The notes under the pieces were generated by a model, which was given only the letters and a program-made list of their open reading frames with translations, did not search any database and was not told the DNA's origin. Positions 1-64,000 of a DNA stretch of 64,000 bases are shown here, piece after piece. The stretch is taken from IMG/VR virus record IMGVR_UViG_3300023184_000037, positions 64,001-128,000 of that record. One strand, 5' to 3'. Within the stretch, counting starts at the first letter, position 1; every line of letters starts with the position of its first letter. A program made the position numbers and the translations under genes. The stretch is from a virus.

Positions 1-705
1 TTTAACACTGGTTATTATGATTATCAATTAGTCTATACTGCACAACCCGGGTGGAAATTTACCCCTACTCAATTTTCAGGATTATTTGCAGGTACAACTT
101 ATGATGGTGGTTTTGCATGGTCTCCTCCTGCAGGATCAGGATGGATAATTGTTAAGGGTCCATGGACTGATTATAGTTTATCAAATAATGACACTACATT
201 GACTGTTAATCTTAGACTGGATCAGGTTCCACTAACAGGGTATTTAACAACTATTGGATATGAGATACAAATAACTGTAACTCCTACTGCCCCTAGAATA
301 AGTCAACGATCTCAGCCTTTTAATGAAATTACACAGGCAAATGGAACACAAGTGGTTACTAACAATCTTACAATTGAAAATGGAACGGGAGCAACTGTTT
401 ATTTATGGCTTGGAGTATATCAAGGTTCGGGAACTATTAATTCAGCAGTATATACAGATGTTAGTTTTAGTTATGTAGATTGGTTAGGATTTACTCAAAC
501 TCAAACATTATCTATTTGGCCAGCAAATGGTACACCAGTAAATACTCAGTATTATAGTACTAGTTCATATCCATTAACAGGAGGTTCAGTTACTTCTGTT
601 TTTAAAAGATACGGGACTACTGATAGTTCACATTCTGTAAAACTATTTTGGTCTACTTCCCCTTCTTCAACATCACCAAAAACACAACTTATATATACAC
701 CATGA
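1..705 (+). CDS. 3' part of a Thr/Ser/Gly-rich virion protein (tail fibre/appendage-like); starts before the window
   Basis: Frame of ORF 199..705 is open back to position 1; beta-rich T/S/G/Y composition; stop overlaps next ATG (ATGA). Confidence 0.5.
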   Translation, partial: FNTGYYDYQLVYTAQPGWKFTPTQFSGLFAGTTYDGGFAWSPPAGSGWIIVKGPWTDYSLSNNDTTLTVNLRLDQVPLTGYLTTIGYEIQITVTPTAPRISQRSQPFNEITQANGTQVVTNNLTIENGTGATVYLWLGVYQGSGTINSAVYTDVSFSYVDWLGFTQTQTLSIWPANGTPVNTQYYSTSSYPLTGGSVTSVFKRYGTTDSSHSVKLFWSTSPSSTSPKTQLIYTP

Positions 706-1517
706 TAGATTTTAAAAAATACATACCAACAAACCGAAACATTATCCTATTTGGAGCAATAGTTGTACTAGTTTTATTACTAATGCAGCAATGCGATAGA
801 AATGCAACCCTTAAAAAGGATGCTGAAACTGCGCAAATGATTGCAAACCGAAATTACAATAATCTTAAAGCATCTCAAGATACAATTAAATTTGAAAGAA
901 ACCGTAATGGTGATTTGGTTGCTATTAAATTGGCTTATGAATATGACATAAATACACTGACTGCCAAAAATAAAGAGATTATTGCCGATTATCAAAAAGC
1001 ACTGGGTCTTAATAAAGACTTAAAGGGTGTAAATTCACTCTTAAGAGCCGAAATCAAAGTCAAAGATTCGATTATTAATGCCCGAAGTTCAGTTGCAACT
1101 ACAAGTGATTCAACTGCTACTGTTGCGATTAGTGATGAAAAAAAATGGGATAAATATAATTGGAGAAACTTTAATGGAACCGTTGACCTTTTAAGAAATA
1201 AAAAGACCAATACCATTAGTGTTGTTTCAAATAAATTTAACTTTGAGCAAGGAATTGAACTTAAGGCTGCGATTATAAATGAAGAGGGTATTAATAAGTT
1301 AAAAATTACATCACCTTCACCTGGAGTAATATTTACCAATATTGAAAATATTAATCTGGTAAATGACAAACTGAACCAAAAACAGGAACAAAAATCAGGA
1401 TGGTCTCTTGGAGTTGGAGTTGGTTATGGAATTAACCTCAACAATAATCAAGTAATTAGTACTGGACCATCATTAAATATTGGACTTATATGGTCTCCAA
1501 AGTGGCTTAGGTTTTAA
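702..1517 (+). CDS. Membrane-anchored coiled-coil protein with C-terminal beta-hairpin; spanin-like candidate
   Basis: Likely start ATG 702; N-terminal hydrophobic helix IILFGAIVVLVLLLM, coiled coil, C-terminal GWSLGVGVGYG...LNIGLIWSPKWLRF. Confidence 0.45.
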   Translation: MIDFKKYIPTNRNIILFGAIVVLVLLLMQQCDRNATLKKDAETAQMIANRNYNNLKASQDTIKFERNRNGDLVAIKLAYEYDINTLTAKNKEIIADYQKALGLNKDLKGVNSLLRAEIKVKDSIINARSSVATTSDSTATVAISDEKKWDKYNWRNFNGTVDLLRNKKTNTISVVSNKFNFEQGIELKAAIINEEGINKLKITSPSPGVIFTNIENINLVNDKLNQKQEQKSGWSLGVGVGYGINLNNNQVISTGPSLNIGLIWSPKWLRF

Positions 1518-1531
1518 AAAATTATAGAGTA

Positions 1532-3595
1532 ATGGCAAAATCATCAAGATTCGTTAAATTAGACGACGACGTATTATTAGAATTCATGTATCATGACCAA
1601 TCACAGCCTGATTTGGTTAAAATTGAGAATGACAATAATGGAAGCCAAATCAAGTATCTTAATACGATTGCTGGAAATAATAGCGCTTCAAGGTTACTAA
1701 TACACGAACTTGGATCCGACGTTGTAGAATTTACTGTGACAACTGCAAATGGATTTATTGTTATTAATAGTTTTGCATCCCGTGCCTTATTATTAAAAAA
1801 TGGAAGTACTTACAAATTTGACTTAAGTGATATTAATACAATAAATAACCCTGCAGGATTTAATATTCCTGGAGGAAATGGTTACCTATCAGGAACTACT
1901 TACATTTATACACCAACAACTAATGGTAAATATGAGTACAATTATACAAATTTAGCAGGTACAGAATTTAATAAAGGAGAAATCCAAGTAACTGACCGTG
2001 CAAGTTCCCTATTTTCAGTTCCGTTCGCAGATACTGGAAATGATATTAGAACCGCAGCAGGACAGTCTGGAAGATATTATGCAGTTCCTACTGCTGAACC
2101 AAGTACATGGGCTCTTCTTGAAAATAATTTAGGTTACTTAGATTCAACTGAATGGTTAGGAACAGATTCTGCTGGATTACAACCCGTTGCTATTGGAGAT
2201 GTTGCAGCAGTATGGTATGACACTATTAGATTACACCTAAGAACCGGCTACTCATTTAATGGTAGAGGATATGATGGATTCTTATTCCAAACCAAGGTTA
2301 AAAGAAACTCCGGAGTCTATAATTATTTTAATTCAACGGTTTATTTAAACCAATCAAATTTTGAAATTCAAAACCCAAATCCATTTATATTAGGGGAATC
2401 TTCGTATTCTAAATATATTGAAATCAAAGTACCTTCATTGGTTGATATGTATTCGCCTGCAACAAATGAAGAATTTAAAGATACATTCTTTGCCCCTTCG
2501 GGAACTAATTCAATTCCAGCGACTGCAAATTATGAGTTTGATTTTAGATTAATCGACAGTGTAGTTACTCTTGCAGGTTATGACTACATTAAATTAGTAG
2601 AAGGAAAATCTCTAACTCTTGCACAAGAAGATGAATATGCAAATATTGCAGTTAATGTCGAACATGCAACAGATGGAGACTACTTTAAAATCTACGGAAC
2701 ATATAACTCGGATCAAGCAACATTTGAAAATTATATAACTGGAAGGATTGCAACTTCAGGAGATGACATTACAATATTCTATGAGGTTCAAGTTGCAGAG
2801 CAACTGGGTCTTAATTATATTAATACTTTTAATAATACTTTTACCCAAACCTCAAATTACGATGAGGCAATTGTGTTCAGACCTGTTATTTTAAACTCTT
2901 CAGTATCAAGCAACTTTGTAATAACTGTTAATATGAGAATCTATAATGAAACGGATAATACTCAAATTGTAAAAACCGCTTCTCTAATATATACACAACC
3001 TAAAAAGTACGGTAAAAAATTACTAAAACTGGCTCTTAATTCAAATTTTGCTCCAAGTATAGTATACAATACATTACCAAATACAGCAGTTAATAGAGAA
3101 CTTAATCAATTTGTAAATTCTATCCGACCTAGTGTTGGAGAGACCAAATATGTTCCTGTAGCCCTTGATACTTACAGAATTATGGGAGGAAGTACCTCAG
3201 TAACTGTTGATGGAGCCGCAGTAAATGATACAACTTCAATGGATTACAAAAAAGAGGGAGATGGAGTTATAACACTTTCAAAAGTTTCTGATAATTACAT
3301 TAAGTTTAAAGTTGCCCAACCTGATGGAGATTCGATGAAAAGTATTAGTCTTGTAAATGCTGAAGACCTAATACTTATAATTAAAAGTGGAGCAATTGAA
3401 CAACAAATATCTCACGACCCTAGTTTTCCAGGAGTGGACTTGGGAATCGGAGAAGTTTTCTTTAAAGTACCAAAAAGCGTAGCAGTCCGATTTGACCAAA
3501 GTGATACGAATCAAACATCAGACAAATTTTATATTAACATCAAAAACGGAAGTACTGAATCACTATTGTACTACGGAACAGTAAACATCATATAA
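1532..3595 (+). CDS. Hypothetical structural protein (687 aa, tail/baseplate region)
   Basis: Long beta-rich ORF between structural genes; no motif recognised. Confidence 0.45.
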   Translation: MAKSSRFVKLDDDVLLEFMYHDQSQPDLVKIENDNNGSQIKYLNTIAGNNSASRLLIHELGSDVVEFTVTTANGFIVINSFASRALLLKNGSTYKFDLSDINTINNPAGFNIPGGNGYLSGTTYIYTPTTNGKYEYNYTNLAGTEFNKGEIQVTDRASSLFSVPFADTGNDIRTAAGQSGRYYAVPTAEPSTWALLENNLGYLDSTEWLGTDSAGLQPVAIGDVAAVWYDTIRLHLRTGYSFNGRGYDGFLFQTKVKRNSGVYNYFNSTVYLNQSNFEIQNPNPFILGESSYSKYIEIKVPSLVDMYSPATNEEFKDTFFAPSGTNSIPATANYEFDFRLIDSVVTLAGYDYIKLVEGKSLTLAQEDEYANIAVNVEHATDGDYFKIYGTYNSDQATFENYITGRIATSGDDITIFYEVQVAEQLGLNYINTFNNTFTQTSNYDEAIVFRPVILNSSVSSNFVITVNMRIYNETDNTQIVKTASLIYTQPKKYGKKLLKLALNSNFAPSIVYNTLPNTAVNRELNQFVNSIRPSVGETKYVPVALDTYRIMGGSTSVTVDGAAVNDTTSMDYKKEGDGVITLSKVSDNYIKFKVAQPDGDSMKSISLVNAEDLILIIKSGAIEQQISHDPSFPGVDLGIGEVFFKVPKSVAVRFDQSDTNQTSDKFYINIKNGSTESLLYYGTVNII

Positions 3596-4149
3596 TGATA
3601 TTAAATAGTAGAAATAATTTATTCAATTTTAAGTTTCCTAGGACTTTTATTCCTAAGGAGGTAGCTGACAAATATCGAAAGTATTTGAATAGACTTCCAG
3701 GTAATTTGATTACTGAACCTATTGATTTTATAAATTACTCAATTCAAGGTGTTGGCCTTCCAGGAATTAGTTTTGACCCAATCGAAACCTCACCAAATGA
3801 TGGTACAATTACATATCATAGAGGTTCGATTCCGATACAAAATACGATCGACAGACAGTTCAAAGTAACAATGCAACTCTTAGATGGTTATATAAATTAT
3901 TGGATTATGCAGGACACCCTACTATATTACTATTCGAAGGGAGTCAAAGATCCGTTTATCAACGATATTAAACTTCAGATAATGGACGCAGAAGGAATTC
4001 ACCTTATGAGCGCTGTTTTTGAAAAACCAATACTTAATTCAATTTCAGACCTGGAGTTAAATATGAGTTCAAATATTGCAGAATTTACAACGTTTGAACT
4101 AAACTTTTATTATAATAAATTCGACATAACATTAGAAATAGATAATTAA
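3595..4149 (+). CDS. Tail tube-fold protein (T4 gp3/gp19/gp54-like)
   Basis: Pattern GLPGISF...FKVTMQLLDGYINYWIM...ISDLELN...FELNFYYNKF resembles tail tube/completion proteins. Confidence 0.55.
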   Translation: MILNSRNNLFNFKFPRTFIPKEVADKYRKYLNRLPGNLITEPIDFINYSIQGVGLPGISFDPIETSPNDGTITYHRGSIPIQNTIDRQFKVTMQLLDGYINYWIMQDTLLYYYSKGVKDPFINDIKLQIMDAEGIHLMSAVFEKPILNSISDLELNMSSNIAEFTTFELNFYYNKFDITLEIDN

Positions 4150-4150
4150 T

Positions 4151-4519
4151 ATGAAAACATTTTTAGATTACATAGCAGAACAGAACATAACTGAAAATGA
4201 GTTACAAGTACTAAACGAATCCCTTCAAACCGAATGGACCGAAGAACTTGAGGCTAAAGTTGACGCTGCTCTAGAACAATTTTCAAACACTTATAAGAAC
4301 GCTGACGGAACCTATAATATCCAAGCGTTCAATGAAGAGATTACTAATGAAGGAGTTTTAGGTAGTATCTTTGGAGGACTTGCAGGTTTTGCTCTTGGTA
4401 AAACTGTTGGAAAAACTATTGCCAATATCTTGGGAATCCAAAGTGGTATAATGTATGACATGTTAACCTCAAGACTAGTAGGAGCCGCTCTTGGTTCTTC
4501 TCTTGGTAGTAAATTATAA
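4151..4519 (+). CDS. Small protein with capsid-targeting-like N-terminus and Gly-rich hydrophobic C-terminus
   Basis: MKTFLDYIAE resembles T4 internal protein CTS MKTYQEFIAE; GSIFGGLAGFALG and LVGAALG segments. Confidence 0.5.
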   Translation: MKTFLDYIAEQNITENELQVLNESLQTEWTEELEAKVDAALEQFSNTYKNADGTYNIQAFNEEITNEGVLGSIFGGLAGFALGKTVGKTIANILGIQSGIMYDMLTSRLVGAALGSSLGSKL

Positions 4520-4521
4520 AT

Positions 4522-5178
4522 ATGAATTTTGTAACAATTGACTTTTCCTTAAATTCCCCAGGTATTTGTATCTTCTCAGGTAATAAATATCATTTTATTG
4601 GGTATTTAAAACCAAACACAGGCACCAAAGCCGAACAAAAGATTCAGGAGGAACTACACTTACTTGAAGATTGTCAGATTCACGATCAGCCGGATTGGAC
4701 GAATAACGAGGCCTATTCGAAGAGTGAGATGATTAAAATCCAGCGTCACACCCAAACTGCAAATGACATCATTGATATGATTATTGAAATTACAGGAGAA
4801 GACCCTGAAGTTGTGGTTGCATTTGAGGGCTCCTCTTATGGTTCTTCGGGTGGAACTAATAATATTATCGATATGGCGGCTGGAGCTGCAATCTTAAAAA
4901 TGGAAATGATGTCGAGGCTTAAAGTCAAAGATATGTTAACAGTCGCACCTTCGACAATTAAGAAGCATGCTGGAAAGGGTAACATGAAGAAGGATGAACT
5001 TTGGGTTAAATTCCTGGATAACGTTTTAAACGATTCAGTGCTTGAAAACTCGTCACTGCTTAGATACTGTAAAACCCAAATCGGAGAGGTTAAAAAAGTC
5101 CCAAAACCCTTAGATGATTTGGTGGATGCCTACTTTCTGAATCATCTAGCCCGAACTCTATTTTACCCGGAGGCTTAA
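4522..5178 (+). CDS. RuvC-like Holliday junction resolvase
   Basis: RNase H-fold acidic motifs IDFSLNSPG, AFEG, VAPSTIKK, DDLVDAY. Confidence 0.7.
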   Translation: MNFVTIDFSLNSPGICIFSGNKYHFIGYLKPNTGTKAEQKIQEELHLLEDCQIHDQPDWTNNEAYSKSEMIKIQRHTQTANDIIDMIIEITGEDPEVVVAFEGSSYGSSGGTNNIIDMAAGAAILKMEMMSRLKVKDMLTVAPSTIKKHAGKGNMKKDELWVKFLDNVLNDSVLENSSLLRYCKTQIGEVKKVPKPLDDLVDAYFLNHLARTLFYPEA

Positions 5179-5185
5179 AGACATA

Positions 5186-5336
5186 AGTTATATTCAACAT
5201 ACAAGTTTTTGTTTCAAGAATCTTAAAAAATATTTTAAGAGGGTAAATTTGTGCCTCTAGGGTAAGATTCCCCTAATAAAAAAGATATATAATTAATATA
5301 GATTCTTGAAACAAAAAAGAAAGTTTCTATATAACT
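5186..5336. repeat. Inverted repeat formed by two back-to-back GAAAC-N17/18-TATAA promoters
   Basis: Perfect 18-bp arms tttttgtttcaagaatct (5206-5223) and agattcttgaaacaaaaa (5300-5317); outer arms agttata (5186-5192) and tataact (5330-5336). Confidence 0.85.
5308..5334 (+). promoter_or_regulatory. Putative middle promoter GAAAC-N17-TATAA (gp32)
   Basis: Same motif at 23303, 23592, 27455, 39389, 43009, 58913 (N17) and 49592 (N18). Confidence 0.75.
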
Positions 5337-5407
5337 ATCATAAGTAATTAAAGGGCCCTTAAGACTTATTAAATTAAAGTTTAAACAAAATTAAAGCAAT
5401 TAAAGAC

Positions 5408-6331
5408 ATGGCAGAATTTGACATTTTTAATCTTGGCGTAAATGACGTCGACACACACGAAACCCAAGCTTCATCTGGAAGCGATCTTTACAAACCTACC
5501 GCAGATGACGGTAAGGATGGAACTTATAAAGCAATGATTCGCTTTGTTCCGAACCCAACAAACCCACGAAACTCTTTAGTGAAAAAATACGTACATTGGC
5601 TAACAAATGCTAATGGTGACGGTAAAATGGTAGACTCTCCATCGACTGTTGGAGCACCATGTCCTATTGCAGACGTATTCTTTAAGTTACGTAAAAGTGA
5701 CTCAGCAGTTGACCGTAAAATGAGTGATAAACTTAAAAGACGTGAGCAATACTTTGCACTTATTAAAATCATTAAAGACCCACAAAATCCTGAACTAGAA
5801 GGACAATACAAAGTTTTTAAATTTGGTTACAAAATCAAAGAAAAAATCGACGAGGAATTAAAACCAGCTTTTGGTGAACCAACTCAGGTATTTGACCTAT
5901 TTGCAGGTAAAAACTTCGAATTGATTATTACTCGTCAAGGAGATTTTAACAACTACGATAAATCAAAGTTCTCTTCAAAAACATCACCAATTGAGATTGA
6001 TGGTAAAGCAGCGACTCGTACTCCTGAATCGATGGGTGCTATTAAAACCGAGTTGGAAACAGCTCCAAGTTTAGAGCCATACGAATACAAAGCATGGGAC
6101 GGAGAAACTCTTGATTTTGTTAATTCTATTCTTAGAAATTACTTAAATCCTGGAAGTTCAATAGATTCAGTTGTTAACAAACCTGCGGCTAAAAAAGCAC
6201 CAGCGAAATCTGAACCGGTTGCAGAAGCTAATGATTTTGAGTTCCCATCAGATATGGTAGGAAATCCAGACTCTACGAATGTAGACTCTTCAGATGACTT
6301 AGATTCATTCTTGAATGACTTAGATATTTAA
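5408..6331 (+). CDS. gp32: Single-stranded DNA-binding protein (T4 gp32-like)
   Basis: AMIRFVP, CPIAD, IIKDPQNPELEG, FKFGYKIKEKI, NYDKSKF; acidic tail DDLDSFLNDL. Confidence 0.9.
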   Translation: MAEFDIFNLGVNDVDTHETQASSGSDLYKPTADDGKDGTYKAMIRFVPNPTNPRNSLVKKYVHWLTNANGDGKMVDSPSTVGAPCPIADVFFKLRKSDSAVDRKMSDKLKRREQYFALIKIIKDPQNPELEGQYKVFKFGYKIKEKIDEELKPAFGEPTQVFDLFAGKNFELIITRQGDFNNYDKSKFSSKTSPIEIDGKAATRTPESMGAIKTELETAPSLEPYEYKAWDGETLDFVNSILRNYLNPGSSIDSVVNKPAAKKAPAKSEPVAEANDFEFPSDMVGNPDSTNVDSSDDLDSFLNDLDI

Positions 6332-6352
6332 TCTAAGTTACTTTTATAAACT

Positions 6353-6382
6353 AAAGGGCTAATTAAACTTAGCCCTTTTTTT
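6353..6382 (+). terminator. Intrinsic terminator overlapping a TAAAC-N17-TATAA promoter variant for primase
   Basis: aaagggctaa-ttaaac-ttagcccttt followed by T run; TAAAC 6364, TATAA 6386. Confidence 0.75.
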
Positions 6383-6394
6383 CTATATAATAGT

Positions 6395-7519
6395 ATGCAA
6401 AGTCAAAAAATCACAGAAGATTTAAAGATAAAAATCAGGAGCTTGGTAAAACAAGCAATTGTAAAGGCTCATAATGAGCCAAGCAAGCATATGATTAAAG
6501 AGATGCCGGGTAGAATTACGATGGCATGTCCCTATTGTGGTGACTCGACGACTGACCATAAAAAGAAGCGTGGAAATCTCTACTGGGACACCTTACAATT
6601 CCACTGTTTTAACTGTGGAGTTCACTCAAATGCATACCAATTATTAAAAGACCATCACGTAAAATTCCAAAGCACAGATGATTCCATCCAAGTTATTGAT
6701 TACATTCAAGAACATAAAATGGAAACAAATGAAATTGAAGTCCTTGAACATGACGTTTTCAAATTGACTTATGATATGGCACCAACCCGAAAAGAATTAA
6801 TGGAATGGTTTAAATTTAAAGAAGTCGAACCTGGAGACCCAGCATTTTTCTATCTTAAGAATAGATTATTGGCCAGTCAAATGCACCGATTCATGTACTC
6901 TCCTAAGGATAAAAGAATTGTAGTACTCAATGTAGCTCCAAATGACAAAGTTATCGGTTTTCAAACTCGCTCAATCGACAAGCGTTCTAATTCTCGTTAT
7001 TTAACTTATGACCTTGAGAAGATGTATCAAGAGATTCAACGGGAGATTGTGCTTACTGATGAAGAGTTGATTGGCGTTAAAAAACTTTCAACACTATTTG
7101 GAGTAATGATCGTAGACTTTGAACGCGATGTTACAATGTTTGAAGGACCTATTGACGCAATGTTCATGCAAAATTCGATTGGCTTGGCAACTGCAGGTCG
7201 TTCAACTCTTGAATTTGATGAGATACCTACAATTAGATATATGTTTGATAACGATACTACCGGTAAAAAGAAGATGATGGAAAAGATCCGAAGAGGCAAG
7301 CAAATATTTACATGGGAGAAATTCTTTAAAGACACTAAAATTGACAAGGACTGGGAAGATTACCTACAAAAATTGGACAAAGATGAAAGAGATAAATATC
7401 CTAAACATATAGGTGATTTAAACGATTTGGTGATCGCATCGTGGCTAACAAAAAATAAATGTTTAGCACAGATTCAAAAGTATTTTACTAACTCCAGACT
7501 AGATGCATATTACCTATGA
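6395..7519 (+). CDS. gp61: DNA primase (T4 gp61-like)
   Basis: Zn ribbon CPYCGDS...FHCFNCG; TOPRIM EGPIDAMF, FDND, DLNDL. Confidence 0.9.
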   Translation: MQSQKITEDLKIKIRSLVKQAIVKAHNEPSKHMIKEMPGRITMACPYCGDSTTDHKKKRGNLYWDTLQFHCFNCGVHSNAYQLLKDHHVKFQSTDDSIQVIDYIQEHKMETNEIEVLEHDVFKLTYDMAPTRKELMEWFKFKEVEPGDPAFFYLKNRLLASQMHRFMYSPKDKRIVVLNVAPNDKVIGFQTRSIDKRSNSRYLTYDLEKMYQEIQREIVLTDEELIGVKKLSTLFGVMIVDFERDVTMFEGPIDAMFMQNSIGLATAGRSTLEFDEIPTIRYMFDNDTTGKKKMMEKIRRGKQIFTWEKFFKDTKIDKDWEDYLQKLDKDERDKYPKHIGDLNDLVIASWLTKNKCLAQIQKYFTNSRLDAYYL

Positions 7520-7734
7520 TAAAAAAAGATTTTTTACAAATGGTTGCTCAGGAATTCGAAGATTTTGAAAATGAGAAAAACAAAAGAAAGAATATTAAGA
7601 TGATGCTTGATTTTAGCACATCAGCATATTCTCACAACACAAAAGAATTTAAAATGACTAAGCCAAGATTAAAGGCAAAGTTAAAAAGTTCAGTATTCAT
7701 TAAGGACAATAATAAAGGAAATTCACTTTTTTAA
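7516..7734 (+). CDS. Hypothetical protein
   Basis: ORF coupled to primase (ATGA overlap). Confidence 0.55.
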   Translation: MIKKDFLQMVAQEFEDFENEKNKRKNIKMMLDFSTSAYSHNTKEFKMTKPRLKAKLKSSVFIKDNNKGNSLF

Positions 7735-7745
7735 AAGCATAATAT

Positions 7746-8174
7746 ATGACAGACGTCAAAGACAAGATAACTCAGCTCGACGAATATTTAATTAAGCAGA
7801 GAGAAGATTGGACCCAAAAAATAAAAGGTCTAACTGAGGAACTTAAGTTAGGTAACAATCTTGAGAGTGTAAGCGCATTCACTCTTAGTTATCGACAAAT
7901 ATTGGTTGAACACTTAGCAACCATGGGTAATAGAATCAAAACCCAAAAATCAGTAGTAGATAAAAAATATAAAGATAAATGGATTGAGTATTATAGTTAC
8001 GACTATAAACTCACCGATAAAATGCGTGAAAAATTCGTCGAAGCAGACATTGCCGACGACACGAATATCCTTGAGTTGCTGATAACTCAGAAAAACTTTT
8101 TTGAGGGTTCAATTAAGACACTCGATAATATGGGCTTTGCAATTAAGAATCGCCTCGATATTAGTCGTTTATAA
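7746..8174 (+). CDS. uvsY: Recombination mediator UvsY-like
   Basis: 142-aa helical protein ending IKTLDNMGFAIKN; next to uvsW. Confidence 0.7.
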   Translation: MTDVKDKITQLDEYLIKQREDWTQKIKGLTEELKLGNNLESVSAFTLSYRQILVEHLATMGNRIKTQKSVVDKKYKDKWIEYYSYDYKLTDKMREKFVEADIADDTNILELLITQKNFFEGSIKTLDNMGFAIKNRLDISRL

Positions 8175-8190
8175 AAAGATCGCATGAGAT

Positions 8191-9699
8191 TTGATTTTAA
8201 CATTAACGGATGATAATCAATTTTTAAGAATTGATGAAGCAACCGAAATTGAGTTAGAGCAGATTAGAATCTCTCTGACCAAAAGAATAGAAAGCTGGAG
8301 GTTTCACCCTCTAGTTAAACGCGGAGTTTGGGATGGATACGTATCATATATTAAAGATGATAAATGGATTCCTGCCGGACTTTGGCGTCATGTTATGACA
8401 ATATGTAAAGAATACCGATACGAACTTAAAATCGAGGGTATTAAGAGGCTTATTGACTCCAATATTAATGCAGAACAGTTTGAGGTTTGGGCTACTGACT
8501 TCTTTAAGGGCTCACAGTTTACACCTCGTGACTATCAAATAGAAACTGCATATAACATTTTAAAATTTAGAAAGTGTCTAGCAGAGCTTGCAACTTCAGC
8601 AGGTAAGACACTGATTAGCTTCTTGACCGTCGCCTACATGCTTGAAAAGGGGCATGCTCAACGGATTCTTTTCATTGTACCAAATGTTTCATTGGTTGTT
8701 CAGGCCCATGAAGATTTCCATGAATATAATTATAAAAATAGAATTGACCTAAGAATCCAACAAATATTTGCAGGACAAGAGGTTAAAAAGAACAAAAATA
8801 TAATTATTGGGACCTATCAATCATTAATTAAGAAGGACGCTGCCTATTTTGCAGAGTTCGACGCTGTTATTGTAGATGAAACGCACAAAGCAAAAGGTGC
8901 CAGTATTAAGGAGATTCTTAGCAAGTGTGTTAATGCAAAATATAGGTTTGGACTTTCGGGTACAATACCAAAAGATGGTACACTTGACAAATTAACCCTA
9001 ATGAGCCAGACTGGCCCAGTTATTAGTGAAGTTAAGGCAAGTTTCTTACAAGAGCAGGGGCATATTGCACAATGTGTTGTTAAGGTTATTGAAATGAACT
9101 ATGCAACTCCAAAACAGCGAACAGCTTTCATGGAATTGGCCCAAAACAGATATGAAAATAAAGATGTGTTCTCATTAGAACAAAACTTTGTAATCACTAG
9201 CGATGCGCGACTTAATTTTATTTCAAATGTAATTGCAAGAGTTCCCAGGAACTCATTGGTGCTTTTCCATCGAATAGAACATGGACAAAGACTATATGAA
9301 AAGTTGAGACAAGAGAGCAACAAAAGGGTATTTTATGTCGATGGTGGAACTGCTTCAGAGATCCGAGAGGAATATAAAAAGAAGATGGAGGCTGGAGAGG
9401 AAATTGTAATTGTTGCAAGTTTCGGAACCTTCTCTACAGGTATATCAATCAAGAAAATTCACAACATATTTTTTACCGAATCTTTTAAATCAGAGGTAAT
9501 TATTAGACAATCAATTGGACGTGGACTTCGACAACACGCATCAAAAGACAAAGTATTGATTGTTGATTTTGTAGATGATATTAGAACACTCGAATGGGAT
9601 AACTATTTATACAAGCATGGAAAGGTACGCCAATCTATTTATAAACAAGAGAAATTTGAATACACTGTAAAGAAAGTGGATTTTGATGGGGATATATAA
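8191..9699 (+). CDS. uvsW: SF2 DNA helicase UvsW
   Basis: PRDYQ, ATSAGKT, VDETH, GLSGT, QSIGRGLR. Confidence 0.92.
   Translation: MILTLTDDNQFLRIDEATEIELEQIRISLTKRIESWRFHPLVKRGVWDGYVSYIKDDKWIPAGLWRHVMTICKEYRYELKIEGIKRLIDSNINAEQFEVWATDFFKGSQFTPRDYQIETAYNILKFRKCLAELATSAGKTLISFLTVAYMLEKGHAQRILFIVPNVSLVVQAHEDFHEYNYKNRIDLRIQQIFAGQEVKKNKNIIIGTYQSLIKKDAAYFAEFDAVIVDETHKAKGASIKEILSKCVNAKYRFGLSGTIPKDGTLDKLTLMSQTGPVISEVKASFLQEQGHIAQCVVKVIEMNYATPKQRTAFMELAQNRYENKDVFSLEQNFVITSDARLNFISNVIARVPRNSLVLFHRIEHGQRLYEKLRQESNKRVFYVDGGTASEIREEYKKKMEAGEEIVIVASFGTFSTGISIKKIHNIFFTESFKSEVIIRQSIGRGLRQHASKDKVLIVDFVDDIRTLEWDNYLYKHGKVRQSIYKQEKFEYTVKKVDFDGDI
9691..9699 (+). promoter_or_regulatory. Putative late promoter GATATATAA
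   Basis: Recurs upstream of genes at 5284, 17301, 22718, 25081, 31595, 36669, 38836, 48443, 53125, 55397, 57086; variants at 47600, 51113, 62456. Confidence 0.75.
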
Positions 9700-9732
9700 A
9701 CATAATAACGTAATAAAAAAACATATTAAAAA

Positions 9733-12700
9733 ATGGCACAAGTAAATAAAATTTCTTCATTTAAGAGTTTTACTGAAGTTAAGAATCAGGAGGCTACGAT
9801 GAAATTAAGAGAAACTAACAATGCAAAAAGACAGGAAACTGTTGGTAAAATTGGAGCAATCCTTGACGAAATGGGGTTAACATCTCTATCTGAGTTAGAT
9901 GAAGAGAAAAAACAAGCACTAATTAACAAAATGTTTGGAAACGTTTCAGAAGATGAAGCAGACGATATTGAAGATGAACTTAATAAATTAGGAGAACCTA
10001 AAAAACTAGAAGAGAGAAATGCATTCTTAGGCGCAAGAGCAAAAGCTATTGAGGAAGAGAAAAATGAATTTGAGTTTAACGGTAAAACATATAAAGTAAC
10101 AGTAAACGAAGGTAATGCCTTTGGAGATGCTGTAAGAAAAGCAAAAGAAGACGGTAAAAAAGAATTTGAATTCGACGGTAAAACTTATAAAGTTGAGGAA
10201 GGTAATGCCTTTGGAGATGCTGTAAGAAAAGCAAAAGAGGCTGGAGAGAAAGAATTTGAATTTGATGGTAAAACTTACAAAGTTGAAGAGTCTATCGATG
10301 AGGCTAAAAGAACCAAATTCACTGGTAAAACTGCTCATGATTTATACACTCAAACTGGTGGAAAACCATTCGAAGTGTTCGTTAAAAACGACTGGTACTC
10401 AGTTAACCCAGAAGAATTAAAAGATGACAAAGATACTTATTTTACTGGTTATACTAGAGATGGTTCTGATTATGAATTCGATCTTAAAGATATCGACTTT
10501 ATACAAGAATCTTTAAATGAAGGTCGTGTTAAAGCAGCTACCCTACTTCAAGAATTAATTGATGGAAATACTTCTAGAGCAGAAGGTATTAAAATGTCAA
10601 AAGACCTTGCTGAACATTATTTATATTGGTTAAGAACTTCACCTTACGGTAAGAAAAATGCTGACCTACCTCTTTACATGTTAATCAAAGCAAGTTTTGT
10701 TTGGGGAATTGAAAGACAATTAGACCCTAAATTAAAAGTAGAACTTGAAGCACTAAAAGGTAGTATTAAAGAATCAGCAGATTTTATTACTGAGGCTCGT
10801 TCAATTAATAAAATCCAATATGACTGGTCTAAACTGACAACTACAATGGCTGCAACTGCACAAAATTGGAAAACTGCAGAAGGACCTGCTAAAGAAATGT
10901 TACTTGGAAAATTAAAAGAGATGACTGCTCAAAAGAAAGCTCTAGAAGCTGAATTGGATGCTGCTATTGCTGACAAAGACAAAGACATCGAATTGGTAGT
11001 TTCTGAAGCATTCTTTAGATTACCAAAAGACGTTATTGGTAACGAATTATACTTAGCAACTCAAAATTTATCTAACCTATATGGTAGAACTTTAGCTGGA
11101 AATGATATTGATGCCGGAGTTATTGATACTGTTATTAAAGCCCTAAACACTGTTAAAAAATCTATTAAGAAATTTAATAACAAAGAAGAGGTTTTAGGAA
11201 CTGTTTACGAAGCTAAAGCAAAAGACTTAAAACCAAACCACAAATACACATCAGACTATGGTGAAGTTACATTCATCAAATTAAATCCTGATGGTAAAAC
11301 TATGAAGTTGCATTCAAAAGAAACTGGAGAAATCAAAACCGACATTTCAAATGCATACAACATGGAATTAATTGAATCAGTTGTTAATGAAGGAGATATG
11401 ACTAAACACTATGATGGTTTTATTCTATTAGACCAAAAAGGAAAAAAGACATATAAGTTTAAATACGTTAAAGGAACTAGTAATGTTAATGTTGAAAATG
11501 CAGCTATTGACAAGTTAGTAAAAGCAACTGGAGAACCAAGAGCAAATTTCATGGTTCATGGTTTTATTAAAAAAGGTGAATGGGATAAAAATAACATTAG
11601 TGTATTTGAATCTTTAAATGAAGGAAGCGCTAAACAATTTGATGTTGACTTTAACAATATGGTTAGAAACATTAAATCTGGTTATGGTTGGATCGATCCA
11701 GAATACGTAGCAGATACTTGGGAAAATTCAAGTGACTCTATCGATTTTGAATTAGTTAAAGGAGAAATCTACAAAAGATTAATTGCTGCTAAATTATTAG
11801 CCTACGCTGATGACGAAGATGAAGAAGCAGCAGGACAATATGTTAAATCATTAAAAGAACTTGGAATTAAAGAATCTTTTATTAATGAGGCAGAAAAATT
11901 TAAAAGCACTCAAGATTTTGAAGAGTTCTTAGAGGAAATTGATGGTATGCCAGAGCATAGAATCAAAAGAATCATGGGTAAAGATTACATCGATACTCCA
12001 GGAGGTTTCAGAGATGAAGCAGATGATTACGATAATGACATTGTAGAGTATACTCTTTCTAACATGGGTCGTAAAGATTTTGAAGCACTTAAAGCATGGT
12101 GGGAAAACAATGTTCAAGAATCTTTAAATGAGGCTGAAGTAAAATCTGACGATGAATTTAAAGAATATGCAATGACTGTTTTGAAAAAAGCATTTGGAGA
12201 TGACTTTGATGAAGCAAAAGCAACTGAAGTTATTGATGGAATTCTTGGAAAATGTGGCGATGATTACGGAGCTGCAGTTGGAATGATAACAAGTTCTCTT
12301 GGAGAATCAGTAGTTACTGAAGGCATTTGGCCTAAGTCTAAATTAGCTAGTTCATTTCAGTTTAAATTAGCAGACGAACTTAAACAAAATTTTAAAGGAG
12401 TATTCTATAGTATAGGTAATGATTTATACCATAATGATGAAAAAGTATACTCAATCGATGGAGATAAAGATAGTATAGACTCTATAATTTCAAAACTTAA
12501 AAAAACTATTGATGAATCAGTAGTTACTGAAGGTTTTGATGCAAACTACTGGGAAGATTATCAAGAAGGAGCTCAAAAAACGAAAAACCCAACTGCTATG
12601 GTAATCATGCAAGACGTACAAGCTGCCGTTGAAGAGTGGAATGAGAATAATGAAGTTGGACCTGAAAATGAAGTAACACCGGCCGGAGAAAAGAAAGTCT

Positions 12701-12783
12701 TAAAATTAGCAAAAGAATTTGTTAAAGCAAAAGGTTGGATTTCATTCGATATTATCGATGCAATGATCGCTCAGGAATCTTAA
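9733..12783 (+). CDS. Modular putative internal head polyprotein (1016 aa) with repeated protease-site linkers
   Basis: Late promoter; KISSFKSF tag; linkers ESIDE, QESLNE x2, ESVVNE, FESLNE, KESFINE, ESVVTE x2. Confidence 0.6.
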   Translation: MAQVNKISSFKSFTEVKNQEATMKLRETNNAKRQETVGKIGAILDEMGLTSLSELDEEKKQALINKMFGNVSEDEADDIEDELNKLGEPKKLEERNAFLGARAKAIEEEKNEFEFNGKTYKVTVNEGNAFGDAVRKAKEDGKKEFEFDGKTYKVEEGNAFGDAVRKAKEAGEKEFEFDGKTYKVEESIDEAKRTKFTGKTAHDLYTQTGGKPFEVFVKNDWYSVNPEELKDDKDTYFTGYTRDGSDYEFDLKDIDFIQESLNEGRVKAATLLQELIDGNTSRAEGIKMSKDLAEHYLYWLRTSPYGKKNADLPLYMLIKASFVWGIERQLDPKLKVELEALKGSIKESADFITEARSINKIQYDWSKLTTTMAATAQNWKTAEGPAKEMLLGKLKEMTAQKKALEAELDAAIADKDKDIELVVSEAFFRLPKDVIGNELYLATQNLSNLYGRTLAGNDIDAGVIDTVIKALNTVKKSIKKFNNKEEVLGTVYEAKAKDLKPNHKYTSDYGEVTFIKLNPDGKTMKLHSKETGEIKTDISNAYNMELIESVVNEGDMTKHYDGFILLDQKGKKTYKFKYVKGTSNVNVENAAIDKLVKATGEPRANFMVHGFIKKGEWDKNNISVFESLNEGSAKQFDVDFNNMVRNIKSGYGWIDPEYVADTWENSSDSIDFELVKGEIYKRLIAAKLLAYADDEDEEAAGQYVKSLKELGIKESFINEAEKFKSTQDFEEFLEEIDGMPEHRIKRIMGKDYIDTPGGFRDEADDYDNDIVEYTLSNMGRKDFEALKAWWENNVQESLNEAEVKSDDEFKEYAMTVLKKAFGDDFDEAKATEVIDGILGKCGDDYGAAVGMITSSLGESVVTEGIWPKSKLASSFQFKLADELKQNFKGVFYSIGNDLYHNDEKVYSIDGDKDSIDSIISKLKKTIDESVVTEGFDANYWEDYQEGAQKTKNPTAMVIMQDVQAAVEEWNENNEVGPENEVTPAGEKKVLKLAKEFVKAKGWISFDIIDAMIAQES
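10015..10290 (+). repeat. Three ~30-aa repeats (GNAFGDAVRKAKE.G.KEFEFDGKTYKV), 90-bp period
   Basis: Near-identical units start at 10111 and 10201; diverged copy near 10015. Confidence 0.9.
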
Positions 12784-12800
12784 AAATAATTCAAATAAAT

Positions 12801-12844
12801 AATACCTGATGTTTTACCATGTCAGGTATTTTTATTATATTTAC
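12801..12844 (+). promoter_or_regulatory. Terminator hairpin overlapping putative early promoter (GTC-N12-TATATTTAC)
   Basis: aatacctga...tcaggtatt then T run; GTC 12821, TATATTTAC 12836; same motif at 21185, 25465, 59957. Confidence 0.65.
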
Positions 12845-12847
12845 ACT

Positions 12848-13120
12848 ATGAAACACATTAACCTATTTGAAGACTTCTTAAATGAATCTGATTATGCAGA
12901 AGCAAGGGCTGACCTTTCACTAAAGGCATCTGATCTACTTGCAAAAAGAAAGGAACTTAGAAATAAAGTTAATGACCTTAACCAAAAAGTGGATGACCCA
13001 AAATCTGCAATTCAAGCCCAAATAGCAACCCTTAAAATGCAGGCTCTGGACCTTGATAATCAAAAAATTAGAATTAACGCAAATATACTTGATTTAAGTA
13101 AAAAATTAGAAAGTTTATAA
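12848..13120 (+). CDS. Tagged small coiled-coil protein
   Basis: Start reassigned to ATG 12848 giving MKHINLFEDFLNE. Confidence 0.7.
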   Translation: MKHINLFEDFLNESDYAEARADLSLKASDLLAKRKELRNKVNDLNQKVDDPKSAIQAQIATLKMQALDLDNQKIRINANILDLSKKLESL

Positions 13121-13122
13121 CT

Positions 13123-13671
13123 ATGAAACACATCCAACTATTCGAACAATTTATTAACGAAGGAAAAAATGACTACGTTAAATATGTAAAAGACGCATCA
13201 AAGAAAATATTTGCACGTGGTGGTAACGGTCAAAATGTACTTGATTATCTAACAGAACTAGGAAAATATATTGATAGCACTATTGACCCAAAGGCAGACA
13301 AATGGTATGGTCCACAAACACCATCACTCTTCCAAGAACTAGTTAATAGTATGGGAATTGATGATATCGAACATAACAATGTTTCCGGTGTAAAAAGCAG
13401 CAAAAAACCAGAAGCTTTTAGAGGTGCTAGCGATTTAATCGCTGTTACCAATGATGCGATCAAACGCGCTAAAACTAATGGAGGAAATGACACTGGATGG
13501 GGTAAAGCCGCATTAGAACTTGCTGGACACCTTCAAGCTTATAAAGTAGGCGCTGGTAATCCAGGTCCTGGAGAAGACGGATTTTATACTGCTCCAACCT
13601 TAAGTACATTTACAAGATTGGTTGATGATATTGCAATGGAAAATATTAAAAAGAATAGAGTAGCTCAATAA
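13123..13671 (+). CDS. Tagged hypothetical protein with internal duplication
   Basis: MKHIQLFEQFINE; two similar halves each containing GGN and (P/T)xxF..LV.. Confidence 0.7.
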   Translation: MKHIQLFEQFINEGKNDYVKYVKDASKKIFARGGNGQNVLDYLTELGKYIDSTIDPKADKWYGPQTPSLFQELVNSMGIDDIEHNNVSGVKSSKKPEAFRGASDLIAVTNDAIKRAKTNGGNDTGWGKAALELAGHLQAYKVGAGNPGPGEDGFYTAPTLSTFTRLVDDIAMENIKKNRVAQ

Positions 13672-13678
13672 TTAAAAT

Positions 13679-14968
13679 ATGAAAACAAGAATCCTTAATT
13701 TTAATCAATTCATAACCGAAAGGTATGAAGTTAAATTAAATGAGCAATTGTTATTAGAGGGTGGAGCCGCTGGACACATGTCCCATCCATTCGATAATAA
13801 TGACCTAACATTTGGAGACTTCAAGAATATGATTATTGGTGGACTTCAAGGTGAACTAAACTTTGAAGAGGAACCTACTGAAAAAACAGACGGTCAAAAC
13901 GTTTTTGCAACTATTCAAAATGGTGAAGTTAAATTTGCCAGAAATAAAACTGAGTTGCAAAACCCTATGAGTCTTAAGGATTTCCAAAATAAATTTGAGG
14001 GACATGCTAGTAAACTAGTACAAGATACTTTCCAATTTGCAGCCGCTGATTTAGCAACCCTACTTGTAAAGTTACCTGCAAAAACGCAAGAGGAAGTGTT
14101 CCAGAATGGGCTGAACTTCATGAACATGGAGTTGATATATTCTGCTAACCCTAACGTAATTCACTATGACGTTGATGTAATTCAATTCCATGGCATTAAG
14201 AAGACTGATGGTGCTGGAAATATAGTTGGAGATGACAATAGTGCGGCAAAAAGTGTTAGTGGAGTACTTAAATCACTAAACGCTGATGTTGGAAGTACAT
14301 TTACAATAATTCCCCCACAAGTTATTAAACTACAAAAAGATATAAATTTTGAAGAGAATCAAACTAAATTCTTAGGAAAGCTTGATGCTCTTAAAAATCG
14401 TTATAATTTAACCGATGCCGATGCAGTTGCACGATACCATGAAATGTGGTGGAGAGAGCAAATTGATGCAACATTCGGTGATTTACCACAAAATATTAAA
14501 GAAGGACTATTATTAAGATGGGCCTATGATGATAAAAAAACCTTAAATCTTCGTTCATTAGACAAAGAGTTAACTAAAGAACAATCTGAAGCTGTTAAGA
14601 AATTTGACAAAGAGGATGTTAAAAAGAAATTCAAAGAAAACATTCGACCATTTGAAGACCTTTTCTTAGAATTGGGAAGTGTTATCTTAAAGAATGCTAG
14701 TAATTTTGTTGCTGCTTCTCCAGATAAAGAAATGCAAAGATTGCATACTGAAATCAGAACTGAAGCTGACAAAATTAAACTTAATGGAGACCTTACTCAA
14801 ATTGACAAAGTCGCAAAAGAACTTGACCGATTAGAGAGAATTGGAGGAATCCAGTCTATTATACCGACTGAAGGTATTGTATTCTCATACAAAGGACACA
14901 TGTACAAATTAACAGGAACATTCGCTGCTATTAATCAGTTGATGGGAATTATAAAATATGGAAGATAA
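13679..14968 (+). CDS. Ligase-like nucleotidyltransferase of T4-like phages (DUF6267-like)
   Basis: EGGAAGHMSHPFD, motif I TEKTDGQN, EGIVF, YKLTG; tag RILNFNQFITE. Confidence 0.6.
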   Translation: MKTRILNFNQFITERYEVKLNEQLLLEGGAAGHMSHPFDNNDLTFGDFKNMIIGGLQGELNFEEEPTEKTDGQNVFATIQNGEVKFARNKTELQNPMSLKDFQNKFEGHASKLVQDTFQFAAADLATLLVKLPAKTQEEVFQNGLNFMNMELIYSANPNVIHYDVDVIQFHGIKKTDGAGNIVGDDNSAAKSVSGVLKSLNADVGSTFTIIPPQVIKLQKDINFEENQTKFLGKLDALKNRYNLTDADAVARYHEMWWREQIDATFGDLPQNIKEGLLLRWAYDDKKTLNLRSLDKELTKEQSEAVKKFDKEDVKKKFKENIRPFEDLFLELGSVILKNASNFVAASPDKEMQRLHTEIRTEADKIKLNGDLTQIDKVAKELDRLERIGGIQSIIPTEGIVFSYKGHMYKLTGTFAAINQLMGIIKYGR

Positions 14969-14969
14969 A

Positions 14970-15422
14970 ATGAAACATATAAAACTGTTTGAACAATTTA
15001 TTAATGAATCAACAATTAATAACTTTAAACCTGAAGTATTAAAGAAATCTAATTCATTAGATGAAACATTCTTTAAGAAATTAATGCCACTTACCGCCAA
15101 AACTACCGATACTGCAATGGAATGGATCTGGGATTTTGAAGGAGAAACTATGTTTGTTCATTTCCAATATTTTGAAGTTAAACCACTTGGCAATATTATC
15201 GATACTCCAAAATACAGAATACATAATGCACAGTATTGGTTGAATGATACCCAATTAGCGCTACAAGGTAAAAGAGGTGAAGAGGTTAATGTAACCAAAT
15301 TATCATTTACTGATATAACAGACCCTAAAAAAGAGAAATCTTTAGGTTCGATTTGGGTTGATACTAAAGTTTATTTAGACGAGCAAAGAAGAGTATTTGA
15401 AGTAACAAAAAGTTCATCATAA
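14970..15422 (+). CDS. Tagged hypothetical protein
   Basis: Start reassigned to ATG 14970 giving MKHIKLFEQFINE. Confidence 0.7.
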   Translation: MKHIKLFEQFINESTINNFKPEVLKKSNSLDETFFKKLMPLTAKTTDTAMEWIWDFEGETMFVHFQYFEVKPLGNIIDTPKYRIHNAQYWLNDTQLALQGKRGEEVNVTKLSFTDITDPKKEKSLGSIWVDTKVYLDEQRRVFEVTKSSS

Positions 15423-15437
15423 TTAAAAAACAAAGAG

Positions 15438-17309
15438 ATGGCATTACAAAAATTAAGAGAGTATTTTAACGAAACCAATAGAGAAACTTTTATTGATATG
15501 TTAAAAAATAGAGTGTTAGTAACTGAGAAAGTTGCAGCACCTACATTTCTTGTTAAAAGAAATCTTGATGGGTTTGAATATTTTAAATCTTCAAATTCAG
15601 AAAAATTAAATCTAGTTGACAGAACTATTATCTCCTTATATGAGATTGCAATCAACTATATGCAGAGTTTACCAAGCTCTACTAAAAACCAAATGCCACT
15701 TGATTGGAGATTTGGATTTGAATATCTACCGGAAGTTAATGTATCTAAAATTAAATACGGAAAGACTCCAAAGAATAATTTAATCTTAACGCACATCCAG
15801 CAAATGGGAGAAGGCGATAAAGTTAAGAAAACAATAAATGACCCAGTTATTCTAAATAAATGGGCAAAAATTCTTGATGTACAACAACCAAGCGTAATTT
15901 TTGATGGCTATTTATCTCAATTACAAAGAGATGAACTTCTTGAATTACTTGGAATGAGCGATAGAGAATTTAGTGAATCATTTGACTATTTACAAGAAAC
16001 AAAAGACAAGGTTAGTTTTACCAGTAAAGTAGTTAAACTTTTTAATCCAAATGCCTTTGAAACCGCCTTAAATGCTGATATTGAAGACGAATTTGACGGA
16101 TTAGTTGTTAATTTTATCGACGAAAAATCAATAAAGTCTTTTAAATTAGAGGATTTTATCAGAAAAGGGGTTGTTGATAACTCTTCGAGCCACATGTATC
16201 AAATTGCAGTTACTGACTTCTTAGAATTTGCAACTCAATTTAATATCGACGAAATCCAATTAGAAGACGAGAGAGCAGATTATCGATATCTAGAAATAAT
16301 GTCAATAATGTTTAATGAATATGTTGACAAAAATTCCTCAAAATATATTGGAGTTAATTTTGAAAGCGCTGAATTTTCATCAGCACAATCTTTTAAATTA
16401 AACTCAAAATATATTACTAATGAAAAGACACTAAAATTTGTTTCAAATGACATTTTAGCAGAACTACTTAAAATGATTTTAGGTTCTTTTAGAAAGAAAA
16501 GAACTAAAACTAGCGATTTAATAGATGATGACACTATGGCACGTCTAAATGAAATTATCGAAAAAATCAACAAGAAAATATTTGTTGAAAGTACTGATGA
16601 GAATGCAATATATGATTACCAAAATTTTATGTTGCGCGATAAAATTAAATCTTCAGTTAACTTAAATGAGGCGCTTAAGCTGACTCATGTTGAACAAGGA
16701 AAACAACCAGTAAATATGTTTGTTGGACGATTCCAACCGTTTACATTAGGACATGCTAAAGTTTTAGAGACTATTCATAAAGAAAATGGCTACCCAGTAG
16801 TTGTATTCCTTGTTAAAGCAAAAACCCAAAAGAAGGGCGATGAATTTAGCAGACCATACGACGAAAAGACGCAAATTGAAATGTTCAAAAACGTTCAAAA
16901 GCAATATACATTCCTTAAAGAGATATTTGTAATTCCAACTGGAGGTATTGATATTATGTTTAATGAAATGAGACCTAAATATGAACCAGTACTTTGGGGA
17001 ACAGGAAGTGATAGAATGACAAGTTATGGTTATCAAGTTAATAATGATGCGTATAGAGACCAATTAAACTGTAGAGCTGATTTTGGACTTTTTGAAATTC
17101 CTAGAAACGACGATGATATTTCGGCTACTGCGGTTAGAAATGCCCTATTAGCAGGAGATGAGAAACAATTTCAGAATTTAACACCAAAGGCAGTTCATGG
17201 AATGTATGGTGAACTTAAATCTAAAATTGAAGATTCAATGGGAGTAGTTGCTGAAGGATTTACCAATGAAATTATGACATTCGAACAATTTATTAACAAA
17301 GATATATAA
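15438..17309 (+). CDS. Degenerate ligase-like domain fused to cytidylyltransferase-like (HxGH family) domain
   Basis: VTEKVAAPTF, FDGLVV, SFKL in N-half; GRFQPFTLGH, GSDR, ISATAVR in C-half; C-terminal IMTFEQFINK tag. Confidence 0.65.
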   Translation: MALQKLREYFNETNRETFIDMLKNRVLVTEKVAAPTFLVKRNLDGFEYFKSSNSEKLNLVDRTIISLYEIAINYMQSLPSSTKNQMPLDWRFGFEYLPEVNVSKIKYGKTPKNNLILTHIQQMGEGDKVKKTINDPVILNKWAKILDVQQPSVIFDGYLSQLQRDELLELLGMSDREFSESFDYLQETKDKVSFTSKVVKLFNPNAFETALNADIEDEFDGLVVNFIDEKSIKSFKLEDFIRKGVVDNSSSHMYQIAVTDFLEFATQFNIDEIQLEDERADYRYLEIMSIMFNEYVDKNSSKYIGVNFESAEFSSAQSFKLNSKYITNEKTLKFVSNDILAELLKMILGSFRKKRTKTSDLIDDDTMARLNEIIEKINKKIFVESTDENAIYDYQNFMLRDKIKSSVNLNEALKLTHVEQGKQPVNMFVGRFQPFTLGHAKVLETIHKENGYPVVVFLVKAKTQKKGDEFSRPYDEKTQIEMFKNVQKQYTFLKEIFVIPTGGIDIMFNEMRPKYEPVLWGTGSDRMTSYGYQVNNDAYRDQLNCRADFGLFEIPRNDDDISATAVRNALLAGDEKQFQNLTPKAVHGMYGELKSKIEDSMGVVAEGFTNEIMTFEQFINKDI

Positions 17310-17333
17310 AACATAAATAAATATAGAAATCCT

Positions 17334-19673
17334 ATGAATTTTAATGAATTCCTAAATGAAGGTAGTACTTCAACTTATGGTGGACCTGCTGGACTTACCA
17401 AAGATGAGACGTTTAAAATTGCTCAAAAATTTGCAGATGCTGCCGCTAGTGTTGACCCTGAAAAAGGAAAATGGGGTGTAAACAAAAGAACCTTAGAAGA
17501 GGATGGGTTTGACCTAGACTACAATGATGTGGAATTTGACGGTGGTTCATATAACATTTACAAAAATGGTAATGTTGTAAATATGGCTCTTCGTGAAAAT
17601 CCAGTTTTAGGTAAAATAGGAGACGATATTAAAACTATTGCAAAAGGTTTTAAAAAGATGATGGCAAATGAATCTGCTACAAACGAGGCTAATCTAGTTC
17701 TAGGGTTATCAACTAACAATTATCCTGCTGGAACAATTGCAAGATATCGTATAGAATCCTCTGTAATTAACCTAAGAAAAGTTGCTGATTTATCAAAAGA
17801 CTCATGGAAAAAATATTCAAGAGCATTTGCTGATGATGAAATTGGTTTTGAAAAATCAAGCGATAGAAAAGAGGCATTAGATGCTATTCAAAAATCATTC
17901 GATAATGGTAAAAATGACATTAGAGAATTTGGTTTAAATGAATCAGTAGTTAATGAAACTGGATTTAAAAAATCTGACATTAAAAAAACTATCGACTTTA
18001 TTAATAAAGAAATTGGAATAGATCCAGGATATGCTCTAATTGGAGATGAAGACGATATTGAAGAATTTGACAAACTTTGGGATCGTGGTGATTATGAAGA
18101 TGCATTTGACTTTTTAACAGTTGCAACAAACATGGAAATTTCAACATTTGCCGATGTTAAAGATGCTCTTAAAGAATCAGTAGTTAACGAAAGAAATATC
18201 ACTATCAAAAGACAATACACTGATAAAAGTCCTGCAGTTACTGTAGGTAAAGCTGCTAAAATTCGTAACAGAATGCTAGAGGCTATTAAAGATGGTAAAG
18301 TTTCACAAGAAGATTTTAATAATATTCTTAAAGAAATGACTACAGATTCTAAAAGATGGTTGAGAAGAAATGCTCAGTGTTTTAATGTATCTGAGGATGG
18401 AATTACCCTATCAAAAACAGGTTCTAGAATCCTTAAAAATATTATGGTTTCTGAAGCCACTACAAAGGCCCCAAAGATTTGGGTTCCTGGAGGATTTGAT
18501 AAAGAAATTTCAAAATACCCAAATAGTAAAATTACCAGAAAAATTGTATTAGATGCGGCACTTAAATGGGATGTTAATCCAGAAGATGCTATCAAGTATG
18601 TTGAATTTGGTTGGGTTGTTGACTTAGACGAAAATAAAAATAACAACGATATGAACACAAAATTTATTTACGAGTCTTTCGCAGATTTCGTTGCAAACAA
18701 ATTAAATGAAAATACATTAAACGAGGCATTTAAAAGTACTAAACTTTCTAACTTGTTCTCAGTAGGAAGCGCGGGTACTAAAGACCTTGCAGGAGCATTC
18801 TATAATTTCTCAAAACTAGCACTTGACCAAATCGAGGATTATGACATTATTGAAATGGACCCTCAAACTGCACGTAAAGAAAAAAGAGCAAATGCAATTT
18901 ACTTCTATATAGTAACTAATCAAAAAGTAAATCCATATATTGAAGGTAGTAATCCAAGCACTTACAATAATGGAATTATCCAATCAAATACTCTATTAGC
19001 AATGACCAATGGACAAAATGAATGGTACTCAACATCATATAATAATTATACAAAAGGAGAAACGATAAAAGTTGCAAAATCAAGAGAAGATGCAGCAGGT
19101 TTCGATAAAAGAGACAGTAAAAGATATGATGGTTCGGGAATTACATCTCTTACTAAAGTAGCTGAATTGGCTGATACTGCGTATGTTATTGACTTAGACG
19201 TTCTTAAAGCAAGATATTCTACATCATCATTAACATTTAAAAGAGCTGAAGATAAACGTGGAGCTACTGCTTTCCAAAGCGACAAAGACTTTAAAGCGGC
19301 AAACAAAGCACGTTATAATGAAATCTTAGCACAAAAAGCAGTTGCAATGCCAATCGATGAAGTAGTATTAGGAGCTATTGATACTCTTGCTACTCAAATT
19401 AAAGATGCTCTATCTGCGGGACAAAAGGGAAGATATGGAGAACTTATTATCGGACTAGACCCTAAAAATAGAGAAATCAAAATGAGTGATGCTTCTAATT
19501 TAATGAGAAATATCCTTGATGAGTACAATAGATATGTTGGATATGTTGTTGATGCTGAAAAAGAAGTTGCAACTGGATATAGTGGAAAATTCTACGAAGG
19601 TAGACTAAAAGAAAGTGCTAAAACAATAACAGATTACGTTAAGAAAGTAGACGCTAAAAATTACGCTTGGTAA
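17334..19673 (+). CDS. Second modular putative internal head polyprotein (779 aa)
   Basis: Late promoter 17301; MNFNEFLNE; linkers NESATNE, NESVVNE, KESVVNE, MVSE, LNENTLNE. Confidence 0.6.
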   Translation: MNFNEFLNEGSTSTYGGPAGLTKDETFKIAQKFADAAASVDPEKGKWGVNKRTLEEDGFDLDYNDVEFDGGSYNIYKNGNVVNMALRENPVLGKIGDDIKTIAKGFKKMMANESATNEANLVLGLSTNNYPAGTIARYRIESSVINLRKVADLSKDSWKKYSRAFADDEIGFEKSSDRKEALDAIQKSFDNGKNDIREFGLNESVVNETGFKKSDIKKTIDFINKEIGIDPGYALIGDEDDIEEFDKLWDRGDYEDAFDFLTVATNMEISTFADVKDALKESVVNERNITIKRQYTDKSPAVTVGKAAKIRNRMLEAIKDGKVSQEDFNNILKEMTTDSKRWLRRNAQCFNVSEDGITLSKTGSRILKNIMVSEATTKAPKIWVPGGFDKEISKYPNSKITRKIVLDAALKWDVNPEDAIKYVEFGWVVDLDENKNNNDMNTKFIYESFADFVANKLNENTLNEAFKSTKLSNLFSVGSAGTKDLAGAFYNFSKLALDQIEDYDIIEMDPQTARKEKRANAIYFYIVTNQKVNPYIEGSNPSTYNNGIIQSNTLLAMTNGQNEWYSTSYNNYTKGETIKVAKSREDAAGFDKRDSKRYDGSGITSLTKVAELADTAYVIDLDVLKARYSTSSLTFKRAEDKRGATAFQSDKDFKAANKARYNEILAQKAVAMPIDEVVLGAIDTLATQIKDALSAGQKGRYGELIIGLDPKNREIKMSDASNLMRNILDEYNRYVGYVVDAEKEVATGYSGKFYEGRLKESAKTITDYVKKVDAKNYAW

Positions 19674-19674
19674 A

Positions 19675-20280
19675 ATGAAACACATTAAACTATTTGAGCA
19701 GTTTGTTGCTGAAGGAAAATCAGATGCTTTTCCGGAATACAACAATGGATATGCTCCTGGAGATTATAAATACATGAAAGAAATGAAATCTCTTCTTTCT
19801 AAAATTAAGGGAATTTCTGAGTATGACGATATGGACTCAACTACCCATGTTTATATAAAATCTGCTCCTGGAAATAGTGGTGTTGATTTAACTAAAGACA
19901 TTCAAAAGGTTCTTAAAGGATTTGATGGTAATCTAGATTTAGATAATATTACTAGTAACATCGGTAAACCTGGAGAAACTAGTCCTAATGACCAGCAAAA
20001 AGGAATTGTTACCTATAAAATTGCTAAAAAAATTGATTGGTGGACACTTAAAAGAGCAGCAGGAAAAGAAAAACCTAGCACTGAAACCGTTTTAACTGAC
20101 GATATTATTTCTGGAATTTTAGATAGAATGGCCCAAGTTTCAACGACTCAACATGAATTAGCAGACGTTCAATGGACTTCTTTAGAAGATTTACTTAGAG
20201 CAGCAGAAGACCACATGACTGCGACTAATTATAAGAAATTTTATAAAGAAATCAAGGCAAAATATCCTAAAATGAAATAA
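19675..20280 (+). CDS. Tagged hypothetical protein
   Basis: MKHIKLFEQFVAE. Confidence 0.7.
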   Translation: MKHIKLFEQFVAEGKSDAFPEYNNGYAPGDYKYMKEMKSLLSKIKGISEYDDMDSTTHVYIKSAPGNSGVDLTKDIQKVLKGFDGNLDLDNITSNIGKPGETSPNDQQKGIVTYKIAKKIDWWTLKRAAGKEKPSTETVLTDDIISGILDRMAQVSTTQHELADVQWTSLEDLLRAAEDHMTATNYKKFYKEIKAKYPKMK

Positions 20281-20281
20281 G

Positions 20282-20782
20282 ATGAAACATATTAAACTAT
20301 ACGAACAATTTGTAAATGAAGCAGCCGCGGTAAAAGTTACCCTGACTCCTGATTTATTCGATGATAAAAACTCTACTTGGGGTATGTACCAAGATTTAAA
20401 AGATACAGGGTGTTCTACATGGAAAATCAACTGTAATTTATTAGCAGATTCTGATGATGATATTATCATAGGAGAACGTAATGTTGTTATGTTTTCAGTT
20501 AGTGTATGGGATGATGGTGAAGCAGTTGCTAAAATCGGAACTACAAACTCTCTTAAAAGAGAACCTTCTGGAACTTTTGGTAAGAATTTCACATTTAATG
20601 TTGAAGATTTTAAAGCCAATTCAAAGAAACTTTCTACCGAAATTGCAGATTTCTTAGTAGACAAAGAACACTTTAATTGGATTAATAAGAGCATCACATC
20701 AAATAGAACACCTCTTAAAATAACTCCTAAAGGAGATTTTAGTCAGGTAATCGAAAAACTAATAGAAGCAGCGATTAAATAA
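20282..20782 (+). CDS. Tagged hypothetical protein
   Basis: MKHIKLYEQFVNE. Confidence 0.7.
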   Translation: MKHIKLYEQFVNEAAAVKVTLTPDLFDDKNSTWGMYQDLKDTGCSTWKINCNLLADSDDDIIIGERNVVMFSVSVWDDGEAVAKIGTTNSLKREPSGTFGKNFTFNVEDFKANSKKLSTEIADFLVDKEHFNWINKSITSNRTPLKITPKGDFSQVIEKLIEAAIK

Positions 20783-20795
20783 TAAGATAAACGAC

Positions 20796-21128
20796 ATGAA
20801 AAAATTAAAACAATACGAGGAATTTATCAATGAATCATTACTTATTGAAGAGTATAAATTATATGAAAAAAAGTATACACCTCAAGAGAGAAAAGAATTA
20901 GAAAAAAATGGAGAAGCAATGCCAGGCGGTAGGTTTCCTATTAAAGATTTAACTGATTTAAGAAATGCAATTCACTATTTAGGAAAGAACGTTGCAAAAG
21001 ACGGTGCAGATGTTGCTAAGTTTATTGCAAAAAGAATGAAAGAATTAGATGGATTAAAATATACTGACATGTTTTCATCAGCCCTAAAAAATTCAAAGTT
21101 AGGCGATGAAAAACAATATTTAGCATAA
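20796..21128 (+). CDS. Tagged small protein, DUF6582-like
   Basis: MKKLKQYEEFINE; TPQERKEL...AMPGGRFPI...LRNAI. Confidence 0.6.
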   Translation: MKKLKQYEEFINESLLIEEYKLYEKKYTPQERKELEKNGEAMPGGRFPIKDLTDLRNAIHYLGKNVAKDGADVAKFIAKRMKELDGLKYTDMFSSALKNSKLGDEKQYLA

Positions 21129-21152
21129 CCAAAACTTTAACATAAATTTAAC

Positions 21153-21193
21153 ACTCCAGATTTTACAGTCTGGAGTTTTTTGATTATATTTAC
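21153..21193 (+). promoter_or_regulatory. Terminator hairpin overlapping putative early promoter
   Basis: actccaga...tctggagt then T run; TATATTTAC 21185; attatatttacatatctaatt identical to copy at 25463. Confidence 0.65.
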
Positions 21194-21219
21194 ATATCTA
21201 ATTTTAACAAAGAAATATT

Positions 21220-21717
21220 ATGTACAAATTTAATCGATTTCCTTTATGTTCACTAGTTTATTTTGAAGCTGCCAAAATCCTAGGTTATGACGACAATGAA
21301 GCAGCCTCACTTGCACAAGGTAGAGCCGCATTTTTCGCAGCCGCTAAAATGGGTTTTAAAAATAAAAATAGTGTGGTTGATAACCCTAATATCGACCTTG
21401 TAGAATCTATTCCTTTTGCCGGATTTCCCGCGTTTATCTTACCTGCCGGAGCTATAGAAGGTGTTGATGGTATTGTATGTTGTACCCGAGATGGAGACAA
21501 AATCCATGAATCTTCAAGCCACTTTAAAAGTGAAAATAGAATTATCAATAACGTAGGTTCTTTAGGATTGGCTAAACTTAAGCAACACATTAATGATGAG
21601 TTACTTGCATTAGGTGACAAAATAAACGCAAATGACAAGGTTTATAAAGTTTACGTTAAGATGAGAGACACTGCTAGACACGAAAATTTTTACGAAGATG
21701 TTCTTTTATCCGCCTAA
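21220..21717 (+). CDS. Hypothetical protein
   Basis: First ORF after early-type promoter. Confidence 0.6.
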   Translation: MYKFNRFPLCSLVYFEAAKILGYDDNEAASLAQGRAAFFAAAKMGFKNKNSVVDNPNIDLVESIPFAGFPAFILPAGAIEGVDGIVCCTRDGDKIHESSSHFKSENRIINNVGSLGLAKLKQHINDELLALGDKINANDKVYKVYVKMRDTARHENFYEDVLLSA

Positions 21718-22222
21718 GCCCGGTACAATATTCTTTAAATCAATTCCATTAGAAAATTATCTAGTGCAATGGAAGTGGAGAGGATGGAGAATATGTATCA
21801 ACCAAAACGGAGAATGTTTCACTAGAACAAAAAAGAAGATTGACATTACCACCCATTTCCCTAAACAATCATATGACTATCAACTAGATGGAGAGATTAT
21901 TAGTAAATCAGAGGAGATAGAATATCAAGTTAAGGGTGCTATTAAAAGCGGAGATTATGAAATCAAGATTTTTGATATTTTTATTCCATCCAAACCGGAT
22001 TTAAAACTAATTGAAAGGTTAGAGATATTAAAAAATGATTTTGGAATTGATGTCAAGCATGAAACCGTAAAAACATTTGATGATGTTAATAATTCACTAT
22101 CCAATGCGTTATCTCTAGGAAGAGAAGGTATTGTACTAAAATTAAAAGATAGTGTTTGGAGAGCCGGAGAAACTATATCAAATATTGAACGAGATTGGAT
22201 TAAAGTAAAAGCAAAAATATGA
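21698..22222 (+). CDS. Minimal ATP-dependent ligase-like adenylation domain (no OB domain)
   Basis: Motif I QWKWRG, III LDGEII, IIIa IFDI, IV EGIVLK, V WIKVK. Confidence 0.7.
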   Translation: MFFYPPKPGTIFFKSIPLENYLVQWKWRGWRICINQNGECFTRTKKKIDITTHFPKQSYDYQLDGEIISKSEEIEYQVKGAIKSGDYEIKIFDIFIPSKPDLKLIERLEILKNDFGIDVKHETVKTFDDVNNSLSNALSLGREGIVLKLKDSVWRAGETISNIERDWIKVKAKI

Positions 22223-22719
22223 AAAAAAAGACAGCCAAAAATAATTTTGAAAAGACGGGTTTAGTTGATGCCGAAATTGTTGCTCATCAATTAATCCATG
22301 AAATAGAACACATGTGCAATTCTATAGAAATTAGTGGTTCTATTCGTAGAGGTGCGGAAGAGGTTGGAGATATCGACATTGTTGTAATACCTAAAGATAT
22401 CGATAATTTTCTAGTAGAGATTAAGGGTATTATAGATTATGATTATGGAGGCACTAAAAAGGTATTTGGTATCTATAAAGAACGACCAATTAATATATTC
22501 TTAACCAATAGCGATTCTTTCGGTGCATGCCTTTACCAAACTACGGGTCCTGTTTTTTATAATATCCGTAAAAGAACCAAGGTAAAAGCAATGGGATATA
22601 AACTCAATGAGTACGGTTTATTTTGTAACACAACCGGAAACAAAGTTGCCGGAGACTCTGAGAATTCAATATTTGATTTCTTTGGTTGGTCAAGAAAAGA
22701 TCCCAAATTAAGAGTGTGA
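22219..22719 (+). CDS. Minimal DNA polymerase X-family protein (palm/thumb only)
   Basis: SGSIRRG, GDIDIVV, TTGP, GYKLNEYGLF, ENSIF. Confidence 0.8.
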   Translation: MKKKTAKNNFEKTGLVDAEIVAHQLIHEIEHMCNSIEISGSIRRGAEEVGDIDIVVIPKDIDNFLVEIKGIIDYDYGGTKKVFGIYKERPINIFLTNSDSFGACLYQTTGPVFYNIRKRTKVKAMGYKLNEYGLFCNTTGNKVAGDSENSIFDFFGWSRKDPKLRV

Positions 22720-22744
22720 TATATAATAAAAACAAATTAAAATC

Positions 22745-23293
22745 ATGCCAAGTACAAGTAAAGCACAACAAAAATTAATGGGTATGGCATACGCTCTTAA
22801 AAAAGGAGATATGGACCCAAAGGATGCAAGCAAAGAAGTTAAAGACCTTGCTGATTCGATGACACTTCAACAATTAAAAGATTTTGCAAGTACAGAACAT
22901 AAAGGACTTCCTGACCATGTTAAAGAGGGAGAAGACCATGAAGTTGGAATGGCAATGAGTCAACTTAATGCAATTTCAAAAGCAGTTGGAGAATTACTTC
23001 AAAAAATTGGAAGAGAGGAAAAGGACTTACCAGGTTGGCTACAAGACCATATTTCCCAATCTTATAATTATATCAAACAGGCAAATGATGGTTACTATGA
23101 GTTAGAGGAAATGGTTTCTCCTGATAGTATTGGAGGAATGGGAGCTACCGCTCTACCCTCACCGACAACAGTAGGTTCTGGAGATGTTCCGAAAGGAGCA
23201 GGAGATGCAAAAGAAGAGGAGGAAGAGGAAAAGAAAAGACGCAAAGAATTCTTAAAGAAGTTTAAATCTTTCGAAGATTTTATTAAGGATTAA
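22745..23293 (+). CDS. DUF3008-like late protein with C-terminal tag
   Basis: MPSTSKAQQKLMGMAYALKKG...LKDFAST; ends KFKSFEDFIKD; late promoter 22718. Confidence 0.6.
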   Translation: MPSTSKAQQKLMGMAYALKKGDMDPKDASKEVKDLADSMTLQQLKDFASTEHKGLPDHVKEGEDHEVGMAMSQLNAISKAVGELLQKIGREEKDLPGWLQDHISQSYNYIKQANDGYYELEEMVSPDSIGGMGATALPSPTTVGSGDVPKGAGDAKEEEEEEKKRRKEFLKKFKSFEDFIKD

Positions 23294-23302
23294 TTAAAAA
23301 TT

Positions 23303-23346
23303 GAAACAATATTCCAAACCTCAGTATAAATACTGAGGTTTTTTTA
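23303..23346 (+). promoter_or_regulatory. Middle-type promoter embedded in a terminator hairpin
   Basis: GAAAC 23303, TATAA 23325; hairpin aaacctcagta-taaa-tactgaggttt then T run. Confidence 0.7.
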
Positions 23347-23354
23347 ATTTAACA

Positions 23355-23612
23355 ATGATGCAATATTTTTTTAAACCAGACAATTATGCTAGGTGGTCAG
23401 AACTGGCTACCGAAAAGATTAGTGTGACAATCGATTCGTGTACTACCCAGAGGCACATAGAATCTGCCAAAAGAATGATTGATACATTTATAATGATTAC
23501 TGCTCTAGAGGATAATATTGAAACAGAGGAGCTAGAATGGATTGTAAATCTATATTGGTTAAAAATCTTTTTAAAAAAACAAACTCTTTTTGAAACAAAA
23601 TCAAAACAATAA
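23355..23612 (+). CDS. Hypothetical protein
   Basis: ORF with own promoter. Confidence 0.6.
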   Translation: MMQYFFKPDNYARWSELATEKISVTIDSCTTQRHIESAKRMIDTFIMITALEDNIETEELEWIVNLYWLKIFLKKQTLFETKSKQ

Positions 23613-23643
23613 GTATAAATTAAGAACTTAAAAATAAATTAAA

Positions 23644-25080
23644 ATGGAATTCTTAGAAGCATTAAGACAAGAGGACATGGTAACTGAAAATGGAATGGCA
23701 ACTAATTCGACATCGTTGAATGCATGTGTTGACCTTTTCTTTAACATTGGAGCTATGAGAGGACAAGACAAACAACGTTTGATTGCTACTTTCTCTAAAG
23801 CATTTAATGAAGACCCTAAGCGTGCTATGAAACTCCTTTTTTGGGCTAGAGATGTTAGAGGTGGAGCTGGAGAACGTCAAGTTTTCAAGGACATTTTAGT
23901 TTATTTGGCAGAAAACCATGATTTGGTACTTAAACCAAACTTACACTTAATTTCAGAGTATGGTCGTTGGGATGACTTACTAGCCCTAGCAGGAACATAT
24001 CTTGAAAAGGAAGCATTCACCCTAATTTCTGATGCAATCATCAACGAAAATGGTTTATGTGCTAAATGGATGCCACGTAAAGGAGCAGTAGCTGAAAAGT
24101 TACGTAAATTTACTGGAATGTCCCCAAAGCAGTACAGAAAATCTCTTGTAGGTTTAACTAATGTTGTTGAAACTAAAATGTGTGCTAAAGACTGGAATTC
24201 TATCGATTTCGGTAAATTACCATCTGTCGCTTCAGCAAGATACCAAAAAGCATTTGGTAAAAACGCATACGAAAGTTATTCAGCCTATATTGCTTCTCTT
24301 GTAAAAGGTGAGGCTAAAATTAATGCAGGTGCAGTTTACCCATACGATGTGACTAAGTCTCTAAATTATGGAAACTCAAGCGTAGCAAACGAACAATGGA
24401 AAGCTCTTCCAAACTATATGGAAGGCGCAAACGATATGATTTTACCAGTGGTTGATGTCTCAGGTTCTATGTCTTGCCCAGCAGGCGGTAGTAAATCTGT
24501 AACATGTATGGATGTTGCAATCTCATTAGGTCTTTATATTTCTGAAAGAAATGAAGGTCCTTTCAAAGATGCATTCATTACTTTCTCAAGTAAACCACAG
24601 TTACAAGTATTAAGTGGCTCATTGAGTGATCGCTACACACAGATGTCAAACTCTGATTGGGGAATGTCAACGGATCTTGAGGCGACCTTCAAATTGATTT
24701 TAAATCAGGCCACTAAGCATAAACTATCGCAAGATAAAATGCCAAATAAAATCCTAATCCTATCGGATATGGAATTTAATGCAGCAGTTTATACTGGAGG
24801 TTATAGTACTAGATTTAAAGGTGGAACTTGGAATCCAACTGCTCAGCAAATGATTGAGCAAATGTATGCTGACGCAGGTTACAAAGTACCTCAAATTGTT
24901 TACTGGAATATTCAATCCCGAAATGGAGGAGTACCAGTTGCATTTGATACTCAAGGAACTGCACTGGTTTCAGGATTCTCTCCAGCAATTATGACAAGTT
25001 TACTTGGAGGAGACATAGAATCTCCACAACAAATAATGGATAAAACAATTTTGAGTGAGAGATACGCTCCAATTGTATAA
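23644..25080 (+). CDS. DUF2828-family protein (TROVE/Ro60-like helical domain plus vWA domain)
   Basis: TENG, RDVRGGAGER, YGRWDDL, AKWMPR, MIDAS-like VDVSGSM, FITFS, LSDMEF, YWNI, VSGFSP; promoter GAAAC 23592. Confidence 0.85.
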   Translation: MEFLEALRQEDMVTENGMATNSTSLNACVDLFFNIGAMRGQDKQRLIATFSKAFNEDPKRAMKLLFWARDVRGGAGERQVFKDILVYLAENHDLVLKPNLHLISEYGRWDDLLALAGTYLEKEAFTLISDAIINENGLCAKWMPRKGAVAEKLRKFTGMSPKQYRKSLVGLTNVVETKMCAKDWNSIDFGKLPSVASARYQKAFGKNAYESYSAYIASLVKGEAKINAGAVYPYDVTKSLNYGNSSVANEQWKALPNYMEGANDMILPVVDVSGSMSCPAGGSKSVTCMDVAISLGLYISERNEGPFKDAFITFSSKPQLQVLSGSLSDRYTQMSNSDWGMSTDLEATFKLILNQATKHKLSQDKMPNKILILSDMEFNAAVYTGGYSTRFKGGTWNPTAQQMIEQMYADAGYKVPQIVYWNIQSRNGGVPVAFDTQGTALVSGFSPAIMTSLLGGDIESPQQIMDKTILSERYAPIV

Positions 25081-25096
25081 GATATATAAAGAAAAT

Positions 25097-25153
25097 TGGT
25101 TCCTTACAGCAATCCATAAAAAGCAATTATAAACTACGCAAATATTGGAACCA
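25097..25153 (+). ncRNA. Candidate small RNA 1 (terminal stem plus TACAGCAA)
   Basis: tggttcc (25097-25103) pairs with ggaacca (25147-25153); TACAGCAA at 25105; late promoter at 25081. Confidence 0.5.
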
Positions 25154-25154
25154 G

Positions 25155-25394
25155 GCGGATCGGTACAGCAAAAAGTACACACACAGCTATGATAGCCAAC
25201 GTATTACAGAGATAGTATCAAGTATAACAGGCAAATGGAAGTCTAACCAGGATAAAAAATAGACAAACGTCATACCACCCCAATAGGTGATAAGTAGGAT
25301 GGGTCGAAGTTTAGTAGACGCTCGCGAAAATCAAAGCCGAAGACGTTAAACAGGGTTATTCCGCCGGGAAGAAAATCACGAAAAACGATCCCGT
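25155..25394 (+). ncRNA. Candidate small RNA 2 (~240 nt, terminal stem plus TACAGCAA)
   Basis: gcggatcg (25155-25162) pairs with cgatcccgt (25386-25394) with one bulged C; TACAGCAA at 25164; no long ORF; terminator follows. Confidence 0.5.
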
Positions 25395-25402
25395 AATAAT
25401 TT

Positions 25403-25473
25403 AATCCTGACAAAATTGTTAATAACTTTTTTAGTCAGGATTTTTTTATGTCGATTTTTTGTATTATATTTAC
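25403..25473 (+). terminator. Terminator (aatcctgac...gtcaggatt plus T run) followed by early-type promoter
   Basis: 9-bp stem with long loop; GTC 25450, TATATTTAC 25465. Confidence 0.6.
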
Positions 25474-25537
25474 ATATCTAATTAAAGTGCATAAAAAACA
25501 AAACCAATATATAACATATAATACTTAAACGAAACTT

Positions 25538-25813
25538 ATGAATATTTTAGACGAAGCAAGCGGAATTGTTAATAACCGCTCAGAAGAAGCAGACAGACAG
25601 TATGGTCCTTTCTCAGAAGGTATGGACAGAGCTGCAATGATTTTTAGAGGTATGACCGGAATCGAAGTTACCGGAGAACACATGTTTAAAGCACTAGTTG
25701 CACTTAAATTCAGTAGAGAATCGTACAATCACAAGCGTGATAATTTATTAGATGCAGTTGCATATATCCAAGGATTAGACAACTACATTAACGAAAAGCA
25801 AAACAATGGTTAA
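25538..25813 (+). CDS. DUF6378-like small protein (nucleotide-modification associated)
   Basis: ILDEASGIVNNR...YGPF...LKFSRE...RDNLLDAVAY. Confidence 0.65.
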   Translation: MNILDEASGIVNNRSEEADRQYGPFSEGMDRAAMIFRGMTGIEVTGEHMFKALVALKFSRESYNHKRDNLLDAVAYIQGLDNYINEKQNNG

Positions 25814-26855
25814 TATTTACACAGTTTTAGATTCATTAAAGGGTAAGAAGATTGCAATTGATGATGTTGTAACTACTTATAGTTCAAAGAAGGCCAGCCA
25901 TAAAAGTGCATGGGCTTTCTTATTAGCTAATCAATTAAGGTCCCTAGGACTGGATGCTGAAGTACTTACCAAGTCAGAAGATATTCACCAATATGATGTT
26001 TGGTTAGTAGCACTTCCAATGGAATTCCAAGGTTCTTATAACCTATTTGGTGGAGCCACTGACGAACCAGCAGAAAGGATTAAAAGATTTTTAGATTTTG
26101 GTGGAACAATATATTGTTTGAATCGAGAAATGCCAGATGTTGGAGCATTCGCGCAAAGTCGAATGAAATCATGTTCACCCTTATGGGCATCTCTTAATGT
26201 TGAAGCACTTACAAAGAAGAGTAAAGAAACCGAAACAATTGAATTGAAATTGGCTTCCGGAACTTTTGTCTTAGGTGATTCCCATTCAGTTTCAGTATAC
26301 CAACCGGGCGCAAATATTAGCCGAAATGATGGTAAAACCCTATTTGGAGTTATGAAAGAGGGAATGACATCTTATATTCCTGAAGGAACTGACCATCTAA
26401 TTACATACTTTGGAAACATTGATGTTCGTCATCACTTATGCCGACAAGAAAAACCAGTCGACGCGGTTAAAGCCCTTGTAAAAAATTACTTTGAGCACTT
26501 ACAATCACTAGGAATTCAAAAGAATACCGTTGTAAAATTATTGCCTATCGAATTTGAAGGTCGCAGAATTCCAAAAACTGGGTACTATAAAGGTACTCCA
26601 TTTATCGGAACTCAACGAGAACGCACTCAATTGATGGAAATATTTAACGAAGAGGTTGACAAACTCTCGGCTATATATAATATGAACGTAATCGAATGGC
26701 CGATTCATTGGTACTCAGCAGACCCACAATATTTTGCCGATACTTACATGGAGAAACCAGGTTCCGTTCACCTATCTAGAGAGTTTTACCAATATGATTT
26801 CGAGACGTCCGAAAAAAATGTTGTGCTAAAGAAAACTATTAACACTCTTTTTTAA
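25806..26855 (+). CDS. Two-domain protein with C-terminal SGNH/GDSL-like fold
   Basis: LGDSHS, YFGNIDVRHH, PGSVHL. Confidence 0.5.
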   Translation: MVNIYTVLDSLKGKKIAIDDVVTTYSSKKASHKSAWAFLLANQLRSLGLDAEVLTKSEDIHQYDVWLVALPMEFQGSYNLFGGATDEPAERIKRFLDFGGTIYCLNREMPDVGAFAQSRMKSCSPLWASLNVEALTKKSKETETIELKLASGTFVLGDSHSVSVYQPGANISRNDGKTLFGVMKEGMTSYIPEGTDHLITYFGNIDVRHHLCRQEKPVDAVKALVKNYFEHLQSLGIQKNTVVKLLPIEFEGRRIPKTGYYKGTPFIGTQRERTQLMEIFNEEVDKLSAIYNMNVIEWPIHWYSADPQYFADTYMEKPGSVHLSREFYQYDFETSEKNVVLKKTINTLF

Positions 26856-26866
26856 AACAAAATAAT

Positions 26867-27451
26867 ATGAAAAACATTTTTTTAGATTGTGGAACCCATC
26901 TATGTGAAGGGTTACTAGAATTTCAGGCTAAAGGAGTTATTGATGATACATTTGAGATTCATACCTTTGAGGCAAATCCTGAATGTAAAATAGAAGAACG
27001 TGTAAAGAAAATACCCTTAAATATTACTCCACATAATGTGGCAGTATGGATTGAGGACGGATTCGTATTGTTTAACCAAGAAAATCATAAAAAGAGTAAT
27101 TGCGGTTCCCCGACTGATGGACAATCCGATATAGATGGATGGGCATCTTCGATTAATGGAATAGGATTTTACTGGCCAGGATATGAGACCCATGTCCAAG
27201 TTCCAAGTATTGATTTTAGCAAGTTTGTTTCTGAGCTACCCAAAGATTCAAACATAATATGTAAAATGGATATTGAAGGTTCTGAATTCTCAGTCCTAAG
27301 AAAGATGATAGAAGAGGGTACAATTAGTAACATAAAGGAAATCTATATTGAGTTCCATGAAAGAGCTATGCCATCTGAATCTGTTGAATCCCGTCAAAAA
27401 ATAGTTAATGACATTACAAACCTAGGTGTAGTAGTACATGAATGGTTTTAA
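26867..27451 (+). CDS. FkbM-family SAM-dependent methyltransferase
   Basis: FLDCGTH, FEANP, NVAVW, KMDIEGSEF, IEFH. Confidence 0.85.
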   Translation: MKNIFLDCGTHLCEGLLEFQAKGVIDDTFEIHTFEANPECKIEERVKKIPLNITPHNVAVWIEDGFVLFNQENHKKSNCGSPTDGQSDIDGWASSINGIGFYWPGYETHVQVPSIDFSKFVSELPKDSNIICKMDIEGSEFSVLRKMIEEGTISNIKEIYIEFHERAMPSESVESRQKIVNDITNLGVVVHEWF

Positions 27452-27507
27452 TTTGAAACTTTTTAAATAAAACTAGTATAAAAATTATAAATTAAATTTT
27501 AAGAAAA

Positions 27508-28695
27508 ATGAACAAAATTAAAGTAGGAATTATCGGAACAGGAAATTGCGCTAAATCATTAGTTGAAGGTGTACAATATTACACTGAAAATCCAAATGAT
27601 ATTACCGGAATGATGAAGTCCGATATTGGAGGTTACAAAGCAGAAAACATCGAGTTTGTATGTGGATTCGAAATTGATGAACGTAAAGTTAATCAAACAT
27701 TAGGATACGCTCTTAAACAAAGACCAAACTCTGCATGGGATATTGTTGACGTAATTCATTCTGAGGCTCCAGTTTATGAGGCTCCAGTTATTGATGGTTA
27801 TGCAGCCCTTATGGATAACTATCCAGAACAAAATCGTTTCTTAGTTGACGAAAAACTAAGAAATTCTACGGACATGAATCGTACTGATTGGACTCCAAAA
27901 AAATCACGTGAATGGAAAGACTCAATCATTGCTAAATTAAAAGAGCATGGTGTTGAAGTACTTATTAACTACTTACCAGTAGGTTCACAAAAAACAACTG
28001 AATTCTGGGCTGAAATTTGCCTTGAAACAGGAATCTCTTTAGTAAACTGTATTCCAGTTTTTATCGCATCTGACCCAGCTTGGGAGCAAAGATTTATCGA
28101 TGCTGGAATTCCAATTATCGGAGATGATATGCGTTCTCAATTTGGAGCAAGTATCCTTTCTCAAATGTTACAAGAACTTGCCTTTGAAAGAGGACATCAT
28201 GTAAAAGCGCACATCCAAAGAAATGTTGGAGGTAACACAGATTTCTTAAACATGGAAGACAAATCTCGTCTAGCATCTAAAAAGATTTCTAAAGAAAACG
28301 TAATTCGTGCCCAAAACGAAATTAGAGGAATCTCAACTGAAGATTCATTCTTACACGCTGGTCCTTCTGAGTATATTGCATTTTATGGCGATAACAAAGT
28401 TGCTAACTTCCGTTTAGAACTTACAGGATTCGGTGGAGCACCAGTTCTTTTTGATGCTCAATTAAGTGTACAAGACTCTCCAAACTCAGCTGGAGTAGTA
28501 ATCGATGCAGTTCGTTATTTAAGAGTTGCAAGAGAATTAGGAGTTGTAGGAGCATTAAGAGGTCCTTCAGCGTTTACTCAAAAAACCCCACCAGATCAAA
28601 TGATGTTTGCTGATGCTGTTTATGAGTGTACTGAATTGGCTGCAAGACGCTTAACAGATTCTACAAGAAAACAGTTAGTTGCTAAAAAAGCCTAA
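27508..28695 (+). CDS. ino1: myo-inositol-1-phosphate synthase
   Basis: GIIGTGNCAKSLVEG, NYLPVGS, GDDMRSQFGAS, NVGGNTDFLNM, SKKISK, DSPNSAGVVIDAVR; promoter GAAAC 27455. Confidence 0.93.
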   Translation: MNKIKVGIIGTGNCAKSLVEGVQYYTENPNDITGMMKSDIGGYKAENIEFVCGFEIDERKVNQTLGYALKQRPNSAWDIVDVIHSEAPVYEAPVIDGYAALMDNYPEQNRFLVDEKLRNSTDMNRTDWTPKKSREWKDSIIAKLKEHGVEVLINYLPVGSQKTTEFWAEICLETGISLVNCIPVFIASDPAWEQRFIDAGIPIIGDDMRSQFGASILSQMLQELAFERGHHVKAHIQRNVGGNTDFLNMEDKSRLASKKISKENVIRAQNEIRGISTEDSFLHAGPSEYIAFYGDNKVANFRLELTGFGGAPVLFDAQLSVQDSPNSAGVVIDAVRYLRVARELGVVGALRGPSAFTQKTPPDQMMFADAVYECTELAARRLTDSTRKQLVAKKA

Positions 28696-28710
28696 CAATC
28701 CAATTAACCC

Positions 28711-28740
28711 AAAGGGGAGAGAATAACTCTCCCTTTTTTT
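28711..28740 (+). terminator. Intrinsic terminator
   Basis: gggagag-aataa-ctctccc then T7. Confidence 0.75.
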
Positions 28741-28755
28741 ATCAAAACTTTACGC

Positions 28756-29154
28756 ATGTTAAACATATTTAAAACCAAAAAACCAGTCGATATCTATGGA
28801 TACGATTTTGATGGAGTAATTTCAATTGGAATAACTCCAAGAGCAACCACAGATTTTGTTATTACCGGAAGATGTATTGACGAACAAGACGAAATCCGTG
28901 CAATCCTTAAAGAGAGAGGAATTAAATGCAAAGTGTATTTTAATCCAATGACTCTTGAAGAACGTGGAAACCATACAGTTGCAGCTAGAAGGCATTCTGG
29001 AAATCACAAAGCAAAAACCCTTAATCGTTTAAAAGATGAAGGTGTTATTGTTTCACGTTTTTTTGAAGATGACCCAATCCAATACCAAATTATCCAGGAA
29101 AACTGTCCTGATGTTGAATTGGTTAACATTGTATCAAAATTAGTACAGAAATAA
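28756..29154 (+). CDS. Cap-less HAD-superfamily phosphatase
   Basis: YDFDGVI, ITGR, conserved K, FFEDD. Confidence 0.8.
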   Translation: MLNIFKTKKPVDIYGYDFDGVISIGITPRATTDFVITGRCIDEQDEIRAILKERGIKCKVYFNPMTLEERGNHTVAARRHSGNHKAKTLNRLKDEGVIVSRFFEDDPIQYQIIQENCPDVELVNIVSKLVQK

Positions 29155-29155
29155 G

Positions 29156-29857
29156 ATGAGTAGGGTTAAACTTCCTGAGTTTCCAATTTCTAAGTTAGAA
29201 AAAACTCGTCTTAAAAAGAAATACGTAAAAATATTGGGTGCAACCGAAGGTGTTGACGATAGTATGATTGGCGAAAGTATTGCTAATTACTTAATTCCTG
29301 AAATTGATTATAGGGGAATGGTTTGCCTTGACCTTGGAGCCAACATTGGAGCTTTTACTCAAATTGCGCTGGATGCCGGAGCAAGTAAAGTTTGTACTGT
29401 TGAATGCGATGCCAGAAACTTTGCAAAACTCGAGTCAACTTATAAAAATGATGATTACGTTGATTTGGTTTATGCTGCCGTTTCCGGATTGCCTAATAAA
29501 ACCTTAAAAATATTTAAGTCTGCTAGTCAAAACGCACATTGCTCAACATCAATTGAGAGCAAAATGAAGTTCAGCGAATATGATGAGGTCGAAAACATAC
29601 ACCTAAAAAAGTTACTAAAGAAATACAACCCAGATATTATCAAGATTGATATTGAATCTGCCGAGTATACCCTAATCGATACTTTATTAGATTATGAACC
29701 TAAATATTTATTTATTGAATTACACGCAGGAAAACATAGGGCTGAAATGTATCAAGTACTGGAAAGATTAGAGTCGATTTATCCGCATTCAAGAGTGGTT
29801 CCATTGATTATATTTACCGACAATTTGATAGCGCACGACTGCTTCTTTAAAAAATAA
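29156..29857 (+). CDS. FkbM-family SAM-dependent methyltransferase
   Basis: LDLGANIGAF, VECD, YAAV, KIDIESAEY, IELH. Confidence 0.85.
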   Translation: MSRVKLPEFPISKLEKTRLKKKYVKILGATEGVDDSMIGESIANYLIPEIDYRGMVCLDLGANIGAFTQIALDAGASKVCTVECDARNFAKLESTYKNDDYVDLVYAAVSGLPNKTLKIFKSASQNAHCSTSIESKMKFSEYDEVENIHLKKLLKKYNPDIIKIDIESAEYTLIDTLLDYEPKYLFIELHAGKHRAEMYQVLERLESIYPHSRVVPLIIFTDNLIAHDCFFKK

Positions 29858-29865
29858 AATATAAA

Positions 29866-31053
29866 ATGACTTCAAATAAACAACTGCTTGAGATGGATTC
29901 TCAAGCACTGTTGGATTTAATACCAACAGAAAAAAGACAATTGATCCGAGATTTTGTTCATGAAATGAATCGAAGAGAATATGAGGTTCGTTTTGCAAAA
30001 ACATGTACCTTTGATACTTTTAGACACAGAGAGGGTACTGGAGAGAACATCTTTGGCCATGGATTTATAGTAGAGGGACGTTCAGTTCCATACTTCCACC
30101 CAAACCGTTCATTCCACGATGAGATTATTTGGTTAAATGAAAATGTGTTCTACAATCCAGAATGTACTTTTGAAGACCGATTAATTAATGCAGCAATTGT
30201 AAAGTTCTATGGTCCGTCGAATACAATTAGTCTATTAACACACGACACTGGATTTCCATTCGTTAAATATGACCGATTGGTTAACGACGAGAAGTACGTT
30301 CTGCAGTGTATGGTTAATATGGAGAATGCAAGAAGGCGTGGTGAAAAGATTTATGGTACTACAGAATTACGAACAAGTCTACAGACCGAATCGAGAAATC
30401 ATGCAAGGGTTCTTAAAACTCCTTATGATGTATTAATTGGTGCCGAACCGGATCCAACCAGACAGAGTCGAACAAGTGATATGTTTTTTTGGTTTACCCT
30501 ACTAGGTCCACGTTTTGCAGAATTCTATGCCAAAAAACCGACGATGGAAGAGTCGTTTAACTTTTTAACATCACATCGAGGAATTGGAAACTATTATGGT
30601 TACCATTTTAGTACCAACCTTGCCCGAATGCCAGAAATCGGAACGCCAGACCTATTGCGACCAGGCAGCCTATCTGGAAATCTTAACGAAGACGATGACT
30701 TTGTTGCACCTGGAGTTGGAGCGATGACCACAATCAACTGGTTCTATGAACACTTAGGTTTTTCAATCTCGTCAGAAGTAGGAGCCAAGGTTATCAGACA
30801 AATCAGGGACACTCAACATGAATTCTTTGATTTTACTGGAGAAAATCTTGACTATTTAGAAACAATCACTGAGACCGGAAGATTTACAACGTTTGGTACA
30901 GAAATTAGTTGTTGTCAGTTTGGTGTATTTTTACGATTGAGAGATAGTAAAAAGATGGCCCTAAACCGAGCAAATGCTCCAATTTCTAAAGAACAAATTG
31001 GTGAATCATGCGAAGTAGATGAACCAACATTTAAAAGTTCATGTTTATTTTAA
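29866..31053 (+). CDS. aGPT-Pplase-like DNA base hypermodification transferase (HhH-glycosylase-like fold)
   Basis: LTSHRGIGNYYGYHFSTNL (HhH-like), FVAPGVGA (GPGA-like), EISCCQFGVFLR (ExxLCExxKY-like). Confidence 0.6.
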   Translation: MTSNKQLLEMDSQALLDLIPTEKRQLIRDFVHEMNRREYEVRFAKTCTFDTFRHREGTGENIFGHGFIVEGRSVPYFHPNRSFHDEIIWLNENVFYNPECTFEDRLINAAIVKFYGPSNTISLLTHDTGFPFVKYDRLVNDEKYVLQCMVNMENARRRGEKIYGTTELRTSLQTESRNHARVLKTPYDVLIGAEPDPTRQSRTSDMFFWFTLLGPRFAEFYAKKPTMEESFNFLTSHRGIGNYYGYHFSTNLARMPEIGTPDLLRPGSLSGNLNEDDDFVAPGVGAMTTINWFYEHLGFSISSEVGAKVIRQIRDTQHEFFDFTGENLDYLETITETGRFTTFGTEISCCQFGVFLRLRDSKKMALNRANAPISKEQIGESCEVDEPTFKSSCLF

Positions 31054-31095
31054 ACAAGTTCAAAATTACCTATAAAACTATTATATAAAAAACTT

Positions 31096-31563
31096 ATGGC
31101 AAATATAGACAATCAATGTAAAGACCTGGAAGTTAAAGACTTCTATTCAGATTCGACCACCCACCTGGCGGATATTATGGAAAACCAAAAGAAAATGCAG
31201 GAGCAGACTTATGGCTTTAATTTTGAAAATATGTCAATTAGAGAAATTATGAACTTCTGGCATGTTAATACACATGCAGTAGTTGATGAAATTCACGAGA
31301 TGACAGATGCCCTTGGAGGTATTAAAGATGGTAGTGGAAATGCAGTTTGGAAATACTGGAAAAAAGACTTTTCAAAGTATGAAACTATGAAAATTAGCGA
31401 TCTATCTGAAGAGGACAAAAAAGAACTTTATATGGAATGGGTAGACATACTACACTTCTTTATAAATTATGCGTCTTCAATCGGATTAGATGCAAAAACA
31501 GCTTACAATTATTACTTCGCGAAAGCAGAAGAAAATGTCGCAAGACAACAACGAGGGTATTAA
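31096..31563 (+). CDS. All-alpha dCTP/dUTP pyrophosphatase (T4 gp56-like)
   Basis: DEIHEM, WKYWK, EWVDILHF, KAEENVARQQRGY. Confidence 0.85.
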   Translation: MANIDNQCKDLEVKDFYSDSTTHLADIMENQKKMQEQTYGFNFENMSIREIMNFWHVNTHAVVDEIHEMTDALGGIKDGSGNAVWKYWKKDFSKYETMKISDLSEEDKKELYMEWVDILHFFINYASSIGLDAKTAYNYYFAKAEENVARQQRGY

Positions 31564-31606
31564 ATAAAAGATGTAAATGTTTTCATTTACCTTTGATATA
31601 TAATAT

Positions 31607-32476
31607 ATGAAAGCATTTATATATCAATGGACTAATAATCTAAACGGAAAGAAATACATCGGATCACACATTGGAGAGCCTGAAGACGGTTATGCCGGTT
31701 CAGGCTCTTATTTTAAGAAAGCATTTAATAAATATAAAGATTTTTTTACTAGAGAAATTTTAGAAACTATAGATGGAGAAAATGTCTATGATAGAATTAA
31801 AATACTCGAAGAATCATATTTACAAAAAGTAGATGCTGCTAATAATTCCAATTATTATAATATCACAAATTCATATTATGGCGGTAATGTATATCAAGGG
31901 TTATCAATAGATGATAAAAAGAAAATGATAGAAGGTCGGACCAATGCCGCAAAAAATGATAGATTAAAAAATCCTCAAAAATATGAAGACATTGCTAAAA
32001 AGAAAAGTGCAATTCAAAGAGAAAAAGGTAAAGACGTTTATCAATTTACAAAAGATGGACAATTTATTGCAAAATATTCATGTTTAGAAGAAGCACATAA
32101 AATAACTAATATATCAAAAGGAAATTTACATTGCGCGCTTAATGCTAGCAGAAATTTTGCAAGTGGATTTAGATGGTCTTATAAAAATATACCAAATGAT
32201 TTAATTCCACCTAAAAAACGTAATCATAAAAGTACTGGAAAGCAAAAGAATCCATCTAAACATATCAATATTATATATGTTCAAATAATTCAATGTGATT
32301 TAAAAGGAAATGAAATTCACACATGGAATAATAAAAATGAAATTCAAGAACATTTAGGTATTAGTGCACAAATGATTAATCATGCGATAAATGGTAGAGG
32401 TAAAAATAATACCGGAGAATATAAAGGATTTATATGGAAAAAAGGTAAACAAATTAAAACGACAAAATATAATTAA
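31607..32476 (+). mobile_element. Free-standing GIY-YIG homing endonuclease (Seg-like) with NUMOD1-like domains
   Basis: FIYQWTNNLNGKKYIGSH, YAGSG, YYNI; two VYQFTKDG/IIQCDLKG...GF.W repeats; own late promoter 31595; very AT-rich. Confidence 0.85.
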
Positions 32477-32500
32477 CATGAACTTAAAAAACAATTATTA

Positions 32501-33898
32501 ATGATTTTAGACATCGAACAGCGTGAAAAAGATGTTATCATTTCATACTACAATGACAAAGGAGAAGTAGCATTCAAACAATACCCAGTGGATAAATTCC
32601 AAAATTGGTATGTTTGTGATGACAAAGACAAAGCGGCCAGTCCAGAGTATAAAAACTGGGATGGCCGTCCTGTTAAACTAGGATATGGAAAACAATTCAA
32701 TAAGTTTTCCATTCTTTATTTTTTAGATAATCTTTCAGAGAAAGACAAAAAAGATTTAACAGCATATAATATGCCAAAAACTTATTTTGTCGATATTGAA
32801 ACTGAAATTGTTGACGGCTTTCCAAAAGCCGAAGAGGCCAAAAGTAGAATTCTTTCATTCTCAATAATTACTCCAGACCGTAAAGCAATCGTTTTAGGTT
32901 TAGAGGATATGGCATCGGATAAAATCCAAAAGATTCAAGACGATACCAATGAGTACTTTAAAGATTTTGATATGGACTGGGAATTTAAGTACCATAAGTT
33001 TAAATCAGAGTATGACATGGTGTACACATTCTTAATGAAATTCTTACCAAAGTTTCCAATGATGACTGGATGGAATTTTATTAACTATGACTGGCAATAT
33101 ATTGTTAATCGATGCAAAAGACTTCAAATCGACATCAAAGAAATTGGTATGACAAATTCAATCGATCATACTGATGGCCGACCTCTTCATATCGGAATTC
33201 TTGACTACATGCAATTGTATGACAAATATGACCGAACTGTAAAAGTTAAAGAATCCAACTCTTTGGATTATGTTTCTAGTCAAGTCTTGAACGTGAACAA
33301 AATCAAGTTCACTGGCTCACTACAGGACTTATACCGAGATAACTTTGTCAAGTACATATATTACAATGTGGTCGATTCAGTGCTTGTATACTACATTGAC
33401 CAGAAGTTGAAGTCGATGGAGGTACTATTAACCTTGGCAAACATTACAAATATGCCATTGTATAAAGCAAGTTCTCCAGTGGCAGTTACTGAGGCGATTA
33501 TGGCCAGAAAACTTGCCGAGCAAGGAATGCGAATTGGAAGCGAAGAGAAAAATGATAGTCAAAAAGATGGACAATATGCTGGAGCATTTGTAAAAGAACC
33601 AATCCTTGGATTCTATGAAGGTGTAAGTGCATTTGACTTTGCGTCACTATATCCTTCGATCATGAGACAGTTCAATATATCTCCAGATGCATACATCGAA
33701 AAGATTTATAAAAGTGAAATTGAAGAACGTAGAAAAAATAAAGAGGTTATTGTTTGTGATAATGGTGTAGTATATAAGACCGAAGATTCAATCTTAAGAA
33801 AAATATTAAGTGACCTATATGCGCAGCGTAAAGATTATAAAAAAACTTCTTATGAATATTTCACAAAAGCTGACCGGTTGAAAAAACTGCTCCAATAA
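32501..33898 (+). CDS. gp43A: DNA polymerase B, N-terminal subunit (exonuclease plus motif A)
   Basis: VDIETE, GWNFINYD, YNVVDS, YAGAFV, FDFASLYPSIM; ends after first fingers helix. Confidence 0.9.
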   Translation: MILDIEQREKDVIISYYNDKGEVAFKQYPVDKFQNWYVCDDKDKAASPEYKNWDGRPVKLGYGKQFNKFSILYFLDNLSEKDKKDLTAYNMPKTYFVDIETEIVDGFPKAEEAKSRILSFSIITPDRKAIVLGLEDMASDKIQKIQDDTNEYFKDFDMDWEFKYHKFKSEYDMVYTFLMKFLPKFPMMTGWNFINYDWQYIVNRCKRLQIDIKEIGMTNSIDHTDGRPLHIGILDYMQLYDKYDRTVKVKESNSLDYVSSQVLNVNKIKFTGSLQDLYRDNFVKYIYYNVVDSVLVYYIDQKLKSMEVLLTLANITNMPLYKASSPVAVTEAIMARKLAEQGMRIGSEEKNDSQKDGQYAGAFVKEPILGFYEGVSAFDFASLYPSIMRQFNISPDAYIEKIYKSEIEERRKNKEVIVCDNGVVYKTEDSILRKILSDLYAQRKDYKKTSYEYFTKADRLKKLLQ

Positions 33899-33934
33899 AA
33901 CTTATATATAAATTTCTAAAATAAATTATCACCA

Positions 33935-34912
33935 ATGAGCAATATCTTCGAAAAACGAGTAAATATTTTACCCTACGAATACCCTTCTCTATTAGCATAT
34001 AAAGACGCGATCCGACATTCATATTGGATTCACACAGAATTTAACTTCACAACAGATATTGATGACTTTATGACTAAAGTATCTGACGCAGAACGTGAAG
34101 TAATTAAAAGAGCGATGCTTGCGATTGCACAAATCGAAGTAAACGTTAAAACTTTTTGGGCAGACCTTTACAAAAGAATGCCGATCACTGAAATTGGAGA
34201 TGTTGGTATGACATTTGCAGAGTCGGAAGTTAGACACAAAGATGCTTACGCACAATTATTAAGAATCCTTGGATTAGAAGACGAATTCCAACATGTAGTA
34301 GAGATTCCAGCAATTAAAGATAGAATTGCATACTTGACAAAGTATTTGGATGGTACAAGAAGTAAGGACAATAAAATGTATACGAAATCCGTATTGTTAT
34401 TTTCATTGTTTATTGAGCATGTTAGTTTATTTAGTCAATTCTTTATTATGATGTCTTTCAACAAGGAGAAAAACTTATTTAAAGGTATTTCGAATGTAGT
34501 TGAAGCAACGAGTAAAGAGGAGGAAATCCATGGAAACTTCGGATCTGAATTGATTAACATTATTAAGAAAGAAAACCCAGACTGGTTTGATGAGGAATTC
34601 GAACAACTTATAGATTCTGCTTGTAAAAAAGCGTACCTAGCAGAGGTTAAAATTCTTGATTGGATTTTTGAAAAGGGTGAACTTGATTTCCTATCAAAAG
34701 AAACTATCAAACAATTTATTCAAAATCGTTTTAATAATTCTCTACAACGAATTGGAATGAAACCCGTATTTGAAGTTGATTTTACAGAAATTGAAAAATC
34801 TTTATGGTTTGACGTTGAGATTCTTTCAACTAAAGAAGGTGATTTCTTCTACAAAAAATCGATTGACTACAACAAAAAGTCTAAGGCAATCACCGAAGAC
34901 GACTTATTTTAA
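33935..34912 (+). CDS. nrdB: Ribonucleotide reductase beta subunit, class Id-like
   Basis: AIAQIEVNVKTFW, ESEVRHKDAY, IEHVSLFSQF, EEEIHG, C-terminal ITEDDLF. Confidence 0.9.
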   Translation: MSNIFEKRVNILPYEYPSLLAYKDAIRHSYWIHTEFNFTTDIDDFMTKVSDAEREVIKRAMLAIAQIEVNVKTFWADLYKRMPITEIGDVGMTFAESEVRHKDAYAQLLRILGLEDEFQHVVEIPAIKDRIAYLTKYLDGTRSKDNKMYTKSVLLFSLFIEHVSLFSQFFIMMSFNKEKNLFKGISNVVEATSKEEEIHGNFGSELINIIKKENPDWFDEEFEQLIDSACKKAYLAEVKILDWIFEKGELDFLSKETIKQFIQNRFNNSLQRIGMKPVFEVDFTEIEKSLWFDVEILSTKEGDFFYKKSIDYNKKSKAITEDDLF

Positions 34913-34935
34913 ATTTTAAAAACAAAGAATTCAGA

Positions 34936-36561
34936 ATGGAATATGAAAAGAATTACTGGCTTAACGAAGACAGTAGAACATTTTTATCTAGAGGTTATAT
35001 CACAGAATCTCCAGAGCAGCGAATTAAAGATGTAGCAAACACCGCAGAAAAACAATTAAAAATTGAAGGGTTTGCAAAGAAATTTGAGGACTATATGGGT
35101 AGAGGATTCTATAGTTTATCAACTCCAGTTTGGATTAATTATGGAAAAGACAAGGGACTTCCGGTTAGTTGTTATGGAAGTAACGTAGATGATACTTTAG
35201 ATAGTATTTTAAATGGAAGCAGAGAAGTTGGAATGATGTCAAAATACGGAGGAGGAACTTCTGCATTTTTAGGAAACATCAGGGCAAGAGGAACTAAAAT
35301 TTCGACAGGTGGAACTGCAGATGGTCCCGTACACTATGCCAGATTATACGATACAACAGTTGATGTATGTAAACAATCAGAGGCCAGAAGAGGAGCATGC
35401 GCAGTTTGGTTACCAGTTGAACATAATGACATTTTAGAATTTTTAGATATTGGAACCGAAGGGAATCCAATTCAAAACCTACAATATGGAGTTACTGTTA
35501 CTGACGCTTGGATTGCTGAAATGAAAGCAGGAGATGCAGACAAACGTAAAATTTGGGCTAAGATAATTCAAAGACGTAATGAGTTTGGTTTTCCTTACAT
35601 TATGTTTAAAGACAATACCAATAACAATTCACCATATAAAGAATTGGGACTTGAAATCACAGCAAGTAACCTTTGTAGTGAAATTCAATTACCTACAGAT
35701 TCATTCAATTCATTTGTTTGTTGTTTAGGTTCTATCAATTTATTACATTGGGACGAAATTAAGGAAACCGATGCAATCGAAGTTTACACTCAGTTTTTAA
35801 ACGCAGTTATGGACGAATTCGTTAACAAATCTTATAACATGCCTGGAATGAAAAGAGCATGGAGATTTGCAAATGACCATAGAGCACTAGGTCTTGGAGT
35901 ATTGGGTTATCATTCACTATTTCAGGCTAAATTAATTAGTTTTGATTCACTTCAAGCAAAACAATTAAACTATGAAATCTTTTCAACAATAAAAGAACGT
36001 AGTGAAGCGGCTTCAAGATGGTTACATGATGAGAAAGGTTACCGTTCAATCCGACCAGGATACGCTAACACTACCCTAGTAGCGATTGCTCCAACGAAAA
36101 GTAGTTCATTTATTTTAGGACAGGTAAGTATGGGAATTGAGCCAATCAAATCTAATTATTTTATCAAAGACTTGGCCAAATCAAAAACAATTTACAAAAA
36201 TCCTTTCTTAATTGAAGAACTTGAGAAGTATGGTTTAAATACCCCAGATGTTTGGGAAGGAATCTTAAAGAGAGACGGAAGTGTACAACATTTAGACTTT
36301 CCAACCAAAGAGGTTTTCAAATCTTTTGTTGAAATCAGTCCAAAAGAAATTGTGCTACAAGCGGCTCAAAGACAACATTTTATTGACCAATCACAGTCAC
36401 TAAATTTAATGATACATCCATCAGTTTCGGCTAAGGACATAAATACATTATACCTTTACGCCCATGAGGAAGGGGTTAAAACTCTATACTATCAATTTAG
36501 TCAAAGTTCAGCCCAGTCTTTTGCAAGAGACATTCTTGAATGTTCAAGCTGTGAGGCATAA
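34936..36561 (+). CDS. nrdA: Ribonucleotide reductase alpha subunit (short, no ATP cone evident)
   Basis: PVSC, GGGTS, SNLCSEI, CCLGS, IAPT, KTLYY, C-terminal CSSCEA. Confidence 0.92.
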   Translation: MEYEKNYWLNEDSRTFLSRGYITESPEQRIKDVANTAEKQLKIEGFAKKFEDYMGRGFYSLSTPVWINYGKDKGLPVSCYGSNVDDTLDSILNGSREVGMMSKYGGGTSAFLGNIRARGTKISTGGTADGPVHYARLYDTTVDVCKQSEARRGACAVWLPVEHNDILEFLDIGTEGNPIQNLQYGVTVTDAWIAEMKAGDADKRKIWAKIIQRRNEFGFPYIMFKDNTNNNSPYKELGLEITASNLCSEIQLPTDSFNSFVCCLGSINLLHWDEIKETDAIEVYTQFLNAVMDEFVNKSYNMPGMKRAWRFANDHRALGLGVLGYHSLFQAKLISFDSLQAKQLNYEIFSTIKERSEAASRWLHDEKGYRSIRPGYANTTLVAIAPTKSSSFILGQVSMGIEPIKSNYFIKDLAKSKTIYKNPFLIEELEKYGLNTPDVWEGILKRDGSVQHLDFPTKEVFKSFVEISPKEIVLQAAQRQHFIDQSQSLNLMIHPSVSAKDINTLYLYAHEEGVKTLYYQFSQSSAQSFARDILECSSCEA

Positions 36562-36620
36562 GAAACCGGCAATCTGAAACATGATTGCATTTTAGGACCG
36601 GGACTAGTTCACGGAGGTGT

Positions 36621-36653
36621 TAAGCAGGGAATTCGCTACTCCCTGCTTTTTTA
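36621..36653 (+). terminator. Intrinsic terminator
   Basis: aagcaggga-attcgctac-tccctgctt then T run. Confidence 0.8.
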
Positions 36654-36699
36654 TGTTTAAAATCTAGAGATATATAAATAAAATAAAAATCTTTTGCAA

Positions 36700-37782
36700 A
36701 TGATTCCAATCAAGCTTTTCGAAGAATTCTTATACGAAGAAAATCTTAAAAACAAATATGCTAAGAAAGTGGCATGGATTATGAAGTCTCATGATATTCA
36801 TGCAACTTCAGGCGATGTTAATGGTCGTGAAAAGAAATACAATATTGCCGCTAAAGGTAACCTATTCTTGAACTATGCAACCAAAGAGGACTTTGAAGAT
36901 GATAGCGTTGTAGTACCTGGAGATGTGCCAATACTTAATTATGGCGGAGCAGTCGACCCAGAGGCGATCGGATTCTTAAAGAATAAAGGTATTAACAACG
37001 ATAATCTATACAACAAGAGAGAATTACTTCCACTTTCAGGAGACAAGGTAAAATTTGCCAAAGCAGCCGCAAAATTTGATTGGCTTCCAAAGACATGTTT
37101 TTCAAAAGAGGACGCAATTAAAGGAGACGTCGGTTTTCCAGTAATTGCAAAAATAAAAGATGGACATAGCGGAGTTGGAATTCAAAAATTCGACACTGCC
37201 AAAGAACTTGAAGCGAGCAAAGATAAATTCGATATCTTTTGTCAATTTATAGATTTTGCTAGAGAATACAGAGTAATGTTCTGTAGAGACAAGATTTTTG
37301 TTATTAATGAAAGAGTTCCGAGAATTGAAGATGACCGTTCGATTAAAACAAAAACTGCCGATGAGAAAATCAGTTTTACTTATGTTTATCAAGACCAAAA
37401 CAAGGTCGACCCTAAATTCATCGAAAATGTGTTATCAATTTGTAAAGACGTTAAAACATTTTTAGACCTAGACTTATGGGCCCTAGATATTGTAGTAGAC
37501 AAAAAAGGTAAAATGTGGATTATGGAAACATCATCTGCAACCGGACTTGGAAGCGTTAAAATGTGCGAAGTTTATAAGGCAATGTATGAAGATTTTTATG
37601 GAGAACCCTTAGATGACGAATTCTTAGAGGACATTTACCTAAAATATGTAGTTCCTGGGCATCAGAATTACTACCCAAAATTTAAAAAAGAAATTGACTC
37701 TTCTCAGTGGCCAATGGACTATAAAATATTAACGGATCCCAAAGCAAAAGATGGGTATAGATATTTTTTTAATTTAGATTAA
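36700..37782 (+). CDS. Tagged ATP-grasp (RimK-like) ligase
   Basis: Start ATG 36700 gives MIPIKLFEEFLYE; DKVKF, LPKT, FPVIAK, GHSGVGI, EYRV, ALDIVVD, IMET. Confidence 0.75.
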   Translation: MIPIKLFEEFLYEENLKNKYAKKVAWIMKSHDIHATSGDVNGREKKYNIAAKGNLFLNYATKEDFEDDSVVVPGDVPILNYGGAVDPEAIGFLKNKGINNDNLYNKRELLPLSGDKVKFAKAAAKFDWLPKTCFSKEDAIKGDVGFPVIAKIKDGHSGVGIQKFDTAKELEASKDKFDIFCQFIDFAREYRVMFCRDKIFVINERVPRIEDDRSIKTKTADEKISFTYVYQDQNKVDPKFIENVLSICKDVKTFLDLDLWALDIVVDKKGKMWIMETSSATGLGSVKMCEVYKAMYEDFYGEPLDDEFLEDIYLKYVVPGHQNYYPKFKKEIDSSQWPMDYKILTDPKAKDGYRYFFNLD

Positions 37783-37786
37783 TAAC

Positions 37787-38848
37787 ATGAAAACAGGAAT
37801 TTTTAAAACATCGCTAAAGGAAAACGAAAAACGTATTCCAATCCATCCGGCTCATATTGAAAGACTATCTGGAGATATACTTAAAGAACTCGTATTTGAA
37901 GAGGGATATGGAACTGATTATGGTTATTCAGACATTCAACTTGCACAAATGGGTTGTAAGTTTGCCAGTCGCGAGAATCTTTTTAAAGAGTGTAGTATAA
38001 TCATATTGCCAAAACCCGTTGCCGAAGACTTAAAACAAATGCAAGATGGTGCAACCCTATGCGGTTGGACCCACGCAGTTCAACAGAGAGATATTACTGA
38101 TATTGCAATTGAAAAGGGTTTAACACTTCTTGCATGGGAAGAGATGAACAATGTTAGTAAAAATTCTAAAATGCATACATTCTATCGTAACAATGAATTA
38201 GCAGGTTATGCTGGAGTTATTCATTATTTACAATTGGCCGGTCTTGATGGACACTATGGTGAACGTAAGAAAGTTGTTATTTTTGGATATGGTTCTGTAA
38301 GTAAAGGAGCAATATATGCCCTACAGGGAAGAGGTTTTAATAACATTACAGTTTATACTCAGCGACCTACTCACCTAGTTGCCGATAAAAATCCTGATGT
38401 TTGGTACAAAAACTTTAATGATGACGATATTTGGGAAGACATTTACTCCGCTCATATTATATTTAATGGAGTCCTACAGGACGTAAATAATCCTCTAATG
38501 TTTATTAAAGATTTAGACCAATTAGACCAATTACGTAGAAATTGCGCAATCATCGATATTAGTTGTGACAAGGGAATGGGATTCTTTTTTGCCGAACCTA
38601 CAACATTTGAAAATCCAATTATCAAATTAAGAAGAGGTATTCAATACTATTCGGTCGATCATACTCCAACATACTTATGGAATGCGGCTTCTAGAGAAAT
38701 TTCTGCCGCACTGGTTCCATACTTAAGTACTATAATAGAACCCCAAAAATGGGAGGATAATCCAGTTATCAGCGGTTGTATAGATATTAAATCTGGTGTT
38801 ATTATTAATCAAAACATAAACAGATTTCAAAAAAGGATATATAAATAA
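37787..38848 (+). CDS. N5-(carboxyethyl)ornithine synthase-like (AlaDH/PNT family) NAD(P)H oxidoreductase
   Basis: ENEKRIPIHP, EEGYG, GWTHAVQ, NNELAGYAGV, GYGSVSKGA, IDISCD, VDHTP. Confidence 0.8.
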   Translation: MKTGIFKTSLKENEKRIPIHPAHIERLSGDILKELVFEEGYGTDYGYSDIQLAQMGCKFASRENLFKECSIIILPKPVAEDLKQMQDGATLCGWTHAVQQRDITDIAIEKGLTLLAWEEMNNVSKNSKMHTFYRNNELAGYAGVIHYLQLAGLDGHYGERKKVVIFGYGSVSKGAIYALQGRGFNNITVYTQRPTHLVADKNPDVWYKNFNDDDIWEDIYSAHIIFNGVLQDVNNPLMFIKDLDQLDQLRRNCAIIDISCDKGMGFFFAEPTTFENPIIKLRRGIQYYSVDHTPTYLWNAASREISAALVPYLSTIIEPQKWEDNPVISGCIDIKSGVIINQNINRFQKRIYK

Positions 38849-38861
38849 AATAAAAAAAATT

Positions 38862-39194
38862 ATGAAACATATCCAATTATTTGAAGACTTCTTAAATGAG
38901 GCTTCTGATGCAAAACCAGCAATTTTAGTTAAATTATACAATGAATTGGCTAAAGCTAAAAATAAAAAATCATTGACTTGGGGATTTGATGGAATGGAAG
39001 AATTTCCTCACGTTATTCAATATGACGGTGGATTAGAATCAGAGGCACATAGACACGAAGGTGAGATGGAGACATACTCATTCTATTTGAATGACGATGG
39101 TAAAACTATCCTTGGAATCTATGATTTGAATGGTTATGCTGAAGAGTTAAAAACTCCAAAGGATGCTATTACATGGTGCAGAGCTAATGAATAG
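38862..39194 (+). CDS. Tagged hypothetical protein
   Basis: MKHIQLFEDFLNE; late promoter 38836. Confidence 0.7.
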   Translation: MKHIQLFEDFLNEASDAKPAILVKLYNELAKAKNKKSLTWGFDGMEEFPHVIQYDGGLESEAHRHEGEMETYSFYLNDDGKTILGIYDLNGYAEELKTPKDAITWCRANE

Positions 39195-39214
39195 TAAAAA
39201 TATTATTTAATAAG

Positions 39215-39307
39215 GTGGAACCTGATCCGAATTGCCTGCCTTTTTTTATTGGTATGATTGGTTTATTTTTTATAGTCATGATATTTGACGAATTTAAAAA
39301 ACATTAA
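39215..39307 (+). CDS. Possible 30-aa single-pass membrane peptide (not in ORF track)
   Basis: GTG start; MEPDPNCLPFFIGMIGLFFIVMIFDEFKKH. Confidence 0.35.
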   Translation: MEPDPNCLPFFIGMIGLFFIVMIFDEFKKH

Positions 39308-39357
39308 ACAAGAACCCCTCCTCAGGATAGAATCGGAGGACCTACTCATAAGAGTTT

Positions 39358-39384
39358 AACCTGTCAGTAATGACAGGTTTTTTT
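39358..39384 (+). terminator. Intrinsic terminator
   Basis: aacctgtca-gtaa-tgacaggtt then T run; GNRA loop. Confidence 0.85.
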
Positions 39385-39440
39385 ATGTGAAACAAAACCC
39401 CCTTTTTGTCTATAATACTTAAATAATATAAACAATAAAT

Positions 39441-40196
39441 ATGAAAATTAAAATTGACAAAGTAGACCAAAACAATTTCATCGGTTTTGTGAATAGACTT
39501 AAGGTTATCGATACCTTCATCTACTTTAAAATCAAGGATGAAGTGGTACAGGCATCCGCCTATCTTCCACAAAGAGATGCTGTTAAACATCACAGAGTTC
39601 CTGTGTCACAAGTATTCCAATTGGAAGATGGTGCTATTAACACATCAAAAGAATTAAAAATTGCATTCTTTGATGCGGGTCGTTTAACTGACGCATTTAA
39701 ACAATTTGAATTTGGAAATATCCAAGCTGAAATTGAATTTGTAGAAAATGACGAGGATTTTGTAGCAACTGAATTCCGTATTTTCAACAACGAATTAGAG
39801 ATTAAACTTGCGTGTTCCGAGCCTTCATTAGGTTATAAAGACCTTACAGATGCTCAAATTGCCGGAATCTTTAATATCGACGCAGCAAACTATGTATTTG
39901 ACATGGACTATACTGCAACTTCAAAAGTTCGTTCTCTTTTTGGATTGGACAAAGAAGAAACTTTCACTATTGCAACTAACACTGAAGGTGTAAGAATGAA
40001 AGGTAAAACTTACAACTACCTCGTTACAGACTCATTCCAAGGTAACAATCCTGGCAATGTAACTCTTTTCAAAAAATATTTAAACCTTTTAGACAAAGAA
40101 GATTATTCAGCAAATGTTATGGATAACCGAGTAGTATTGCGCTCAAAAGATTCAGAAACATTACTAACTATCGCTACTTGCCAAACTGCTGAATAA
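39441..40196 (+). CDS. gp45: Sliding clamp (T4 gp45-like)
   Basis: 251-aa alpha/beta pattern ending LDKEDYSANV...VVLRS...LLTIA; directly before polymerase C-subunit; promoter GAAAC 39389. Confidence 0.6.
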   Translation: MKIKIDKVDQNNFIGFVNRLKVIDTFIYFKIKDEVVQASAYLPQRDAVKHHRVPVSQVFQLEDGAINTSKELKIAFFDAGRLTDAFKQFEFGNIQAEIEFVENDEDFVATEFRIFNNELEIKLACSEPSLGYKDLTDAQIAGIFNIDAANYVFDMDYTATSKVRSLFGLDKEETFTIATNTEGVRMKGKTYNYLVTDSFQGNNPGNVTLFKKYLNLLDKEDYSANVMDNRVVLRSKDSETLLTIATCQTAE

Positions 40197-40199
40197 TTT

Positions 40200-41396
40200 A
40201 TGACAATCGACGAATTAATACTAAAACCAGAGAGTGAGTTATCACAGGATGAAATTAAAATCTTGGTTGAGCATTATTCTATGTTGTCAGCAAAGTTCGG
40301 TGCCTATGAGCAAGCAGTAAAAGTAATGCTTAACTCTATTTATGGTGCCTTTGGAAACAAATGGTTTCACTTTTTTAATATAGACATCGCAGAATCTATC
40401 ACCTTACAGGGACAGTCTGCGATTCTATATTCTGAAAAGATTCTAAACAAATATTTTCAAGAGTTTTGGAATAAAGACCGAGCAGTTCATGAGTTTTTTA
40501 ACATTCAAGTTAAGAACAAATTGGTTCGACCATCAGTAGTTTATATTGATACAGATTCATGTTACGTACAGTTTGAAGAGATGTATGAATCTATTGAATG
40601 GCTTGGAGACAAGCTAACAATTGACCAATTCATTATGAAATTGTACAACTTCAGACTTAAAGATTATATTTTTAAGTGCATGGAGAAATATGCGGAAGCA
40701 ACCAATACTGAAAACTTCCTCCAGTTTGAATTGGAAACTATTGCATACTCTGGAATTTGGTTGGCTAAGAAAAAATACTTGCAGAATCTCGCATGGGACG
40801 ATAAAATTGGAATTGATGACAGACACCCATCTCTTAAGAAGGTAAAAACTATCGGATTTGATACAATTCAAAGTTCAACTCCAGCTCTCGCAAGAAAGCA
40901 GTTGACGGAGATTCTTAAACTGATTCTTTCAGAAAAACCTACCGCTTCTTTATTGAAGAGACTTGTAGATTATTTGAAACAATGTAAAAAAGAATTTCAA
41001 TTAGCAAGTGTTGATGAGATATGTTTTAATAAAAGAACAAACAATCTTGAAAAATATATCGTAGATGATACGGTAGAATTTCAATATGGTTTAAAATGTC
41101 CGCCAAACGTAAAAGCCGCAGGTTTCTATAATTTCTTAATGAATCAAAATCCAAAGTTTAAGAACAAATATAAGATGATTGGTAACGGTGAAAAACTGAA
41201 ACTATATCACTGTAAACATGCAACTTGCGAGATATTTGCATACCAACCTGGAGCTCACCCTTATGAAATTGCACCGACAGTTGACTATGAAATGCAATTT
41301 GAAAAGAGTGTTATAGACCCATTGAACCGTGTTTTAACCGCAGTTGGACTGCACACATTAAATAGAAACTTAATTTATTCAACCTCATTATTTTAA
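40200..41396 (+). CDS. gp43B: DNA polymerase B, C-terminal subunit (motifs B, C, thumb)
   Basis: KVMLNSIYGAFG, ITLQGQ, YIDTDS, KKKY, QSSTP; C-terminal clamp-binding-like STSLF. Confidence 0.9.
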   Translation: MTIDELILKPESELSQDEIKILVEHYSMLSAKFGAYEQAVKVMLNSIYGAFGNKWFHFFNIDIAESITLQGQSAILYSEKILNKYFQEFWNKDRAVHEFFNIQVKNKLVRPSVVYIDTDSCYVQFEEMYESIEWLGDKLTIDQFIMKLYNFRLKDYIFKCMEKYAEATNTENFLQFELETIAYSGIWLAKKKYLQNLAWDDKIGIDDRHPSLKKVKTIGFDTIQSSTPALARKQLTEILKLILSEKPTASLLKRLVDYLKQCKKEFQLASVDEICFNKRTNNLEKYIVDDTVEFQYGLKCPPNVKAAGFYNFLMNQNPKFKNKYKMIGNGEKLKLYHCKHATCEIFAYQPGAHPYEIAPTVDYEMQFEKSVIDPLNRVLTAVGLHTLNRNLIYSTSLF

Positions 41397-41398
41397 TT

Positions 41399-41590
41399 AT
41401 GGATATCGATATCGAAGACTTAACGCCAGACCAAAAAGAATACGTCAATCATTATAAAAGAATCAATAGTAGACTTGAGGTTCTTATGACGCAAATGGCA
41501 ATAATACAAAATGAGACTAAAGTTCTAATAGAGGAACTTGAAGACCTCAGAAAAAAAGAAACAAAACAATACAAAAATGGCAAAAAATAA
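41399..41590 (+). CDS. Small coiled-coil hypothetical protein
   Basis: ORF within operon. Confidence 0.55.
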   Translation: MDIDIEDLTPDQKEYVNHYKRINSRLEVLMTQMAIIQNETKVLIEELEDLRKKETKQYKNGKK

Positions 41591-42695
41591 ATTTACATTT
41601 GACGACTTAAATGCAGAACTTGCGGGATTAAATCCATTAGGTTCTGTTATGGACAAATCAGACTTTTCTGAAGTTACTGAATGGATTCATACTGGAAATT
41701 ACCACTTAAACGCATGCCTATCTGGTAGTTTATTTGGTGGATGGCCAAACAACCGATCTTGCTCAATCGCTGGACCTTCAGGAACTGGTAAAACTTTCTT
41801 GACACTGAATTCAGTTCGAGAGGCAATTAACATGGGTTACTATGTAATCTATTATGATTCAGAAGCCGCAGTCGACAAAGACCAAATGCTAAAATTTGGT
41901 ATTGATGTAACTAAAGTTAACTACCAGCCTGTAAATACAGTGCAAGAGTTTAGAACTTCAGTAACTTCAATTACTCAAAAAATGCAAGAGGTTAAAAGAA
42001 AGGGCGGAGATATTCAAAAGATTATGATTATCTTGGATAGTGCTGGTAACCTTGCAACTGCAAAAGAAATCGAGGATGCTGCAACTGGAAGTGAAAAAGC
42101 TGATATGACACGTTCTAAAATTTTAAAGTCAATCTTTAGAATTATTATGACTCCATTAGCTGACTTAAAGATTCCTTTCCTATTCACAAATCACACATAC
42201 CAAACCCAAGATTTTATCTCACGACAAGTTGCCGGAGGTGGTACTGGACCTGAGTATGCCGCTTCAATAGTTCTTATGTTAAATAAGGCGCAATTGAAAG
42301 ATGGAGCTGAAAAGGTTGGTATCATTGTAAGCGCTAAGCCTGATAAGAATCGTTTTGCTAAACCTCATCCAATTAAATTCCATTTAGATTTTACTAAAGG
42401 TATGAACCCTTATGTTGGATTAGAACAATATGCAACATGGGATATTTGTGGAATCACTAGAGGTTCTATCGAGAAGGGTGTTAAAATTCCTAAAGCAACT
42501 GCAAGAGGATGGATTTGTAAACACTTAGATGAAACTGTTTCAAACGCAGAATTCTTTACTGAAAAGGTTTTCACCCAAGAAGTATTGGAGAAAATCAATG
42601 AGTACATTAAACCACTTTTTAACTACAACACGTCAGCAGAAACTCTTGATAACGAAATCGGAGAGTTACTAAATGATGACTTACACATGGAATAA
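41577..42695 (+). CDS. uvsX: RecA-like recombinase UvsX
   Basis: Start ATG 41577; GPSGTGKT, YDSE, LDSAGNL, ADMTR, TNHTY, GGGTG, KNRF. Confidence 0.9.
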   Translation: MAKNKFTFDDLNAELAGLNPLGSVMDKSDFSEVTEWIHTGNYHLNACLSGSLFGGWPNNRSCSIAGPSGTGKTFLTLNSVREAINMGYYVIYYDSEAAVDKDQMLKFGIDVTKVNYQPVNTVQEFRTSVTSITQKMQEVKRKGGDIQKIMIILDSAGNLATAKEIEDAATGSEKADMTRSKILKSIFRIIMTPLADLKIPFLFTNHTYQTQDFISRQVAGGGTGPEYAASIVLMLNKAQLKDGAEKVGIIVSAKPDKNRFAKPHPIKFHLDFTKGMNPYVGLEQYATWDICGITRGSIEKGVKIPKATARGWICKHLDETVSNAEFFTEKVFTQEVLEKINEYIKPLFNYNTSAETLDNEIGELLNDDLHME

Positions 42696-42696
42696 T

Positions 42697-43008
42697 ATGG
42701 AAGTAAATCTTAATCGACTAGATGAAGACAAACTACCCATAAAATATATTTTAGGCATCCATGAACAACTAGAAAGTTTTCCGGATGCCTTTGATATTAT
42801 CCATGTATATGTTGTCGAAACTATGAAAAAACCAGACCGACCAAGAATCAATTTTACAAAACATTCATTGATGACATATCATGCATGCGGTAATATTGAA
42901 AATGCGGAGAAGGGCCTACAACAAGCAATTGGACTTGGTTTAATTGAACAAACCCACTTCGAAGAGGGAAAAGAAGCATATAAAATATTAATGAACCCGT
43001 TCCAATAA
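42697..43008 (+). CDS. Hypothetical protein (possible winged helix)
   Basis: Likely start ATG 42697. Confidence 0.5.
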   Translation: MEVNLNRLDEDKLPIKYILGIHEQLESFPDAFDIIHVYVVETMKKPDRPRINFTKHSLMTYHACGNIENAEKGLQQAIGLGLIEQTHFEEGKEAYKILMNPFQ

Positions 43009-43048
43009 GAAACTTTACCCCAAACAGGCTTATAATCTAAAAAAATAT

Positions 43049-44362
43049 ATGAAATTCGGACAAGAACAAGAAAAAATATTCTTTAAGTTATCTTTGGCAA
43101 AACCAAAGTACTTAGAAAAAATAAAAAAAGGCTTTTATACTTCAGATGAAATAGATACGATGCATTTTCTTGCAACAAAGTTCTATGAGAAATTCCATGA
43201 GACTCCAAAAGCGGATCAAATGAAAATTCTTTCACAAAGTCCTAAATTTAAAGGAAAAGTTGATGAAAGAATTATTGAATTAGTTTACGACACGGATCTT
43301 ACTCAATATGATGAGGAGTGGCTAGTTTCTACTGCTGAGGCTTGGATTAAATGGAGAACATTCGATACGACCTTAATCGACACAATTGAGTACATTAAAA
43401 CGACTGAAGTAACTCCAGAAAATGCAGATTCTATAATCTCAAAAGTTAAAAGTTTAATCAATGACCGAAATTCAATTGTATTTAACTCGGACATTGGATT
43501 AGATTTCTTTAATCCAGAAGACCACCACCAAAAGAATGGTTCCAAAGTATCGACTGGATATAACTTTTTAGATAGATTACTTTCCGGAGGTTATGACAAA
43601 GATGGTTCATTGGTAGTTTATGTTGGAGAACAAAATATTGGTAAGTCTATTTTCTTAGCAAATGATGCTTCAAATTTTGTTAAAATGGGTGTTAACACTG
43701 CATTTGTTTCAGCAGAGATGGCAGCTCATAAAGTTCTTAAAAGAATTGGAGCAAACCTACTTACAATACCAATGAATGAATATGATGCCAAAGCCGAAAA
43801 TAAAGACTTAATGAAAAGAAAGCTTGAAAATGTAGGTGATGGTTTAACTCCACCAGGACAATTATTTGTTAAACAATTTCCAACATCACAAGCAACCGTA
43901 CCAGATATTGAAGCCTATTTAAAACAAATCGAAGAGGAACGTAAAATAAAACTAGGAGCTATTGTTATTGACTACATTAATATCTTAGCAAACCATAGAA
44001 ATCTAAACTCTGAAAATACATATCTTAAAATCAAACAAATTGCCGAAGATTTACGTGCAATGGGAGTAAGAAATGGTTGGTTGATAGTTACTGCAACACA
44101 GATTAATCGAAACAACTATAATTCAAGTGATATTGGAATGGGAGACGTTGCAGAATCCGCAGGTCTTTCACATACTGCAGATTTAATGCTTGGAATTATT
44201 CAAGATGATATTATGCGAGCATCATTTGAATACTGGCTTAAAGTCTTAAAAATTAGAGATGGTGAAGGTAAGGGCGTTAAATGCCGACTAGATATTAATT
44301 ATCAATATATGAGACTTACCGAAACTGACGATGTTACAAATTCAAACATACACAACTTATAA
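43049..44362 (+). CDS. gp41: Replicative helicase (T4 gp41/DnaB-like)
   Basis: GEQNIGKS, SAEM, VIDYINI, TATQINR, AESAGL, KIRDG; promoter GAAAC 43009. Confidence 0.92.
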   Translation: MKFGQEQEKIFFKLSLAKPKYLEKIKKGFYTSDEIDTMHFLATKFYEKFHETPKADQMKILSQSPKFKGKVDERIIELVYDTDLTQYDEEWLVSTAEAWIKWRTFDTTLIDTIEYIKTTEVTPENADSIISKVKSLINDRNSIVFNSDIGLDFFNPEDHHQKNGSKVSTGYNFLDRLLSGGYDKDGSLVVYVGEQNIGKSIFLANDASNFVKMGVNTAFVSAEMAAHKVLKRIGANLLTIPMNEYDAKAENKDLMKRKLENVGDGLTPPGQLFVKQFPTSQATVPDIEAYLKQIEEERKIKLGAIVIDYINILANHRNLNSENTYLKIKQIAEDLRAMGVRNGWLIVTATQINRNNYNSSDIGMGDVAESAGLSHTADLMLGIIQDDIMRASFEYWLKVLKIRDGEGKGVKCRLDINYQYMRLTETDDVTNSNIHNL

Positions 44363-44364
44363 AA

Positions 44365-44808
44365 ATGAGAACACAAAGAGATAAAATATTCGACAATACA
44401 TTTGCTGAGAGTGAATTTGAATTAGACAGTTCATTTTCTTTCGATATTGCACCAAGCTACTTAGACAACCGTGACGAAGAGGATAAAATTGAAACGCAAA
44501 TAATTATTACTAAAATCCACGAGTTAATTGAATCTTCTCGATTCAAACACTTTAATAACATCAATGAATTTAATGAGACTGTTAAATTAAAAAAGAATGA
44601 AATTAACGAAATCTATGAATTTATTTCAGATGAGCTCCGACCAAACCATTCAATCATTGAAGTATTTTCGGAATTGTGTGATTACTTTAATGTAAATCCA
44701 ACAAAATTCTACCAGTCACTAGGAAACAAATTTAAAGAGGAGCTAATCGAGGTATTAGACAAGAAGACAAACGTACTAAAGAAAAAGCATATAAATAGAT
44801 TATTCTAA
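44365..44808 (+). CDS. Hypothetical; C-terminus resembles gp33 late transcription co-activator
   Basis: SIIEVFSELCDYFNVNPTKFYQSLGNKFKEELIE. Confidence 0.35.
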   Translation: MRTQRDKIFDNTFAESEFELDSSFSFDIAPSYLDNRDEEDKIETQIIITKIHELIESSRFKHFNNINEFNETVKLKKNEINEIYEFISDELRPNHSIIEVFSELCDYFNVNPTKFYQSLGNKFKEELIEVLDKKTNVLKKKHINRLF

Positions 44809-44810
44809 AT

Positions 44811-45923
44811 ATGATTCAACAAGCAAATTTAAACAAGCCAGTTAAAAGAATTTGGATTCTAGGTGATATGCACTTGGGAGTCCGATCGAGTTCTTTGGAA
44901 TGGTTAGAAATGCAAAAAGATTTTTATGACAACCAATTTATTCCGACCCTATTAGAAAATTATGAAGAGGGAGATATTTTGGTTCAAGTTGGAGATGCTT
45001 TCGATAATAGACAAAGTGTAAACATTAGAGTACTACATTATGCAATTGACCTTTTTGAAAGGTTAGGAAATATCCTACCGACCCACGTAATCTGTGGAAA
45101 CCACGATATCTGGGCAAAAAAGAGTAATGATGTAAGTTCTATTGATGCACTTAAATGGATTCCAAATGTAAGTATTTACAAAGAACCTCAAACATTCCAT
45201 TGGGGTGGACGGGAAGTCTTATTGATGCCATGGAGGCGAGATACTGAACATGAGATCGAAACTTTAGATGCTTACCCAAATGCTGAAATTGTATTTTGCC
45301 ATTCAGAAGTTCGAGGTATTAAATTAAATAAGAAGGTTGATAATCACCACGGAACAGATTCAACATCATACGACCGATTTACTGCAGTTTATTCAGGACA
45401 TATTCATTATAGACAGAGGCGAGGCCAATTAAGAATGGTTGGAACTCCATACGAACTTACCCGTTCTGATATGGATAACACTAAAGGATTTGACTTGGTT
45501 AATTTAGAAGACATGCAGGAAACTTTCTTTGAGAATACAATATCACCAAAGTTTGTTAAATTCAATCTAACTAATCTTTATAATACACCTCTTGGAGAAT
45601 TTAAAGATGCTATTAGAAACAATTTTGTAGACCTTTATGTTCCATCGAATATTGCAACCACATCGGCTCTTTCGCGACTGATTAATAAAGTACAAACAAT
45701 AAGTAGAAAAATTGACCCCAATATCTACGAACAAGACACATTCTTAGACGAGGATTCATACGACATGGACCAGATCGAGGACCTATACAAAAATTATAAT
45801 ATCCTACATCTTTGTAATATCTATGTTGATAATACTGTACATGCCGAAGATGTTAAAACGCAAATCAAAGATCGTTTAAAGAAACTTCACGATTTTTATG
45901 CGTATAATAATCAAATGGATTAA
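44811..45923 (+). CDS. gp47: Mre11/SbcD-like nuclease (T4 gp47)
   Basis: GDMHLG, GDAFD, GNHD, SGHIH. Confidence 0.9.
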   Translation: MIQQANLNKPVKRIWILGDMHLGVRSSSLEWLEMQKDFYDNQFIPTLLENYEEGDILVQVGDAFDNRQSVNIRVLHYAIDLFERLGNILPTHVICGNHDIWAKKSNDVSSIDALKWIPNVSIYKEPQTFHWGGREVLLMPWRRDTEHEIETLDAYPNAEIVFCHSEVRGIKLNKKVDNHHGTDSTSYDRFTAVYSGHIHYRQRRGQLRMVGTPYELTRSDMDNTKGFDLVNLEDMQETFFENTISPKFVKFNLTNLYNTPLGEFKDAIRNNFVDLYVPSNIATTSALSRLINKVQTISRKIDPNIYEQDTFLDEDSYDMDQIEDLYKNYNILHLCNIYVDNTVHAEDVKTQIKDRLKKLHDFYAYNNQMD

Positions 45924-45925
45924 AT

Positions 45926-47599
45926 ATGAAAATACAAAGTATTGAACTTAAAAACTTTGCATCTTACGGTAATCAAGTTCAAACTATAAGATTTGAAGAT
46001 GATAAATCTGAACTATTTTTAACACTAGGAAAAAATGGTGAAGGCAAAACAACTATTGCTAACGCGATAGTTTTTGCGCTTTACGGTAAAGTCGAAGGTG
46101 TTAAAATGTCCGACCTTCCAAATCGAATTAATAAAGAACTTTGGGTCCGAATAACACTACAATGTAAAAGTATTACTGTTGTTATAGAACGAGGACTTGC
46201 TCCTGGAATTTTTAAAGTACTCCTAAATGGAATTGAATTTGACAAGGCAGGAAAACGTTCAGTACAAGAATATCTTGAAGAGGAAATCTATGGAATTCCA
46301 TATCATGTATTCAAAAACATCATTATTCTTTCTGTTAATGACTTTAAGTCTTTTTTAACGATGAGTAATAGTGACAAGCGCCAAATTATCGACAAAATGT
46401 TTGGATTCTCTATCTTAAATGATATGCAAAATGCTCTTAAAGAGGAGAGACGAAACCTCAAAAGTGATATTGATGGATTTGCTAGAGAATTGGTACAAAT
46501 AAATGAAAACATAAAACAGGTTCAAATTAAATTGGACCAATTAATGGCCGAAAGCCAAGAAAAGGACAAAAAGAAAATTCAGCATCTTAAAGACTCTCTT
46601 GTTAAATATGATGAGAGTAAAAAGAAGTTAGAAGAGGCTCAAGGTAAAATTACTGCAAGTATCAAAGGTTTAAATTTAGACCTACAAACAAAACAATCTA
46701 CTGAAACTGAACTTAAGTTTAAAATAACCGAACTTAAAAAGAAATTAGAATTGTATGAGAATAATGCATGCCCAACCTGTGAACATGAACTTACTGGAGA
46801 ATTTCATAACTCTAGAAAAGACGAACTTGAATCCGAACTAAAGGATATTCCAAGTCGACTTCTAGAAGTTTCAAAAGAAGTTTCAAACATAAAGGATTCT
46901 ATTAGCGATCTTAGAGACAAGGACAGCGCTGTTCGTGACAAAGTATCTTCACTAAATACAAACATTGCAAACTTTAAAAGGGAACTTTTATCAATTTCGG
47001 CAGCAATTAAAGGTTCTACTGATTTCTCCCACATGGAGCAAATTATTGCTGACTTTGAAACACAAGAATTGGAGAAAGGAAATCTAAAAGATACTAAAAC
47101 AATCGACTATAATTTTTTAGAAATGGTTGAAGAGGTTCTTGGAGAGGATGGAGTTAAAAATCTTGCTATCAAGACTATATTGCCAGGATTGAATGCAAAC
47201 ATTGCAGCTATGACCCAGACAATGCACCTTCACTTCCACCTCAGGTTTGATGAGAAATTCAATTGTATTATCAATCACTTAGGGGAGGAGATTAATCCAA
47301 TGACCCTTTCAACAGGTGAACGTAAGAAGGCAGACTTTATAATTATTATTGCAATTATTAAAATCTTAAAGTTAAGATTCCCACAATTAAATCTGCTTTT
47401 CTTAGATGAGTTGTTAAGTTCGGTTGATCAGGACGGGATCCATAATATTCTAAAAATCTTGAGTGGAGTAATTAAAGAGAGTAAAATAAATTGTTTTGTG
47501 ATTAACCATACACCGTTACCTCATGAGATATTTGATAAAAAGATTCAAATTTTCAGAGAAAATGGATTCTCTAAGTTTGATATTGAACTAATAGAATAA
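45926..47599 (+). CDS. gp46: Rad50/SbcC-like ATPase (T4 gp46)
   Basis: GKNGEGKTT, zinc hook CPTC, LSTGE, LFLDE. Confidence 0.92.
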   Translation: MKIQSIELKNFASYGNQVQTIRFEDDKSELFLTLGKNGEGKTTIANAIVFALYGKVEGVKMSDLPNRINKELWVRITLQCKSITVVIERGLAPGIFKVLLNGIEFDKAGKRSVQEYLEEEIYGIPYHVFKNIIILSVNDFKSFLTMSNSDKRQIIDKMFGFSILNDMQNALKEERRNLKSDIDGFARELVQINENIKQVQIKLDQLMAESQEKDKKKIQHLKDSLVKYDESKKKLEEAQGKITASIKGLNLDLQTKQSTETELKFKITELKKKLELYENNACPTCEHELTGEFHNSRKDELESELKDIPSRLLEVSKEVSNIKDSISDLRDKDSAVRDKVSSLNTNIANFKRELLSISAAIKGSTDFSHMEQIIADFETQELEKGNLKDTKTIDYNFLEMVEEVLGEDGVKNLAIKTILPGLNANIAAMTQTMHLHFHLRFDEKFNCIINHLGEEINPMTLSTGERKKADFIIIIAIIKILKLRFPQLNLLFLDELLSSVDQDGIHNILKILSGVIKESKINCFVINHTPLPHEIFDKKIQIFRENGFSKFDIELIE

Positions 47600-47611
47600 G
47601 ATATATACTTA

Positions 47612-48433
47612 ATGGCAAACTATAACCAAAAATTTAACTCTGACGATAGTGTAATTAGACACATCATTATTGGATTTTTAGCCGATTTGAATGCTAAATT
47701 GTATTTTCATCGACAGTTATCTAATTCTGAAAGAATTGTCGTAGATGTTCCATTCTACTACTCAATAACTGGAGATGACCAGTTTCTGAGAGACCAGTTC
47801 CTTTTTTCAACGGCATCTGGACCTTTTTGTATGCCCGATAAGGCGCATGCTGACGCAAATTACGATATTGTACCAAGAGGAATTGTAAGCCTTTCAGGCC
47901 TTACTATTGATTCTGCTAAATTGGTTAATAAAAGAACCATGGGTAATTATACAAAAATGAACCCTGAAGGAATCGTAGAAGCCTATGTTGCAGAATTTGA
48001 CATGATTCCGATAACTATGAGTTTTGATATTGAAATACTAACATCATCAACATTAGATTCTTTTAAAATAGTCGAAGCAATTATTAAAAGAATGTACAAA
48101 TCAAATTACTTTAATGTTGAAGTTGGCCATTTAGAAGAGGGTAACTATAGAATTGCATCATATTACGCGCTTCCAGAAGATTACAGTATGGAAAGACCTA
48201 TAGGATTTACATACGAAGACAAAGACAAATATAAAATAAGTGTTCCAATCGAAGTTAACTCATTCCTTCCAGCATTTAACTGGGGTAATGAACAAAGTTT
48301 TGGTATTAACAAACGATCTACCGAACAATTTGCAGGAAACCGAATGTTTACAATTGATACAAATGTGATTAATAAAACATCCAATGAGGAAAGCAATAGG
48401 GTTATCGATGAAACCGATTTTGATAATAGGTAA
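47612..48433 (+). CDS. gp15: Tail sheath terminator/stabiliser (T4 gp15-like)
   Basis: VIRHIIIGF, VDVPFYY, VPRG, PITMSFDIEI, KIVEAII. Confidence 0.6.
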   Translation: MANYNQKFNSDDSVIRHIIIGFLADLNAKLYFHRQLSNSERIVVDVPFYYSITGDDQFLRDQFLFSTASGPFCMPDKAHADANYDIVPRGIVSLSGLTIDSAKLVNKRTMGNYTKMNPEGIVEAYVAEFDMIPITMSFDIEILTSSTLDSFKIVEAIIKRMYKSNYFNVEVGHLEEGNYRIASYYALPEDYSMERPIGFTYEDKDKYKISVPIEVNSFLPAFNWGNEQSFGINKRSTEQFAGNRMFTIDTNVINKTSNEESNRVIDETDFDNR

Positions 48434-48471
48434 ATAATTAATGATATATAAATAAAATAAAATAAAACAAT

Positions 48472-49524
48472 ATGACAACTAATATTCTTGCACCATTTGT
48501 TAAATTAGACGAATCTTTTCAGTTTTATGTAAGCGGAAGATTATTCGAAATGAGTGAAACAGAAATTAAGGAAGTTGAAGGTACTAACAATTCAACCCTA
48601 ATTAATGCAATTAATGCATTTGAATCTTTTCAATTTACAGAAGATTCAGTAAGATGGTTCCATGGACCAAGCAAATTTATTTACAATTTAACTGAAGGAG
48701 TTTTCCAACATAACAATTCAGAAATTATTGGAAATTCATTCTCAAATCACGTAATGGCTGCCGGTCATATTAGATATGCTGAAAAACCAATTGCTGAATT
48801 ATTTGAATCTCTTCCAACCCTATTAGAGAACTTTGTAACTCTTGATTTTGCTGCAACTTTTGAAGGAAATGAAGTAACTGTAAATCTTTTTAAATTAAAC
48901 GAAGAAGTTTACGTTGCACGTTACAACAAAGCAAACAAAATTGCAAAATTCTTTAAAGCAAAAAATGCTAATGAAGCAGTTGAATATGTTACTAAAGAAA
49001 CTGGAGAATCTGCACTTTCTTTCTTAAAAGAAATGGTTGAAGGACAATCTGCTGAACTTGCACTTAAAGAGCAAAAACTTGCAACTTACGAATCAATGAT
49101 TTCTTTCTTAAAAGACCAAAAAGGTTTATTGTCAACCGCTGATAGAAGCGATGCTGCTATTAAAGAGGCTGAGTCCCTAATCAATGGAGAAATCAAAGTA
49201 TGGGAGGACAAGATTGCTCAATTAGATGAAGCCGTTAAATTTATTGATTATAAATTTAATTCTCACAAAGTTCATAATCCATCTTGTGATATTATAGAAG
49301 GACATTTAGACAAAGATACTTATATATGTTATGGAATCTATGTTAAAGATAGTGGTTCTAAAAAGGTCGGACAAGAATTCATGGAGTACTATACAGGTGA
49401 AAACTATAAGTCAGGTTCTTTAAAAAGATCCAACTCTAGATATTATGAACCTGATACAATTCCAGCAAAATATTTAGCCGCTTGGAACGAGTTAAAGTCT
49501 AAATATGAAAATGAATACAAATAA
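48472..49524 (+). CDS. Hypothetical late/virion protein with appended C-terminal module
   Basis: Late promoter 48443; coiled coil ends KIAQLDE, then ~95-aa Tyr/Lys-rich segment. Confidence 0.55.
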   Translation: MTTNILAPFVKLDESFQFYVSGRLFEMSETEIKEVEGTNNSTLINAINAFESFQFTEDSVRWFHGPSKFIYNLTEGVFQHNNSEIIGNSFSNHVMAAGHIRYAEKPIAELFESLPTLLENFVTLDFAATFEGNEVTVNLFKLNEEVYVARYNKANKIAKFFKAKNANEAVEYVTKETGESALSFLKEMVEGQSAELALKEQKLATYESMISFLKDQKGLLSTADRSDAAIKEAESLINGEIKVWEDKIAQLDEAVKFIDYKFNSHKVHNPSCDIIEGHLDKDTYICYGIYVKDSGSKKVGQEFMEYYTGENYKSGSLKRSNSRYYEPDTIPAKYLAAWNELKSKYENEYK

Positions 49525-49547
49525 GATAGTATAAATATATTAAATTT

Positions 49548-49573
49548 TAAAGGGGTCGCCAAGCGTCCCCTTT
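49548..49573 (+). terminator. Terminator-like hairpin
   Basis: aaagggg-tcgccaagcgt-ccccttt. Confidence 0.55.
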
Positions 49574-49640
49574 GGTGTCTAGACTGGAATTGAAACAGAA
49601 TCAATAATCCATTATATAAACCTAAACTAAATAAATTAAA

Positions 49641-50012
49641 ATGGCTAAAACTAAAAACTATTTAAACAATAAGGACCTTCATGATGCAATGAGTGAATCC
49701 AAGGAATTGGATAAATTAACTCCAACTGCAGAAAAAATGTTAATCCTATTGGCTGAAAGGGCTATCAATAGAATGTCGTATGTTAATAAAGACGATAGAG
49801 ATGACTGCCTCCAGTTTGCAATGTTAGACCTCTTAAAATACTGGAGAGGATTTAACCCAGTCTATCCAAATGCATTTGCCTACTTTACAGAAATTGCCAA
49901 AAGAGGATATGCAAAAGGTTGGAATAAAATTCACCCACAAAAATACAAAGGTACTATCTCTATGAGTAGAACATCAGGTGATGATGATAGTGGCGGGATC
50001 TATTCTATTTAA
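49641..50012 (+). CDS. gp55: Late sigma factor-like protein (T4 gp55-like, 123 aa)
   Basis: NYLNNKDL, MLILLAER, FNP, NAFAYFTEIA; promoter GAAAC 49592. Confidence 0.7.
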   Translation: MAKTKNYLNNKDLHDAMSESKELDKLTPTAEKMLILLAERAINRMSYVNKDDRDDCLQFAMLDLLKYWRGFNPVYPNAFAYFTEIAKRGYAKGWNKIHPQKYKGTISMSRTSGDDDSGGIYSI

Positions 50013-50500
50013 TGTCAATAAAGAATTTAAAACCAACCAAAAAATCCGGATTTAATCAAGGATATTTTAATCCCAAGAACCCTGAAAAATACATAGGTCC
50101 ATCACCTATTATTTACAGGAGCTCTTGGGAATATAAGTTTATGATTTGGTGTGACATCAATGACAAAGTTCTTTGTTGGTCTAGTGAACCTGTTGAAATT
50201 AAATATTGGTCTAGACAGGGAAACAAACAGAGAACATATCACCCAGACTTTTACTTTAAAATCTTAAAACAGGACGGCTCAAGTGAAGAGTTTCTTGCTG
50301 AAATCAAGCCAAAAAATCAAATACAAAAGCCAACACCTCCGGCAAAGCCAACTAAAAAAAGTCTTGCGTCCTACAAATTTCTTACGGAACAATACATAAA
50401 AAATCTGGATAAATATAATGCTGCTAAAGAATATGCAGCAAGTCGTTGTTGGCGATTTATTGTCCTAACTGAAGATACAATTAAAAATGGGTTACATTAA
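50012..50500 (+). CDS. gp4: Head completion nuclease (T4 gp4, TnsA-like)
   Basis: PKNPEKYIG, YRSSWE, WSSE, YHPDF, EIKP, FIVLTE. Confidence 0.85.
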   Translation: MSIKNLKPTKKSGFNQGYFNPKNPEKYIGPSPIIYRSSWEYKFMIWCDINDKVLCWSSEPVEIKYWSRQGNKQRTYHPDFYFKILKQDGSSEEFLAEIKPKNQIQKPTPPAKPTKKSLASYKFLTEQYIKNLDKYNAAKEYAASRCWRFIVLTEDTIKNGLH

Positions 50501-51122
50501 GCAGAGAATAACTGAACTTAGCAAAGAATATGGTGGTAAAGTAAAGGCTTCCATTGCATGTATGGATTGGTATGAAGCTGGAATCCGTTCTAAAAGTCAA
50601 AATGAGGCTAAATTGACCCGAACCCGCTTTCAACCTGGAAAGATTTATGTTTTTAAATACGATCCAAAATATAAGAAAGAGCTACCATGGTTTGACCAAA
50701 ATCCGGTAGTACTTGCGATAGAACAAGTTAATAATAATGACTTAGGAATTAATTTAAACCTGTTACCTGTTCCATTCAAGGAAAAGTTACTTGATGAATT
50801 ATTTACTAAAATGAAAATCAAGGTAGATAAACAGGAAACTGATATAATTTCGGAAATCACTGGAGTTGAAGCACCTAGTAATATTAATGCACTTAAAGAA
50901 AAACCTCTCCGAATAACTTATGAGGGGATAAAATTATACCTTGAAAAGTATGGATATGAGTTTGCTCTGCGACAATATATACCTTCAAGAAAAAAGGACC
51001 AAGCAGTTGTTAGTTATTCAAAATGGCCGGAAATAGCACTATGTGATTTCTTCCACTTTAAGAATACTAATGTAATGAAGGTCAGATTGATGTTTAAAGA
51101 CTATTTAAAAAAGAATATATAA
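50487..51122 (+). CDS. gp2: DNA end protector (T4 gp2-like)
   Basis: PGKIYVFKYDPKYKKELPWFDQNP, GINLNLLP, LRQY. Confidence 0.75.
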   Translation: MGYIKQRITELSKEYGGKVKASIACMDWYEAGIRSKSQNEAKLTRTRFQPGKIYVFKYDPKYKKELPWFDQNPVVLAIEQVNNNDLGINLNLLPVPFKEKLLDELFTKMKIKVDKQETDIISEITGVEAPSNINALKEKPLRITYEGIKLYLEKYGYEFALRQYIPSRKKDQAVVSYSKWPEIALCDFFHFKNTNVMKVRLMFKDYLKKNI

Positions 51123-51144
51123 CTTAAATTAATATAATAATATA

Positions 51145-52734
51145 ATGGCAGGATTTGTACAAAGAAATGGTCCATTGACTAAGCGACCGTTTAACCTAAG
51201 TAGTACCCTTAAGAAGTTATCTTCTTTTGGTATGTACTACGACGATTTGGTTCTTAGACAATCTCAAGCAATTGGGCCAGTAGAAGATGAAATTGGTTAC
51301 GGCCAAATGAACCCAACTGGGCTTGATAGTGATGACATGTATGGCGCGTTTGCAGCCCTTTCGATGGCTGATACTACAATGCGTAAAAATATTCCATTCT
51401 TTGACCAAGCATATCGTGGTAAAAGAGACGAATTACGATCATTTGCGCAGCATGATGAGATTGAAGACATATTAGATATACTTTGTGATGAATCGATAGT
51501 ATATGACAGTAAAAACTTCATAGCAAATCCAGAGATTATTGGAATGGAAGTTTCTGAAGATGTTCAAAAATATCTTAATAAAGCATATAGAGACCTTTAC
51601 CAATATTTTGGATTTAACCTAGACCAATCAGCATGGTACTTCTTTAGAAAATGGTTAATTGATGGTTATCTTGCATTTGAGATTATTTATAATCCTGAAA
51701 TGACTGAAGTTATTGGATTTAAAGAAATTGACCCAATCACATTAGTACCAGGTTATAACCATGAAGATGGTAAAAAAGTTTGGATTCAGTTTAAAGACGA
51801 TCCAGTTAAACAAAGAAAATTGTATGATGCACAAATTGTGTACATATCATATTCTTCGATTACTACCGCATCAAGGGTTTCTTACCTTGAAAGACTTGTA
51901 AGAGCATTCAACTTAATGAGAATTATGGAGCATACCAGAGTTATTTGGGCTGTTACAAATTCATCTTATAGAATGAAATTTATTATACCAGTCGGTGGTA
52001 AATCTAAAACAAGAGCAAAACAATCGCTTGCTCAGTTAATGAATAACTATAAAGAAGTTGTTGATTTTGATTGGGATAGTGCATCCCTTACAACTAACGG
52101 TAAACCAATGTTACAATTTAACAAAGAATATTGGTTACCTAGTAAAGACGGAGAGCAACCTGAGATTGAAACCCTTGGTGGTGATGGTCCAGAACTTAGT
52201 GACACAGAATCATTAAAATATTTCTCAGATAAACTTAAAGCAGTTTCAAAAATTCCTTACAATAGATTCATGTATGAAGATGGTGGAGGAGATTTCAATC
52301 TAGCAGCCGATGGTATGATTAGAGATGAGATTAAATTTGCTAAGTTCATTAATCGTTTACGTAGTTCATTCCAAGAGATATTGATTAAACCATTATGGCT
52401 TCAAATGTGTCTTAAATTTCCAGAATTTAAAGAGGACGCAGGATTTAGAACTCAAATTGCATTGAGATTTAACGAAGATAATATGTTCGCTGAATTAAAG
52501 ACAATGGAAATTATGCAAAAGAGACTTGAGTTTATTGGTTCAATGAAAGACTCGTTATCTACAACAAATCCAGTAACTATGGAAGAAACTCCATACTTTG
52601 ACCTTGAATTCTTGGTTGATAGATACCTTAAACTTTCTCCAGATGATAAAGCAGCTAATGATGCTTATAAAGCCCGAAATGATGCTAAAAAAGCAGCCGA
52701 ACCGGAAGAGGAAAATCCAATGATGGGAATGTAA
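51145..52734 (+). CDS. gp20: Portal protein (T4 gp20-like)
   Basis: FRKWLIDG, SYLERL, YWLP, EIETLGG, KIPYNR, RDEIKFAKFINRLR. Confidence 0.92.
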   Translation: MAGFVQRNGPLTKRPFNLSSTLKKLSSFGMYYDDLVLRQSQAIGPVEDEIGYGQMNPTGLDSDDMYGAFAALSMADTTMRKNIPFFDQAYRGKRDELRSFAQHDEIEDILDILCDESIVYDSKNFIANPEIIGMEVSEDVQKYLNKAYRDLYQYFGFNLDQSAWYFFRKWLIDGYLAFEIIYNPEMTEVIGFKEIDPITLVPGYNHEDGKKVWIQFKDDPVKQRKLYDAQIVYISYSSITTASRVSYLERLVRAFNLMRIMEHTRVIWAVTNSSYRMKFIIPVGGKSKTRAKQSLAQLMNNYKEVVDFDWDSASLTTNGKPMLQFNKEYWLPSKDGEQPEIETLGGDGPELSDTESLKYFSDKLKAVSKIPYNRFMYEDGGGDFNLAADGMIRDEIKFAKFINRLRSSFQEILIKPLWLQMCLKFPEFKEDAGFRTQIALRFNEDNMFAELKTMEIMQKRLEFIGSMKDSLSTTNPVTMEETPYFDLEFLVDRYLKLSPDDKAANDAYKARNDAKKAAEPEEENPMMGM

Positions 52735-52755
52735 TTAAATAAAAATATAGATACA

Positions 52756-53097
52756 ATGAAAATAATTAAAACATTTGAACAATTCACTAGTTCACTTCAA
52801 GAAGATGCAATCGACGCAGGAGAGGATTCAAAAGTAGTAGTTGATGATGTCTCACTTGATTCAGGAAAAACTATTAAATCTACTGAAATTTTAGGGGCTA
52901 TTATGTCTTCAAAAAGTGAGAAAGATTTTAAAGAATATTTCTACAAACAATATGGGAATACTGCATTTACCGAAGAGGATATGTTTACTCTAGTTAAATT
53001 CTTTAATGATTACCAAGAGGAAGTAGCTAATAAAGAAAAGGATGCCGAAAAAGACAAAGGAGACGGTGGAGAAGAAGATCCGTTAGCAGACATTTAA
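52756..53097 (+). CDS. Tagged acidic prohead core-like protein
   Basis: MKIIKTFEQF; between portal and protease. Confidence 0.55.
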   Translation: MKIIKTFEQFTSSLQEDAIDAGEDSKVVVDDVSLDSGKTIKSTEILGAIMSSKSEKDFKEYFYKQYGNTAFTEEDMFTLVKFFNDYQEEVANKEKDAEKDKGDGGEEDPLADI

Positions 53098-53157
53098 TTT
53101 TTAAAAATCTTCAAAAATTAACTGGATATATAATAGAAATATAATAAAATAATAATT

Positions 53158-55077
53158 ATGACTAATAACTTACTGATCTTAGAAAGATCGTCAACGGAAT
53201 TAGAGTTTAAACAAGAAGGTGGGACTTATGTTCTAGAGGGTATCTTTGGAGAAATCGATAAGAAAAATCGTAATAACCGAATCTATACTGAATCTGAATA
53301 CTTACCTCAAATTGAAGCTCTTCAAGCAAAAATTAAATCATCTAAACTTTTAGGTGAATTAGACCATCCGCAAACATTTGATGTTTCATTAAAAAATGTT
53401 TCCCACATTATTGAAGAACTTACGTATGACAATAATACAAAACAGGTTAAAGGACGTATCAGATTATTAGATACTGATGCTGGAAGACAGGCAAAAGCTC
53501 TTGTAGATGCTGGTGTTCCTCTTCAAATTTCAAGTAGAGCAGCTGGAGCAGTTGAATCTAATGGAACTGTAAAAATCAAACAATTATTTACTTATGATTT
53601 AGTAGCAGACCCTGGGTTTGAGAACGCTGAATTAAAAAGAGTTAATGAAGCCTATGGCTTTGTTAATGAAGGAAACGACTTATTTATTTACGAGATAAAT
53701 AAAGAAAACGAAAAACAACCAATCGAAAATATAAACGAAACAAAAATGGCAGAGTCTAAATTTATTACGGTTGAGGATTTTAATAAATACTCTAAATATC
53801 TTTCTGAAGAAATCAAATCTATTAAAGAAGGTATGAATTCTTTAACAGAAGCAGAGTCTACTAGTTCTCAATTAGGAACCCTAAAAGAATACACTGATTA
53901 TTTAGCTAAGAAATTAGAGGAATCAATCGCATATTCTGAACACATTGCTGAAAAAGCAGACCAAGGTATACAATATGCAGAAAATCTTGCAGAAAAAGTT
54001 GACCAAGGTATTCAATATTCTGAGCATATCGCTGAAAGCGTTGATGCTATCAAAAATTACACTAACTATTTAGCTGAATCTTACAATGAAGGTTCAACTT
54101 CTTACGAGAACTTAATTAAATATACTGAATATTTAAGAGAGAACTTAGAGAAAGTAACTGAATATGCTGAGTACGTTGCAGAAACTGTAAATAGTAATCT
54201 ATTATTAGAAGACGAAGCAGGAATCCCAGCTGAAGACTTAAAAGATGATTCTAAAAATGTTTCTCCAGAAGTAGTTGATGCTGATGGTAATGTAATTACT
54301 GGAAAACCAGAAGATGTTGAAGGTGAATTAAAACTTAAAGGTAAAGGAGCCGCTGGAGTTGAAGTTACTGAAGCAAAAGATGGATCTGAAGCAGGTTTAC
54401 CAGCTGAAGACCTTAAAGACGGTACTAAAGATGTTTCTCCTAAAGTAGTTGATGCTGACGGTAACGTAATCACTGGAACTCCAGAAGATGTAGAAAAGAA
54501 TTTAGAACTTGCTGGTAAAGGTGATGCCGCTGGTAAACAAGTTGATGCAATGGAGGCTTACAAAAATTCAATCACTTCTAAATTAGAAGCATTAGTTGAA
54601 AGTGTAAATGCTAAAAAATCAGATAACCCAACATTCTTTAAATTTATCTCTGAAGAGAAGGTAAATGAATTTAATGCCCTATCTACTGAAGATAAAACTA
54701 AAGTTGTAAGTGCAGTTGAAGGTAGAGGTTACCTAACAGAAGGACAAATATTAGCTCTATGGAATACTTCATTAAATGGAACTATAGAAACTCATGATGC
54801 ACCTGCAGTTATTAAATTAATGCCAACTGAATACCATGATACTTGGGCTAAATGTTCTGAAGGTAAGAAAAACCAAATCTTAGCACAGTCTAAATATCAC
54901 AAAGTTGAAACAGCTTACCAAGTTGCAAACTTCTGGCAAACTAGAGACCTTAGAGAGGTTGCTCCAGTAATGGAAAAAATCACTATGGTAAATGAATCAG
55001 CAGTTGAACCAACACAAACATTAGGTTATGATGCTACTGAATTAGGTGCAGAAATTGCAAAAAGATTCGCTAGATAA
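53158..55077 (+). CDS. gp21: Prohead protease (gp21-like) fused to scaffold/core protein (gp22-like)
   Basis: KNRNNRIY, GELDHP, VSHII, ISSRAAG, YDLVADPG; then YxEYxAE repeats; in-frame ATG at 53746. Confidence 0.88.
   Translation: MTNNLLILERSSTELEFKQEGGTYVLEGIFGEIDKKNRNNRIYTESEYLPQIEALQAKIKSSKLLGELDHPQTFDVSLKNVSHIIEELTYDNNTKQVKGRIRLLDTDAGRQAKALVDAGVPLQISSRAAGAVESNGTVKIKQLFTYDLVADPGFENAELKRVNEAYGFVNEGNDLFIYEINKENEKQPIENINETKMAESKFITVEDFNKYSKYLSEEIKSIKEGMNSLTEAESTSSQLGTLKEYTDYLAKKLEESIAYSEHIAEKADQGIQYAENLAEKVDQGIQYSEHIAESVDAIKNYTNYLAESYNEGSTSYENLIKYTEYLRENLEKVTEYAEYVAETVNSNLLLEDEAGIPAEDLKDDSKNVSPEVVDADGNVITGKPEDVEGELKLKGKGAAGVEVTEAKDGSEAGLPAEDLKDGTKDVSPKVVDADGNVITGTPEDVEKNLELAGKGDAAGKQVDAMEAYKNSITSKLEALVESVNAKKSDNPTFFKFISEEKVNEFNALSTEDKTKVVSAVEGRGYLTEGQILALWNTSLNGTIETHDAPAVIKLMPTEYHDTWAKCSEGKKNQILAQSKYHKVETAYQVANFWQTRDLREVAPVMEKITMVNESAVEPTQTLGYDATELGAEIAKRFAR
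54214..54534 (+). repeat. Tandem ~58-aa duplication (174-bp period) in scaffold region
   Basis: EAGIPAEDLKD...VVDADGNVITG.PEDVE twice, at 54214 and 54388. Confidence 0.85.
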
Positions 55078-55079
55078 TC

Positions 55080-55352
55080 ATGAAATATATCCAACTATTT
55101 GAAGGTTTTCTTAATGAAAATAATCAAAAGAAAATAGAGAAAGCCGCTGATAAATGGTGGAATTCTTTAATGGAAGAACCAGAACATAAGCATAATAAAG
55201 GATGGGATGCTGAAGACATGGATATGTTTATTGACCACCTTATGGAATTAGGTCTGGTTGATGAAGATCGTGATGACCTAGAGGAAGTACGTTCAGATAT
55301 GGAACAATATGTTGAAAATACTTTAGGATTCGAATTTGATTACGACAACTAA
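55080..55352 (+). CDS. Tagged acidic small protein
   Basis: MKYIQLFEGFLNE. Confidence 0.65.
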   Translation: MKYIQLFEGFLNENNQKKIEKAADKWWNSLMEEPEHKHNKGWDAEDMDMFIDHLMELGLVDEDRDDLEEVRSDMEQYVENTLGFEFDYDN

Positions 55353-55513
55353 TCAACATTATTTTTGGTTTTTTTAAAAATTTCAAAAAAACCATAGATA
55401 TATAATACTATTAAAACAATTCGATGCTCAGTTAAGAAGCAAAAAACTGAAATTATGTCGAAAACTCGTAATATACGAAAAATATAAAACCATTAAAAAA
55501 AATAAATTTACAA

Positions 55514-57016
55514 ATGGCAAATTTAATTAATGAAGCAGAAATCAGAGCAACGTGGGCTCCGATTATCGAATCTGCGACTGGTATCAACGATGCAAGCAAA
55601 TTAGCTTGGATGTCAGAATACTGTCACAACCACAAATTATACGAAGATGCTTCTCAAATGACTTTAGGTACTGCTGGTAATATCTTTGGTATGGGTGCTA
55701 CAACTTTACCTGGAAATACTTTCTCAGGTGGTATGTCTACTACAAAAGGTTCTGGTGATAAAGCTCCTTCTTTACTTCCTTTAGCAATGCAAGTTGCTGC
55801 TCAAACTATCGGTCTTGACTTAGTACCAGTAGTTCCTATGGCTGGTCCAATGGGATTATTATCTTACTTAGACTTTGTTTACGAAGGTGGTAAATTAGCT
55901 GGAACTACTGCTCCAACTTATGTTAAAGCTAACCCAGTTGCAGGTGTTGTAGATATTGCTGCTGCTACAGGTGGTTCTCCAGCTGTTCCAACATCTACAT
56001 CTTATACTTACATTGGAAAATCTCGTATCGACGGTTATTCAATCTTTAAAGTAAATGGTAACCCAGTTGCTGCTAACGTTGCTGCCGATTTACTATTAGC
56101 TGTAAATGCTGTATTATCTCCTGATACTACTGCTACTATCTTAGATGTACAATTAGTTAAAGCTTTAGAGGATCACGTTAAAGGATTCGCTGCTTCTACT
56201 GCTTCTGGTACTCCATTCTCAAGAGAAGCTGGAGAACAAACTCCAGATAAAATCATGGGTCTATCTTTATTCTCTAAATCAGTTACAGCTGAAACTTTCC
56301 AAGTTGCTGCTGCTGTTACAAGAGAGCAAGTTCAAGATTTAAAACAATTCGGAGTTGACGCTGTTGCTCAAGTTGAAGCTGTTTTAACTAATGAATTAAC
56401 TCAAGGTATTAACCAATACATCTTAGGAAGAATCAGAACTTTAGGTGCTCTTAACGTTACTAGAGCATTCAGTGCTAACGCATTCGATATAAGCTTACCT
56501 ACTGCTGCATCTTTAAATGGTGGAGAAACTTTACCTTCTGTTCACAGAAGAATCCTTTCTCAAATCTTAGCCGCTGCTAACTTAATTGCTAACCGTGGTA
56601 GAAGAGGTGCTGGTAACTTTGCAGTATGTGGACCACAAACTGCTACAGTTTTACAATCAATTGCTGGTTTTGTTGCAAACCCAATGGCAAATACTTTCGC
56701 ACAAGCTGCTGGAGCTATCTACCCATTAGGATCTGTTGCTGGAATCAACATATATACTGACCCTACAATGGACTGGTACGATTATTCAATCGCAGTTGGT
56801 AGAAAAGGAGACGGAAATGGACCTGGTATTGTATTCATGCCTTACTTAATGGCTGAATCAGTTCAAGCTATTGCTGAAGGAACTATGGCTCCTAAAGTAG
56901 CTGTTAAATCTAGATTTGCTCTAGTTGATGCAGGATTCCACCCTGAAACTCAATATGTTGAGTTTAACGTAACTGTTAATGGTAGCGCTACTGCTAACTT
57001 ATTAACTTTAGCTTAA
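55514..57016 (+). CDS. gp23: Major capsid protein (T4 gp23-like)
   Basis: WAPIIE, VVPMAGPMG, EQVQDLK, RRGAGNF, FMPY, KSRFAL; strongly biased codon use; late promoter 55397. Confidence 0.92.
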   Translation: MANLINEAEIRATWAPIIESATGINDASKLAWMSEYCHNHKLYEDASQMTLGTAGNIFGMGATTLPGNTFSGGMSTTKGSGDKAPSLLPLAMQVAAQTIGLDLVPVVPMAGPMGLLSYLDFVYEGGKLAGTTAPTYVKANPVAGVVDIAAATGGSPAVPTSTSYTYIGKSRIDGYSIFKVNGNPVAANVAADLLLAVNAVLSPDTTATILDVQLVKALEDHVKGFAASTASGTPFSREAGEQTPDKIMGLSLFSKSVTAETFQVAAAVTREQVQDLKQFGVDAVAQVEAVLTNELTQGINQYILGRIRTLGALNVTRAFSANAFDISLPTAASLNGGETLPSVHRRILSQILAAANLIANRGRRGAGNFAVCGPQTATVLQSIAGFVANPMANTFAQAAGAIYPLGSVAGINIYTDPTMDWYDYSIAVGRKGDGNGPGIVFMPYLMAESVQAIAEGTMAPKVAVKSRFALVDAGFHPETQYVEFNVTVNGSATANLLTLA

Positions 57017-57051
57017 TATTTTAAATTAGAATCTACATTCTAATTATACTT

Positions 57052-57083
57052 AAAGGGAACTGAGAAATCAGTTCCCTTTTTTT
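57052..57083 (+). terminator. Intrinsic terminator after capsid gene
   Basis: aaagggaactga-gaaa-tcagttcccttt then T run. Confidence 0.9.
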
Positions 57084-57120
57084 GTGATATATAATCTATC
57101 AAACAAAATACATTAAAATT

Positions 57121-58404
57121 ATGAACAAATTTGAAAATTGGTATACAAGTATACTTGAAGAGGTTGCAACAGCACCTACCAACACCCTAGTTGGAGATGT
57201 TGATACGATTATAAGTTCACTAGGTACCCTTGTTAAAGAATTAACTGAGGAACTTAATGGACCTGAATTTAATGAACTAAACGAGGCTGATGCAGAAGGT
57301 CCAAGTAAAGTTTGGCAATGGATTTGGTGGATGCCAAAGGCCCGAAAAGCACAACAAAAGGTCAATAAGATTAAATTAAACATCACTGATATGGAAGGTG
57401 CTTCAGCAGATGCGCCAGATGCAGAACAAAAAGCAAAAATTACTGCTAAAGCAAAACAAGCTAAAGAACAAGCATCAGAACTTCAAAAGATGGTTGATGA
57501 TAAATATGGAGCAAAAGGAGAACTTGTTAAAAGAGTCCTTGGTACAGAAAAAATCGCTGGACAAATTGCATCTATTAAAAGAGCAACTGGATTAGAAGAT
57601 AACCCAGAAAGAATTGCATCTTATAAAGAAAAAATGGCAGAGCTTCAGGCAAAGTATAAAGAAGATCAGGCTGCAATCAAAGAACTTGAACCTTCTGAAG
57701 ATGATATTGCTGCTGAAAAAACCCGTAAAAAAGAAGAGGCAGAAGCACAAGCTAAATTAAATAAAGACGCAGAAGCTGCTAAGAAAGGTAAATCTGAAAA
57801 AGATGACACTGAAGCAACGGATGATAAAACTCCACCTGCAACGGATGATAAAACTCCACCTGCAACGGATGATAAAACTCCAGCTGAAACTCCAGAAGAA
57901 AAGGAAGCTAGAGAAAAGAAAGAGAAAGAAGCAGCTGAAACTCCAGAAGAAAAGGAAGCTAGAGAAAAGAAAGAGAAAGAAGCAGTTGAAACTCCAGAAG
58001 AAAAAGAAGCTAGAGAAAAGAAAGAGAAAGAAGACGCTGATGCTCAAAAAATAGAAGCATTAAATACTGCAATTTCAGGACTAGAAACAAAATTAAAGGA
58101 TGCAGAAGCAGCTGAACCTAAAGATGAAGAAGCTATCAAGACATTAAAATCTGAAATTGAAACTAAAAAAGGAGAACTAGATGCATTAAAACCATCTGAA
58201 TCTTTAGTTAATAGAGCAAATGCCGCTGGTTTAAATGAATTAGCAACTGAAATAGGTTCTAAATTTAGTTGGCAGGTTGCTGAGGGAACTGTATTGCACC
58301 AAAAATATGATGCAATTATTAAAAAGGCAGAATACTCAAATACATTAAATGAGTCAAGATACCAAAATCTAAGTGTTAAAGATAAATTCTCTAAATTACT
58401 ATAA
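57121..58404 (+). CDS. Charged coiled-coil late protein with tandem repeats
   Basis: Late promoter 57086; MNKFENWY..ILEE; ELNE, TLNE sites. Confidence 0.7.
   Translation: MNKFENWYTSILEEVATAPTNTLVGDVDTIISSLGTLVKELTEELNGPEFNELNEADAEGPSKVWQWIWWMPKARKAQQKVNKIKLNITDMEGASADAPDAEQKAKITAKAKQAKEQASELQKMVDDKYGAKGELVKRVLGTEKIAGQIASIKRATGLEDNPERIASYKEKMAELQAKYKEDQAAIKELEPSEDDIAAEKTRKKEEAEAQAKLNKDAEAAKKGKSEKDDTEATDDKTPPATDDKTPPATDDKTPAETPEEKEAREKKEKEAAETPEEKEAREKKEKEAVETPEEKEAREKKEKEDADAQKIEALNTAISGLETKLKDAEAAEPKDEEAIKTLKSEIETKKGELDALKPSESLVNRANAAGLNELATEIGSKFSWQVAEGTVLHQKYDAIIKKAEYSNTLNESRYQNLSVKDKFSKLL
57814..58033 (+). repeat. 3x24-bp (ATDDKTPP) followed by 3x51-bp (ETPEEKEAREKKEKEAA) coding tandem repeats
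   Basis: Units at 57814, 57838, 57862 and at 57886, 57937, 57988. Confidence 0.92.
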
Positions 58405-58899
58405 TTTCGAATTTTTTCTGGCAATATTTAAAAACTCCTTTTGTTGATTCAATAGGAGTTTTTTTACGTGTTCTTGAAAGGCAACTGAAGATTTCAGGAT
58501 TCTACCGTCCACTGTTTTACCACCAAGAGTATCGTGATAATCAGGATGAACAAAGTTCTCTGCATTAAAGTTATTAATATTAGACCTGATAGGTTCACCA
58601 GAAAGCGCGCAAGTCCAATCAATTGTATCATAACTATTTGCAAGTTCCTCACTTTTCATAAGTTCTCCAGTCGACCAATCATAATAGTACCTGTCCCTTT
58701 TTGAATCGTTCTTATATTTACACAATTCAAAAATAATATGTAGGAACTGGTCAGATTGCGCTCTTTCTTTCATTAATGGATTCTCTAGAAGTAATCGACG
58801 CTGTTGTCGCGAGAGTCCATCATAACAAACACCATATCTATTCCTTGGATATGGTCCTCCAGTTCGACGAATCTTTGGGTATTTGTTATTAAAAGCCAT
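58399..58899 (-). CDS. Hypothetical protein, the only credible minus-strand gene
   Basis: Fills gap with no + strand ORF; CALSGEP..HPDY; GATAAATA just upstream on minus strand. Confidence 0.7.
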   Translation of the reverse strand: MAFNNKYPKIRRTGGPYPRNRYGVCYDGLSRQQRRLLLENPLMKERAQSDQFLHIIFELCKYKNDSKRDRYYYDWSTGELMKSEELANSYDTIDWTCALSGEPIRSNINNFNAENFVHPDYHDTLGGKTVDGRILKSSVAFQEHVKKLLLNQQKEFLNIARKNSKL

Positions 58900-58963
58900 A
58901 CAATATTTATCTGAAACTTATAGGTACTGTCTTATATAATACTTATAAACTTAAACCTAAAAA

Positions 58964-59914
58964 ATGATTCAAGCACTTTTTACAGAAAAATATCGTCCAA
59001 AGAATTTAGAAGATTTAATCCTTCCAGAACGTGTAATGTCGAAATTTGAAAATGGATTAACACAGAATATGTTATTAGCAGGTAGCCCAGGAACTGGTAA
59101 AACTTCAACTGCAAAGGCAATTGTTAACCAATTTGGATTACCATATCTTTATATCAATGCATCTACAGATACTTCAGTTGATGTAATCAGAACCCGAATC
59201 ACTGACTTCTGTTCAACGATGTCAATCCTAGATGACCAAGGAAAATTTAAAGTGGTAATATTAGATGAGGTTGATGGTGTATCTGACCAATTCTTTAAAG
59301 CACTTCGTGCAACGATGGAGCAGTTTGCAAGTAACTCAAGATTTATTGCAACTTGTAATTACGTTAATAAAATTCCAGACCCAATCCTTTCCCGTTTTGA
59401 AGTTATTAATTTTGACTTTGATAAATCAGAAGAGAATGAATTGACTAAGAAATATATTAGACGTGTTTATGAAATCTGTGGAAAAGAGGGAATGACAATT
59501 GAAAAACCAGCCCTTGTAGAATTTGTTAAAAGAAACTTTCCAGACCTTCGAAGCACTCTTAATAAATTGCAAGGTTACAAAACACAAGGTACTCAAAATA
59601 TTACACTCGATGACGTTAAGAAATTTAACTCAGTGTACAAGGATATGTTTGACCTGATTTTTAATCAAATGGACCCTGTAACAAACTACAAGTATATTGT
59701 AGGTGAATATTCAAATAGAGTTGATGATGTCTTACAGACACTTGGCCAAGAATTTATCGAATACATACAAACAGAAAAACCACAAAACGCTCGACACATT
59801 CCGCAAATTGCAATTTGTGTTGCAGAACACCAAGCACAAAGAACCTTGGTAATCGACCCGGTTATTACGTTACTTTCATGTACGTATAAAATACAAGAAA
59901 TTGTAAGAAATTAA
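58964..59914 (+). CDS. gp44: Clamp loader large subunit (T4 gp44/RFC-like)
   Basis: EKYRP, GSPGTGKTS, INAS, LDEVD, ILSRF, FPDLR; promoter GAAAC 58913. Confidence 0.92.
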   Translation: MIQALFTEKYRPKNLEDLILPERVMSKFENGLTQNMLLAGSPGTGKTSTAKAIVNQFGLPYLYINASTDTSVDVIRTRITDFCSTMSILDDQGKFKVVILDEVDGVSDQFFKALRATMEQFASNSRFIATCNYVNKIPDPILSRFEVINFDFDKSEENELTKKYIRRVYEICGKEGMTIEKPALVEFVKRNFPDLRSTLNKLQGYKTQGTQNITLDDVKKFNSVYKDMFDLIFNQMDPVTNYKYIVGEYSNRVDDVLQTLGQEFIEYIQTEKPQNARHIPQIAICVAEHQAQRTLVIDPVITLLSCTYKIQEIVRN

Positions 59915-59982
59915 AAAATAAATTGATAAAAGTTTTTCCGTGTCAAAACTTTTTATTATATTTACAAATAAATTATAGAACT

Positions 59983-61215
59983 ATGAAACTAGGAAAACAT
60001 ACACTTATTATCGATGGAAATTATTTTGTACATAGCAGACTTTTTGTACTTCCACGTCCTAAAAAAGAACAATTACTAGGAGACAGAGATGGCCAAGAGC
60101 AATTCATGCGTAAATTATGTATTGACTTTGCATCTGAAGTCAGAAAAATGACCCCTTTTGTCGATCAAATCGTAGTTGCAGTCGATTCAAAATCATGGCG
60201 TAAAGACCTATTTCCAACCGCAGAATATAAAGGTACTAGAGTTGCTGATAATTCAGTTAATTGGGAAAATGTATTTAATGTTTATACAGAGTTCCAAGAT
60301 ATTCTTGCAAAGCAGGGTGTTATTATACATAAAGTTCCTGGTGCCGAAGCAGACGATATTCTTTTTGGTTGGTCAACGCAATTAAACAATGAAGGTAAAA
60401 ATTGTATTGTTTGGACTGGTGACCGTGACCTTATTCAATTGGTTAATTATAATGAAGCCACTGATGCATACACCCTATGGTACTACAATTCTAAACGTAA
60501 ATTACTAGCATTTGAAGGTTTTGAAACCCTTATTAATAAACCTAATGAGGTAGAAATTTCTAATGATGACTTGTTATTTAACATGGGTTCTACTGATGTA
60601 TTAAATAGCCAACTAAAAGGTGATTTCATCAACTGGATTGCTAAAAATGGTGTAGAAATAGAAGAGATTAATTGTGATGATTTTATCTTCTCAAAAATCT
60701 TACAAGGTGACAAGAGCGATAACATTCAATCTGTAGTTTCATGGACTAAAAGAACTAGCACAGGTTCTATCCGAAACTATTCAATCACTGAAAAGCAGGC
60801 AATTCAAATCCTAGAAAAATATCGTGAAATTGAAGGTAACTTCCACATTGACCATTTCTTTTCAGAAGCACAGGTTAAAACTATAGTTGACATGATTCAT
60901 GAAGTTGTTGGTAAATCTACAATTGATGAAATCCGTTTGCGATTTAACCAAAATCTTGACTTAATGTTATTGCACTATAACACAATACCTGGTGGCATAC
61001 AAAAAGCAATATATAATGAAATTGAGAAAGATTTTACAGTTGAAACACGATTGACCGGATTAACTCAGATGGAAAAGATATTAGAAGGAACCCAGTGGAA
61101 TTCTAAAGCGGCTTCCGGAAGTGGAGCTCCTAAGAGTTTTGACCCATTTGCAACTCTTCAACTTGACAAAGTTTCTCAACAACCTGAAACTAAAAAAATA
61201 AACACATTATTTTAA
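59983..61215 (+). CDS. rnh: 5'-3' exonuclease / RNase H (T4 rnh-like)
   Basis: Start ATG 59983; IIDGN, SWRK, YKGTR, EADD, GDRDLIQL, GDKSDNI; early-type promoter 59942-59965. Confidence 0.85.
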   Translation: MKLGKHTLIIDGNYFVHSRLFVLPRPKKEQLLGDRDGQEQFMRKLCIDFASEVRKMTPFVDQIVVAVDSKSWRKDLFPTAEYKGTRVADNSVNWENVFNVYTEFQDILAKQGVIIHKVPGAEADDILFGWSTQLNNEGKNCIVWTGDRDLIQLVNYNEATDAYTLWYYNSKRKLLAFEGFETLINKPNEVEISNDDLLFNMGSTDVLNSQLKGDFINWIAKNGVEIEEINCDDFIFSKILQGDKSDNIQSVVSWTKRTSTGSIRNYSITEKQAIQILEKYREIEGNFHIDHFFSEAQVKTIVDMIHEVVGKSTIDEIRLRFNQNLDLMLLHYNTIPGGIQKAIYNEIEKDFTVETRLTGLTQMEKILEGTQWNSKAASGSGAPKSFDPFATLQLDKVSQQPETKKINTLF

Positions 61216-61392
61216 ATGAGCAACGAGGATATTTTAACTGAATTACTAATTGAAGCCCATGAAGAGGGTATTTTCGAAAAGGTTCTAGCTGAGGTAAACA
61301 AACTCAAGGAAACCCATATAATAACAAACAACGATAGACTTGAACTTTTTGAAAAAGCAATAAAACATGTTAGACGAAACAAAACTATTTGA
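61216..61392 (+). CDS. Small 58-aa hypothetical protein (below ORF-track cutoff)
   Basis: MSNEDILTELLIEAHEEGIFEKVLAEV...RNKTI fills the rnh-gp62 gap. Confidence 0.55.
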   Translation: MSNEDILTELLIEAHEEGIFEKVLAEVNKLKETHIITNNDRLELFEKAIKHVRRNKTI

Positions 61393-61795
61393 TTTCATAA
61401 AAATCCTATTCACAAAACCTGCTGAATACAAAAAAATAAGTAACCATAATAAGAAGCGACATCATTTCATGATTAATCGCTTCTTTTCGATTCAATACCC
61501 TGCAAATGCCCAATTATTTAATAAGAACGGGATTAATCCACTTGCAGTAATTGACAGTTGGTCCCTTGTGGCTGCCAGGTTTAAGAGTGTTCCTGGATGG
61601 ATTTACACTAAGACCAAAAAGTCCGAAAAAGAAGCAACTTCTAAAAGCAAATATATACCATCAGAAGAGGCCATCTCATTCTTTATGGAAAAGAATGAAA
61701 TTGGCAAGAGAGAATTTAAAGAACTTGAAAAATTTGCTAAAGAAGAACTTTACGCCTCACTTCAGAGGATAGAGAATTCGATGCAGGTATATTAA
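61367..61795 (+). CDS. gp62: Clamp loader small subunit (T4 gp62-like)
   Basis: LFDFIK, FMINRFFS, WIYTKTKK; near gp44. Confidence 0.55.
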   Translation: MLDETKLFDFIKILFTKPAEYKKISNHNKKRHHFMINRFFSIQYPANAQLFNKNGINPLAVIDSWSLVAARFKSVPGWIYTKTKKSEKEATSKSKYIPSEEAISFFMEKNEIGKREFKELEKFAKEELYASLQRIENSMQVY

Positions 61796-61802
61796 ACCGA
61801 CT

Positions 61803-62447
61803 ATGCAACAATTTGAATTTAGTTCGATGCCAACGGCGATCGACGTTACCCTGTACAAATATAATTATATTGACAATAAATTATGGGCACAAATCCAAAA
61901 CGACCTTGATTTTATCGAGCTTGGAAATGACTCAATAATGGTATCGTCATCTCAATTAAAAGTTATACTTGATAGATATTACCAGAACTCAATTAATAAA
62001 ATTAAATCAGTTGGTTCCGATTTCTTGCATAAAGAAATTAATACGGTCTATTTTCTTTTCCAAATCCTATTAGAGATGGAAAATCTGCAGTACATTAAGT
62101 TTACACTTAGTAAAGATAAAAAGTACTCCAGAATTGTAGAAACTAATGGGGTAAAAATGATTCAATTTAGTTTTAAACTTCTAACTGCAACTTTTAGACT
62201 TTTTGACCTATATGAAGATGACGAACTTCCATTGGTTAACCAAATTCTAGAAGAGCTCGATGTTCTAGAGCCTGGAGTGCCATACACCAGACTTAATGCA
62301 AAAGAACTTTATGATACAATACTTTTTTATCTTGAGGAAAAGGACCCAGAAGATATCGAAGCTGGAATAGTTACCGACATCTTGGATATACTTGAGGCTA
62401 AAATTGAGAAAGAGGACCCATTAATCTTATTGATTACCGACTACTAA
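61803..62447 (+). CDS. Hypothetical protein
   Basis: ORF only. Confidence 0.6.
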   Translation: MQQFEFSSMPTAIDVTLYKYNYIDNKLWAQIQNDLDFIELGNDSIMVSSSQLKVILDRYYQNSINKIKSVGSDFLHKEINTVYFLFQILLEMENLQYIKFTLSKDKKYSRIVETNGVKMIQFSFKLLTATFRLFDLYEDDELPLVNQILEELDVLEPGVPYTRLNAKELYDTILFYLEEKDPEDIEAGIVTDILDILEAKIEKEDPLILLITDY

Positions 62448-62481
62448 TATTTTTTGAATATATAAAGAAAAACGTTTAACT

Positions 62482-62889
62482 ATGAATTTCTTTAGTAATT
62501 TTGGTAAAAGAGAAGCATTAATCTATATTATTGTAGCACTTTGGGTAGGAATGGGACTTTTTGGAGCCTTTAAAGAGGCTAGTTTCACCGACCTTTCAAT
62601 ATATTTCGGATCCCTAACAGCATACGCTGCAACCTATATATGGGCTGAATCTAAAAGACCAAGCGACAAATCCGCAATCCTTAAAAAGGGACCAAATTCA
62701 CGAAAAGAGGTAATGATATATGTTATTGTTATTCTCTGGGCCATCGCAGGATGTGGAGCCATTTGGTTTAAGGCAAACCTGGGAGAACTTGCACTTTATT
62801 TTGTATCATTAACTGGATTTGTAGCATCTTGGATTGCCGGAGAAGTTTATAATCCACAAGATGAGGTAAATAAAAATAGAGAGCAATAA
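62482..62889 (+). CDS. Four-helix membrane protein with internal duplication (holin candidate)
   Basis: Two copies of (K/R)xExxIYxIVxLW...LxxYFxSLT; late promoter variant 62456. Confidence 0.5.
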   Translation: MNFFSNFGKREALIYIIVALWVGMGLFGAFKEASFTDLSIYFGSLTAYAATYIWAESKRPSDKSAILKKGPNSRKEVMIYVIVILWAIAGCGAIWFKANLGELALYFVSLTGFVASWIAGEVYNPQDEVNKNREQ

Positions 62890-64000
62890 TGGTAACCAAT
62901 TATACTGCAAATGAATATGGAGATTTTTTCGTAGCATCTATTCAGCAACCCTATCTTAATGTAACTAATGTTATCGACTGGGATATTGTTGTAGGTCTTA
63001 AAAAACCTAAAATGACCGGAAATGTTACAGGTTCTTCCGGATCCGTAAATGTTTACGGATATGCAACTCAATTTAACACAGCATTTGAAGTTGGAGATTC
63101 TATAATTATAGGAAACATTGTTTACGAAATTGATAATATTGTTAATGATTTTGAACTTTCTGTTACTGAACCAATTCAATTCAGTTTTACCAACGCACAA
63201 TATTATACAACTCCGGATGGGGTAAACTTTTTTGATTATGAATTTAGATGGTCTCAAACGGGTGGAGTTTTTTCTGAGTTTGCAGAACTTAATCATGGAA
63301 CCAATCCTGAAGATATTCAAGGTATAACATTTGACCCTACAAAACCACTCTATATTGATGTTAAAGCCGAAGTTGCTGGACTTGCAACTGGAAATAGTTT
63401 AACATTTCTTTCAATAGAATTTACTCTTGAAACAGATGCCGGAATTATCGAATCTTGTCCTAACTTCTGTACTGATTGTACCGACCCTTTTGCAATGAAC
63501 GGATGTGCAAATATCCAAGTGACATGTAATCCGACAAATCAATTTAATCCATACAATCTTACAAAATCAGTTAAAATTTACAAGCAACTTGTAAACATTG
63601 TTAATGGAATCTTTGGACATGATGTTACATACTTTAGAACTGAACCAGATGCAAGAACAACCGATGTTATTCTTATGGAATATTCATTACATAATGTTGT
63701 CGACAAGCAAACAATAAAAATACTGGTTCCAGACAATGAATTCCCGACCGAAGCACATACTTATGATATATTTGGAATTGAATTAGCAGATTTTGAAATT
63801 CATATAACTGCTGAGGAATTTGAAACACATTTTGGTGCCGGAAATTATCCAAGAAACAAGGACTACATGTTTATTCCAATCATTAATAAAATGTATGAGA
63901 TAAGTTCTATTGCCCTAGCCGATGAATTTAATAGAAGTCACTCATATTGGAAAGTTAAACTTGTTAAATATCAAGATCGTGGAGATGTTCTTAAAGGGCA
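62889..64000 (+). CDS. 5' part of a large neck protein (gp14-like domain after N-terminal extension); runs off window
   Basis: ATG 62889; GIFGHDVTYFRTE, IFGIELADFEIHITAEEFETHFG, DYMFIPIINKMYEI. Confidence 0.6.
   Translation, partial: MVTNYTANEYGDFFVASIQQPYLNVTNVIDWDIVVGLKKPKMTGNVTGSSGSVNVYGYATQFNTAFEVGDSIIIGNIVYEIDNIVNDFELSVTEPIQFSFTNAQYYTTPDGVNFFDYEFRWSQTGGVFSEFAELNHGTNPEDIQGITFDPTKPLYIDVKAEVAGLATGNSLTFLSIEFTLETDAGIIESCPNFCTDCTDPFAMNGCANIQVTCNPTNQFNPYNLTKSVKIYKQLVNIVNGIFGHDVTYFRTEPDARTTDVILMEYSLHNVVDKQTIKILVPDNEFPTEAHTYDIFGIELADFEIHITAEEFETHFGAGNYPRNKDYMFIPIINKMYEISSIALADEFNRSHSYWKVKLVKYQDRGDVLKG

Follow-up and report, generated by a model that had tools for sequence, protein, structure and literature searches.

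The phage described here is a large lake-water relative of T4 with a T4-type head module, and about 20 unrelated proteins encoded on a 145-kb fragment of its genome begin with a 13-residue N-terminal tag whose end is the presumed cutting site of the head protease. We judge it probable, at roughly three chances in four, that this tag is an enlarged T4 capsid-targeting sequence (CTS), through which cargo would be loaded into the head, clipped by the S77 protease and expelled with the DNA. Sequence comparisons support the capsid-targeting-like reading given in a preliminary description and, as judged from them, the system is an expanded variant of the already known T4 CTS system. The window is the whole stretch of DNA that was analysed, 64,000 nucleotides long (positions 64,001 to 128,000 of IMG/VR record IMGVR_UViG_3300023184_000037); unless stated otherwise, coordinates are those of the window, and all features placed in it lie on the + strand.

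When the six-frame translation of the 145-kb record was searched with a strict regular expression for the tag, 13 matches were found, and all 13 lie immediately after an ATG, at the start of an ORF on the + strand. A profile search of the genome returned 16 matches, each at an ORF start, and the looser core occurs at 17 N-termini where 0.6 were expected from its internal rate (16 by core count plus the ORF at 12848, in which it sits 13 codons inside the ORF call). The tag core reads [FY]xx[FY][ILV]xE, followed by A, S or G; strong tags have F or Y at P7 and F at P4 without exception, and where the final Glu is missing, an [LIV]xE follows within a few residues. The canonical class, defined by a profile E <= 7e-7, comprises the ORFs starting at 12848, 13123, 14970, 19675, 20282, 20796, 36700, 38862, 52756 and 55080; variants that are shorter or shifted but retain the core as [FYW]xx[FYW][ILVM]xE begin the ORFs at 4151 (a T4-like 10-mer), 13679 and 17334, and the degenerate tag at 15438 shows a weak N-terminal resemblance and nothing more. 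Six further tagged ORFs lie beyond the window, at genome positions 1452, 2094, 2538, 24692, 38281 and 139850. A full tag or a short or degenerate variant was found at 14 of the 16 ORF starts at which the preliminary description had placed one, the exceptions being 9733 and 57121. The ORF at 57121..58404 was rejected, as it has no profile match, core motif or capsid-protein similarity; that at 9733 has an unconvincing start and encodes a polyprotein whose linkers resemble the tag. The sequence beyond the tag had been called unrelated, and indeed the tagged ORFs of the window, once stripped of their tags, form no BLAST clusters with each other.

In T4, a CTS is carried by IPI, IPII, IPIII and Alt and is removed by the gp21 prohead protease (Mullaney and Black 1996, via PMC9026906, PMC3012670, PMC5694885); positions 4 and 7 of the IPIII CTS, which correspond to P7 and P4, serve targeting, and positions 8 and 10 of the T4 CTS serve processing (PMC9026906). 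Comparison with T4 sequences from NC_000866 showed that the tag core is the core of the ipII and ipIII CTS. At P7, P4, P3 and P1 it also agrees with the site at E65 where T4 gp23 is cleaved. The sequence features of a T4-type CTS were found here: a short N-terminal propeptide shared by unrelated proteins, aromatic residues at P7 and P4, a hydrophobic residue (I/L/V) at P3 and Glu at P1 followed by a small residue (A/S), along with the head machinery, since an S77 protease, a scaffold core, a gp20 portal and a gp23 capsid are present in both phages. Among 152 tags, the residue that follows the tag, which was left free in the search pattern, is A (30%) or S (19%), together 49%, over a background of 6-7% each, and T4 sites share this preference. 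T4 ipI likewise has a later [LIV]xE where the first site is missing, as in tag variants here. The 10-residue T4-style variant that begins a small ORF at 4151..4519 (122 aa) has M-K-T, both aromatic positions and I-A-E in common with T4 ipII/ipIII, and gave no match with the 13-mer profile. Compared with its T4 counterpart, the system has a longer tag (13 residues instead of 10), which includes an extra conserved M-K-H-I-K-L head, and a larger number of tagged genes, about 20-27 in each genome where T4 has three to five. Large enzymes are among the cargo, as are multi-module polyproteins linked by the cutting motif. T4 internal proteins are basic, whereas the mature cargo here has no systematic basic character. 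Protease and scaffold form one fused protein, and tag-like copies also stand at C-termini.

The head module begins with a T4-type portal protein (gp20; 51145..52734; PF07230, E 1e-70) and includes two tagged acidic proteins, both of pI 4.2. The first (52756..53097; 113 aa; tag E 4e-7) is encoded between the portal and protease genes, which by gene order is the T4 gp67/gp68 position, and its tag has no E13 but has an L-Q-E three residues later. The second (55080..55352; 90 aa; tag E 4e-8) is flanked by the scaffold and capsid genes and has tagged orthologues in IMG/VR. Between them lies a prohead protease-scaffold fusion (53158..55077; PF03420, phrog_207), with the S77 protease at about residues 1-171. 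The tag core is repeated about seven times in this scaffold: residues 205-345 (nt 53770-54192) form an array of Y-x-x-[YH]-[LIV]-[AS]-E units, and a single F-x-x-F-I-S-E unit stands at residues 493-499 (nt 54634-54654). Five of the 12 internal strict-core matches in the genome fall in the protease-scaffold protein, and 11 of the 12 are outside the tagged set. Homologues of this protein (n=117) have a mean of 7 core copies, compared with 0.09 in shuffled sequences, and the repeats are present in LR756500.1 as well. The major capsid protein (gp23 family; 55514..57016; PF07068) starts with the seven residues MANLINE, as had been described, and has two I-x-E sites, one after residue 7 and a second after residue 19; the site at about residue 19-21 is kept in LR756500.1, PAU, PTm1 and pT24.

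These data suggest the following course of events. The tag, which is amphipathic when modelled as a helix, would fold as one, and its core copies the unit repeated in the scaffold; the scaffold was also modelled with AF2, but the quality is too low to back the idea of helix mimicry. Because the tag core copies the scaffold repeat unit, tagged proteins would join the scaffolding core during prohead building. The scaffold-fused S77 prohead protease would then cleave after Glu in the scaffold repeats, at the tag ends, at the E-S-x-x-N-E linkers of multi-module cargo and near the capsid N-terminus. By analogy with T4, tags and scaffold pieces would exit the head, and the mature cargo would remain and leave with the DNA.

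A canonical tag with a profile E of 3e-9 begins the ORF at 12848..13120 (90 aa), which leads the cargo cluster 12848-21128 and has tag-bearing orthologues in IMG/VR. It is followed by canonical-tag ORFs at 13123..13671 (182 aa; Pfam and PHROG searches gave no match) and 14970..15422 (150 aa; profile E 3e-10, the top match in the genome), the latter with an orthologue in the close relative G004 that has an insertion inside the tag and keeps the L-x-E|S junction. At the end of the cluster (19675..21128), three tagged ORFs at 19675-20280, 20282-20782 and 20796-21128 have profile E-values of 1e-9 to 7e-7, and different tagged genes occupy the place of the last two in G004. Outside the cluster, the tagged ORF at 38862..39194 (110 aa; tag E 2e-9) has ATATATAA 17 nt upstream, and a DUF3008 protein (22745..23293) ends in a nine-residue copy of the tag core (nt 23264-23290), which is not kept in the G004 homologue. 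A tagged ATP-grasp enzyme (36700..37782; 360 aa; tag E 5e-7), with weak, sub-cut-off ATP-grasp Pfam matches, has homologues on other contigs that carry the canonical tag. ATP-grasp is metabolic-looking cargo, and its presence in a virion would be unusual. Most tagged ORFs were said to lie downstream of GATATATAA; this is partly borne out, in that seven to eight of them have the late-type motif ATATATAA 3-33 nt upstream and the rest are inside operons. The late-type motif also precedes the head genes. The 12848-15438 block is preceded by a terminator and a different promoter-like element, not by the late motif.

Several cargo proteins are composed of modules whose borders resemble tag ends. The two-module protein at 15438..17309 (623 aa; PF01467, phrog_3041) consists of an N-terminal module, an L-N-E|A joint (residues 409-411) and an HxGH nucleotidyltransferase; in alignment, the joint falls at the end of the tag of a stand-alone homologue, and a tag-like peptide stands at the extreme C-terminus (nt 17271-17306). 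The multi-module protein at 17334..19673 (779 aa), which begins with a short tag variant containing the core motif, has internal E-S-V-V-N-E and L-N-E linkers, and its C-terminal module has exactly the same starting point as the mature part of a tagged homologue that stands alone. In the polyprotein at 9733..12783 (1016 aa), the modules are separated by about eight linkers, each matching E-S-[LVF]-[NV]-[NT]-E with G or A as the next residue, and one part corresponds to a stand-alone canonical-tag protein in G001, with the junctions aligned. In three independent cases, an [LIV]xE|A site inside a fused protein aligns with the tag-to-mature junction of the stand-alone tagged homologue. Module borders thus match tag ends, which argues for cutting at these sites.

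The cargo had been said to include enzymes, and this is borne out by the ATP-grasp enzyme, the HxGH nucleotidyltransferase and a tagged, DUF6267-like protein with an RNA-ligase fold (13679..14968; 429 aa). The latter has a variant tag with the core motif, and L-N-E and L-L-E sites lie between the tag and the domain; the [LIV]xE ahead of the ligase domain may belong to that domain and not be a cut site. Pfam and PDB sequence searches gave no match for this protein. In a family alignment of 20 sequences, E68, K69, D71 and G72 are invariant, with K-x-D-G containing the motif I lysine. The best 39 structural matches of its AF2 model (pLDDT 83) are all RNA or DNA ligases, with Z up to 9.1 (6vtf: Z 9.1, rmsd 4.2, 189 residues aligned); Foldseek gave weak E-values (2e-3). 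By its motif I lysine and the nucleotidyltransferase fold of the model, the product is predicted to be an ATP-dependent RNA ligase. DUF6267 ligase-fold modules are found at the C-terminus of 500-1900-aa chains that also carry kinase and HxGH modules.

When the tag profile and motif were carried to related genomes, as had been proposed, IMG/VR yielded at least 165 tags, carried by proteins of at least 85 unrelated families, with 19-27 tags per genome in relatives. The sequence [ILVM]-N-E is present in 165/165 of these tags, its N and E being fixed by the search pattern. A near-identical 236-kb relative has 26 tagged ORFs, and all five large tag-bearing contigs tested (5/5) carry the S77 protease-scaffold fusion. 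Lineage-specific variants of the tag occur in a 462-kb phage and in the cultured Sphingomonas phage PAU (own variants in LR756500.1 and PAU); in the cultured relatives PTm1, pT24 and MaF61 the tag profile found no match. We count this against the CTS-like reading, together with the metabolic-looking cargo, the mature cargo that is not generally basic and the different element upstream of the 12848-15438 block. In PAU, which has an S77 protease, a related tag is on 14 genes; an annotated internal capsid protein begins with it, and so does the scaffold protein. Tagged cassettes are swapped between close relatives and the cargo set turns over quickly, in agreement with the earlier view of the cargo as interchangeable.

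We considered whether the tagged proteins enter the prohead and are cut there, but are mostly degraded or expelled as assembly-core or scaffold accessories like T4 gp67/gp68. The small, very acidic products of 52756 and 55080 at the gp67/gp68 position would suit such a role, as would the tagged scaffold of PAU and the match of the tag to a scaffold repeat. However, the majority of tagged proteins are encoded outside the head module, several are folded enzymes of 360-780 aa, and family diversity and turnover on this scale are unexpected for assembly parts; we regard this explanation as unlikely. Still less likely is that the tag serves as a degron or adaptor handle by which the ClpC/ClpP pair encoded 50 kb upstream would recognise the proteins and time their lifetime. 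ClpP was found in G000, G001, G004 and LR756500.1, but PAU, with its related tag and S77 protease, has no ClpP, and a Clp handle would leave unexplained the motif copies in the scaffold, the A or S after Glu, the equivalence of linkers and tags, and the tagged head-module genes. T4, with the same core in its tag, is not known to encode ClpP, which we also count against this explanation. We give hardly any weight to a RiPP-like leader for a modifying enzyme or a nucleic-acid element (a translation-initiation enhancer or recombination cassette): AT-rich first codons could favour initiation and tag DNA could promote cassette exchange, but a radical-SAM gene (PF04055) was not found in any tag-bearing genome tested (G000, G001 (complete), G004, G005 and PAU; 14/14 control genomes score), the motif also stands at three C-termini and within polyproteins, where initiation is irrelevant, and the consensus peptide has 20 different coding sequences with more synonymous than non-synonymous differences, so that selection acts on the tag peptide and not on the DNA.

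The CTS-like reading can also be set against other phages that deliver proteins. In phiKZ-like giant phages such as SPN3US, ejection or inner-body proteins are substrates of a related prohead protease (PMC5694885, PMC10052503), and their propeptides mostly exceed 100 residues, are unconserved between proteins and are cut at A/S/G-x-E (PMC5694885). Many head-internal proteins, Glu-directed processing and propeptides thought to target the prohead would be common to both systems. The tag is not an ejection propeptide of this type, as it is short (a 13-mer, with tag lengths of 9-14 residues), near-invariant and has I/L/V/M at P3. Polyvalent multi-domain phage proteins, of which Iyer et al. wrote in 2017, are reportedly delivered with the DNA. 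The cargo described here resembles them in that unrelated effector-like modules (DUF6267 ligase-fold, kinase, HxGH) are strung into long chains, and differs in that the modules are split by a recognisable protease-site linker and also occur as stand-alone tagged genes.

The internal-protein loci of T-even phages are variable and encode diverse proteins with the CTS alone in common (PMC3012670, PMC9026906). Clustered cargo genes behind a conserved tag, with fast turnover among close relatives, are found in the phages described here as well, on a far larger scale across IMG/VR and in other hosts, as the tag-bearing freshwater phages probably infect Bacteroidota (compare PMC9723584). A cargo that contains enzymes and turns over this quickly would fit a role in early host takeover or counter-defence.

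The 13-residue peptide at the N-termini of about 20 unrelated proteins of this T4-like lake-water phage has the consensus M-K-H-I-K-L-[FY]-E-[QED]-F-[ILV]-N-E. The preliminary description had placed this tag at 16 ORF starts in the window, and translation of these starts (ORFs are named by start position) upheld most of that list: the canonical tag opens ten of the ORFs (12848, 13123, 14970, 19675, 20282, 20796, 36700, 38862, 52756 and 55080), and three others (4151, 13679 and 17334) begin with variants that are shorter or shifted and still contain the core [FYW]xx[FYW][ILVM]xE. ORF 15438 bears a weak likeness to the tag, but ORFs 9733 and 57121 carry none. Identification of 57121 as a gp24-like protein was unsupported, as it has no similarity to the capsid protein, and this ORF was removed from the tagged set. 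A strict regular expression gave 13 matches in the six-frame translation of the 145,137-bp record, all of them directly after an ATG at the start of a plus-strand ORF, and a profile built from the tag found 16 places in the genome, 13 at E < 1e-6. The looser core occurs at 17 N-termini (16 counted, plus 12848, where it sits 13 codons into the ORF call), compared with 0.6 expected from its internal frequency. The window spans bases 64001-128000 of this IMG/VR virus record, and six more tagged ORFs lie beyond it in the same record, which has a CheckV completeness of 46% and a GC content of 34%. A helix formed by the tag would be strongly amphipathic, with a hydrophobic moment reached by just 1.8% of shuffles, and conservation ends abruptly past its final Glu.

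That T4 has a capsid targeting sequence (CTS) and that T-even internal proteins vary is already textbook matter (PMC3012670, PMC9026906, PMC5694885). In the T4 sequences, taken from NC_000866, ipII and ipIII start with the 10-residue CTS, with Y4, F7, I8 and E10 followed by A; ipI starts in a related way, and its cut lies further along, after I-T-E; gp22 starts with a stretch ending I-A-E|A; and the known maturation site of gp23, at E65, reads F-x-x-F-L-x-E|A. Targeting by the CTS needs positions 4 and 7, and processing needs positions 8 and 10 (PMC9026906). The same four positions are present in the tag, as F/Y at P7, F at P4, I/L/V at P3 and E at P1, the residue before the cut. The start of ORF 4151 is nearly the T4 10-mer itself, and ORF 52756, like ipI, is without an immediate Glu and has a later L-x-E. 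Both tagged proteins of the head module are very acidic, as are T4 core proteins; unlike in T4 internal proteins, no basic charge was found when we looked for it in the mature cargo behind the tag.

The head module is of T4 type, with a gp20-family portal (51145-52734), a 639-aa Peptidase_S77 prohead protease fused to the scaffold (53158-55077) and a gp23-family capsid protein (55514-57016). Of the 12 places in the whole proteome where the strict core occurs internally, five are in the protease-scaffold protein. Its residues 205-345 are made up of repeated Y-x-x-[YH]-[LIV]-[AS]-E units, several at 14-residue spacing, and residues 493-499 form a unit with the tag's own pattern, F-x-x-F-I-S-E. 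The scaffold part of 117 homologues, which are at least 64% identical and hence not independent, has a mean of 7 units and a minimum of 6, compared with 0.09 in shuffled sequence; the more distant scaffold of LR756500.1, an uncultured huge phage, has 4. This concentration of the core in the phage's own scaffold is a new observation of this analysis. The AF2 model of the protease-scaffold protein has a mean pLDDT of 42, and the long helices predicted over the repeat array are unusable as evidence. The sole sizeable minus-strand ORF adjoining the head module (58399-58899, 166 aa) had no Pfam match at E ≤ 1; a reverse-strand gene for ribosomal protein bS21 is present in this neighbourhood of related freshwater phages (PMC9723584).

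With the tag removed, 172 tagged ORFs formed at least 85 BLAST clusters, with 54 singletons among those listed. The cargo cluster of G004, a relative near-identical to the window, is syntenic with the window's and ends in two cassettes that hold other tagged genes; G001, a complete relative, has an unbroken run of 16 tagged genes, and none of them resembles those of the window. Cargo turnover between relatives is fast. Most cargo ORFs had no family match in Pfam or PHROGs, and the 779-aa ORF 17334 had no usable match in the protein atlas. ORF 15438 carries an HxGH nucleotidyltransferase module (Pfam, PHROGs), and ORF 36700 is a putative ATP-grasp enzyme whose Pfam matches are below cut-off. 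ORF 13679 (13679-14968), a member of a DUF6267-like family with an invariant K-x-D-G, is a predicted RNA-ligase-fold enzyme. Its AF2 model has a pLDDT of 83, and its 39 closest structural matches are ligases without exception, the highest Z being 9.1; the Foldseek E-values are weak. A profile search of PDB sequences with this family returned nothing. Among 1851 representative relatives, the ligase-fold module is mostly C-terminal in chains of 500-1900 aa, and [LIV]xE stands directly before its conserved G-G-A-x-G-H motif in all 24 relatives inspected. The long chains often hold HxGH nucleotidyltransferase and P-loop kinase modules as well, a combination that, speculatively, recalls RNA repair. 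That the tagged proteins are just degraded parts of the core fits in part: it suits the two tagged proteins of the head module, but it does not suit this large, fast-changing enzyme set.

Three untagged ORFs at window 21220-22719 are absent from the matching place in G004. They include a fragment of an ATP-dependent DNA-ligase adenylation domain (PF01068), 174 aa long, and a Pol-beta-like palm/thumb protein of 166 aa (PF14791, PF14792), neither of which looks long enough for a complete enzyme.

The end of the tag coincides with a module joint in three independent cases. ORF 15438 (623 aa) has an internal L-N-E|A at residues 409-411; another contig encodes a separate HxGH nucleotidyltransferase of 198 aa with a canonical tag, and the junction between its tag and its mature part falls at the aligned position. 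The C-terminal 315 residues of ORF 17334 start after L-N-E|A, precisely at the point where a tagged homologue of 349 aa, encoded on its own, enters its mature part, and part of ORF 9733, a 1016-aa polyprotein, is a 250-aa canonically tagged protein in G001, with junctions that align. Linkers that read E-S-[LVF]-[NV]-[NT]-E and continue with G or A number about eight in ORF 9733, and ORF 17334 holds three linkers. On two IMG/VR contigs, a tagged 347-aa module is in-frame with a second complete tag and module, and tags without the terminal Glu regularly show [LIV]xE a few residues downstream. On the strength of these aligned joints, linkers, tandem fusions and compensating [LIV]xE sites, we argue that the motif is probably cut.

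IMG/VR was searched for exact matches to a degenerate DNA version of the tag, a pattern that by our own estimate fixes about 50 bits, so that less than one chance match was expected. The search returned at least 119 loci with at least 165 tags. The pattern left the residue after the final Glu (P1') free, and 30% of the tags listed have Ala there and 19% have Ser, compared with about 6% each in the background. Profile matches numbered 19 in G001 (256 kb), 26-27 in the relatives G002-G004 (234-236 kb) and 15 in G005 (170 kb), and the S77 protease-scaffold fusion is found in all five. By capsid protein, the nearest phages are LR756500.1 (462 kb, 52% identity), the Lak megaphages, the cultured Sphingomonas phage PAU (JQ362498.1), Tenacibaculum phages PTm1 and pT24, and a Flavobacterium lake phage. 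Bacteroidetes are the predicted hosts of freshwater phages with the same head-gene neighbourhood (PMC9723584). LR756500.1 has a lineage variant, K-Y-I-K-E-Y-E-[DE]-F-[ILV]-N-E, at about 16 ORF starts. In PAU, M-K-T-[LI]-x-x-L-[YF]-E opens 14 ORFs genome-wide (zero for the reversed-pattern control), including the scaffold (gp152) and an annotated internal capsid protein (gp154), and the prohead protease is again S77. The tag profile had no match in PTm1, pT24 or Flavobacterium phage MaF61, and the head-module N-termini of PTm1 and pT24 showed no shared tag. The tag might, much less probably, be a Clp degron, and ClpP does co-occur with it within the close clade. A link to Clp is nevertheless not needed, because PAU is without ClpP, and a degron accounts for none of the scaffold, linker and P1' evidence.

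Among the IMG/VR tag copies listed, 133 distinct DNA versions were found, and the commonest tag peptide has 20 different DNA encodings. Synonymous codon differences exceed non-synonymous ones, so the tag peptide itself is under selection. The 5-mer [FY]E[QEDG][FY][ILVKT] occurs 18 times in the proteome, with 14 copies N-terminal, three C-terminal and one internal, in the polyprotein. The C-terminal copies lie within the last 14 residues of ORF 15438 (window 17271-17306), ORF 22745 (window 23264-23290) and the protein at genome 140442-140951, compared with 0.04 expected, and two of the three come after an x-N-E site. In G004 the copy on 15438 is kept; that on 22745 is not. By analogy with T4 Alt, whose two ends both bear propeptides (PMC9026906), these copies may be working C-terminal targeting tags; alternatively, a tagged gene further downstream may have fused in-frame and left them as scars. 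That the tag acts as a nucleic-acid-level element is contradicted by the codon variation in its DNA and by its internal and C-terminal copies. A radical-SAM leader was rejected, as none of five tag-bearing genomes has a radical-SAM gene and all control genomes score.

The late-type promoter-like motif ATATATAA is present in 38 forward and 8 reverse copies, usually 3-33 nt before a start. It had been placed upstream of most tagged ORFs; it does precede seven or eight tagged genes, but the tagged block at 12848-17309 differs and has a terminator-like hairpin and a different promoter-like element upstream. The motif also precedes the portal and protease-scaffold starts and lies 108 nt upstream of the capsid gene. 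Upstream of three tagged genes, a hairpin and T-run are followed by a conserved T-T-T-A-T-A-T-T-T-A-C-A (window 12790-12847, genome 38220-38280 and genome 139790-139849); this element may represent a putative second promoter class, distinct from ATATATAA. The ATP-grasp gene and a 110-aa gene, both of them tagged and with the late-type motif upstream, flank an untagged alanine-dehydrogenase/PNT-like enzyme (37787-38848).

Loading, cutting, retention, ejection and function of the tagged proteins are what we infer from sequence. Taken together, we tentatively propose, with a probability of roughly 0.3 for the whole, that the tag is a portable copy of the scaffold repeat, an 'address plus scissor' code used at the N-terminus, the C-terminus and module joints. 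The whole clade would then load, cut apart and inject a large, quickly exchangeable and sequence-predictable protein set of at least 85 families. Part of it would be a pre-packaged, RNA-repair-like set (the RNA-ligase-fold protein, the HxGH nucleotidyltransferase and, in relatives, the P-loop kinase) that could act before phage gene expression to counter, for instance, host anticodon nucleases or NAD depletion. In the literature searched, of which coverage was incomplete, we found no description of the tag, its scale, its linker use or the scaffold repeats, and in full text the tag strings and the T4 CTS string were found in no paper. For related freshwater phages, hypothetical genes are reported to adjoin the protease and capsid genes, with no tag mentioned (PMC9723584).

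PAU has its own shared tag and would thus be a practical system for testing the idea. If the proposal is true, the tag and linkers would be a natural, compact system for loading foreign proteins into capsids of Bacteroidota phages, and it would point to enzymes that phages may deliver ready-made, including the RNA-ligase-fold protein. Mimicry of the scaffold repeat would then be suggested as a concrete basis of targeting. A 13-residue profile would read the injected protein set of abundant uncultured freshwater jumbo phages from their sequence, and the same rule, with lineage-specific variants, would extend to PAU-like and huge phages. The capsid-targeting principle of T4 would thereby be shown to extend from a few proteins to dozens in one genome.

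Follow-up and report, generated by a model that had tools for sequence, protein, structure and literature searches.

The 1016-residue protein encoded at 9733-12783 of the phage DNA analysed here (a stretch of 64 kb, called the window) is probably a capsid-cargo polyprotein: a tagged chain that would be packaged, cut by a gp21-type protease and varied by exchange of its modules at the joints between them. Comparison of relatives at the DNA and protein level shows that modules are exchanged, with breakpoints at these joints. We infer packaging, cleavage, retention or injection, and function from the sequence features and structure models described below.

Organization of the proposed polyprotein gene

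The original prediction was that the reading frame is split by a series of short linker peptides. All 11 of the 11 joints were recovered; their last residues are 190, 263, 354, 425, 493, 553, 630, 719, 800, 863 and 933. The resulting layout is an N-terminal tag followed by 12 modules of 60-175 aa (coordinates are those of the window; an arrow marks the predicted cut):

9691-9699, + strand: GATATATAA, candidate late promoter motif, 41 nt upstream of the polyprotein start codon
9733-12783, + strand: polyprotein ORF P0001, 1016 aa, open reading frame throughout
9733-9777, + strand: putative capsid-targeting N-terminal tag, residues 1-15, end S-F-T-E↓V
9778-10302, + strand: M1, residues 16-190, conserved N-terminal head domain and three 30-aa helix-hairpin repeats
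10005-10280, + strand: the three hairpin repeats of M1, each ending V-x-E↓G/S
10303-10521, + strand: M2, residues 191-263, beta-rich, in 31/184 homologs
10522-10794, + strand: M3, residues 264-354, helical
10795-11007, + strand: M4, residues 355-425, helical hairpin
11008-11211, + strand: M5, residues 426-493
11212-11391, + strand: M6, residues 494-553, optional (37/184 homologs), poor model
11392-11622, + strand: M7, residues 554-630, alpha/beta, optional (21/184 homologs)
11623-11889, + strand: M8, residues 631-719
11890-12132, + strand: M9, residues 720-800
12133-12321, + strand: M10, residues 801-863, three-helix, most conserved module (159/184 homologs)
12322-12531, + strand: M11, residues 864-933, a 210-nt cassette with a perfect 20-nt direct repeat on both sides
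12532-12780, + strand: M12, residues 934-1016, C-terminal in every case, end invariant

The gene has replication genes as neighbours, with the head cluster 40 kb downstream. The source phage is large, uncultured and T4-like. The motif GATATATAA is found 13 times in the window against 1.5 expected, also upstream of the protease, major capsid, orf779 and orf427 genes; the portal gene is preceded by a variant without the G. This enrichment suggests promoter activity. For the T4 late promoter TATAAATA, 12 copies against 9.3 expected amount to no enrichment.

The tag itself departs from the genome's canonical tag and shares its spacing, I-x-x-F-x-x-F-x-E. It is kept even where the UvsW of relatives is only 74% identical, and in the AlphaFold2 model it has a pLDDT below 50. 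The whole protein has a pI of 4.8 and most modules are acidic. In several of them the acidity is strong, as it is in DNA-mimic anti-restriction proteins.

A structure model had been proposed as a check for independent domains, and AlphaFold2 indeed predicts separate folded domains with a dip in confidence at each joint. Seven modules reach a pLDDT of roughly 70-90, and every predicted joint, including two between the 30-aa repeats, lies in a segment with pLDDT<50. The pTM of the whole chain is 0.23, so that no fixed arrangement among the modules is predicted. M12 modelled alone yields a pLDDT of 92 and a pTM of 0.83. When 55 module pairs were compared with hhalign, only M1 and M4 came out as related, and all other pairs had a probability of <13%; descent of the modules from a single repeat by divergence is thereby rejected.

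P0001 as a whole, ten of its modules scanned singly and a diverse set of 70 homologs all stay below threshold in Pfam and PHROG searches, and no known anti-defence family is matched by the modules in these searches. The best sub-threshold family match is that of M8 to phrog_24292 'head protein' (E 0.04). No match was obtained with tblastn against 50,697 phage records or in a sequence search of the PDB, and an ESM Atlas feature search with M8 gave no usable match. Foldseek of the full model against PDB and BFVD returned meaningless long alignments only (TM about 0.06), VIA on the same model only the generic helical hairpin of M4 (Z up to 9), and a fold search with M12 no convincing PDB match (best Foldseek E 0.9, VIA Z 5.8).

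Joints, prohead protease and tagged neighbour genes

The joints share the consensus E-S-V-V-N/T-E↓A/G. A position weight matrix built from the homologs alone (P0001 left out) detects 11 joints in P0001, against a mean of 0.5 and a maximum of 3 in composition-shuffled copies (200 trials). Applied to 137 other ORFs of the 145-kb contig, the same matrix finds five in orf 17334-19673 and at most two in all others. A cut-site logo was made from 458 module-start contexts, which were defined by BLAST and not by motif: Glu occupies P1 in 94%, Val, Ile or Leu P3 in 89%, Asn or Thr P2 in 72%, and Ala or Gly P1' in 87%.

The prohead protease of T4 cleaves after Glu (PMC5694885, PMC9026906), and replacement of this Glu by Asp stops processing in T4 (PMC9026906). 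The joints match the T4 gp21 rule of a hydrophobic residue, any residue and Glu, with the cut after Glu. The N-terminus of T4 IPII and IPIII reads M-K-T-Y-Q-E-F-I-A-E↓A, and three sequences close to the joints of P0001, G-T-V-F-E↓A, E-S-T-I-T-E↓S and N-F-V-T-E↓A, occur in T4 gp22, a protein with many gp21 cuts. The proposal that the linkers are protease sites therefore agrees with their fit to the gp21 rule, which they share with the tag ends, and with their position in the predicted flexible dips. Judged by these motifs, the joints would be cut sites of the phage's own prohead protease, for which the window contains a gene:

53158-55077, + strand: prohead protease, Peptidase_S77 / T4 gp21 type, first ~200 residues of a 639-aa ORF
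12848-21128, + strand: cluster of ~9 ORFs with the canonical tag at the start, directly 3' of the polyprotein gene
17334-19673: orf779, in the tagged cluster, with its own modules bounded by linkers

The protease ORF matches Pfam PF03420 (46.6 bits, over the cut-off) and phrog_207 (E 9e-43). Its alignment to PDB 5jbl (T4 gp21; E 7e-5) pairs the LGEL-x-H-P and S-S-R motifs, and it has the residues that correspond to the His- and Ser-bearing motifs of T4 gp21. On the strength of this similarity the product is presumed to be the enzyme that cuts the polyprotein. M-A-N-L-I-N-E↓A-E-I, with which the major capsid protein starts, was considered as a maturation site homologous to T4 gp23 F-L-T-E↓A-E-I and dropped after alignment. 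The entire N-terminus of the capsid protein aligns to the T4 propeptide, which puts the main capsid cut probably close to residue 45.

The canonical tag of the cluster ORFs is of the M-K-H-I-x-L-F-E-x-F-x-N-E type. T4-like tags ending in F-[ILV]-N-E↓[GAS] stand at the N-terminus of 11 or more other ORFs of the contig (0 in shuffled genomes) and are close to T4 M-K-T-Y-Q-E-F-I-A-E. The joint matrix derived from homologs also scores N-terminal tag ends. Small homologs carry a module directly after the tag, with the same start residue as after a joint (P0218, P0239, P0252, P0228, P0158): M3 stands right behind the canonical tag in P0218 and P0158, M8 behind the tag in P0228 and M9 directly behind it in P0239 and P0252. 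M5 is found behind the tag in P0246. Conversely, modules of the tagged neighbours o13123 and orf779 recur within polyproteins of other phages.

Linker DNA and exchange of modules at the joints

Two of the linker types are also repeated as DNA:

10507-10520, 11608-11621 and 12118-12131, + strand: E-S-L-N-E linker repeat, 14-mer GAATCTTTAAATGA
12304-12323 and 12514-12533, + strand: E-S-V-V-T-E-G linker repeat, perfect 20-mer

Repeated linker DNA had been claimed at 10507, 11608 and 12118, and GAATCTTTAAATGA is present there and nowhere else in the window (exactly three copies against 0 expected). The perfect 20-mer said to surround a 70-codon module at 12304 and 12514 was likewise recovered (residues 864-933). 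It has a further copy with two mismatches at 11374-11393 and two copies with three mismatches in another ORF, at 17940 and 18174. Across 21 genes, 15 of 24 such linkers use the codon set GAA TCA GTA GTT A(A/C)T GAA. Each linker type is dominated by one codon set, and AGY codons account for 0 of 95 linker serines against 20% in the background. By codon usage alone, the chance is about 0.006 that three E-S-L-N-E linkers are coded identically and about 0.02 that two E-S-V-V-T-E-G linkers are. The identity of the linker DNA thus exceeds what peptide constraint and codon bias explain.

Homologs are numerous (584 at E<=1e-3 among the scored candidates; 1306 clusters at 50% identity in an exhaustive search). 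There are 77 module architectures among 184 proteins and ~48 recurrent module families in 264 sampled proteins, nearly all of them with at most one copy per protein. M1 comes first in all homologs and differs in repeat count. M7 stands sometimes ahead of M8 and M9 and sometimes behind (M9 is ahead of M7/M8 in P0002 and P0003), M8 occupies many different places, and M11 is carried by only 2 of the 264 proteins.

The gene lies between uvsW and o429 in 25 of the 25 loci that include the upstream flank. Nine loci (L003-L010, L015) have flanking proteins that are 95-98% identical (DNA about 91-93%), and at these same loci the polyprotein gene ranges from 2475 to 3225 nt with varying module content. 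The proposed check of ortholog colinearity thus shows that the orthologs are not colinear: modules are gained, lost and reordered, with breakpoints at the joints. In these alignments the modules appear to behave as the cassettes that had been suggested, since same-locus orthologs differ and the differences end at joints.

Placement of the breakpoints was evaluated in two ways. With P0001 divided at its joints, 97% of the module-homolog matches (n=652) span 93% or more of the module, and control cuts moved by 15-35 residues bring the full-length matches down to 32-52%. At the DNA level, 54% of the internal blastn alignment ends (n=95) fall no more than three residues from a joint, as do 7% of random positions, and adjacent alignments overlap within the linker. 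In relatives without M11 a single linker copy aligns to both flanking copies, and in L004 the alignments overlap by 25 nt. A naive breakpoint test, based on the ends of protein all-against-all alignments and a strict regular expression, gave weak enrichment; the expression recognises ~5 sites per protein on average, and the shifted-cut control and the DNA test were used instead. The compared relatives are ~8% diverged in DNA, so that single recombination events are too old to read the mechanism directly. L004 also has an in-frame stop within M4, which suggests that the full chain may be dispensable.

Proposed role and comparison with known systems

The proposed course of events is as follows. 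Expression of the polyprotein is probably late and driven by a promoter of the GATATATAA type that the head genes share. Its 15-residue tag and the M1 head domain would bring the entire chain into the assembling prohead core, a role modelled on the capsid targeting sequence of T4 internal proteins. A gp21-type protease would then cut after Glu at each E-S-V-V-N/T-E↓A/G joint, possibly with an extra cut after the hydrophobic-x-Glu just before Ser that frees a pentapeptide. One translation product with one tag might give some 12 to 15 separate proteins of 3.5 to 12 kDa. The modules would be unrelated, independently folding domains from a large common pool, also found as single tagged genes. Recombination from joint to joint would add, remove and reorder them in frame and always restore a valid cut site, because nearly the same 14-20 nt encode every joint.

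The released modules most likely act like T4 Ip1-3, by analogy: present in the head, injected with the DNA and directed against host defences. Given that they are mostly acidic whereas the T4 internal proteins are basic, retention beside the packed DNA is not obvious. A more far-reaching reading, which we put forward tentatively and rate below even chances, is that each six-residue joint is both protease site and recombination site and forms, with the common tag, an integron-like system of in-frame cassettes by which T4-like phages re-assort tailored sets of the proteins they inject. The pool they draw on would comprise dozens of small, so far undescribed domains, many of which would be new defence inhibitors.

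It might be argued that the protein is a sacrificial core or scaffold like gp22, gp67 or gp68, packaged and cut so that the pieces exit the prohead and the DNA gets room, with no later role. The joints look like T4 gp22 sites, P0001 is acidic as are gp22 and gp67, the cuts would be many and no separate gp22 homolog is recognised in the window. Nonetheless we consider this unlikely: hypervariable modules despite flanks that are 95-98% identical are unexpected for a size-determining scaffold, the modules are modelled as distinct folded domains of 7-10 kDa instead of coiled coils, and the same modules occur as individually tagged small genes. Moreover, the gene is outside the head cluster, and two other sequences are better scaffold candidates: the extension of 440 residues on the protease ORF, and orf 57121-58404, which is rich in repeats.

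We regard it as similarly improbable that the chain remains uncut, with joints that serve as flexible connectors and in-frame recombination hot spots and resemble protease sites incidentally. The high frequencies of P1 Glu (94%) and P1' Ala/Gly (87%) are typical of a cut site and not demanded of a connector, the joint equals the tag end of single-module proteins, which need no connector, and the phage encodes a matching protease. This has to be set against the conservation of linker DNA beyond peptide need and the existence of phage polyvalent proteins that act uncut, such as the N4 virion RNA polymerase (PMC5512222). The position of the gene among replication genes could further indicate cleavage by another protease (ClpP or a host enzyme) or outside the capsid, with modules acting in the producing cell. 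This seems very improbable: ClpP does not act as a site-specific endoprotease, the motif agrees with the Glu specificity of the gp21 family, tags at the N-termini are of the T4 capsid-targeting type and the enriched upstream motif is common to the portal, protease and capsid genes.

If the polyprotein is packaged and cut as proposed, tailed phages possess a polyprotein strategy. A single gene with one promoter and one tag would load a dozen proteins in equal amounts into the capsid, and simple in-frame recombination could edit the cargo set. The T4 internal-protein model, which now covers a few single genes, would be widened to a combinatorial system of large size, and the pool of small orphan domains would offer good candidates for new anti-defence or host-takeover proteins. 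Tag and joint together would also provide a sequence rule to find virion cargo in uncultured phages, and a natural design for multi-cargo loading of T4-type capsids.

Several known systems share part of these characteristics. RNA virus and retrovirus polyproteins also consist of a single translation product with repeated short sites for a viral protease, which divides it into individual functional proteins, but they give a fixed essential product set instead of variable cargo, and there is no evolutionary link. Like the PeSLs and the glycine-rich motifs of gp38 that T4-type phages have, and like integron cassettes, the polyprotein gene has short conserved DNA flanking variable modules that are exchanged there, and less than 50 bp of homology is sufficient for T4 recombination (PMC2839356, PMC4122927, PMC3157838). 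Here, conserved short DNA is located at the module ends and the exchange breakpoints appear to fall inside it. PeSLs, however, are intergenic promoter-terminator elements of about 100 bp, whereas the present repeats are 14-20 nt of coding sequence, in frame, that encode the cut site; the gp38 motifs keep a fixed order whereas the order of the polyprotein modules changes.

Polyvalent proteins (Iyer et al. 2017, PMC5512222), which occur in phages and in conjugative elements, have up to 15 domains, show extensive mosaicism and were proposed to be delivered together with the DNA and to release their domains by proteolysis. P0001 and its homologs are similar in having many domains per polypeptide and mosaic architectures (12 modules; 77 architectures in 184 homologs). 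Polyvalent proteins contain recognisable enzymatic or DNA-binding domains from known conflict-related families, and often their own peptidase domain (PMC5512222), whereas P0001 has no Pfam domain and release would rely on repeated sites for a separate prohead protease.

In the giant phages phiKZ, 201phi2-1 and SPN3US many head proteins are cut after Glu by a gp21-related protease, and a large mass of proteins is ejected (PMC5694885, PMC7411985). Their inner-body and ejection proteins resemble P0001 in Glu cuts at a three-residue motif, some at several sites. The motif there is S/A/G-x-E, the extra cuts fall within long propeptides that leave one mature protein per gene, and no arrays of interchangeable modules have been described. 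T4 gp22, gp67 and gp68 also have several gp21 sites per protein, with very similar site sequences. These are conserved assembly proteins of which the fragments are mostly expelled, whereas P0001 appears as a shuffled array of folded domains, and its gene is not a conserved, colinear one in the head cluster by the protease and major capsid genes.

The closest resemblance is to the T4 internal proteins. IPI, IPII, IPIII and Alt have a capsid targeting sequence and are processed by gp21, and the three Ips are each injected and inhibit different GmrSD restriction enzymes (PMC9026906, PMC3012670, PMC12373910). As in T4, there is a short N-terminal tag ending in hydrophobic-x-Glu, a gp21-type protease is encoded, the gene is outside the head cluster, and the mature parts would be small (about 8-20 kDa for the T4 proteins), mutually unrelated and highly variable between related phages. 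No sequence similarity was found between P0001 and any T4 Ip, and the modules are mostly acidic instead of basic. In T4 every cargo comes from a separate gene with a separate tag, whereas here one tag is followed by 12 modules and at least 11 internal sites. A literature search found no description of tagged head-cargo chains with modules swapped at protease-site joints; the polyprotein would be a variant form of the T4 internal-protein system.

Joints of the polyprotein and the T4 cut site

The reading frame expected at 9733-12783 is open and encodes 1016 aa, and all eleven joints claimed for it are present: short linker peptides of the E-S-V-V-N/T-E↓A/G type (↓, proposed cut after Glu, the P1 residue) that separate modules M1 to M12 behind an N-terminal tag. 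The linker DNA repeats of the original prediction were also recovered at their positions, a 14-mer in three copies in the 64-kb window (zero expected) and a 20-mer in two perfect copies, one on each side of a 70-codon module. A joint weight matrix for which only homologs were used recovers 11 joints in the polyprotein, against a mean of 0.5 and a maximum of 3 in shuffled copies. Among 137 other ORFs of the contig it finds five matches in the ORF at 17334-19673 (orf779) and at most two in every other ORF.

We then profiled 458 non-identical module-start contexts, chosen by BLAST matches of the modules and thus independent of the motif. The consensus is E-S-V-V-N-E↓A/G: P1 is Glu in 94% of contexts, P2 is Asn/Thr in 72%, P3 is Val/Ile/Leu in 89%, P5 is Ser in 52% and P6 is Glu in 63%, while the first module residue is Ala/Gly in 87%. 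The T4 prohead protease gp21 and its giant-phage relatives cut after Glu within a three-residue motif (PMC5694885, PMC9026906). As a sequence pattern, the joint consensus fits this rule. T4 gp22, which gp21 cuts many times, includes three strings nearly identical to the polyprotein joints: G-T-V-F-E↓A, E-S-T-I-T-E↓S and N-F-V-T-E↓A.

T4 IPII and IPIII, tagged internal head proteins, start with M-K-T-Y-Q-E-F-I-A-E↓A; in the T4 tag, residues 4 and 7 serve targeting and residues 8 and 10 processing (PMC9026906). In a survey of the N-termini of all plus-strand ORFs, at least 11 ORFs of the contig carry the tag M-K-H-I-x-L-F-E-x-F-x-N-E, exactly or in a near variant; five shuffled genomes give 0. 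A 122-aa ORF at 4151-4519 starts with M-K-T-F-L-D-Y-I-A-E, which is nearly the IPII/IPIII pattern. At their end the contig's tags read F-[ILV]-N-E, then Gly/Ala/Ser; this is the joint site again, and the joint matrix scores it. Residues 1-15 of the polyprotein have the I-x-x-F-x-x-F-x-E spacing of these tags and are conserved even where the UvsW of relatives is only 74% identical. At the other end (12757-12780), an invariant A-M-I-A-Q-E-S closes the polyprotein, as it does many short relatives; the chain stops one residue past a hydrophobic-x-Glu, as though the last module retained the first joint residue.

The AlphaFold2 model of the whole chain (65 sequences) has a mean pLDDT of 64 and a pTM of 0.23. 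The expected separate domains can be seen in it: M2, M3, M4, M8, M9, M10 and M12 reach a pLDDT of roughly 70-90, whereas all predicted joints (residues 126, 156, 190, 263, 354, 425, 493, 553, 630, 719, 800, 863 and 933) lie in segments below 50. Modelled alone, M12 reaches a pLDDT of 92 and a pTM of 0.83. In a profile comparison of 55 module pairs only M1 and M4, both helical, are related, and the others stay at or below 13% probability. On this basis the modules are distinct domains rather than diverged copies of a single repeat. No module has a convincing match to a Pfam family, a PHROG family or a solved structure.

Module exchange at a fixed locus

Of the scored candidates, 584 proteins belong to the polyprotein family at E<=1e-3; an exhaustive search yields 1306 clusters (50% identity). 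Mapping the 12 modules onto homologs reveals loss, reordering and insertion of other modules, as had been proposed for a cassette array. M2, M6, M7 and M11 are each absent from most homologs; the order M7-M8-M9 is M9-M7-M8 in the homolog P0002 and M9-M8 or M8-M7 in others; and all extra modules are bounded by the same joint. Counting only the 12 polyprotein modules, 77 architectures occur among 184 proteins of 550 aa or more. When 264 proteins are cut at their joints, about 48 families are seen at least three times (typically 55-100 aa), nearly every one with at most one copy per protein.

Breakpoints fall at the linkers, also as proposed. Of the 652 module-homolog matches obtained with the polyprotein cut at its joints, 97% span 93% or more of the module; cuts moved by 15-35 residues lower this share to 32-52%. 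In a DNA comparison with relatives other than the closest ones (up to 97% identity), 54% of 95 internal ends of blastn alignments fall no more than 3 residues from a joint, whereas 7% of random positions do, and adjacent alignments overlap inside the linker. Module exchange at the joints is seen directly.

We fetched 29 related viral loci. The upstream flank is included in 25, and each of these has the polyprotein gene after uvsW and before one and the same downstream gene. Nine of them (L003-L010, L015) encode primase, UvsW and downstream proteins with 95-98% identity to those of the window (about 91-93% in DNA), while their polyprotein genes are 2475 to 3225 nt long and differ in module set. 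The clearest single exchange event is M11 (residues 864-933), a 210-nt cassette found in 2 of 264 proteins. In the window it has the perfect 20-nt repeat on both sides; relatives without M11 have a single linker copy, which aligns to both flanking copies. In the locus of one close relative (L004:6001-9225) the frame is broken by one in-frame TAG replacing the Trp codon in M4, with the remainder in frame; possible causes are sequencing error, a nonsense allele or a split gene.

Codon choice in the linkers is narrow. In 21 distinct genes, which are related and so not independent samples, AGY serine codons account for 0 of 95 in linkers against 20% elsewhere in the same genes. One codon set, GAA TCA GTA GTT A(A/C)T GAA, is used by 15 of 24 linkers of that type and another, GAA TCT TTA AAT GAA, by 8 of 9. 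Within the polyprotein gene, codon usage alone would give the observed linker DNA identities with probabilities of about 0.006 and 0.02. The narrow codon choice fits linkers that are copies of one another, spread or homogenised by recombination.

Tagged neighbours and genome setting

The source phage is T4-like, and the window spans bases 64001-128000 of its 145-kb contig; CheckV completeness of the contig is 46%, so the full genome is probably around 300 kb. Genes for gp32, primase and UvsW lie immediately upstream of the polyprotein gene (best UvsW match: 55% identity, from a 462-kb uncultured phage). Nine tagged ORFs cluster directly downstream, at 12848-21128, in what looks like an internal-protein locus; several are variable or absent in close relatives.

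Features downstream of the polyprotein gene (window coordinates; single numbers are starts of tagged ORFs)
12848: tagged ORF
13123-13671: tagged ORF o13123, 182 aa
13679: tagged ORF
14970: tagged ORF
15438-17309: tagged ORF, 623 aa
17334-19673: tagged ORF orf779, 779 aa
19675: tagged ORF
20282: tagged ORF
20796: tagged ORF
51145-52734: portal gene, about 40 kb downstream of the polyprotein
53158-55077: prohead protease, 639-aa ORF with a Peptidase_S77 domain at its N-terminal start
55514-57016: major capsid protein, head-gene region, about 40 kb downstream of the polyprotein

The exhaustive search also found small complete homologs with a canonical tag directly before one polyprotein module: M3 (P0218, P0158), M9 (P0239, P0252), M8 (P0228) or M5 (P0246). 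The module starts at the identical residue after the tag and after the joint. Similarly, o13123 holds two tandem copies of a module internal to the polyproteins P0092, P0048 and P0150. The 779-aa ORF opens with the short tag M-N-F-N-E-F-L-N-E↓G. About four N-terminal modules bounded by linkers follow, which recur within other phages' polyproteins (P0187, P0160, P0176, P0247), and a large C-terminal domain completes the ORF. As modules are shared behind tags and joints, the joint occupies the place of the tag end and the modules that of mature internal proteins. In the 623-aa ORF, a tag-like start is combined with a cytidylyltransferase-like domain (PF01467) at the C-terminus, and the product may be a packaged enzyme; BFVD contains similar 'cytidyltransferase-like' proteins from uncultured phages.

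The structure 5jbl of T4 gp21 is a match for the prohead protease, and the LGEL-x-H-P and S-S-R motifs coincide in the alignment. The protease domain takes up the first ~200 residues of the ORF only; the remaining ~440, which contain an internal duplication and helical repeats of heptad-like type, could represent a scaffold fused to the protease. After the capsid gene, the ORF at 57121-58404 has a tag-like start and tandem repeats of the T-P-P-A-T-D-D-K and E-K-E-A-R-E-K-K-E-K-E-A type, and is a candidate core or scaffold protein.

The motif GATATATAA has 13 copies in the window against 1.5 expected. One lies at 9691-9699, 41 nt before the polyprotein ORF; others precede the protease, capsid, orf779 and orf427 genes, and a G-less variant precedes the portal gene. 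The distance is 25-40 nt for many ORFs including the protease gene, and about 110 nt for the major capsid gene. TATAAATA, the late motif of T4, shows no enrichment in the window, and GATATATAA is a candidate late promoter unlike it. Co-regulation of the polyprotein with the head genes is plausible from this distribution.

Interpretation and known systems

Judged from sequence, we find it rather likely that the polyprotein is packaged and cleaved as capsid cargo. One tag would carry a dozen cargos into the capsid as one chain, the prohead protease would cut the chain apart at the joints, and the module set could be edited in frame at the same places. Alternatively, but less probably, the chain could be a sacrificial scaffold, a beads-on-a-string protein that stays uncut, or the substrate of a different protease.

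As to the role of a packaged and cleaved cargo, T4 Ip1, Ip2 and Ip3 are inhibitors of three different GmrSD restriction enzymes, one each (PMC12373910). By analogy the modules may be injected counter-defence proteins, which is the weakest part of our interpretation. The T4 proteins are basic whereas most modules are acidic, and this counts against a simple analogy. Acidity is typical of DNA-mimic anti-restriction proteins, and a likeness to these would be speculation.

A full-text literature search found no description of such phage polyproteins. The closest known system is that of the T4 capsid-targeting sequence and internal proteins, from which the polyprotein differs by its chain design with repeated internal sites. 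Polyvalent proteins (PMC5512222) are similar too, but their domain-content feature is not shared. In T4-type phages, PeSL cassettes and gp38 glycine-rich motifs (PMC2839356, PMC3157838) likewise show exchange at short conserved elements, and for recombination in T4 less than 50 bp of homology is enough (PMC2839356).
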